Shown: positions 1 to 24,114 of the stretch, piece by piece
Numbering within the stretch: position 1 is the first letter of the stretch
How the letters are laid out: each line of letters opens with the position of its first letter
Source: a virus
Lineage: Duplodnaviria > Caudoviricetes
Reading direction: 5' to 3' (one strand)
IMG/VR virus record: IMGVR_UViG_3300008255_000468
Location: 1 to 24,114 of that record
Length of the DNA: 24,114 nucleotides
The notes under the pieces: model-generated
What the model was told of the DNA's origin: nothing
What the model saw: only the letters and a program-made list of their open reading frames with translations
Database searches by the model: none
Made by a program: the position numbers and the translations under genes

Positions 1-26
1 ATGTTGACGAAATGTTGACACGGTAA

Positions 27-680
27 TTACTCGTTATCTGACACTGTGATGGTGTAAAGACCCTTGTTGATCTGATCTAGTTCGCCCGCGCTTGTCATGC
101 GCTTCAGTTGCATCCATATCGCTCTGCGGTCAACACCTAGCAGCACAGACAATTGTCCTGCTGTCATCGCGCCATGTGTCTGTAATGCATCCAAGACCCG
201 CGTCTTTGTTTTCGACAGAGACTTCGTCGCTTGTTTCAGCAGCATTTCGTTTTTGATCTTCCGCACCTGATTCGCTGCTGTGTGGAGCATTAGAGTTAGA
301 CACTCGCTCATTTGCGTCTCTGAGAGCAGATACAGCAAGTCATGCTTGTTGTACCAATAGTAGACAAGTGTGCGCACGACATCTGTTGGCAATCCCACCA
401 GATGAGCAGCCTTCATGAAAACGAAGAAGTCGTGCTCTTCGTCGAAATCCGGTTCTCCTGGTGGAACAGTCGAGAGTATGCGCCCGATTTGCTTGTCTTG
501 AGCGCACCACAGCTTTTTGAATTGTCGATTCAGCGGCTTGATTGTAGTGATGATATGTGCGACCTGATCGTCTGACACGCCAGTTGCAGCGAGCGAGCGA
601 ACGAATTGAATCACCGAGCGGTGAAGGTCATTTTCAAATAGTGTTGAAAAATCGTGTTTGGTGGCTTGATAAATAGGCAT
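27..680 (-). CDS. C-terminal winged-helix DNA-binding protein, putative replication initiator / origin-binding protein
   Basis: 217 aa ORF; C-terminus RVLDALQTHGAMTAGQLSVLLGVDRRAIWMQLKRM...GELDQINKGLYTI is wHTH-like; lies between the helicase and the iteron array. Confidence 0.55.
   Translation of the reverse strand: MPIYQATKHDFSTLFENDLHRSVIQFVRSLAATGVSDDQVAHIITTIKPLNRQFKKLWCAQDKQIGRILSTVPPGEPDFDEEHDFFVFMKAAHLVGLPTDVVRTLVYYWYNKHDLLYLLSETQMSECLTLMLHTAANQVRKIKNEMLLKQATKSLSKTKTRVLDALQTHGAMTAGQLSVLLGVDRRAIWMQLKRMTSAGELDQINKGLYTITVSDNE
52..96 (+). repeat. 45-bp perfect direct repeat, copy 1 (copy 2 at 23893-23937)
   Basis: GTGTAAAGACCCTTGTTGATCTGATCTAGTTCGCCCGCGCTTGTC at both sites. Confidence 0.95.
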
Positions 681-698
681 GATATTTGTTGGTATGTG

Positions 699-732
699 AA
701 ACGGCGGGTCTGCTCAAAACGACCCGCCGTTT
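699..732. terminator. Stem-loop between helicase and wHTH gene
   Basis: AAACGGCGGGTC-10 nt-GACCCGCCGTTT. Confidence 0.6.
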
Positions 733-733
733 G

Positions 734-2131
734 TTATTGGACTGGCGAAGTCTCCCAAGAAAGACTTGAACCGAATCTTTCGTCTTTCTTATCTTCCGGT
801 CTTTTCGGTTTGCGCCCGTTTCCGAATGACGTTTTCGGTGTCTCATCGTCCAGCAGCGCTTTGATTGTCATGCGAGCCTTATCGACTGCTACTTGCACAA
901 ATCCAAGCGATCCATTTCGGTTCTTCGCAATCGATATTACTTGCCGACCCATTTGCTGGTTTGCTTCGTTCTCACCAAGCGAGATCACGAAATCGGCAAT
1001 GGAGTTGATGCCATACGAGCCTGCTGTGTGTTGTGTTCCTGGTTTTAGTGATTCGCGAGCATCTTTGTTCGTCTGTGCTGCTGTGAATACGAGACAGTCA
1101 TTCTCGACTGCTAGACTTCGCAATTCTTGTGCAACAGCATTGATGATTTCGTATCCATGAATGTTGCCTGATCTGGAAGTACTGCGAGCACGGCAAATTG
1201 TCAGATAGTCCACAATGATGACATCGGGAACAAAGTTTCTTTGTGCATTGAGTTTCTTCACAAGTTCGTTGAAGTGTCCGACGTGAGACGAGCCCGTCGG
1301 GAATTCCTTGACTACGATGTCGCCAACAGTTCGCTTGTGTAGATTCTCGACCCGCTGTTTCAAATCAGGTTTTTCGAGTGCTGCCAGTTCGTCTAGTGTC
1401 AGACTCAGCAGGTTTTGATAGATGCGCTGTCGTACAACCGTTTCGGACATCTCTAGAGTGATATACAGCACTCTGCGCCCGGTGCGAAACAGGTGAGCAG
1501 CATGGTCGCAGAGAAACAGGCTCTTGCCGACGCCCGTCGCTGCTTGAACGATTCCTAGTTCCTTGCGCTTCAATCCGCCGCGTGTGGCTTCGTTCAAAAA
1601 ATCTAGATTGAACGGGATGCGCTCTGAATCGTCGTGTAGATCATCAAAAAACGAGTCGATATCGTCGCAGAGCGAGACACCGACCATATCATCGCTGATC
1701 GGTCGCTGTGCTTCTGCTAGCTGCTGCGCGAATACAGATACATCGATTGCTCGATTCTCAATCTTCGCCTTTTCCATCTCTTCAGCAGCAGCAAGTAAAG
1801 CATTGCTTGATCTAGCATTATTGACGAACGTCTTTGTTTTGTCAGCGAGCCAGCCATCGTTGATAGCGTCCTCTGAAGACTCAAGCATATCGATATACTT
1901 GAGACGTTCTTCAGTGTCGTTGCCTTTCGAAAGAAGTTTGTTTATGTCGCAACGGATCTGCAGGAATGATGGCTCTTGCTTCTTATCGACAGTGTTTGCT
2001 ATTTGAGTAAAGATCGCTTTCTCAGTCGAATCGTCGAAAAGATCTGCTGTCAGATGGTGAAACATGGTATCGCGAAAGTGTTCGTTATTCACGAGTTCGC
2101 GAAGAATGATGGCTTCAATGCGAGGTTCCAC
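734..2131 (-). CDS. DnaB-family (SF4) replicative helicase, T4 gp41-like
   Basis: Walker A AATGVGKS, YITLEM, IVVKEFPTG, Walker B PDVIIVDYL, KNRNG; RIPFNLDFLNEATRGGL and the N-terminus EPRIEAIILRELV resemble T4-superfamily gp41. Start placed at GTG 2131 (GAGGT 8 nt upstream); the track starts at ATG 2152. Confidence 0.88.
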   Translation of the reverse strand: MEPRIEAIILRELVNNEHFRDTMFHHLTADLFDDSTEKAIFTQIANTVDKKQEPSFLQIRCDINKLLSKGNDTEERLKYIDMLESSEDAINDGWLADKTKTFVNNARSSNALLAAAEEMEKAKIENRAIDVSVFAQQLAEAQRPISDDMVGVSLCDDIDSFFDDLHDDSERIPFNLDFLNEATRGGLKRKELGIVQAATGVGKSLFLCDHAAHLFRTGRRVLYITLEMSETVVRQRIYQNLLSLTLDELAALEKPDLKQRVENLHKRTVGDIVVKEFPTGSSHVGHFNELVKKLNAQRNFVPDVIIVDYLTICRARSTSRSGNIHGYEIINAVAQELRSLAVENDCLVFTAAQTNKDARESLKPGTQHTAGSYGINSIADFVISLGENEANQQMGRQVISIAKNRNGSLGFVQVAVDKARMTIKALLDDETPKTSFGNGRKPKRPEDKKDERFGSSLSWETSPVQ

Positions 2132-2184
2132 TATTGAATACCTCGATTGCATAAATATGATGGTATACTTGAGTAATCAAACAT
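2131..2184 (-). CDS. 17-aa upstream ORF (MFDYSSIPSYLCNRGIQ) overlapping the helicase start
   Basis: AGGAG RBS before ATG 2184; its TAG overlaps the helicase GTG (TAGTG). Confidence 0.4.
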   Translation of the reverse strand: MFDYSSIPSYLCNRGIQ

Positions 2185-2198
2185 GTTTTTGTTCTCCT

Positions 2199-2235
2199 GG
2201 TCACGCGATTATCTCCCGCGTGACCTTTCTTTTTG
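2199..2235 (+). terminator. Plus-strand intrinsic terminator-like hairpin, antisense to the replication genes
   Basis: GGTCACGCG-9 nt-CGCGTGACC followed by TTTCTTTTT. Confidence 0.55.
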
Positions 2236-2236
2236 T

Positions 2237-2458
2237 CTATCGCCAGATCGTCTGGTCCCAACCTTTCGCTGTCAGGATTGCGATTCCTTCGATTGAGCGG
2301 TCGCTTTTCATGCGTAGTTTAGCGCTGTCCAAAGAGCCACCCGTTTCAGTTGTCCGCAACCGATTTAATGTTGTCGGATGATATAGTTTGCCATCGATCA
2401 TAAGTGCGAACGATTGCTCTGCTATAATAATAGTTGTTGTTGTTGTTAGTCCTTCCAT
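2237..2458 (-). CDS. Hypothetical protein, 73 aa
   Basis: GAGGT RBS just upstream (GAGGTAACAA-ATG); same strand as its neighbours. Confidence 0.6.
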   Translation of the reverse strand: MEGLTTTTTIIIAEQSFALMIDGKLYHPTTLNRLRTTETGGSLDSAKLRMKSDRSIEGIAILTAKGWDQTIWR

Positions 2459-2502
2459 TTGTTACCTCACGGGCGTCTGTTCTAGCAGACGCCCGTTTCT
2501 CG

Positions 2503-2817
2503 TTATTCACAATTTGTCCACCTGTAGTTGGCTGTGTTGTAGACTGTCGCATGACGCAGCAGTTGCATCAGTTGCTTCTGACTGACATACAAGCGTGGTG
2601 TGTGCTGACGCTTTACGACCGCTCGTAGCAAGTCCTTGCGTAGCAAAATATAGATCTGTGATGGATGGCGACCGATCAGTTCTGCTGCTTCTGCAACGGT
2701 GATTAGATCATCGTCAGTCTGCTGTGCTGTCTGTTTGAATTGTTTGGCGAAGTCTTCTTCCATCGTTCGGTCGAAAGACTCGTCCTGTAGATCGGGTAGT
2801 TCCGTAAAGTTTCTCAT
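2503..2817 (-). CDS. Xis/MerR-like HTH DNA-binding protein
   Basis: LITVAEAAELIGRHPSQIYILLRKDLL motif; start placed at ATG 2817, 5 nt after CTAAATA. Confidence 0.7.
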   Translation of the reverse strand: MRNFTELPDLQDESFDRTMEEDFAKQFKQTAQQTDDDLITVAEAAELIGRHPSQIYILLRKDLLRAVVKRQHTPRLYVSQKQLMQLLRHATVYNTANYRWTNCE

Positions 2818-2822
2818 AATCG

Positions 2823-2829
2823 TATTTAG
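2823..2829 (-). promoter_or_regulatory. T4-late-like promoter CTAAATA
   Basis: 5 nt before ATG 2817. Confidence 0.6.
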
Positions 2830-3275
2830 TAACCGTGCGATTTTGACCGTCTTGTTTTTTCTCTGTTGACTCGCACATCGCCGTTTAGGTTGTAGTTGCA
2901 TACGACAGCGGTGCCGTAGACGTGGGCATCGCCGCAGATGAGGACGTTATTGAAGACATGTGCATCGCCGTAGACGCGGGCTCTGCCAAAGACGCGGGCA
3001 TTGCCGTGGACGTGGGCTTTCTCGGCTACTATCGCATCGCCGTAAACGCGGGCTCTGCCAAAGACGCGGGCATCGTCGCATACTTCAGCATTGCCGTAGA
3101 CGCGGGCATCGTTATCTACCCAACAGTTTCCGTCTTGTGAAAGGTTCGTCTCGCTTGCAATGTATCCACCGAGCGATTGCTCGGGGACATACTGCAAATT
3201 TTGCAGTGCTCGGATGCGATAGAGTGTCTGATTGTCGATCTGGATTGTGTCGCTCTGGACTAGTTCGTATTTCAT
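2826..3275 (-). CDS. Phage hexapeptide-repeat (left-handed beta-helix-like) protein
   Basis: N-terminal LYRIRAL...GGYIASETNLSQDGNCWV followed by ARVYGN/ARVFGR/ARVYGD repeats; GAGGT RBS. Confidence 0.85.
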   Translation of the reverse strand: MKYELVQSDTIQIDNQTLYRIRALQNLQYVPEQSLGGYIASETNLSQDGNCWVDNDARVYGNAEVCDDARVFGRARVYGDAIVAEKAHVHGNARVFGRARVYGDAHVFNNVLICGDAHVYGTAVVCNYNLNGDVRVNREKTRRSKSHGY

Positions 3276-3294
3276 GTCGTTGTTACCTCAATTC

Positions 3295-3301
3295 TATTTA
3301 G
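3295..3301 (-). promoter_or_regulatory. T4-late-like promoter CTAAATA
   Basis: Just upstream of the RBS of 2826..3275. Confidence 0.6.
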
Positions 3302-3516
3302 TAACCGTGTGGTTTTGGCGAGCGTGGTTAGTTCCACACTATCCAAGACAATCATACAGACGCGATTCTTCGAGCCCACAAAACCGAGAACGGAAAGAAC
3401 TGAAAACAAAGGAGAAAAGATTCGCGGGCGATACGAAAGATGCCAAAAAAACGGGCTTATAAATCTGAGATTTATTTTTGTCTGACTATTACTGTGTCGC
3501 GATTGCTGGTGCGATA

Positions 3517-3861
3517 ATGAAACTTCGCGAGGAAATCGCGACAGTGGATCAACTACAGAGGTATTACTCAGTCCAAGAGATAGCAGAATCGTGGCAACTC
3601 AGTAAAGACAAGGTGCGGGAACTCTTCCGCAATGAGGACGGAGTTCTGCGCATCCCTTCAAGTAATGAAAAACGCGGGCAGCGTGCGTATGAAACGCTGC
3701 GCGTGCCCGCGTGTGTATTGGCGCGTGTGCAAGCTCGACTTAGTTCACCCGTTGCGGCGAAGGTGCATCCGATGGTGGAACGGATGAATGTTGCACGTGC
3801 AAAGCGTCGTTCGCCCAAGTGCGTCGCACCTGATCATGCAAGGCGTCCGTTCGTCGCTTGA
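3517..3861 (+). CDS. xis: Excisionase-like HTH protein
   Basis: YYSVQEIAESWQLSKDKVRELFRNEDGV...YETLRVP; converges on and overlaps the integrase; start uncertain (3478/3517/3544). Confidence 0.7.
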   Translation: MKLREEIATVDQLQRYYSVQEIAESWQLSKDKVRELFRNEDGVLRIPSSNEKRGQRAYETLRVPACVLARVQARLSSPVAAKVHPMVERMNVARAKRRSPKCVAPDHARRPFVA

Positions 3862-4936
3862 CCCACATAGCATAGTGTTTCTCTGTTGTACTCACCTTGG
3901 CGTGTCCTAGCAACCGTGCGACATCGCTGATAGGCGTGCCAGCGATCAGCAATTCAACCGCATAGGTATGTCGAAAATTGTGTGCGGTGCGTTCCTTGAG
4001 TCCAGCGAGATTCAGCAGTTTGCGAATGCGCGTGAACCACTTAGTAGCTCGCGTGTGTAATTCGCCTTCGCCAGACCAAAAGAAGTATTTCTCGGAGTCA
4101 TGCGGACACGCCATGAGTTTCGCTAACACCCAATCGGGAACTGGAACTGTGACATCAGACCCGGTTTTTTGCCGATACGTCATGATCTTGCCTTCGTTGA
4201 CATACACGTGAGACTTTTCGAGCTTCACCAGCGTGGAGCAATCGAGCCCGGTGTATCTCATGACGTGAACGAAGGCGTCCACTTGCTGCGCAATCGCTTG
4301 ACCCTTGCGCCCGTATTCGTCCGCGAAGTCTGGCAGCACGCGGAAAACGGCTTCCATTTCGGCTGGTTCAAATGGCTTCCGATCCGTTCGCACTTCTTTA
4401 ATCGTTGGCATGGCGTGTGACGGATTGCTCTTGATCAGTTCCGCATTCACACAGAACTTGAAAAACGATTTGATGGTGTCGCGCCGATTTCTGCGAGTCG
4501 AGTTTTCGTCACTCCAGCCAGACTGCCAAGTGATCAAATCTAGTGGCGTGATTTGCTCCATGTAGACGTGATTGCGTGGACTCGCTTCCATGAAGGTCTG
4601 GAGAGCCATCAGCAATTTTCGGTACTTCGTCTGAATGGGTCTTGTGATGTCACGCTTCGTCAGCATGAAGGCGTCTATCGCTTGCTTGATGGTGCATCGT
4701 TCTGGCGTGTCCTGGACTGTGTACGGCGTCTCAAGTTCGCGTGCGAGGATTGACGCCCGCGTCCAGTCCCGGACGCCTTCGCCCGTCTCTGGATCAATGA
4801 GACGCCTATGTCTGTACGTTCCAGACCCGTCGGTGCCTTCGAAGTACACCGGACACTTCACCTTGAGCGGACACACTTTCGTCTCTTTGCCGTGGTTGGT
4901 GCATGACTTCACATGCCTTCGATATAAGCGAATCAT
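3740..4936 (-). CDS. int: Tyrosine recombinase / phage integrase
   Basis: HNFRHTYA, LLGH and TTEKHY motifs; adjacent attP; extended -10 TGcTAGACT 6 nt before ATG 4936. Confidence 0.93.
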   Translation of the reverse strand: MIRLYRRHVKSCTNHGKETKVCPLKVKCPVYFEGTDGSGTYRHRRLIDPETGEGVRDWTRASILARELETPYTVQDTPERCTIKQAIDAFMLTKRDITRPIQTKYRKLLMALQTFMEASPRNHVYMEQITPLDLITWQSGWSDENSTRRNRRDTIKSFFKFCVNAELIKSNPSHAMPTIKEVRTDRKPFEPAEMEAVFRVLPDFADEYGRKGQAIAQQVDAFVHVMRYTGLDCSTLVKLEKSHVYVNEGKIMTYRQKTGSDVTVPVPDWVLAKLMACPHDSEKYFFWSGEGELHTRATKWFTRIRKLLNLAGLKERTAHNFRHTYAVELLIAGTPISDVARLLGHAKVSTTEKHYAMWVKRRTDALHDQVRRTWANDALHVQHSSVPPSDAPSPQRVN

Positions 4937-4956
4937 GGGCAAAGTCTAGCATAGAC

Positions 4957-5152
4957 GCACCCACACTTGCACCCACACTTGGCGACTCGGAGGCTTATGT
5001 TGTTGATTTGATTGGGTTTAGAGGTTGGTGGGGGCGGCTGTGATGTTACAATTCGCTGGCGTTGAAAACACGTAACTTATTGATTTTGCAAGACGGCAAA
5101 AACGCCAGAAACGGTGAAATCGGCATGATTACCCACACCTGACCCACACTTG
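4957..5152. other. attP site: arm repeats, IHF site and tRNA-3'-like core
   Basis: GCACCCACACTT x2 (4957-4980); ACCCACACCTG/ACCCACACTTG (5131-5152); minus-strand CAGCCGCCCCCACCA (5026-5040); AATCAATAAGTTA (5073-5085, minus) matches IHF consensus WATCAANNNNTTR. Confidence 0.8.
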
Positions 5153-5225
5153 CTCGATTTCAGAGTCGAAATTGTGGGTTCTTTTCTTTGGTGTCAGACC
5201 CGATTGAGTCCGCTGTCTCGATTGC

Positions 5226-5588
5226 TTACCTACCGACAAACCCGATCAGCGTCTCGACGATCTTGCCACTGGAAACGCCGAAAATCGCAGCGGATGTCAG
5301 ACATACGAGTCCAACGATTTTCAGCCAAGTTCCGCTATCGATTGCGCCTTTGTTGGCGATTGCATCGAGCTTGGTTTTAAGCTCTGAGATCTCTTTGCTG
5401 TGAAGCAGAGCATCCGATGCTCTCGACGCTGCTGCAACCTCGTGCTGATTAATCTGAACGCTGTGTGTGGCGACTTTTGAATTGAGAGTATCGAGTCTGT
5501 TGTTGACGCCAGACACCTGATTTTGCAGCACGCCAATGCTGACTGCGATTGATTCCAGTTTATCAAAAAGCCTAGTTTGCGGGTCCAT
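5226..5588 (-). CDS. Coiled-coil protein with C-terminal transmembrane helix (holin/XhlA-like candidate)
   Basis: Heptad-rich N-terminus, hydrophobic WLKIVGLVCLTSAAIFGV; located after the tail genes. Confidence 0.5.
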   Translation of the reverse strand: MDPQTRLFDKLESIAVSIGVLQNQVSGVNNRLDTLNSKVATHSVQINQHEVAAASRASDALLHSKEISELKTKLDAIANKGAIDSGTWLKIVGLVCLTSAAIFGVSSGKIVETLIGFVGR

Positions 5589-5790
5589 CTTTTTCCACCT
5601 TCACCTTCACCAGCGCAGTGAAATCAGGCGATAGCTGATACTCACCGTCGAGTTCGTTCTGTTTCACTATCAGATAAAAGCAGCCTTTGAACATCGCGTC
5701 GAGTTCAGCAATAGTCTGCAAGATCTCTTTTCGCTTCGCGTCCAGTTCCGCGAAGACTGCTGTCTCTCTTTCGTCGAGTAAATGTTGCAT
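5572..5790 (-). CDS. Hypothetical protein, 72 aa
   Basis: Start placed at ATG 5790, 5 nt after ATAAATA; overlaps the next gene. Confidence 0.6.
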   Translation of the reverse strand: MQHLLDERETAVFAELDAKRKEILQTIAELDAMFKGCFYLIVKQNELDGEYQLSPDFTALVKVKVEKDGPAN

Positions 5791-5795
5791 GCGTA

Positions 5796-5829
5796 TATTT
5801 ATCGTTTTCGGAAAATGGAGTGGTAAATA
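5796..5829. promoter_or_regulatory. Divergent pair of TAAATA motifs
   Basis: Minus-strand 5796-5801 (5 nt before ATG 5790); plus-strand 5824-5829 upstream of the beta-barrel gene. Confidence 0.5.
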
Positions 5830-5898
5830 ATGACTAGTACTATTCTCGTTTGACAAGAATCCTGTAAAACGAGAAACTGGTACTTGAGGTAACTAAAC

Positions 5899-6399
5899 AT
5901 GAAACTCTTTACTCTTCTTTTTCTATTTGCAGCGACGGTCTTTGGACAACAAATCGCTGTGCTTGGTGGATACAACGACAACACCCGCGTGTCAGCGAAA
6001 GTCTATGCACCCGTCACCAGCCGCGTTTCCATCGGCACTCAATACAGATTCTCCAACCACGACGCTGCTGCCCTGGTATCGTTCGATGTCATTCGAGCAA
6101 GGAAACTAACAATCGCTGCTGAAGCTGGATACGGTCTTACACGTGAGATCGACACAGACATCCGCTGGCAGCTTGGGCGAATCCCTGTGTACGCTGGCAA
6201 TCGCTTGATATACGTTGACGCGGTTGTAGGTGCGGAACTGTACAAGCGTACACCATGGCTTGGTACTGCGATTGCTGGCGCTATCGTCTCATATCGATTG
6301 TCGAAACATGTTTCCATTCAGGCGAACTATCAGTTTCACGCAGTCAACCGACACGACAACAGACACGTGACGCAAGTCGGTGTCGCAATCGACTTCTAA
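5899..6399 (+). CDS. Small outer-membrane beta-barrel protein (Lom/Ail/OmpW-like architecture)
   Basis: Signal peptide MKLFTLLFLFAATVFG, alternating amphipathic strands, terminal QVGVAIDF with C-terminal Phe; GAGGT RBS. Confidence 0.75.
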   Translation: MKLFTLLFLFAATVFGQQIAVLGGYNDNTRVSAKVYAPVTSRVSIGTQYRFSNHDAAALVSFDVIRARKLTIAAEAGYGLTREIDTDIRWQLGRIPVYAGNRLIYVDAVVGAELYKRTPWLGTAIAGAIVSYRLSKHVSIQANYQFHAVNRHDNRHVTQVGVAIDF

Positions 6400-8918
6400 T
6401 GGTTAATCAATCCGTGTCCGCTGGAGTGTCCGAGAGCATTCAGCAGTGTTCTGTAATTCTCATTCAGTGCATTCAGTTTGGATTTGAGATCGTTGATAAG
6501 CGCTTGTTCTCCAGATCCATAACTTCCGCCCGCGTCGGCAACAGAGCACAGTGCTGGATCTGAGATCGTAGCAGCACGATTCGCGAGTACTTTGCTTCCA
6601 CCAATGTAGACACCCTGAGACGTTGAAGATAGTTTCACGTCACCAGTACCGCCGAACGTCGAACTTACGAGTACTTCGCCGAAGATCGTCAACGGTGACG
6701 CTGTAGACTTCAAAGTCATATTGCTAGCCAGCGTAATCGCGGTCGAAGAGTTAGACATCATTCCAATACTCGACGAACTTGAGTTCGCAAAGAAATTGAA
6801 CGTCGAAGAGAATCTGATGTTTACTTTGCTTGGAGAGATCTGTACTGGAGACGAAGCGAACGAAGTATGTCCAATGCCAATTCCAGATCCTCCATAAATC
6901 TGGATTGCACCCGACGTGATTTTCGTACCAGCAGAACCCACCACCATTTCGATTGCACCCGCCGATGTCACTCTGAATGGTGGCGTGCTGCCTGATGGTG
7001 CTCCCAGTTGGATTTCGCCACCATAGACGTAAATCCCACCAGAGGTAAGGCGAATATACCTCGTGAGATCGGTTATCTGAATGGCGCTTCCGTCAATGGA
7101 AATTCGATTGAAATTGTTCCTGAACGTGGCTGTGCTAGAAAATGATGCTTCACCAGCAGTCAGTTTCCCGACACTGACAGACAACATTTTCACGTCATTG
7201 ATAGTCGCGTCCATCAGCTTGGAACCGTCAACCGACAGCGTGTCGATTTTCGAACCAGCCAAAGAAACGATGTCGCTATTCGTGACGCTGAAAGAATTGA
7301 TCTGTGACTTCGTAATCGAAACAATTTTCGCGCCTGGAATCGTCGCGTCTTGTATATTTGATCCATGGATGGAAATGCTGCCCGCAGCGAACGTGCCCGT
7401 TACAGCGCCCGCATTGACAGTTAAGGGTCCCCCAGACGCCACCGTGCCATAGACCTTCCCGATGTCCAACGAGATAATCATATCGCTCGAAATACCACCG
7501 ATCAAGTTCCCGACGCTCATCTTGTTAACAGACACAGTCGGCACACGCCCGGTCTTTACCGTCGATTCGGTAACCTCTTGCCAAGTACCAGCTTGGTTTT
7601 GGAACCACTTATTCGACGTGGTGTTGTAGTAAAACGAGTCCAGCGGATGCAAAACACTCGGCAACGATGGCGAACTCGCGAAGTATGGAACATCGCGCAA
7701 GTGGTTCGCCAACTGCAAAAAGTCGATGGCACCACCAGCGATCATCGAACCAGTGATAGAGCCAGCACCCGGATTTGGCACGGAACGATCTGTTAGAGCG
7801 TCTTCCAGTTGCCGCCCGAGCTTGATCAATCGAGTCGCGTGATCTTGCACATAGTCGCCAAATGAGACCTCGTATTTGGTGTGACCCTCGGACTCGTTGT
7901 TCGACTTGACCCACGACATTGTAATGTCGCGAATCTGAAATGCTTGATCAATTCCATAGCTATCGGATTTGATGTTGATGATCTGACCACTGCGCAGACC
8001 GTCGAGCATGGTGCTGAAAGAGCCCGTGCGAACGGGTTCAAGGTGTTGCTGTAGAAGCGTCGCTGCGTACACATTGGCAAGCGGTTCGGTAACGATGTCT
8101 TTGTTCACGTATGCACGCGAGAGCACACCCAGGACAGCTTGCGACGCGGAGTCGTTGACAACGACGCGAATCGGTGTCTTGTCAATGAGATCTAAACCGC
8201 CGCGAACGATGACTTGATTCGCTTTCCGCGTCCAGTCTTCTTTGTATTTCAAATCGACAGCGAAAGAATCGATGTTATCAGGTGCGACGCAATCAATCGA
8301 GAATGGTGCATTCGCCAGCGTTGACGAAGTGAAGTGAACATTCTTTTCCGCGTCTATCCACCAGTCAGCGAAAATCATTTCTGCGAGCGTATCGAGTACT
8401 TTCTTCGCATCCCAATCATCGATATTGATGTAATCGAAAGTGTGAATGTTCTCGACAGTTGTCGCGTCAAAGTCTGTTCCCGCGAACACTGCCTGAATGA
8501 TCGCCTTATTCGTCGCTGTTGTGTACTCGCCATTGTGAATGATGTGGTCTAGCTGCGAAGTGTAATCGACACATGCAACAGCATAGTGAGTCAGAGTCGC
8601 ATTGATGACTTTATAATCGACATCGACAATATAGCCACCGAAGATCTTTTCGTCTGTGTCCGCGTCCTCGATAAGCACATTGATTAGATTCGAGACACCA
8701 ATGCCAGCGGAAGTGTCGCCAGCGTAGCGAGCGCCTTCAGTATCTTCGTCTGAAGCGTATGTGAATATCGTGTCGTATCTAGCTTCACCGGTCGGATTGA
8801 ACATCAAACAAAATGAAGCAGTGCTATTCTTTCCACTTATTGTGGTCTGAATACGTGTCTCTGACAAAGACACGTATTGAGTCACATCATTCCCGTTAAC
8901 TGTTATTCTGACTTTCAT
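6396..8918 (-). CDS. Tail tip / hub protein with C-terminal beta-rich spike or fibre region
   Basis: 840 aa directly after the tape measure; hub-like N-terminal ~370 aa, then IT..KI-type repeats and a Ser/Gly-rich beta region. Confidence 0.75.
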   Translation of the reverse strand: MKVRITVNGNDVTQYVSLSETRIQTTISGKNSTASFCLMFNPTGEARYDTIFTYASDEDTEGARYAGDTSAGIGVSNLINVLIEDADTDEKIFGGYIVDVDYKVINATLTHYAVACVDYTSQLDHIIHNGEYTTATNKAIIQAVFAGTDFDATTVENIHTFDYINIDDWDAKKVLDTLAEMIFADWWIDAEKNVHFTSSTLANAPFSIDCVAPDNIDSFAVDLKYKEDWTRKANQVIVRGGLDLIDKTPIRVVVNDSASQAVLGVLSRAYVNKDIVTEPLANVYAATLLQQHLEPVRTGSFSTMLDGLRSGQIINIKSDSYGIDQAFQIRDITMSWVKSNNESEGHTKYEVSFGDYVQDHATRLIKLGRQLEDALTDRSVPNPGAGSITGSMIAGGAIDFLQLANHLRDVPYFASSPSLPSVLHPLDSFYYNTTSNKWFQNQAGTWQEVTESTVKTGRVPTVSVNKMSVGNLIGGISSDMIISLDIGKVYGTVASGGPLTVNAGAVTGTFAAGSISIHGSNIQDATIPGAKIVSITKSQINSFSVTNSDIVSLAGSKIDTLSVDGSKLMDATINDVKMLSVSVGKLTAGEASFSSTATFRNNFNRISIDGSAIQITDLTRYIRLTSGGIYVYGGEIQLGAPSGSTPPFRVTSAGAIEMVVGSAGTKITSGAIQIYGGSGIGIGHTSFASSPVQISPSKVNIRFSSTFNFFANSSSSSIGMMSNSSTAITLASNMTLKSTASPLTIFGEVLVSSTFGGTGDVKLSSTSQGVYIGGSKVLANRAATISDPALCSVADAGGSYGSGEQALINDLKSKLNALNENYRTLLNALGHSSGHGLINH

Positions 8919-8921
8919 AAT

Positions 8922-11900
8922 TTACGCCATCGCAACTGCTTGCTCGATTTGTTTCATGACCGCTTCTGCAACCGCTTTCGGATCCGTGATTCCATTTACA
9001 TTCACGATTACTGATTGTAGTTTACTCTTCATATCAGCAATGTTGGTGTCAATTGCAGACAAGTGATTCAGTTTTCCCAAATACGTGTCGAATGATTGAA
9101 GACTCCAGTATGTGTTGTGACTGATTTCGTCGAGACGCTGACGCACACCACCATTCGTGCGGAGATCGTCGTGTATGTAGTAGAGAAAGTCGTGTGCTTC
9201 CCAGATCAACTCTTTTAGCGTGGGTTTGTTCTCGATAAAATCGACCTTCAGAAACCGCGTGTTTTCCTCGATTTGACCAAGCGCCTTAATCATCCGCTGT
9301 TGTTGAAACACTCCGAAGATATCAGCAATAGCGGAGACAACACCAGTCACTGCGGAGATAACGCCAGCCACACTGTCACCGATTGCGCCACCGATTATGC
9401 CAGCGGGATTATTACCACCACCACCACCACCACCCGATGGTGCGGATACTCCGAAAAATCCTGTTGTTATCGAAGTCAGCTTATCGACCAACGGATCGAG
9501 AGCTTTCTTGATGAGACCGTTCGGACCCGTGATGGCGTCCAGAAATGGTTGTGTCAGCGAATCCCAAACAGCCTTGCTAAGACCTTGCATCGCCTTAGTC
9601 ATGCGTTCGCCCCATGACTCGCTGGAACTACCAAACAGGCTGTCGTAAAGCGAGTCTGATAAATCTTGGACCGTTGTGGATATGCTCGTGAACACACTCG
9701 CGAATGGTGCTTGCAATTTCTGCGTACCATCGGGTCCTTTCAGTTTGCCTTCCAGATCCGAAATAGTCTGCAAAGTGTCTGCTTGTATTTGTCCACCAGC
9801 CCGTTGGGTTTCGGAAACTTGCAAACGCAAGTAAGCTAAGTATGCGGAATCGACTTCGAAATTCGTTCCACCACCAGCCGCGATTGTTTGATACGCAGCC
9901 TTCGCAACTGCGACAGTCTTTGAGAACTCGACATCTGAAACGATGTTCAGACTGCGAAATGCGTCTTCGATTTTAACTTGATCAGCGATAAAGTTCGGCA
10001 CTGTGACAGCGCGGAAATCACGCAGTTGCGCCTGATTATCTACAATCTTCGAAGTGTTCGAATCCCAAGCAGCACCCAACGAATTCATCGCAGCGATAAA
10101 TGGTGGAAGCGTAGCTGTTCTAACAGTATCGAGATCAGTCTTTAGATCTTTCGTCGCACGCGATTGACCTTGAATTTTGTCTGTGTAGAACTGCGCAACC
10201 TTGTCGGCACGCTCTTGTTCTTTCTTGAACTCTTCAGTCGCTTTCTTGGCTGCTTCCTTGTCGCTCTTCAAATTGCGAAGTTGGACGCCTTGATTTCTGA
10301 TTGTGCCAGTGGTTGTCTTGACTTCCGCTTCAGTTTTCTTTTGCTCAGTGCCAAGATCCTCAACAGCGACAGTATTCGCCTTCGCGTCTGTAGTCGCGTC
10401 TTTTGTATCAGTCTGGAAGATCTTCAGAACCTTGTTGATGTCTTCGAATGCTCGCTTCAATGACGATAGCGGAGACAGCCACAACAAGACCTTCGCTGTC
10501 GCTGTGACTACATCGCCGATAACGTCGCCAATGAAACCTAGGAAATTCATCAATTGTGGATTGCCTTGGATGAAAGCGTCTGTGATGTTGTTAACCTGCT
10601 GGACGAACAATACGATCTCGTTCCACAGACCCGTGACGACATCCCAAACATCGTTCACGATTCCACGAAATGTTTCGGATTCCTGGTATGCGAGCACGAG
10701 CGATGCAACGACTCCAGCGATTGCACCAGCCCAAATCACGAATGTTGCGGACACACCAAGCGCCAGCAGCCCGCTGATCGCAAGCGCAATGGGTCCAAGG
10801 ATCGCCAGCGTTGCACCAAACGCGAGAATCGCATCTTGCATTGGCTTGTCTAAGTTTGTGAACCAAGTCACAGCGCCTTCGAGCAAACCGATTCCTGCTT
10901 CCATCAACGGTTTGAACGCTTCGAGTTTCGGAATCAGAGCATCGCCGAACTTTATGGCAGCGTTCTCGACCGTTGTCTTGGTCTCGTTCATCATCTGCCG
11001 AAACCCACCCAACCCGGTCGTACTGCGCTCGAAGGCGATTCCGGCTGCCCCAGCGCTGTTTTCCATGTTGGTGAGCTTCGTGTCGTACTGATCCGACAGA
11101 GAGCCTGCAAGAGCGAGCATCAACGTTTGCGCTTCCGTGGACCCGACAAGCGCACCAAGGGGAATTTTCGACTTTTCAGCAGTCCCGACGATTGCGGAGA
11201 TAGCGCCGCTGAAGCCGAGTCCAGCGACAGCAGCAGCACCCGACTCGTACCCCATTTCGGCGAACGCCGCTTGCAAATTTTTGGACGGGTTCATTAAGGC
11301 TGCGTATGTCGCTGCTAGTTTTGTCGAGACTTCCGCCGTTGATCCGACAGCGCCTGACGCGGTGCTGAATGTCGCGAACAGTTCCTCTTGCGAAACACCT
11401 AGCGCGTTCGCCAGGGGAACCACACGTCCGACACTTCCAGCCAGTTCCTCGAAGCTCGTTTTACCGTCCACCACGGTCTGAAACATCTTGTCGCTGACGG
11501 ACCCTGCTTCAGACACGTCGAGGTTGTAGCCTTTGATGACAGCTTGAATAGCTGAGACAGCAGTCGATGTATCTGTCAGACCCGCACGCGCCGCTTCGTT
11601 TGCGATGCGAAGCAGATTCATCGATTGTTCGCTGTCTCCAAACGAACTGATGATTTCGTACATCGCGGCTGACAAAACCGTTGCGGATGTACCTGTTTCC
11701 GTGGACAAATCGAGAATCGCTTGCTTCAACTGAAGCACCCGTTCCTCGGGAATTTGCAACGTTCCGATGTTTGCCATCGCAACGTTAAACTCGTTTGCGA
11801 AATAGACAGCGGCACCACCAGCAGCGGTGATCGGAACTGTAAATGCGGTCGTTAACGTCGAACCAGCGGACGCAAGACTAGCAGACGCCGAAGACATTTT

Positions 11901-11981
11901 GTCCTCGACGCTCTGCCAGTCTTTCATGAATTGAGAGACGGATGCTCCGACCCGCACTGATAAGTGATTTACATCCGCCAT
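8922..11981 (-). CDS. Tail tape measure protein (TP901-family core)
   Basis: 1019 aa, Ala-rich; DKMFQTVVDGKTSFEELAGSVGRVVPLANALGVS core; Trp-spaced repeats and hydrophobic segments. Confidence 0.95.
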   Translation of the reverse strand: MADVNHLSVRVGASVSQFMKDWQSVEDKMSSASASLASAGSTLTTAFTVPITAAGGAAVYFANEFNVAMANIGTLQIPEERVLQLKQAILDLSTETGTSATVLSAAMYEIISSFGDSEQSMNLLRIANEAARAGLTDTSTAVSAIQAVIKGYNLDVSEAGSVSDKMFQTVVDGKTSFEELAGSVGRVVPLANALGVSQEELFATFSTASGAVGSTAEVSTKLAATYAALMNPSKNLQAAFAEMGYESGAAAVAGLGFSGAISAIVGTAEKSKIPLGALVGSTEAQTLMLALAGSLSDQYDTKLTNMENSAGAAGIAFERSTTGLGGFRQMMNETKTTVENAAIKFGDALIPKLEAFKPLMEAGIGLLEGAVTWFTNLDKPMQDAILAFGATLAILGPIALAISGLLALGVSATFVIWAGAIAGVVASLVLAYQESETFRGIVNDVWDVVTGLWNEIVLFVQQVNNITDAFIQGNPQLMNFLGFIGDVIGDVVTATAKVLLWLSPLSSLKRAFEDINKVLKIFQTDTKDATTDAKANTVAVEDLGTEQKKTEAEVKTTTGTIRNQGVQLRNLKSDKEAAKKATEEFKKEQERADKVAQFYTDKIQGQSRATKDLKTDLDTVRTATLPPFIAAMNSLGAAWDSNTSKIVDNQAQLRDFRAVTVPNFIADQVKIEDAFRSLNIVSDVEFSKTVAVAKAAYQTIAAGGGTNFEVDSAYLAYLRLQVSETQRAGGQIQADTLQTISDLEGKLKGPDGTQKLQAPFASVFTSISTTVQDLSDSLYDSLFGSSSESWGERMTKAMQGLSKAVWDSLTQPFLDAITGPNGLIKKALDPLVDKLTSITTGFFGVSAPSGGGGGGGNNPAGIIGGAIGDSVAGVISAVTGVVSAIADIFGVFQQQRMIKALGQIEENTRFLKVDFIENKPTLKELIWEAHDFLYYIHDDLRTNGGVRQRLDEISHNTYWSLQSFDTYLGKLNHLSAIDTNIADMKSKLQSVIVNVNGITDPKAVAEAVMKQIEQAVAMA

Positions 11982-11987
11982 GGTTTA

Positions 11988-12326
11988 TTACTCCTGCTGT
12001 GATTTCAAGTTCGCGAACATTCGTTGCGCCTTCGTTACGACATCGATACCGTCATCTTTTTTCCTGTTCCGCATCGCTGGCATAAAATCTTTCGCCTTCA
12101 ATGCGGCTGTCGATTTCTGCTTGTGCATGTTGTAAGTCAATGCACACAGCATCGATGCTGAATAGTTCGAAACGAAACAGTCTCGTTCGAATTTGTCCTC
12201 TGATTCCTCGATCAGTTTTTCGAATGTGCGGAAACTGATAATCATTGATTCTTCGATAGATAGCTGGAATCGACTCTTACAGATAGCTATCCAGTAATCG
12301 ATGTCGAACCAGCATCCGCTAAAGGG
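11988..12326 (-). CDS. Tail assembly chaperone C-terminal extension (gpT-like), reached by -1 frameshift
   Basis: The -1 frame is open from slippery C CCT TTA (12320-12326) through FSGCWFDIDYWIAICKSRFQLSIEES into ORF 11988..12245. Confidence 0.75.
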   Translation of the reverse strand, partial: PFSGCWFDIDYWIAICKSRFQLSIEESMIISFRTFEKLIEESEDKFERDCFVSNYSASMLCALTYNMHKQKSTAALKAKDFMPAMRNRKKDDGIDVVTKAQRMFANLKSQQE

Positions 12327-12733
12327 TCACTTTTCAAAGCCTCATTGTTCGCTGATTGCGTCGCTTCATCCATCTTGTCGAGTGCTTGTTCGACCATCTC
12401 GGTTTGTTTGTCGAATGCTCGCTTCAATGCGTCGTGAAACTTGTCACCGACCACATGCTTCGCCAGAAATAGATGGATCTGTTCGATATCGTCGAGTGCT
12501 ATATCCGCGATGAATTGCTCGAAGGTCACGTCTGCGTGGTTGCTCTTTATTCCTTCGTACAACACTTGGAGCAAAGTCGTTGCGAAATCAATGTTTTGTA
12601 CTTGAGTGATTGCGTAACGAGGATTCACACCGAACTGCTGCTGATAAGCAAATGCTTCGAGAGCGCCGAAGTGGAATTGATAGGTGTTGTCGCCAACTGT
12701 GAATGGATGAGAGAGTGTTTTTTTAAGTTGCAT
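12287..12733 (-). CDS. Tail assembly chaperone (gpG-like)
   Basis: Between major tail and tape measure; ATG 12733 is 7 nt after ATAAATA (track start 12739). Confidence 0.8.
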   Translation of the reverse strand: MQLKKTLSHPFTVGDNTYQFHFGALEAFAYQQQFGVNPRYAITQVQNIDFATTLLQVLYEGIKSNHADVTFEQFIADIALDDIEQIHLFLAKHVVGDKFHDALKRAFDKQTEMVEQALDKMDEATQSANNEALKSDPLADAGSTSITG

Positions 12734-12740
12734 ACACATC

Positions 12741-12747
12741 TATTTAT
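12741..12747 (-). promoter_or_regulatory. T4-late-like promoter ATAAATA
   Basis: Directly after a terminator, 7 nt before ATG 12733. Confidence 0.6.
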
Positions 12748-12753
12748 GAAAAG

Positions 12754-12789
12754 CAAAACACTCGACTGCGGGAACAGTCGAGTGTTTTG
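12754..12789. terminator. Intrinsic terminator downstream of the major tail gene
   Basis: 15-bp perfect stem CAAAACACTCGACTG / CAGTCGAGTGTTTTG with a 6-nt loop. Confidence 0.8.
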
Positions 12790-12859
12790 ATAGCAGCAAC
12801 TATGTCTGTCTATTGAGGTAACCAGACGATTGTATTTAGCTCTTACGCGAAGGTGTCTA

Positions 12860-13270
12860 CTACGCGAATGTTGGCTTGCCACTGATTCGAATAGTGACGT
12901 TCGCCATCTGGACGCCATTGACGGTATATGGAACACCATACGATGTTACATATCCCGCAAACGACATTGTTTCCAGTGTTCCAGACGCGCCCGGAGTTTT
13001 GATCTTCCAGTTCTTTTTCGCACCTATTTCGACTAGACCACGCAACGCGGGTGCAGCAGAGTGCGGAACTTGAAATGAAATCTCGCCATAGTCGGGAACA
13101 CCGACGGGCACGACTTCCACACCCTGACTCGAATGACTGGTAATCGTCTCGACTTCTCGATTCACTGTTGCTTCATCAAGATCGCCGATGTCGGCAATTG
13201 CGGCAAATACTTCACTTGGGGTAGCACCATCGCCAACCTCAAGGATAACGCCATGACTTTTCAAGGACAT
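12860..13270 (-). CDS. Major tail (tube) protein
   Basis: EVETITSHSS...GVPDYGEISF...FAGYVTSY...ANVTIRISGKP, typical of HK97/lambda-type tube proteins; AGGAG RBS. Confidence 0.88.
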   Translation of the reverse strand: MSLKSHGVILEVGDGATPSEVFAAIADIGDLDEATVNREVETITSHSSQGVEVVPVGVPDYGEISFQVPHSAAPALRGLVEIGAKKNWKIKTPGASGTLETMSFAGYVTSYGVPYTVNGVQMANVTIRISGKPTFA

Positions 13271-13306
13271 AATAATAGGACTCCTACAGAAAGAAATTTC
13301 TGATTG

Positions 13307-13313
13307 TATTTAG
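13307..13313 (-). promoter_or_regulatory. T4-late-like promoter CTAAATA
   Basis: Intergenic, upstream of the major tail RBS. Confidence 0.6.
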
Positions 13314-13338
13314 CATCTGGCAGAAGTCTGCTATTGTG

Positions 13339-13725
13339 TTAGCTTTCCTCGATAATCGAGCGAACGCGAATAACACCTTGCTGCGTGAAACCGTCAGGCT
13401 GCGTGTATACTTGACAAAACTCGACGTATGTTAAAACATGCGTAAATCCTGTCACCGTCAATGATGTTCTATCGAGAACTTTATCGACTTTCTCTAATAG
13501 TTCCCGAGACTGTTTCGAACCGTGGTATTGTGTCCACACCAGAATCGTTGTCGTTATTTCCCGCCCGCGTTTCGAATGGTTAGACCGTTCAATGGCTGTT
13601 GAATTATCTACTTTGATATATGGAAACGCTGTGTTCTGCGGAACATAATCGAACACGGGAATACCAGTCAGCGACACTGCTGTCGATAGTTTGGTGAAGA
13701 TCGCTTTTTGTAATTCTGCTAGCAT
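13339..13725 (-). CDS. Tail terminator / completion protein (DUF3168-like)
   Basis: ELQKAIFTKL...VFDYVPQNTAFPYI motif; synteny. Confidence 0.85.
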   Translation of the reverse strand: MLAELQKAIFTKLSTAVSLTGIPVFDYVPQNTAFPYIKVDNSTAIERSNHSKRGREITTTILVWTQYHGSKQSRELLEKVDKVLDRTSLTVTGFTHVLTYVEFCQVYTQPDGFTQQGVIRVRSIIEES

Positions 13726-13731
13726 ATGTAA

Positions 13732-14115
13732 TTACCCGATTGATAGATCTTTGACGATTTTCATCATTCCGTCTTCGAACTCGCGGCGATGTTTTTCGAG
13801 TGCGGGAACTAGAAACGGATGCGCTTCAGTCATTGTTCCCGACTTTGTTAAATGTCCGAACTCTAACAAGTGAGCATGCGGAGCGCCCGCGAATACACGA
13901 CCAACTCGATACTTCTTGACGAGTTCTTTCTTTATCGAGTCTCGCAACATACCCGTATCCACGGGCGCAAGTGTCTTCGCTTCGAGCATCACCTTTTCAG
14001 CAATCGAGTCCACTAATGCAAGCACTCGCACAATAAATGCTGCTTTCATGTCCTTGATGGTTTGTCGAAGCTCTTCAACACCTTCGAGTTCGACTGTTAT
14101 CTTTGGCTCGCTCAT
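13732..14115 (-). CDS. HK97 gp10-like neck protein
   Basis: APVDTGMLRDSI, AHLLEFG, AHPFLVPA motifs; ATG 14115 overlaps the upstream stop. Confidence 0.9.
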   Translation of the reverse strand: MSEPKITVELEGVEELRQTIKDMKAAFIVRVLALVDSIAEKVMLEAKTLAPVDTGMLRDSIKKELVKKYRVGRVFAGAPHAHLLEFGHLTKSGTMTEAHPFLVPALEKHRREFEDGMMKIVKDLSIG

Positions 14116-14432
14116 TACACAATCTCTTCTGCCAGAATCAACATCCAACGCGACCGTTCGTCGATGTTGATAACAGCGGACACTTTGAACAATCGTGACC
14201 CAAATACAATATCGTCTGTTGGTTTGACACTCACACCGAATCGCACAGTGATTTTGTGTGACACCTTCGCTTCGAGCTTCATACTCTCGAATGTTTCGCG
14301 TCCGCTGACAGGTTGAATACTCGCACGTGTAGATGTATCCACATGTGTGCGAGTGAATCCACCAGACCCGTCAGCGACGTTGGTATAGCGACGAATCGTA
14401 ATTGCGTGGCGAAGATCAGCTAGTTTAGACAT
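14115..14432 (-). CDS. Head closure / head-tail adaptor (SPP1 gp16-like)
   Basis: LRHAITI...DGSGG...ASIQPVSGRE...HKITVRF motifs. Confidence 0.88.
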   Translation of the reverse strand: MSKLADLRHAITIRRYTNVADGSGGFTRTHVDTSTRASIQPVSGRETFESMKLEAKVSHKITVRFGVSVKPTDDIVFGSRLFKVSAVINIDERSRWMLILAEEIV

Positions 14433-14982
14433 ATCTGGTAATAGTTTGCTGTGCAATCAATGCTGCCAGTGAAAACGGCAATGGTTTCGCGCCCGCTGCT
14501 TTGTCTGTGTACACTTCCCTGTTCTCGTACAAATGAGCAACGAGAAACTTAATCGCGTGCTTGGTGACATCGGGAACTAGATTCGCAGTCGCAACACCAG
14601 CGACGAAGGTCACCTTCGTCAAAATCGTTTTCTCTGGTGGCGAATCACGAATAACAACAACAGCGGGAGACACTGACAGTCGAGAAAAGTAATCCGTGGC
14701 TGGTACTTCTGTACCGTCTTCGCTGATGAACACGACAGAAGAAATGCTCGTGATCTTGAACCGTGGAATGTTAATCACTTTTTGCGCATTGTTCAGCGTG
14801 TATGAATGCGTCGATTGCATCACGACACGACCCGTTTCTTTCTCGAAGAAGCTAGTCGCGACGTGAATCAACGACTCGATATAGGTATCGTCAGCAACAA
14901 ATGCTGGCTCGATTACTAAGTGTTTCTTCGCTTCATCGGCGGTAATCGGAAGAACTGTTCTCGCTGTTAATAGTTCGATCAT
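14425..14982 (-). CDS. Head-tail connector (HK97 gp6 / SPP1 gp15-like)
   Basis: EAKKHLVI...DDTYIESLI...AIKFLVAHLYENRE motifs. Confidence 0.9.
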   Translation of the reverse strand: MIELLTARTVLPITADEAKKHLVIEPAFVADDTYIESLIHVATSFFEKETGRVVMQSTHSYTLNNAQKVINIPRFKITSISSVVFISEDGTEVPATDYFSRLSVSPAVVVIRDSPPEKTILTKVTFVAGVATANLVPDVTKHAIKFLVAHLYENREVYTDKAAGAKPLPFSLAALIAQQTITRYV

Positions 14983-14987
14983 GCAGA

Positions 14988-14994
14988 TATTTAG
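14988..14994 (-). promoter_or_regulatory. T4-late-like promoter CTAAATA
   Basis: Directly after the capsid terminator, 5 nt before ATG 14982. Confidence 0.65.
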
Positions 14995-15003
14995 TAAAAA
15001 ACA

Positions 15004-15035
15004 AAAGGCTGAAGTCGGTGAAGACTCCAGCCTTT
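15004..15035 (-). terminator. Intrinsic terminator after the major capsid gene
   Basis: AAAGGCTG-AGTC...GACT-CAGCCTTT stem followed by a T-run on the minus strand. Confidence 0.75.
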
Positions 15036-15055
15036 GTATTGTTATTGATTGTCGC

Positions 15056-16192
15056 TTAGCCGACGGACATTACCAGCTTGCGGAACGCATCAGCGATCAT
15101 GACCTGACCATCGATCCGTTTGTATGCGCGGAATCCGACTTGACCATTTGCCGCGAAGGTTTCATTCAAGCGCTTCATCTGGACGCCACCACGGTCTGCG
15201 ATCTGATACTTGCTCAAGTCACCAAAACACGCGATGACTTTCGCGGATGTTGCAGCAGAGTCCATTGTTGGTGAAACGAAGACTGGCTTACCAAGCAAGC
15301 TGTCGGTCGAGCCAGCAGCAACACCGGGCGCGTAGAACACAAAGTTTCCGTCAGTTTCGCTCTTCAACTTCAACTTGCGAAGAACAAGTTGGATAGCATC
15401 GTTCATAATCCAGCAAGCATTCGCCCGGTATTTCTGCGGCAATGCGTGGTAGAAGTTCAAAATTCCGTCAGCAGTCAACGCAGTTACGTGACCATTATTG
15501 AAAGCTGTTGCTCCAGTCACCACACCCTGAACGGTTGTGGAACCAGCACCGATGCTGAATAGGTCAAGTTCTTTATCGGAGAATCCGTCAGCGAAACGGT
15601 TTGCAAGCACGCTGAAGATATCGAATCCAGTATCTTCCACGAACTCTTCAGCCAATTTGACCAAAGCGCTCATTTTGTACGCCTTCATGGTTTTTCCACT
15701 GATGCTTGGTTCGGTCTCTGCCAGTTCATCGGACTCGCCTTCGACCGTGACGGTAATGTCACCGACAACGGGAATCGTGGAAGTACTCGTGGTCTTGATT
15801 ACAGACGCACGCTGACGGAAGAAGTTCAATTCAGCAAGCGCAGTTTCGATCTTTTCGACGATGCTCTGCGGAACCATTGCAGCGTCGTCCGCTGTGTTCA
15901 AAGCGCGTTCCATACGCCCGGTGCGCAAATAGCGCTCGAAGGCAGACTTTTCGGTATCATTACCACGAAGGTTGACTTCGTTCGCGACTTCGCGAACACC
16001 TTCAGCTAGCTTGTCAATTCGTTCGATTCTTTCGATTTCTGCCATCAGCGACTTTTCGTCGTTGAACATGCGGTCGATAGTCTCGTTCTCTTCATTACTC
16101 AAAGAACGCTTTTCAGCAGCCGCTTTTCCCGCGATCTGTTTCGCGTCTTCAATCATCTTTGCGCGTAGTTGGCGCAGTTCGATGTTTCTCAT
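15056..16192 (-). CDS. HK97-fold major capsid protein with N-terminal delta (scaffold) domain
   Basis: Coiled-coil N-terminus; FGDLSKYQIADRGG...GQVGFRAYKRIDG; GAGGT RBS 8 nt before ATG 16192. Confidence 0.95.
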   Translation of the reverse strand: MRNIELRQLRAKMIEDAKQIAGKAAAEKRSLSNEENETIDRMFNDEKSLMAEIERIERIDKLAEGVREVANEVNLRGNDTEKSAFERYLRTGRMERALNTADDAAMVPQSIVEKIETALAELNFFRQRASVIKTTSTSTIPVVGDITVTVEGESDELAETEPSISGKTMKAYKMSALVKLAEEFVEDTGFDIFSVLANRFADGFSDKELDLFSIGAGSTTVQGVVTGATAFNNGHVTALTADGILNFYHALPQKYRANACWIMNDAIQLVLRKLKLKSETDGNFVFYAPGVAAGSTDSLLGKPVFVSPTMDSAATSAKVIACFGDLSKYQIADRGGVQMKRLNETFAANGQVGFRAYKRIDGQVMIADAFRKLVMSVG

Positions 16193-16196
16193 TTTA

Positions 16197-16940
16197 CTAA
16201 ACCTCGTTTGTTTTGTAGTCGATCTCAAGTACTTGAAGCACTCGCAATAGATCATCAGGCGACATTCCTTCAACCGGCTTTTCTATTGGCGACTGAGTGT
16301 CAGCGGCTGCTGGTGTATCAGTTGCTTGCGTCTTGATTGACTCGACTATATTTAGTAGCTTGTCGATTTCCGCTTGTTCGGTATCGTTGGCGATACTTCC
16401 ACGCTCGATAACTGCTGCAACTGTATCGAGTGACACTTGCTCAACAGCAGCAAGCGAACGCACGAACGCGAATGTCTCCGCGTATGCGGGAACTGGTACT
16501 AGACTGATATCGTCGATCCACACTTTATGAAGCACATGAAGACGCGGCTGGTTTCGACGCTGAATCCATTCGTCTTTAATCACGTAAAAAGCGAACGACA
16601 TTTGTGTGATGTCGCCACGTTTGACAGACTCCAGCGTCTCGTTGCCAAGTGGCGTGTCTGGCATGTCAATCGCGAACTTCAGACCGCGTTCGTCTTGCTC
16701 GATTCGCAAAGTGTTGTTCTCGCGTCCAGCCACAAAGCGCCCGAGAACGAAGTTCTCGTTGTGATTGCGCAATGCGAGAATATCTTTCGATCTTTCCAAA
16801 TCGAAAGCGCCCGGTTTGATAACCTCGGTGAACTTATTGTTGATCAATCCAGATTCGACATTGAACAAAGCAGCATATCCGACGAGCGTTCTACCATCCG
16901 CCGATATTGTGGATTCTAAGGATCTTATTTCTTTTTTCAT
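16197..16940 (-). CDS. HK97-family prohead protease
   Basis: GYAALFN, LRNHNENFVLGR, DERGL, QMSFAF, ISLVPVPAY motifs. Confidence 0.95.
   Translation of the reverse strand: MKKEIRSLESTISADGRTLVGYAALFNVESGLINNKFTEVIKPGAFDLERSKDILALRNHNENFVLGRFVAGRENNTLRIEQDERGLKFAIDMPDTPLGNETLESVKRGDITQMSFAFYVIKDEWIQRRNQPRLHVLHKVWIDDISLVPVPAYAETFAFVRSLAAVEQVSLDTVAAVIERGSIANDTEQAEIDKLLNIVESIKTQATDTPAAADTQSPIEKPVEGMSPDDLLRVLQVLEIDYKTNEV
16349..16355 (-). promoter_or_regulatory. T4-late-like promoter CTAAATA inside the protease gene
   Basis: About 155 nt upstream of the capsid start. Confidence 0.45.
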
Positions 16941-18856
16941 TACGCGACTCCGATGCTACATTTGCATCCTTTATGCAATGGTGGGTGATACACACTTTTC
17001 TTTATTTCAAGCTCGCCTAAAATCGTTCGACCTTTCGGAACATACGATCTAGACTGAAGATCCATTTCACTTTTGTGAAGCGTCTGACAGAACTTACAAG
17101 CACCTGGATTTGTTCGCCAAGTGATCTGACTTGGTGTGTAGCCAGCAACTACATACGAATCGACTGAGTACTTTCCATTCGCTGCGACAGCGATGTCGGA
17201 TGCGTCACCGTCCAACAAATCGAATTCAGCGTCGAAGGCTTCACTGATTTTCGAAATCAAATCCTCTGGTTTCTCGACAACCACAGCAGCGACTTTGGTT
17301 AGTCGCTCTTCAGTCACTCGAATAGACAGTTCCTTACTGAATTCGTCGAGCCACGCATCGTTGTTAATATCTACCACCTGATTCAGTTCCCGTGCGATGT
17401 CTTCTGCGACACCTTTCACCAGTCCGCGAAGCGATGGCGTCAACTGTTTCTGTGTGAAGTCGCGATGATCCGTCTTGTAGAAGTCGATCAATTCGCGAAG
17501 TTGGTCTTCGCTCTGCGAGTGTCGATTGAGCAACTTCACCACGTCGATCTTTTCGCGACGCAGGATGCGCCCGAGAGCGTCAGCAATCGGCGATGCGGCT
17601 GTCGTGCTGATCGCCTGACGGAGTTCACCTTGCGCCCGCTGAACCGCTTGGATGCGTGGAACCGCTGGTGCTGGCGACAGCGAGCGAACACCTATGTCTG
17701 TTTCCGAATCGTCAGCGCTGGTGTTCAACGGGAATCGAAGTTTGTCGCCACCTGCGAGAGCGTTCAGATTCTCGCGTTCGCGGATTTCGTTCGCTGTCAT
17801 CCAGCCTGACTGGATCGCAGCGGAGTAATACTTCTGTCTCGCATCCAAATCGACACGCTTCATTGAGTCGATTAGAAATTCAAGGAAGAAATCCTTGCGC
17901 TCGAATGGTGTGAACAGTTGCGTATTGATTGCTTGCTCGATATTCACGAATCGCGGACGCAAGCTCTGCAAGAAGTTCAGACCTTCTTGCTCGATATTGC
18001 TGAAGGTCGAGCGAGACAAGTCACCGACCATATGCGAAGGGACACGAAACGCGGCTGCAATCGTTGTGCGCTGGAAGTTCTGTATCGAACTGATGTCCGC
18101 TTCTTTCAGATTCAACGAAGGCAATGGTTTGTACTCGATACCGAATGGCTCGACGAATAAGCGCCCGGTCTTTTTTGAACCACGGTGCATTTGTTCGATT
18201 TGTTCTCGGATGAATGCTTTGTCTTCTTCATCCACCTTTTCGGATGGACGCAGCGTTCCGCCCGGAAACATTCCGTTCCGGAAGAACTCGTGCGTGAAGG
18301 TTGCAGTCTCGTTGCTCGATTGAATAACGCGACGCATTTGCTCAAGCGGACTAATACCGTTGATTCCGTTATCTGTGTATTCCAGCACGTGTAGAACATG
18401 CGTGTCAGGATAGATCACGTCACGCGACTGAACAAACCACTTGCGACCGTCATGCACAACTGCTTTCAATGCGCCCGATGGAAATGGTCGGATGCTTGTT
18501 ACATCGCCCATTTCATTGCGATCAACGAAGGCGAAGAACTCGCCATGCGTGAGCAAGTTGTGTGTCAGCGTGTAGAAGAATTGATATGCGGTCTGGTAAC
18601 CATTCGGTTTGCTGTGAAGGATGTCGTACAACGGATGATCCTTCGCCCGTTGCTTTCCTGAGTCCAGCCGCTCGTAGACAATAGCGGAATTACTCGCGAC
18701 AGTCTCACACAAGATGCGGATGCAACTAAAGACAGTCTCATTTCGCGAAAGTGAATCGTCGTTCCAATTGACGATGTTGGATTCAGTTTCGATTAGCGTG
18801 TTGCTCGATTTCATCGATTTACTGATCCAATTGCGGACTGTTTTAAGTAGTTGCAT
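16940..18856 (-). CDS. HK97-family portal protein fused to a C-terminal MuF/SPP1 gp7-like domain
   Basis: Portal motifs HPLYDILHSKPN, FRVPSHMVG, STFSNIEQ, GWMTANEIRERENL end near residue 370; the extension ends WRT...CKFC...HPPLHKGCKC. Confidence 0.9.
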   Translation of the reverse strand: MQLLKTVRNWISKSMKSSNTLIETESNIVNWNDDSLSRNETVFSCIRILCETVASNSAIVYERLDSGKQRAKDHPLYDILHSKPNGYQTAYQFFYTLTHNLLTHGEFFAFVDRNEMGDVTSIRPFPSGALKAVVHDGRKWFVQSRDVIYPDTHVLHVLEYTDNGINGISPLEQMRRVIQSSNETATFTHEFFRNGMFPGGTLRPSEKVDEEDKAFIREQIEQMHRGSKKTGRLFVEPFGIEYKPLPSLNLKEADISSIQNFQRTTIAAAFRVPSHMVGDLSRSTFSNIEQEGLNFLQSLRPRFVNIEQAINTQLFTPFERKDFFLEFLIDSMKRVDLDARQKYYSAAIQSGWMTANEIRERENLNALAGGDKLRFPLNTSADDSETDIGVRSLSPAPAVPRIQAVQRAQGELRQAISTTAASPIADALGRILRREKIDVVKLLNRHSQSEDQLRELIDFYKTDHRDFTQKQLTPSLRGLVKGVAEDIARELNQVVDINNDAWLDEFSKELSIRVTEERLTKVAAVVVEKPEDLISKISEAFDAEFDLLDGDASDIAVAANGKYSVDSYVVAGYTPSQITWRTNPGACKFCQTLHKSEMDLQSRSYVPKGRTILGELEIKKSVYHPPLHKGCKCSIGVA

Positions 18857-18863
18857 ATAACAG

Positions 18864-18870
18864 TATTTAG
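18864..18870 (-). promoter_or_regulatory. T4-late-like promoter CTAAATA
   Basis: 7 nt before the portal ATG; overlaps the terL stop codon. Confidence 0.6.
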
Positions 18871-20465
18871 AAAATCATAAAGTCGCGAACTGATGACTTC
18901 TTGCGGCTGGTACTCTTCACCGACTGTTGTATGCGAGCCCGATTCGCTTTATCGTGCGCCATGATTGCCGCGATTGCTAAGTCGATTCGTTGCTTACTCA
19001 GTCGCTTCGATGGTCGGATGCGATCTGTTGAAGTCTCGCGAGTGATTGCTAGATTCTCGATACACCAGTTCAAGACTTTGTTGTCGAAGTGGCGTATTCG
19101 GTCTGTGAGAATTGCAGACTCGAAATCAGTTGTCGCTGTGTGCATCCAAGAATAGTCTTGTTTGAACTTCGAGACTGGGAACTTTCTTTCATTCAATTCG
19201 AGCATTAGCTGTGAAGCGAGAGCGATATCGAAAGCGATGTCCTTTATTTTGAAGTCTTTCGCGAGAATGTCAATGTAGTCACGAAGAACTCGTTGGTCAA
19301 CAATAGGACCCGGTGTCGCTATCAAGTGACCACTTTCGACCCACTGGCTATATGGTTGTTGATCTCGCTGTTCATGTTCTAGGAGATACGCCGCTGGTGT
19401 AAAGCCATATGGTATTAGATAAAAGAGATCGTCCTTCACCACACAACCGACGATTGCTGTTAAGTCTTTCGTCGCTGATAGGTCGATACCGACATACATG
19501 TCGAGCCCGTGAAGATCCTCGATTGTGATCTCTGTTTCCTTTAGTTTCAACCACTTGTTAATCGCGATGAATGATGTTTCAGCAGTGGTCCACAGATTCA
19601 GATAGAGTCTTTTGAACGCATTCTGTTTCTCGGGTCTGTCTTTTGCTTCTTGGCACAGTTGTTCGAATGTATCGAGAGCAATATGTTTTCCCAATGCTGG
19701 ATTTACTTTGTGCCAGACTTTCGGGTCTGTCCAATCGTCTGATGGATCTGCTTCGCGAATAAAAGCGAAGTATGAATCGTTCTCCTTTTTGCCAGCGAGT
19801 ATATCTCTCGCGTATTGCAATTCTCGGAACCAGATAGTGTTTGTATCAGTTCCCGCTGTGCTGATCATGAACAATAGAGGCTGCTGTCTAGCATGTTGGC
19901 TGGTGGTGAGAGCGTCGAAGGCTTCTTGCGCCCGTGCTTTTACCCAACCATGCAATTCGTCAAGAATGATTGCGCTTGGATTGAAACCATGCAGTTTCAA
20001 TCCTTCACTCGACACGATCATCAATCGCCCGTTGTTCGACGGTGATAGCAGTTCGTTTTGCTTTTCGATGATTCGTCTTGAAAGCCACGGTGATGCTTGA
20101 ATGTAGTCCTTCGCCATTTGCAGAGCGATGTTTGCCTGATCTTTATCGACCGCTGCAAGAATGATGAGCGGTCGTGGTTCTTCGTCTACCAACAGAAGGA
20201 ATAGGCAAAGCAGAATAACGAAGGTCGTTTTACCTTGCTTTCGTGGCAGAGCCAAAGCACAGCGTTTGAAGCGACGCAGACCATTCGCTTTCTTGCATCC
20301 GAGAACTTCGCGAAGGATGTCCCACTGATATTCGTCGAGTTCGAATCCAAGATCACCCGCCTTTTCTGTGTCGATATATCGAATCTTTTGCAAGAAATTG
20401 GCGAAGCGAATCAGCGGCTGTTCATCGAAGGTGTATTGATTCTTTACTTTTCCTTTCTTCGCCAT
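18867..20465 (-). CDS. terL: Terminase large subunit (HK97-type)
   Basis: Walker A PRKQGKTT, Walker B IILDELH, ISTAG, GIDLSATKDLTA, RIDLAIA. Confidence 0.96.
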   Translation of the reverse strand: MAKKGKVKNQYTFDEQPLIRFANFLQKIRYIDTEKAGDLGFELDEYQWDILREVLGCKKANGLRRFKRCALALPRKQGKTTFVILLCLFLLLVDEEPRPLIILAAVDKDQANIALQMAKDYIQASPWLSRRIIEKQNELLSPSNNGRLMIVSSEGLKLHGFNPSAIILDELHGWVKARAQEAFDALTTSQHARQQPLLFMISTAGTDTNTIWFRELQYARDILAGKKENDSYFAFIREADPSDDWTDPKVWHKVNPALGKHIALDTFEQLCQEAKDRPEKQNAFKRLYLNLWTTAETSFIAINKWLKLKETEITIEDLHGLDMYVGIDLSATKDLTAIVGCVVKDDLFYLIPYGFTPAAYLLEHEQRDQQPYSQWVESGHLIATPGPIVDQRVLRDYIDILAKDFKIKDIAFDIALASQLMLELNERKFPVSKFKQDYSWMHTATTDFESAILTDRIRHFDNKVLNWCIENLAITRETSTDRIRPSKRLSKQRIDLAIAAIMAHDKANRARIQQSVKSTSRKKSSVRDFMIF

Positions 20466-20884
20466 GGTGTTGCTGTCGTTTTGGTATTGTCGAGCGAGTC
20501 ATCCTCATGCTCTTCAGTCACATGTGCAATGACAGATCGAGAGCGCGGAGACAAACCTAGTTGTATACAGATCTTGTGTATCGTTGCCTGACAGTCTTTA
20601 ATAATGTTGAGCAACGGATTCTTGACTATCGTTCGTTGACCATCTACCACGAGTTCTTCTTTATTGAGAGCCACAGACGCGCGACGTTTCAGATCGAGGT
20701 TGAGCACTAGATCTTCGAGTAACAGTCGATCAACATTCTTGAGTAGGTTGCCTTCGTCTAGTAGATAGTAGACTTCGCCCCATACCTCCGATTGCTCTGG
20801 AGTGAAATAGTCGGGAATACTAGCTTCCAACTTTGGCAGTTCATCGGTGCGGACACGGGCTTGTGGTCCTGGCTTGACTTTCAT
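20444..20884 (-). CDS. terS: Terminase small subunit (P27-family)
   Basis: KNPLLNII...QLGLSPRSRS motif; directly upstream of TerL. Confidence 0.9.
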   Translation of the reverse strand: MKVKPGPQARVRTDELPKLEASIPDYFTPEQSEVWGEVYYLLDEGNLLKNVDRLLLEDLVLNLDLKRRASVALNKEELVVDGQRTIVKNPLLNIIKDCQATIHKICIQLGLSPRSRSVIAHVTEEHEDDSLDNTKTTATPWRRKEK

Positions 20885-20891
20885 ATACAGA

Positions 20892-20898
20892 TATTTAG
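20892..20898 (-). promoter_or_regulatory. T4-late-like promoter CTAAATA
   Basis: 7 nt before the terS ATG. Confidence 0.65.
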
Positions 20899-20989
20899 CT
20901 TTTTGCTTATTGACAGATCCTTTGAAGGATTATCAATAAGAGTTTTCGGTGACTAGTACTAAAATGGTAAGGACCCTAAATCCTGTCAG

Positions 20990-21070
20990 ATAGACATACG
21001 AGTCGCCAAGGGAAGGGCTTCGACCGCGAAAAACTCAGAACTTCGACCCACCCTACCCTTGCCAGCGAGA
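20990..21070 (-). other. Probable cos packaging region
   Basis: Intergenic between HNH and terS, as in HK97-like cos phages; G-rich GGGTAGGGTGGGTCGAAGTTCTGAG; exact nick sites not determinable. Confidence 0.45.
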
Positions 21071-21075
21071 AAATA

Positions 21076-21426
21076 CTATAAACCTTTGCGTGTGTAATTG
21101 ATAAAGTGACAGCGAGAGCAAAGACAAAGTACGTTTGATTTGGTGAATCGCTTCAACCACGCATCTTTTACTTTCTCGACGTGGTGGACTTCGGTCGCGA
21201 GTTGTTGATTGCACTCCTGACATATAGGTGATTCCGACAATCGCAATTCGCGAAACCGTTTCCATTCAGCGGAATTGTAGAACCGTTTCAAGATCGGGTC
21301 TTTCTTCGCTTCGAGGTTGCGCCAAGATGCGCGTCTCAAGATACGAGCATGTTCCCGACAATAGCCTTTGTCCTCGGACTGTTGATCACATCCTGCAATC
21401 GAGCACGGTGTTGAATATAGTTGCAT
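21076..21426 (-). CDS. Terminase-associated HNH endonuclease (HK97 gp74-like)
   Basis: FYNSAEWKRFR...PICQEC...EVHH...NVLCLCSRCH; start uncertain (21426 or 21471). Confidence 0.9.
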   Translation of the reverse strand: MQLYSTPCSIAGCDQQSEDKGYCREHARILRRASWRNLEAKKDPILKRFYNSAEWKRFRELRLSESPICQECNQQLATEVHHVEKVKDAWLKRFTKSNVLCLCSRCHFINYTRKGL

Positions 21427-21516
21427 GTGTAGAAACACCGATGGCGCTGTGAAACCCTCGCGAAGAAGCACAGCGCCATCGAGACTCTAATTTGGAGAAA
21501 ATTAAATGAATCACTT

Positions 21517-21768
21517 CTATTTAGACGCCGTGAGAATTAGCGGCTGGAAATCGTCCAAGCATGTTTTGTTTCTCGCTGCAAGAAACGTCTGAAGATCCGT
21601 GATCAGTTTCACTTTGCGATATCGGATGTAGGACGGTGTTACTTTGTACTTCTTCTGCAATACATGTGACAGTTTGCTTTCGTCGAGAATGTCTTCGATC
21701 AATTCTCGATCAAGAGAATTGAACAGATCGATCTCTTCAATGACTTGCTCTTGTAGTGTCTTTCGCAT
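21517..21768 (-). CDS. Small helical, putative DNA-binding protein (sigma-region-4/RinA-like position)
   Basis: 83 aa upstream of HNH-terS; LSHVLQKKYKVTPSYIRYRKVKL is HTH-like; CTAGATA variant 5 nt before ATG. Confidence 0.45.
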   Translation of the reverse strand: MRKTLQEQVIEEIDLFNSLDRELIEDILDESKLSHVLQKKYKVTPSYIRYRKVKLITDLQTFLAARNKTCLDDFQPLILTASK

Positions 21769-21773
21769 ACAAG

Positions 21774-21802
21774 TATCTAGCTAGACGCGGAAAGCCTAAA
21801 TA
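21774..21802. promoter_or_regulatory. Divergent pair: minus-strand TAGATA variant and plus-strand CTAAATA
   Basis: 21774-21779 lies 5 nt before ATG 21768; 21796-21802 lies upstream of the fibre gene RBS. Confidence 0.55.
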
Positions 21803-21833
21803 CTGGATAGCTTCACACAATCGAGGTAGATAA

Positions 21834-23543
21834 ATGGCTTGGATGCTTCCACGAGTCGCGAAAGAACTTATTCGCGCATCACATATCAATACGCTTATCC
21901 AACAAATCCAGCAGTGGCAAGGCAACGTCGATGCAAACAGCAATCGCCTTATCAATATAGCCAATGCGATCAACAACGGTGATGCAATCAACAAAGGACT
22001 GCTAGACAGCGGGCTCGCAACGAAGGCAGCGTCGAGCCACGCGCATGCAATTGCTGATGTCACTTCGTTGCAAACAAGTCTCGATGGCAAAGCAAGCACC
22101 AGCCACAGCCACGCGATTGCTGACGTTACGAGCTTGCAGACTTCACTAGACGCGAAGGCAGCATCAACACACGGACACGTGATCAGCGACACGACGGGCT
22201 TGCAGACAGCACTCGATGGCAAGGCAGCATCAAGCCACACGCACGGGCTTGCTGATCTGACAGCGACGGGAACTAAAGACTCGACTACATTTCTCAGAGG
22301 CGACAACACCTGGGCAGTTCCCGCTGGTGGTGGTGGATCCGTGGAATGGGGAGACATCACGGGCACGCTGGCATCACAGACCGACCTTCAGACAGCGCTC
22401 AACGGGAAGGCGTCGAGCACACACAGTCACGCAATAAGCGATGTCACCAGTCTGCAGACCACGTTGGATGGCAAGGCTGCATCTAGTCACGGGCACGCCA
22501 TGGACCAAATCACTGGCTTGGAGTCAGCGCTTGGTGGCAAAGCAGCATCTACGCACAGTCACGCTATTGCGGACACCACTGGCTTGCAGACAGCACTGGA
22601 CGGGAAGGCAGCATCAAGCCACGGACACGTGATCAGCGACACAACGGGCTTGCAGACCACGCTTGATGGCAAGGCAGCGTCGAGCCACACGCACGGTCTG
22701 TCAGACCTGACAGCGACGGGCACCAAAGACTCGACAACCTTTCTGCGTGGCGACAACACTTGGGCAGTTCCCGCTGGTGGATCGAATTACATTGCGCCCG
22801 GTGCAATTGCAAGCAGACCAGCCGCCAATACCGTTGCGGCTGGATCTGTATATCTAGCCACAGACATACTAAACAAACAATGGATCAGCAACGGCACTGA
22901 TTGGATATCTGTCTATCACTCGCAGCCAGTGGTCGATCCTCCGGCTGCATCAGCATGGTCGCTGGTTTGGAATCATCCGTCGACAGCTACTACACTCACA
23001 GACCTTGGTGGTGGTGCTATCGAGCTAATAAGCGCTGTAGGCAGTGCTTCGCGCTATGGTGGATATGCTCGCATCGCTGTTCCAACAGCGACAGAGTGGT
23101 ATATCGAAGCAGACATCGATTTCCAAATGGCGTCGGGTGTCGTAACGAACTGGCTTTGCGGTCTCGGCTTCTTCACAGGAACCGATAGCTCTGATCTACA
23201 GGCGTGGTTGATAAATGTCTTTCCTGGCGCTAACAGGCAGCATGGCGTCGCTATTGCGAGAACGGACACAACTATCAATGACGCGCAAACAAACAGCACA
23301 TCGATCTACGGTGACTACTCATTACTCCCATTTTCGCGTACTCGATACAGAATCGGGCGCATCGGATCAAATAAAGTATTCGGTGTGTCGTTCAACGGAC
23401 AAACGTGGCTTGAGTACACAGCTGGATGGACAAGCACTTGGACACCGACCCATGTCGGTTTCGGTGTCCGGACTGGTGGTGGTGGATGGGAACGCGGGCG
23501 CGCGAACCTACATCATTGGCGAGAGATCATCGTAACAGCATAG
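21834..23543 (+). CDS. Fibre protein with HxH phage-tail repeats and a C-terminal globular (lectin-like) domain
   Basis: Nine KAASSHxH-type units of about 22 aa; TFLRGDNTW twice; aromatic beta-rich C-terminus; GAGGT RBS. Confidence 0.8.
   Translation: MAWMLPRVAKELIRASHINTLIQQIQQWQGNVDANSNRLINIANAINNGDAINKGLLDSGLATKAASSHAHAIADVTSLQTSLDGKASTSHSHAIADVTSLQTSLDAKAASTHGHVISDTTGLQTALDGKAASSHTHGLADLTATGTKDSTTFLRGDNTWAVPAGGGGSVEWGDITGTLASQTDLQTALNGKASSTHSHAISDVTSLQTTLDGKAASSHGHAMDQITGLESALGGKAASTHSHAIADTTGLQTALDGKAASSHGHVISDTTGLQTTLDGKAASSHTHGLSDLTATGTKDSTTFLRGDNTWAVPAGGSNYIAPGAIASRPAANTVAAGSVYLATDILNKQWISNGTDWISVYHSQPVVDPPAASAWSLVWNHPSTATTLTDLGGGAIELISAVGSASRYGGYARIAVPTATEWYIEADIDFQMASGVVTNWLCGLGFFTGTDSSDLQAWLINVFPGANRQHGVAIARTDTTINDAQTNSTSIYGDYSLLPFSRTRYRIGRIGSNKVFGVSFNGQTWLEYTAGWTSTWTPTHVGFGVRTGGGGWERGRANLHHWREIIVTA
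22023..22780 (+). repeat. 66-bp coding tandem repeats plus an internal duplication with 450-bp offset
   Basis: About 22154-22330 matches 22604-22780, mostly with third-position differences. Confidence 0.9.
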
Positions 23544-23551
23544 GTGGAATC

Positions 23552-23797
23552 ATGACGAAACAAGACTTAGAGCATATCAGTGAGAGAAAAGCACTACAAG
23601 CAGAGCTTGATCAATACAAGCAAGACCCGAACTTTATTCAGTTTCTTGATTTCATGCGGGTCTATCAATCAATGCCGGAGGCAATGACGGATAAAGAAGC
23701 AGATCGCTTTATTGATGAAGCAGTTGCGAAAGATCCGACACTGGCTGGTGTGGATGTTGTCGCAGAGAGACTGTCTCGGAAAACATTATCTAAATAA
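23552..23797 (+). CDS. Hypothetical protein, 81 aa, downstream of the fibre gene
   Basis: AGGTGG RBS before ATG 23552; followed by a terminator. Confidence 0.65.
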   Translation: MTKQDLEHISERKALQAELDQYKQDPNFIQFLDFMRVYQSMPEAMTDKEADRFIDEAVAKDPTLAGVDVVAERLSRKTLSK

Positions 23798-23819
23798 CAT
23801 CGATTGCTGGATGTTCAAA

Positions 23820-23862
23820 CAAAACACCCGACTGGTTTCGATCAGTCGGGTGTTCTTGTTTT
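23820..23862. terminator. Probably bidirectional intrinsic terminator
   Basis: AACACCCGACTG-8 nt-CAGTCGGGTGTT with A-rich and T-rich flanks. Confidence 0.8.
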
Positions 23863-23892
23863 AGATGTGTGTGGTTAGACACTTCTATGATT

Positions 23893-23937
23893 GTGTAAAG
23901 ACCCTTGTTGATCTGATCTAGTTCGCCCGCGCTTGTC
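23893..23937 (+). repeat. 45-bp direct repeat, copy 2 (duplicate of the wHTH gene 3' end)
   Basis: Identical to 52-96. Confidence 0.95.
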
Positions 23938-23974
23938 GTGCCACTTCTGGATAGTCTAGTTTTGTTGTTGTCAT
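23918..23974 (-). pseudogene. 18-aa ORF or truncated gene remnant (MTTTKLDYPEVARQARAN)
   Basis: Strong AGGAG RBS; runs out of frame into the 45-bp duplicate and stops. Confidence 0.35.
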
Positions 23975-24012
23975 ATGTGTTCTCCTAATGTTCGCTGTTA
24001 TTGTTCCCAAAA

Positions 24013-24114
24013 CGTCAACATTTCGTCAACATTTTATTTTGACCCGTCAACATTTTCGTCAACATTTTTGGCTATTCTTTTAAGTATGATCATACTAAGA
24101 AAATAAGCAAAAAA
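24013..24114. repeat. Iteron array and AT-rich palindrome, putative replication origin (continues into 1-20)
   Basis: CGTCAACATTT at 24013, 24024, 24045 and 24057; two inverted copies at the junction/1-20; perfect palindrome AGTATGATCATACT at 24083-24096. Confidence 0.7.

Follow-up and report, generated by a model that had tools for sequence, protein, structure and literature searches.

Gene content of a closed circular element

The window, by which we mean the whole 24,114-nt stretch of IMG/VR record IMGVR_UViG_3300008255_000468, holds 29 ORFs at a coding share of 93%, its biggest gaps being 317, 283, 202 and 191 nt. IMG/VR gives the record as linear and CheckV puts its completeness at 33%. 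The first-pass annotation had taken the genome to be complete, and an independent contig (L365) bears this out: it spans both ends, passing from window position 24114 through 32 extra bases to position 1, and joins them into a circle of about 24,146 bp. The features are as follows.

1..20 (no strand): right end of the predicted replication origin, with the last two of four inverted repeats; the preceding 32 nt are absent from the window
27..680 (−): 217-aa protein with a C-terminal winged HTH (HTH_24 and AbiEi_4 matches, residues 155-211)
669..742 (+): ATAAATA box, then a hairpin (fold −22.8 kcal/mol, no shuffle control); a late antisense RNA that would cover the leader of the 217-aa gene is predicted
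734..2152 (−): T4 gp41-family replicative helicase (PDB, phage and tree comparisons)
2151..2236 (+): ATAAATA box followed by a 9-bp hairpin with a U tract; a late antisense RNA that would cover the helicase leader is predicted
2237..3275 (−): YdcK-type solenoid protein, two small ORFs and an Xis-like HTH_17 protein (2817 is its probable start), all lying upstream of the helicase; two CTAAATA boxes with a common 5' extension (3295-3301 and 2823-2829) stand in front
2420..2506 (+): extended −10-like box, then an intrinsic terminator (2469-2496); an antisense RNA read by the host is predicted to cover the start of ORF 2237..2458
3478..3861 (+): Xis-like protein whose gene converges with that of the integrase; homologue beside an integrase in 23/26 genomic loci
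3740..4942 (−): tyrosine integrase of an Acidobacteriota family (family and relative searches)
4959..5152 (no strand): attP, four arm repeats around a 13-nt core (5026-5038)
5226..5802 (−): ATAAATA box, 72-aa ORF starting 5 nt past the box, and 120-aa coiled-coil protein
5899..6399 (+): outer-membrane beta-barrel moron (OMP_b-brl, E 2e-4)
6396..13725 (−): tail module (hub, tape measure, two chaperones, tail tube, terminator) with boxes at 12741, 12833 and 13307; a terminator hairpin (12754-12789) directly precedes box 12741
13732..14994 (−): neck, head closure and adaptor; the adaptor ATG stands 5 nt past a CTAAATA box, which itself comes immediately after a terminator (15004-15035)
15056..18870 (−): HK97-type capsid, protease and portal; boxes at 16349 (160 nt ahead of the likely capsid start) and 18864 (7 nt ahead of the portal ATG)
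18867..21524 (−): TerL, TerS and HNH; boxes at 20892 (7 nt before TerS) and 21518
21517..21768 (−): 83-aa ORF upstream of the packaging operon, no assigned function
21796..23543 (+): CTAAATA box and tail-fibre gene with PTR repeats (motif scan, Pfam, PHROG)
23552..23864 (+): 81-aa ORF with a CTAAATA box at its stop and a strong terminator (23823-23854)
24013..24114 (no strand): left half of the predicted origin, with four direct 11-nt repeats (24013, 24024, 24045, 24057) and an AT-rich palindrome (24065-24114); runs past the contig junction

Pfam and PHROG matches cover the head (HNH, TerS, TerL, portal, S78 protease, HK97 capsid, adaptor, head closure, neck) and the tail (terminator, tail tube, tail T chaperone, tape measure, fibre), the 840-aa hub being called from position alone. 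The full HK97-type head and tail set proposed at first reading is thus upheld, as is the set of integrase, convergent Xis-like ORF and attP. The attP core is identical at 12 of 13 positions to the 3' end of tmRNA, and tmRNA junctions occur in two further contigs (L292 and L311). All 26 genomic relatives of the integrase lie in Acidobacteriota, GC is 0.49-0.53 in the elements and 0.62-0.64 in host flanks, and the host is likely one of the Acidobacteria, the predicted prophage site being the tmRNA of a Bryobacterales host.

In L365 the four direct repeats of the window are followed by four inverted copies, and we predict that these junction repeats and the palindrome form a replication origin. 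Since its gene adjoins both this putative origin and the helicase, the 217-aa protein (AlphaFold model pLDDT 41) is predicted to be an origin-binding initiator or helicase loader; it may instead be a repressor. The 120-aa coiled-coil protein has a hydrophobic segment at its C-terminus and is predicted to be holin-like; its unit gave no family match and, in the relative G404, weakly matched the ORF at the corresponding position.

Replication, regulation and lysis genes

The helicase had been said to resemble T4 gp41 more than host DnaB, and this holds: its best PDB matches reach E 7e-51 (residues 15-416), against 2e-7 for bacterial DnaB. PDB entry 8dtp we take to be T4 gp41 (the tool label reads 'DnaB-like'). 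The top phage matches are annotated as gp41 or primase-helicase of T4-like phages, at 31-34% identity. In a FastTree phylogeny it sits on the side of gp41 (0.92, host DnaB being at 3.06), at a position basal to, and not within, a T4-like crown group and subject to a long-branch warning. By its sequence, the protein belongs to the gp41 family. No close helicase relatives were found on viral contigs; a single close-looking helicase lies on a 3.2-kb contig (P0003), and a candidate in G403 was rejected as not gp41-like. Because the genomes of Paludibaculum fermentans and G264, described below, have no gp41-type helicase, it is not a feature of the class.

This helicase is the only member of a replication set that we recognise. 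In Pfam, PHROG and NCBIfam searches no match to a sigma-factor, CI, primase, polymerase, SSB or lysin family passed, no clamp family was found in Pfam or PHROG, and a gp55 search of G000, G001 and G404 was negative. Virion proteins are therefore present and a self-sufficient replication set is absent, two marks of a satellite virus. The list of missing functions in the first-pass annotation stands at the level of profiles; it is qualified by three HTH proteins (217, 104 and 127 aa) that may be regulators, and by a weak match of the tape measure to a PHROG labelled endolysin (E 3e-4). PADLOC on 19 proteins gave weak HTH matches only (2/19), Rfam found no RNA family in the window (tmRNA and tRNA appear in relatives only), and structure prediction and Atlas searches of window proteins gave Atlas matches below 0.9 or none. 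The 83-aa ORF has no match in Pfam (curated cut-off), PHROG, NCBIfam or PDB, and its candidacy as a shared sigma-region-4 protein found no support (14-25% identity).

TAAATA boxes and their distribution

The motif MTAAATA occurs at 15 sites in the window against 2.16 expected, a number reached in 0 of 100 shuffles. The T4 octamer TATAAATA has no exact match in the window and, with one mismatch, is not enriched (11 against 7.2). CTAAATA, with 11 copies, ranks second among 105 permutations of its letters; the case rests on box position, since the count is not unique. Twelve of the 15 boxes precede genes on the coding strand, and six stand 4-8 nt before an ATG (P 5e-4). Start sites judged from the ATG spacing would fall about 5 nt past the TAAATA core. 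The element has about 11 dispersed putative promoters, where ordinary HK97- and lambda-like temperate phages have one late operon. No −35 element was found across 46 box sites. The earlier claim that (C/A)TAAATA precedes most transcription units is thus sound. The window xis and int have no consensus box, so that induction needs another signal.

A TAAATA core without a −35 element is what characterises T4-type gp55 late promoters, which are described as short −10-only boxes at −13 to −6 with no −35 and about 5 nt to the start (PMC1524935, PMC2988020); the 4-8 nt ATG spacing in the window agrees with that position. An in-silico late consensus reported for the T4-like phage Aeh1 is CTAAATA (PMC1524935, PMC2988020), and we find CTAAATA just upstream of gp23 and gp22 in the T4-like phage phiM12. 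TAAATA is not enriched around gp41 genes of T4-like contigs, a null that is uninformative because these are replication regions. The boxes are likely to be read only by a T4-type gp55 sigma.

Box-wired relatives were found in genomes and in IMG/VR, where two records are close kin of the window element. The cultured strain P. fermentans T20B24 carries a 29-kb prophage integrated in tmRNA, with the integrase family and gene order of the window and 11 sense and no antisense boxes; its early ORFs are small and number only about five, and none of its 35 ORFs matches a replication, CI or lysin family. G404 (CheckV 44%) has 13 sense boxes and one antisense, and L385 has 10 and none in the 20 of 30 kb examined. 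Another Bryobacterales genome, G264, holds a 47-kb lambda-type prophage with boxes at 11/0, an intact-looking gp55 of its own (E 2e-43) with a box immediately after it, and again no replication, CI or lysin family among 56 ORFs. This co-occurrence appears to tie the motif to gp55. Between 0.5 and 0.7 boxes were expected per relative element, and host flanks gave 0/0 and 0/1. Four of the five elements with boxes are without gp55 in the sequence examined, and none of the five has a gp33 or gp45 match. Across 401 Bryobacterales-order genomes gp55 was found once, in G264. A weak gp55 match was seen in G477.

Other terminase loci of Bryobacterales served as a control: of 29, 2 have a box, one sense box each. 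Background counts in 39-40 kb were 4/0 in G204 (P 0.004) and 4/2 in G235; both, along with G350 and G329, were examined as members and dropped. Bryobacterales elements have captured a T4 core gene three times: gp41 in the window, gp41 in a G373 island that has IS scars and no virion genes, and gp55 in G264. Loci drawn by terminase (80), helicase (80) and motif (120) proved to be T4-like or ordinary phage DNA, and a metagenome motif scan returned the window element alone (2 stretches). The search for relatives proposed with the first-pass annotation hence yielded box-wired kin and no second element combining gp41 with an HK97 module.

Proposed dependence on a T4-like helper

PICI and cf-PICI carry pri-rep and an AlpA/Stl regulator, and cf-PICI have an HK97-type head with their own primase-replicase and repressor; the window differs, having no primase-replicase and HTH proteins that match HTH_17 and wHTH only. 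It also carries tube, tail T, tape measure, terminator and fibre, whereas cf-PICI are described as integrative elements with their own capsid and packaging genes that steal tails (10.1101/2022.09.08.507074). PLE of Vibrio cholerae is integrated, activated by the lytic phage ICP1, reliant on its transcriptional progress and replication machinery, takes ICP1 virion parts and interferes with it (PMC13595925, 10.1101/2024.04.22.590561); the window has its own virion set and no Vibrio host. Closest in some respects are the small Streptomyces satellites MiniFlayer, MulchRoom and Ando, reported to have their own terminase, portal and capsid and no primase, and to depend on a large virulent helper (PMC10690885, PMC13587820). 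MulchRoom and Ando have an integrase; Ando is described as lacking lysis and tail genes and apparently takes its tails from the helper; no tail genes are named in the gene list of MulchRoom; and MiniFlayer, with short fibres, binds the helper virion (PMC10690885, PMC13587820). The window shares their terminase, portal and capsid and their want of a primase, and differs in its tube, chaperones, tape measure, hub, fibre, captured gp41 and gp55-type boxes. The earlier statement that described satellites borrow capsids or tails was too broad, since MiniFlayer is reported to have its own capsid and tail fibre and no primase (PMC10690885, PMC13587820).

Virion gene order, integrase-xis and a tmRNA or tRNA target recall HK97- and lambda-like temperate phages, from which the window differs in having no recognised CI/Cro pair, Q or RinA-type activator, O/P, primase or endolysin; absence of CI, late activator and endolysin is judged by Pfam, PHROG and NCBIfam families, which divergent proteins may escape. 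Unlike T4-like phages it has an HK97 capsid and no gp23/gp43/gp45/gp55 core, and its late-type boxes lie, unlike those of T4, in temperate siphophages of 24-47 kb. A literature search, mostly at title and abstract level, returned no description of this arrangement and no gp55 inside a temperate siphophage.

Because the boxes have T4-late geometry, the window has no recognised sigma and a relative sets them beside its own gp55, we suggest that the sigma is supplied in trans. We think it probable, with appreciable doubt, that these are virion-complete satellites switched on by gp55 in trans, most likely from a lytic T4-like phage. The element would be a complete circular temperate siphophage whose prophage stays quiet until such a phage infects; absence of gp55, together with the small antisense RNAs, would substitute for a CI repressor. 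The invader's gp55, gp33 and gp45 would then activate the element operons, many of the mRNAs being leaderless or nearly so. The 217-aa protein would bind the 4+4 inverted junction repeats and load the element's own gp41, which would recruit helper gp61 primase and gp43 polymerase. The DNA would be cos-packaged into the element's own heads and tails, with exit through the helper endolysin, perhaps sped by the holin-like protein. The helper wiring first proposed gains from the virion set, the gp41-family helicase, the T4-late motif and the relatives; against this, our searches turned up no T4-like phage that infects Acidobacteriota, 401 order and 401 phylum genomes yielded no gp55-bearing T4-like contig, and a 280-kb contig (P0002) and a fragment (G803) carry no host assignment. 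Tunturi 5 was rejected as helper, having no gp55, gp41-like helicase or motif excess.

The main rival helper is a gp55-carrying prophage: gp55 would come in trans from a co-resident temperate phage like that of G264, and the host replisome would do the rest. We consider this unlikely, although a Bryobacterales prophage with gp55 and identical boxes does exist in G264, lytic T4-like phages of the phylum did not turn up in our searches, and gp55 alone is reported to give basal transcription on supercoiled DNA (PMC2988020). The G264 element looks dependent too, having no replication or lysis family in 56 ORFs, its type is rare (1/401), and G001 has a box-wired prophage without gp55. Moreover, T4 gp41 pairs with gp61 primase and not with host DnaG.

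If the element were a temperate phage and autonomous, its boxes would be read by an alternative sigma of the host or by an unrecognised protein of its own, an HTH protein would repress and an unrecognised enzyme would lyse. The three HTH proteins, six small ORFs without assignment, the uninformative structure prediction and Atlas searches and the weak 'endolysin' match leave room for this, but we hold it to be quite unlikely: no unassigned protein proved common to all elements (14-25% identity to the window 83-aa ORF), early ORFs in the P. fermentans element are small, number only about five and include no replication gene, the box is missing from 27 of 29 other terminase loci in the same host order, and the single element with a sigma factor has gp55. 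The elements could also have decayed from larger temperate phages that used gp55, through loss of the early module and with no adapted parasitism. That the window is an excised circle with attP intact, occurring as variants in further assemblies, with 93% coding and open virion genes, and that boxes and open frames persist in the P. fermentans, G404 and L385 elements despite a DNA divergence of 20-24%, makes decay very unlikely in our view, even with CheckV values of 33% (G000) and 44% (G404), a retained T4 gene that differs between elements, and the scarred gp41 of the G373 island.

Beyond helper-supplied gp55, we lean modestly towards a new class of phage parasites, fully tailed temperate Acidobacteriota phages that have lost repressor, primase, polymerase and lysin, have every operon rewired to T4-type late promoters, use the invader's sigma as induction switch, span two unrelated head chassis (HK97 and lambda) and may have captured gp41 or gp55 to win the helper replisome or RNA polymerase. 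The central claim is testable in cultured P. fermentans T20B24. Strand-biased TAAATA boxes without early genes would offer a signature for re-reading prophages called incomplete or cryptic, and under the model a T4-like phage should exist for Acidobacteriota, a phylum dominant in soil of which few isolates are available. If true, the usual satellite bargain would be inverted, the whole virion being kept and transcription, replication and lysis borrowed.

Closure and gene content of the genome

The window covers the entire IMG/VR record, not part of it. IMG/VR lists the entry as linear and 33% complete, a call contradicted by an independent contig (L365), which joins both window ends through 32 extra bases and aligns in the order 1656-1, the extra bases, then 24114-23935 and 23845-22786. 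The circle is 24,146 bp; a second assembly of 24,287 bp exceeds it by 141, presumably the usual assembler overlap. With attP intact and 93% of the window covered by 29 ORFs (largest gap 317 nt), the element is real and complete, as the first-pass annotation had supposed. The full HK97-type head and tail set claimed there was borne out across 30 ORFs by Pfam and PHROG families for head and packaging (HNH, TerS, TerL, portal, protease, HK97 capsid, adaptor, head closure, neck) and tail (terminator, tail tube, tail T, tape measure, fibre); integrase and a DnaB_C helicase also matched. Likewise, no sigma, CI, primase, polymerase or lysin family was found in the window by Pfam, PHROG or NCBIfam, the last on 24 ORFs including gap ORFs (162 frames were listed, mostly overlapping real genes).

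T4-like helicase, box motifs and predicted origin

Along its length the helicase matched three PDB sequences, which we take to be gp41, with E near 1e-50, versus 2e-7 for bacterial DnaB (eight PDB matches in total). Its best phage matches were gp41 of T4-like phages (31-34%), and the nearest database proteins were P0002 (39%, 280-kb contig) and P0003 (37%, 3.2-kb contig). Judged by its sequence it is a gp41-family helicase. The proposed resemblance to gp41 rather than DnaB thus holds, and a FastTree phylogeny (33 rows, including two host DnaBs) places it nearer gp41 than DnaB, in a basal position that carries a long-branch warning and points to no donor.

T4-like late promoters, (C/A)TAAATA, had been placed before most transcription units. 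The window has 15 such sites (2.16 in shuffles), mostly ahead of genes on the coding strand, but zero exact matches to TATAAATA. The CTAAATA count is not extreme (second among 105 permuted words), so placement carries the weight. Of these, 11 are minus-strand boxes situated before genes of that strand or within range of them; one stands before the fibre gene on the plus strand, and two directly follow terminator hairpins. At 6/15 sites an ATG lies 4-8 nt downstream (P 5e-4), so that a T4-type start site would coincide with the start codon or lie close to it. In phiM12, CTAAATA stands before gp23 and gp22, and excerpts of PMC1524935 give it as the late consensus predicted for phage Aeh1. No −35 motif was found across 46 pooled box sites, which resembles T4 late promoters; these lack a −35 element and depend on gp55, which gives basal activity by itself and several hundred-fold more with gp45 and gp33 (PMC2988020, in excerpt). 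A lysogen would therefore be silent without gp55.

As controls, 30 loci were fetched from 49 terminase matches in 37/401 Bryobacterales genomes. In the Paludibaculum fermentans locus, four sense boxes fall within 4.6 kb; among the remaining 29 loci, two carry a single sense box each. Longer control stretches gave sense/antisense counts of 4/2 (G235), 1/4 (G329) and 4/0 (G204; P 0.004, a terminase remnant surrounded by host genes). Bryobacterales prophages therefore do not use the box as their general late promoter, although some background exists.

At the circle junction, four direct repeats, an AT-rich palindrome and four inverted repeats make up an origin-like region, a predicted replication origin adjoining the helicase and the gene for a 217-aa wHTH protein, the predicted initiator. 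From the 3' end of the latter gene, 57 nt are duplicated (95%) on the far side of the origin (23885-23941 and 44-100). L365 lacks 23846-23934, and therefore two forms occur in the population. Three predicted antisense units may add an extra layer of control.

Predicted promoter-hairpin units antisense to replication-gene leaders, from sequence
669-742, plus strand, promoter-hairpin unit
2151-2236, plus strand, promoter-hairpin unit
2420-2506, plus strand, promoter-hairpin unit

Upstream of the helicase is a short ORF with a strong ribosome site and an apparent end at the helicase GTG start. The two replication-operon boxes (2818-2845 and 3290-3317) are both preceded by the same 16-nt extension, which may be an operator.

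Relatives and a gp55 prophage in Bryobacterales

The integrase alignment located 26 loci among GTDB genomes, every one labelled Acidobacteriota and most of them Bryobacterales; at 25 no virion gene lay within the flank fetched. At the remaining locus, in P. fermentans T20B24, a 29-kb prophage with the family integrase has the 3' end of tmRNA on one side and the repeat of that end on the other (GC 0.52 vs 0.64). Its gene order is nearly that of the window element, with 11 sense and 0 antisense boxes. Among 35 of its ORFs, Pfam recognised genes for head, tail and fibre, and no family of repressor, replication protein or lysin. The prophage HNH protein weakly matches sigma region 4; neither gp41-like helicase nor gp55 was found in the T20B24 genome. 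Two relatives, G404 (boxes 13/1) and L385 (10/0 in 20 of 30 kb), share 76-80% DNA identity with it and are therefore counted as one lineage.

The gp55 family matched in 1/401 Bryobacterales genomes (G264), beside tRNA-Leu and not in a T4-like contig.

Prophage carrying gp55
G264:C1:59000-106050 (L359-L362; L384 is the same element), 47-kb prophage with gp55 match and head genes

This prophage (GC 0.53 vs 0.62) has lambda-type terminase, portal, protease and capsid genes, its tail genes being assigned by size and position only; 56 ORFs, leaving out a 1,489-aa ORF and some small ones, yielded no family for replication, CI or lysin. In its gp55 the conserved residues are retained, and the protein matches gp55 genes of T4-like phages. 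Together with 11 sense and 0 antisense boxes in the same element, this links the motif with gp55 within Bryobacterales.

Several further features stand out. About 1 kb without a long ORF precedes the first late box of the P. fermentans element (L292 14300-15270), and 72 nt of it (L310 1501-1572) reappear at 83% in another part of the T20B24 genome; a similar gap precedes gp55 in G264, and both are candidate origins or RNAs. Small basic proteins found repeatedly among the relatives (L292 12373-12744; L352 5067-5435; L360 4567-4848 and 5082-5465) resemble nucleoid-binding proteins by eye, match no family, and are possible silencers. A glycosyltransferase family 2 gene sits in the head-tail connector cluster of P. 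fermentans (L311 12701-13360) and G404. Some elements (L351; L343, G350:C33:1-12300) resemble cf-PICIs and share the integrase or have a relative of it; they carry int, xis, primase-like ORFs, HNH, terminase and head genes, with zero sense boxes in L351 and one ATAAATA and one GTAAATA in G350.

Candidate helpers and known satellites

Among 401 order and 401 phylum genomes there was no T4-like contig with gp55. A 46-kb T4-like fragment in G803 (L378-L380; GC 0.53; gp41, uvsX, gp43, gp44, gp46, primase) has a helicase that branches close to the window's and represents a candidate helper lineage. A second gp41-like gene lies in a small low-GC island of a Bryobacterales chromosome (G373:C5:2089500-2095000, L375), with a serine recombinase and IS fragments and no virion genes. 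Three captures of T4 core genes suggest that T4-like phages enter these cells, but the search yielded no helper genome. Tunturi 5, a jumbo myovirus of Acidobacteriota (PMC11924767, in excerpt), was rejected as helper: it has no gp55, 5 boxes vs 9 control matches, and a helicase only remotely similar.

The helper is probably a lytic T4-like phage. The lysogen would be silent for want of gp55 until the invader supplied it and activated the boxes; replication would proceed from the predicted junction origin by the element's own initiator and gp41 with helper primase and polymerase, followed by packaging into its own virions and release by the helper lysin. A gp55-carrying prophage could be the donor instead, and the G264 prophage makes it a rival, albeit an unlikely one. 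We regard an autonomous phage as improbable; with the element's circle closed and attP intact, a decayed remnant seems slightly less likely still.

The annotation held that described satellites borrow capsids or tails and that this element does the reverse. That holds for PLE, which depends on ICP1 transcriptional progress and replication and steals its virion parts (PMC13595925, 10.1101/2024.04.22.590561), and for cf-PICIs, which take tails from the helper (10.1101/2022.09.08.507074), whereas the window element encodes a full virion. EPIPs and jumbo-phage island I55 also depend on helper virion parts, unlike this element. The contrast is too broad in view of MiniFlayer. Like MulchRoom and Ando, that satellite carries head genes of its own, has no primase and requires a virulent helper (PMC10690885, PMC13587820); the element resembles all three in its own head genes and lack of a recognised primase, but has a full tail where Ando encodes none and MiniFlayer short fibres only. 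These comparisons draw on excerpts of the sources, and the passages searched describe no full-tailed, gp55-wired satellite. The element falls outside PICI, cf-PICI and PLE. By its genes it is a candidate with the mode of life of a satellite virus. It represents one of three or more lineages in Bryobacterales and possibly a new class of helper-dependent satellite virus.

Follow-up and report, generated by a model that had tools for sequence, protein, structure and literature searches.

The window analysed here, a stretch of 24,114 nt, is a complete circular integrative virus and not a fragment. One contig (L225) spans both of its ends, with 32 extra bases, and the element is an excised circle with an intact attP and open genes, present in at least three assemblies that show point differences between them. 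Its host is likely a member of the Acidobacteria, order Bryobacterales. Its main features are:

27..680, minus strand: 217-aa protein with a C-terminal winged HTH (wHTH), adjoining the probable origin
734..2131, minus: T4 gp41-type replicative helicase, 465 aa, Walker A/B and arginine finger intact
2131..2184, minus: 17-codon leader ORF with an AGGAG RBS, its stop overlapping the helicase GTG
2817-2503, minus: excisionase/AlpA-like HTH_17 gene (PF12728 type)
3517..3861, plus: excisionase-like gene, convergent on int and common to most integrase relatives
3740..4936, minus: tyrosine integrase, of a Bryobacterales clade inserting at the tmRNA 3' end
4951-4943: sigma70-type TGnTAnnnT box, 6 nt before the integrase ATG
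5026..5037, minus: attP-like core, sharing 11/12 positions with the relatives' tmRNA 3' end
5899-6399, plus: putative outer-membrane beta-barrel gene (PF13505, E 2e-4, below the cut-off)
6396..21426, minus: complete HK97-type siphovirus module
21517..21768, minus: ORF83, a small helical protein with weak likeness to viral proteins that have sigma region 4 only
21834..23543, plus: tail fibre with PTR repeats
24014..24114, and on to 1-19 past the circle junction: AT-rich palindrome with GTCAAC repeats on either side

The siphovirus module contains HNH, TerS, TerL, portal, protease, capsid, adaptor, closure, neck and terminator genes and, in its tail part, the major tail gene, two chaperone-sized ORFs, the tape measure and an 840-aa tail protein; major tail, tape measure, terminator and fibre thus make up tail genes of its own. 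Among the 28 ORFs scanned, none matched a primase, polymerase, repressor or endolysin, and no tRNA, tmRNA or Rfam match was found within the window. Generic scans of the window for sigma70 promoters remained at chance level; the integrase box has counterparts in many integrase relatives. ORF120 resembles XhlA-like ORFs of relatives, and enzymes of the host could stand in for those not found.

The hexamer TAAATA recurs throughout the window, and the 16 coordinates given in the initial annotation are all exact, with 16 matches in total. They are listed here with one TAGATA variant and with the corresponding sites in three other elements, namely G003, a prophage of Paludibaculum fermentans and a prophage called G265:

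670..675, plus: antisense, within the opening codons of the wHTH gene (G003 has this layout too)
2152..2157, plus: antisense to the helicase leader
2823..2828, minus: 5 nt before the HTH_17 ATG (2817)
3295..3300, minus: 19 nt before the beta-solenoid (beta-helix) gene ATG (3275), with a GAGGT RBS
5796..5801, minus: 5 nt before the ORF72 ATG (5790), divergent from 5824
5824..5829, plus: 69 nt before the outer-membrane beta-barrel (OMP) gene
12741..12746, minus: 7 nt before a putative tail chaperone ATG (12733)
12833..12838, minus: leads into a structured non-coding stretch of about 80 nt that ends in terminator 12754-12789
13307..13312, minus: 36 nt before the major tail ATG (13270), AGGAG RBS between (G003, P. 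fermentans and G265 are laid out alike)
14988..14993, minus: 5 nt before the head-tail adaptor ATG (14982; same position in G003)
16349..16354, minus: 156 nt above the capsid ATG (16192), within the protease gene (7 nt before the capsid start in G003)
18864..18869, minus: 7 nt before the portal ATG (18856), its TAA being the TerL stop (6 nt before the portal ATG in G003)
20892..20897, minus: 7 nt before the terminase small subunit ATG (20884; upstream box at the same gene in G003 and P. fermentans)
21518..21523, minus: at the ORF83 end, 91 nt before the HNH ATG (21426; G003 and P. fermentans have a box at this junction as well)
21774..21779, minus: TAGATA variant, 5 nt before the ORF83 ATG (21768), divergent from 21797
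21797..21802, plus: 31 nt before the tail fibre ATG (21834), with a GAGGT RBS
23791..23796, plus: overlaps the ORF81 end and leads into terminator 23823-23854

The count had been judged modestly above chance. The enrichment is real, but it is not modest: 16 sites against 4.9 expected is about threefold, and none of 100 shuffled controls reached 16 (mean 4.89, sd 2.17, maximum 10), while under an order-3 Markov model TAAATA ranks just 19th among the hexamers of the window. The positional bias put forward earlier was recovered as well. Six boxes lie 5 nt (2817, 5790, 14982) or 7 nt (12733, 18856, 20884) before an ATG, the TAGATA variant before 21768 has a 5-nt spacer, and a box stands 4 to 8 nt upstream of 6 of 28 curated starts, where 0.05 is expected (P 1e-11). 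Since these starts were curated by hand, some of them with the motif known, the position test was repeated free of annotation: 6/16 window sites are followed after 5 to 7 nt by an ATG that starts a frame of at least 60 codons, and so are 18 of the 55 boxes of the four elements, against a background of 1.2%. A long-frame ATG follows within 5 to 45 nt at 42 of these 55 sites. The base at -1 of the box is C or A in 51 of them, in keeping with the T, A or C variants upstream of the TAAATA core in T4-type late promoters, and no -35 element is conserved over the 55 sites (counted from the box, the information content is at most 0.17 bit at -35 to -16 and 0.32 at -15). With the modal spacer of 5 nt, the A of the ATG falls on the predicted +1. 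Boxes followed by an RBS were found as described before the major tail, fibre and beta-helix genes; the capsid box, which had been counted among them, is the weakest case, the HNH and OMP copies being likewise distant. No box lies near the starts of xis, head closure or HNH, nor is there a TAAATA upstream of the excisionase-like gene 3517..3861. The box at 3295, a 28-nt duplicate of the 2823 site, heads the HTH-helicase-wHTH block. Boxes precede nearly every gene of the element, the replication/HTH block included, and would thus serve more than 'late' genes.

A box that contains a TAA stop and is intergenic could be a translation signal, or an artefact of AT-rich spacers, rather than a promoter; its TAA does close a long frame at 2/16 window sites and 6/55 sites over the four elements. 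However, boxes are also found 19 to 91 nt upstream with a separate RBS, antisense ahead of terminators and, as had been noticed before, right after terminators (12741 after 12754-12789, 14988 after 15004-15035). Moreover, 10 of 14 control hexamers gave no leaderless case, and 3 of the other 4 overlap the box or include ATG. Host genes, finally, do not use the box, as the annotation's own comparison with host gene starts now indicates: host genomes of 10.1, 7.4 and 9 Mb contained 6, 3 and 7 matches, against 8, 19 and 11 in reversed controls, and 0 of 190 host starts carried a box, the latter being a weak test of leaderless use because the starts were crude first ATGs that gave no TANNNT peak either. 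We find a mere translation signal or spacer artefact highly improbable.

The box, whose last base is A, does not fit the TANNNT of sigma70, whereas the TGcTAGACT box of the integrase does, both as initially stated. In the passages available from three papers (PMC1524935, PMC2988020, PMC2984593), T4-family late promoters are read by gp55 with gp33 and gp45, and consist of TATAAATA at -13 to -6 in T4 and of NATAAATA in cyanomyoviruses; in Aeh1, CTAAATA starts at -12 and its last base is at -6 (PMC1524935). As in the promoters described there, the predicted promoters of the element have a TAAATA core preceded by C or A and lying some 6 nt upstream of the predicted start, with no -35, and there is one for each virion gene block. 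Sequence, geometry and the lack of a -35 thus support the likeness to T4 late promoters proposed at first. The setting differs from the T4 family: the element is a 24-kb integrative HK97-type siphovirus in which gp55, gp33 and gp45 were not found and gp41 is the sole T4-type gene, its boxes head replication genes, and a third of the sites abut an ATG. This leaderless trait does not come from the classical T4 model, because five T4-like genomes show little or no leaderless excess over controls (T4, 16 vs 13; phiM12, 1 vs 2; Cr30, 2 vs 7; DLP6, 2 vs 1; S-SSM7, 8 vs 9).

HK97/lambda-like phages have one late operon, under Q. The element shares with them, and with RinA-type temperate phages, its head-tail order and families, an HNH gene before terS and int-xis at a tRNA-like site; it differs in that repressor, full replication and lysis genes were not found and in its many predicted promoters instead of one. 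The late operon of RinA-type phages is under RinA, in the text available from PMC3152322.

The question arises as to what reads the box. Profile searches of the complete element found neither gp55 nor a sigma region 2. On sequence grounds, the (C/A)TAAATA boxes probably serve as promoters read by a sigma of the gp55 family, one missing from the element. The relatives support this. Boxes stand before late genes in G003, with 15 TAAATA sites where 3.2 are expected, and in the P. fermentans prophage, complete at 29 kb in a cultured host, with 11, all sense, where 3.8 are expected. An unrelated 47-kb Bryobacteraceae prophage, G265, in which late genes follow the box too, has 13 sense boxes with a gp55 gene (P0391) at their head and a modal spacer of 5 nt, as in the 24-kb element. 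Box and gp55 therefore co-occur in a prophage from the same host order. The gp55 profile phrog_234 matched G265 and, as a positive control, T4; the two positives of a local gp55 profile belonged to its own training alignment. The contig G265:C1 was rejected as T4-like, being a prophage within host DNA. Single-protein scans of viral contigs (helicase, integrase, P0002, P0242) yielded no close relatives. A terminase scan of 18 of the 64 parts of these contigs gave one contig of the same element and 79 distant loci (34-37%), none of which, judged by count alone, shows the element's pattern of boxes that stand at gene starts and mostly follow a C. Helicase alignment scans, one of them over 3/64 parts, gave two loci of the same element and 158 others that carry no further gene of it.

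One scenario is that these elements are decayed G265-like phages from which gp55 and replication genes have gone, leaving the boxes as relics. The P. fermentans prophage, in which no replication gene was recognised and the capsid gene was not matched, would suit it, and G265 displays the gp55-bearing state. Yet the 24-kb element is found as an intact excised circle in several assemblies, and all three elements keep the boxes and lack gp55, although the TerL, portal, protease and capsid proteins compared among them are only 25-36% identical. We consider decay very unlikely.

Alternatively, transcription may be autonomous, ORF83 or another unrecognised protein activating the boxes with a host sigma in a RinA-like manner before terS. 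ORF83 may be the element's own activator: it scores 0.92 by language-model features against small viral Sigma70_r4 clusters, and the slot before HNH/terS is occupied by a small ORF in the element, G003 and P. fermentans and by gp55 in G265. The host also has 60 sigma region-2 proteins. The low-confidence model of ORF83 (pLDDT 62) gave no notable fold match. However, the 160 features shared with these clusters fall below the 170 mark, ORF83 has no Pfam or PHROG support, and it is 19-20% identical to its two positional counterparts, which tblastn does not link to it; a scan with a counterpart returned G003 itself as sole match. Region 4 of sigma factors reads -35 DNA, yet conservation is restricted to the box at the -10 position; TAAATA does not end in the T that is invariant in the boxes of group 1/2 sigmas, and it is not used by host genes. 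ORF83 itself stands behind a box in all three elements, and autonomy would leave replication and lysis genes still missing. We judge autonomous transcription quite unlikely.

If the promoters need a gp55 that the element does not encode, the element is likely a satellite, and as its box reader was undetected it is likely silent until a helper phage supplies the factor. We slightly favour, over the other readings taken together, a satellite virus that integrates into Bryobacterales and is switched on by the gp55 of a helper, most likely a T4-like phage. The helicase points to such phages: its best 40 phage matches are all from T4-like phages, and of the 35 long loci that surround its closest relatives in the database, 32 have further core genes of T4, the nearest relative (P0002) lying on a 280-kb contig. 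Because the helicase branch is long (2.0 changes per column), the capture of gp41 appears old, and the helicase may now use the host primase. The gene is absent from G003, the P. fermentans prophage and G265. A second, independent gp41 capture was found in a tRNA-Met island (G375), which has no virion genes and no box and was set aside as a box-bearing relative. No T4-like phage tied to Bryobacterales was found, and Tunturi 5, the only acidobacterial jumbo isolate checked, was rejected as helper by the queries used, neither gp55 nor gp41 being matched and its 309 kb holding just 5 boxes.

The gp55 could instead come in trans from a temperate element of the G265 type, which encodes gp55 in the same host order, with the same box and the same modal spacer. 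The G265 gp55 is without the acidic-hydrophobic C-terminal tail present in T4 and most other alignment rows, a tail that binds the clamp in T4, and no sliding clamp gene was found in G265. T4 gp55 on its own supports basal transcription when the DNA is supercoiled; on these grounds, transcription need not depend on a lytic T4-like helper. But gp55 was found in 1/401 genomes of the host order and 0/401 of the host class, and none was found in the genome of P. fermentans, whose prophage carries boxes. The scan of G265 ORFs, which covered all but its far end, recognised neither primase, polymerase, helicase nor lysin, so that G265 may itself be a satellite, and such a donor leaves gp41 unexplained. 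We hold a G265-type donor to be unlikely.

With a helper gp55, the cycle might run as follows. Host sigma70 would read only int, perhaps xis, so that the integrated element would be silent without a repressor. On the host core polymerase, helper gp55 would fire the promoters at 3295 and 2823, for the HTH gene, the helicase and the initiator, and the promoter of every virion block on its own. Roughly one message in three would begin on the AUG or no more than 2 nt from it and be translated leaderless, abundant proteins retaining an RBS. The wHTH protein would open the iteron origin, and the captured gp41 would recruit the helper primase and polymerase. The HNH/cos terminase would package the element into its own tailed particles, with exit by helper lysis. 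The repeats of 24014..24114 and 1-19 are likely the origin, and the wHTH protein (model pLDDT 41) is likely the initiator; in G003 a wHTH gene also lies next to an iteron array.

The two plus-strand boxes at 670 and 2152 run into predicted terminators over the starts of replication genes, and likely produce antisense RNAs. From 2152, an RNA of about 70 nt is predicted to end in a hairpin and U-run (about 2199-2235; z -4.2) and would cover the RBS and start of the 17-codon leader ORF, in whose predicted fold the helicase RBS is paired. From 670, the predicted RNA is about 55 nt and ends in a hairpin (about 699-732; z -3.65, and -5.15 in G003, where this antisense layout over a replication-gene start recurs). 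Such RNAs would damp translation of the replication genes.

Satellites with their own virion proteins are MiniFlayer, Aci01-2-Phanie, Mulchroom, Ando and the cf-PICIs, in the passages available from PMC13587820. Like the MiniFlayer type as described there, the element has an integrase and its own capsid and terminase, neither lysis genes nor a full replication set having been recognised in it, with helper dependence proposed here; unlike Ando, Mulchroom and the cf-PICIs, which are given as tail-less with borrowed tails, it has its own genes for head, connector, tail tube, tape measure and fibre, what it borrows apparently being a sigma factor and the replisome. It shares with PLE (of ICP1) and PICMI, as far as the passages on these go, a chromosomal location, a lytic-phage trigger (proposed here) and a PF12728-type HTH excisionase as in the PICMI model. 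Those satellites use helper capsids and tails, and PICMI, organised as int-alpA-primase at fis, needs the fis site and a primase, unlike the element with its tmRNA-type att, no primase found and full virion module; the text passages searched mention no T4-type promoter or gp55 in PLE or PICMI. The promoters of satellite P4 are switched on by Ogr, the late factor of P2, and those predicted here would similarly be served by a helper's late transcription factor, the gp55 of G265 paralleling the P4 mimic Delta. Unlike gp55, Ogr and Delta are activators for host sigma70, and P4 borrows a whole virion from a temperate helper.

We propose, with the balance about even, a new class of 'sigma-gated' satellites: integrated, repressor-less, with their own head and tail, wired to the gp55 late promoter, some with captured helper genes, and with antisense RNAs from the same promoter tuning replication. 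The helper's late programme would be sensor, switch and clock together, and the captured core genes would be gp41 here and the gp55 without clamp tail in G265. We found no description of a satellite running on T4-type late transcription in the literature searched. If this is true, a parasite whose promoters are invisible to its host needs no repressor, satellites that resemble ordinary prophages can be found by a sequence rule (virion genes preceded by TAAATA in an element devoid of gp55), T4-like phages of Bryobacterales or Acidobacteria await discovery, and temperate phages have gp55-driven transcription without a sliding clamp. The G265 gp55 would be a natural case of clamp-independent late transcription, the tie of gp55 to replication being a long-standing question. 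The system is directly testable, one member being a complete prophage in a strain that is cultured and harmless.

Finally, the stretch below the box at 12833 (fold z -6.95) is possibly a small RNA, and the hairpin of terminator 23823-23854, below the last box, is similar to that of 12754-12789.

TAAATA occurs 16 times in the window, against 4.89 +/- 2.17 over 100 shuffles, and all 16 positions named in the initial annotation are present. As that annotation had it, six copies precede an ATG (spacers of 5, 5, 5, 7, 7 and 7 nt), and a TAGATA variant lies 5 nt before the ATG of ORF83, a small protein weakly resembling sigma region 4. With 28 hand-curated starts, some of which were picked with the motif known, 0.05 boxes before an ATG would be expected (P 1e-11). 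In an annotation-free test, in which an ATG lies 4 to 8 nt downstream, TAAATA is the first-ranked hexamer (6/16, P 7e-4), a value that loses significance once corrected for 4096 words; a comparison of four elements is a stronger unbiased test of placement than this ranking. Every gene block of the element lies behind a box, int and xis excepted. The claims that boxes restart directly after terminators and that the integrase box is of the sigma70 type were borne out. The copy assigned to the capsid gene does exist, but it lies inside the protease gene, 156 nt upstream, and is the weakest case. Two copies serve genes on the plus strand:

5824, plus strand, TAAATA box serving a plus-strand gene
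21797, plus strand, TAAATA box serving a plus-strand gene

Three further features were observed around these blocks. An outer-membrane beta-barrel gene (5899-6399, plus strand) with a signal peptide and a TAAATA box upstream is possibly a superinfection-exclusion or Lom-like moron. A palindrome at 3446-3476, in the region from which xis and the beta-solenoid gene diverge, carries ATAAATC on both strands and is a possible operator or variant promoter pair. A long hairpin (21430-21490) separates the 21518 box from the HNH start.

Virion genes and the same box are found together in two integrase relatives: a 34-kb provirus (G003; 15 sites versus 3.2 expected) and a prophage of the cultured Paludibaculum fermentans T20B24, 29 kb long and complete, flanked by two tmRNA-end repeats (11 sites versus 3.8, all on the coding strand). 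Their TerL, portal, protease and capsid proteins are only 25-36% identical to those of the window. A third integrase relative, L109, has terminase and protease genes and did not show the pattern (2 sites), and thus the integrase clade is not uniformly box-bearing. PMC11924767 lists Bryobacteraceae proviruses, one of them in P. fermentans P105. The fourth element is an unrelated prophage of a Bryobacteraceae genome, G265. When the four are pooled, an ATG opening at least 60 codons lies 5-7 nt after 18 of the 55 sites (background 1.2%), and within 45 nt for 42 of them; the consensus is (C/A)TAAATA, with a modal spacer of 5 nt and no -35 signal. In G003, a small ORF (L130 3103-3441, minus strand), with no family match, lies 5 nt behind a TAAATA, on the strand opposite the late genes.

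The comparison with host starts proposed initially did not refute the promoter reading. The window and G003 have 4 copies each of CTAAATA-N4-8-ATG; in host genomes of 10.1, 7.4 and 9 Mb there are 6, 3 and 7, against 8, 19 and 11 in the reversed controls. With the N5-7 pattern, matches never exceeded 15 in 401 genomes and were, judged by eye, mostly no more than in the control; 0 of 190 host long-frame starts follow a box. The boxes are real, conserved and not host-like; that they are an artefact seems to us very improbable.

Scanned against PHROG and Pfam, 28 ORFs proved to include a complete siphovirus module of the HK97 type and a fibre, together with an integrase, a helicase, two small HTH genes and a winged-HTH protein (wHTH); none matched a primase, polymerase, repressor, sigma factor or endolysin. 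Decay of the element would be an improbable reading. The catalytic motifs of the helicase are intact, and it sits on a long branch. The element is circular and about 24.15 kb long, since an independent assembly (L225) runs across its two ends, with 32 additional bases between them. At the junction, adjoining the wHTH gene, an AT-rich palindrome flanked by GTCAAC repeats is likely the origin. Across it, 23885-23941 duplicates (57 nt, 95%) the wHTH 3' part at 44-100; in L225 a short different insert replaces the duplicate.

The integrase falls in a Bryobacterales clade. A tmRNA was called at 22 of 25 relative loci scanned, directly upstream of int in the 17 aligned, and window 5037-5026 matches its 3' end at 11 of 12 positions; attP is therefore intact. 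Clade and match together point to Bryobacterales as the probable host. Integrase genes of this tmRNA clade (L081-L107) mostly carry TGnTAnnnT 5-15 nt ahead of the start, which suggests int mRNAs with little or no leader. The arm repeats of the window differ from those of its relatives.

The box would resemble the T4 late promoter in its working, although the element itself is not a T4-like phage. The T4 late box spans -13 to -6, and the Aeh1 CTAAATA starts at -12 (PMC1524935); a 5-nt spacer therefore puts the A of ATG at the predicted +1. Five annotated T4-like genomes do not share the leaderless placement, which was seen in one of five uncultured T4-like records. This record (G730, that of L208; 133 kb) has 13 TAAATA-N5-7-ATG versus 2 in the control, that is, its late promoters would be leaderless.

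The T4-family late sigma factor, gp55, was not detected in the window, in G003, in P. fermentans or in 401 genomes of the class; among 401 genomes of the order, a profile search for it (phrog_234) had a single match:

G265:C1 ~58943-106142 (L325, L140-L142), prophage with gp55 at L142 3152-2604

This 47-kb prophage, at tRNA-Leu, encodes its own gp55 (E 9e-44) and carries 13 sense boxes before virion genes; its head is lambda-like and not related to that of the window. T4 gp43, gp44, gp45, gp46, gp47 and gp62 had no tblastn match in it, no gp33 family was among the ORFs scanned, and its gp55 lacks the C-terminal acidic-hydrophobic tail through which T4 gp55 binds the clamp. It is a temperate element with a T4-type gp55, in which searches for a clamp, a clamp loader and gp33 gave nothing, and it deserves study of its own. 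A gp55-family factor probably reads the boxes. An activator of the element's own, such as ORF83, is a doubtful alternative. Sigma region 2 was absent from the window and G003, versus 60 in the host.

In the simplest model, the integrated element would be silent, as the host could not read its promoters, and gp55 supplied in trans would simultaneously switch on the block of HTH, helicase and initiator genes and every one of the virion blocks. The element would then be a candidate helper-dependent virus of a new variety. In encoding its own virion proteins it resembles one kind of satellite virus; of these, Ando, Mulchroom and cf-PICIs depend on borrowed tails (PMC13587820). PLE and PICMI take their entire virion from the helper. 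We found no description in the literature, subscription journals being largely uncovered, of gp55-type promoters driving a satellite or a temperate phage.

As to the donor, we lean slightly towards a lytic T4-like helper, because a gp41 was captured, primase, polymerase and lysin are missing, and a genome (G375) holds a second gp41 island. The window helicase is of the T4 gp41 type: its best 40 phage records are all T4-like, and other T4 core genes adjoin its database relatives at 32 of 35 long loci. The G375 tRNA-Met island (G375:C5 ~2089400-2095000; L321 14436-19760), a second, independent capture, also holds a recombinase-like gene and an IS-like ORF, with neither virion genes nor TAAATA; its gp41 is 39% identical to P0008 and 30% to the window helicase. 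However, no such helper is tied to the host, the acidobacterial jumbo phage Tunturi 5 was negative in queries, the other three box elements lack gp41, gp55 alone is described as giving basal transcription on supercoiled DNA (PMC2988020), and the G265 gp55 ends without the clamp-binding tail. A temperate element as donor, as the G265 prophage might illustrate, is unlikely, if a little less so than an own activator.

Plus-strand boxes 670 and 2152 oppose the wHTH (27..680, minus strand) and helicase genes, with strong hairpins within 60-80 nt. The predicted 2152 RNA would span the RBS ahead of a 17-codon leader that ends in a stop overlapping the helicase GTG; with the leader untranslated, the predicted fold pairs the helicase RBS. 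G003 has the same layout (sense box 8960, antisense box 8880 at the wHTH start, terminator, adjoining iteron array). Replication genes of plasmids can be under antisense control, and these boxes may represent a similar arrangement. Two box-led short non-coding units (12745-12827, minus strand; 23802-23862, plus strand), with near-alike terminal hairpins, are possible small RNAs.
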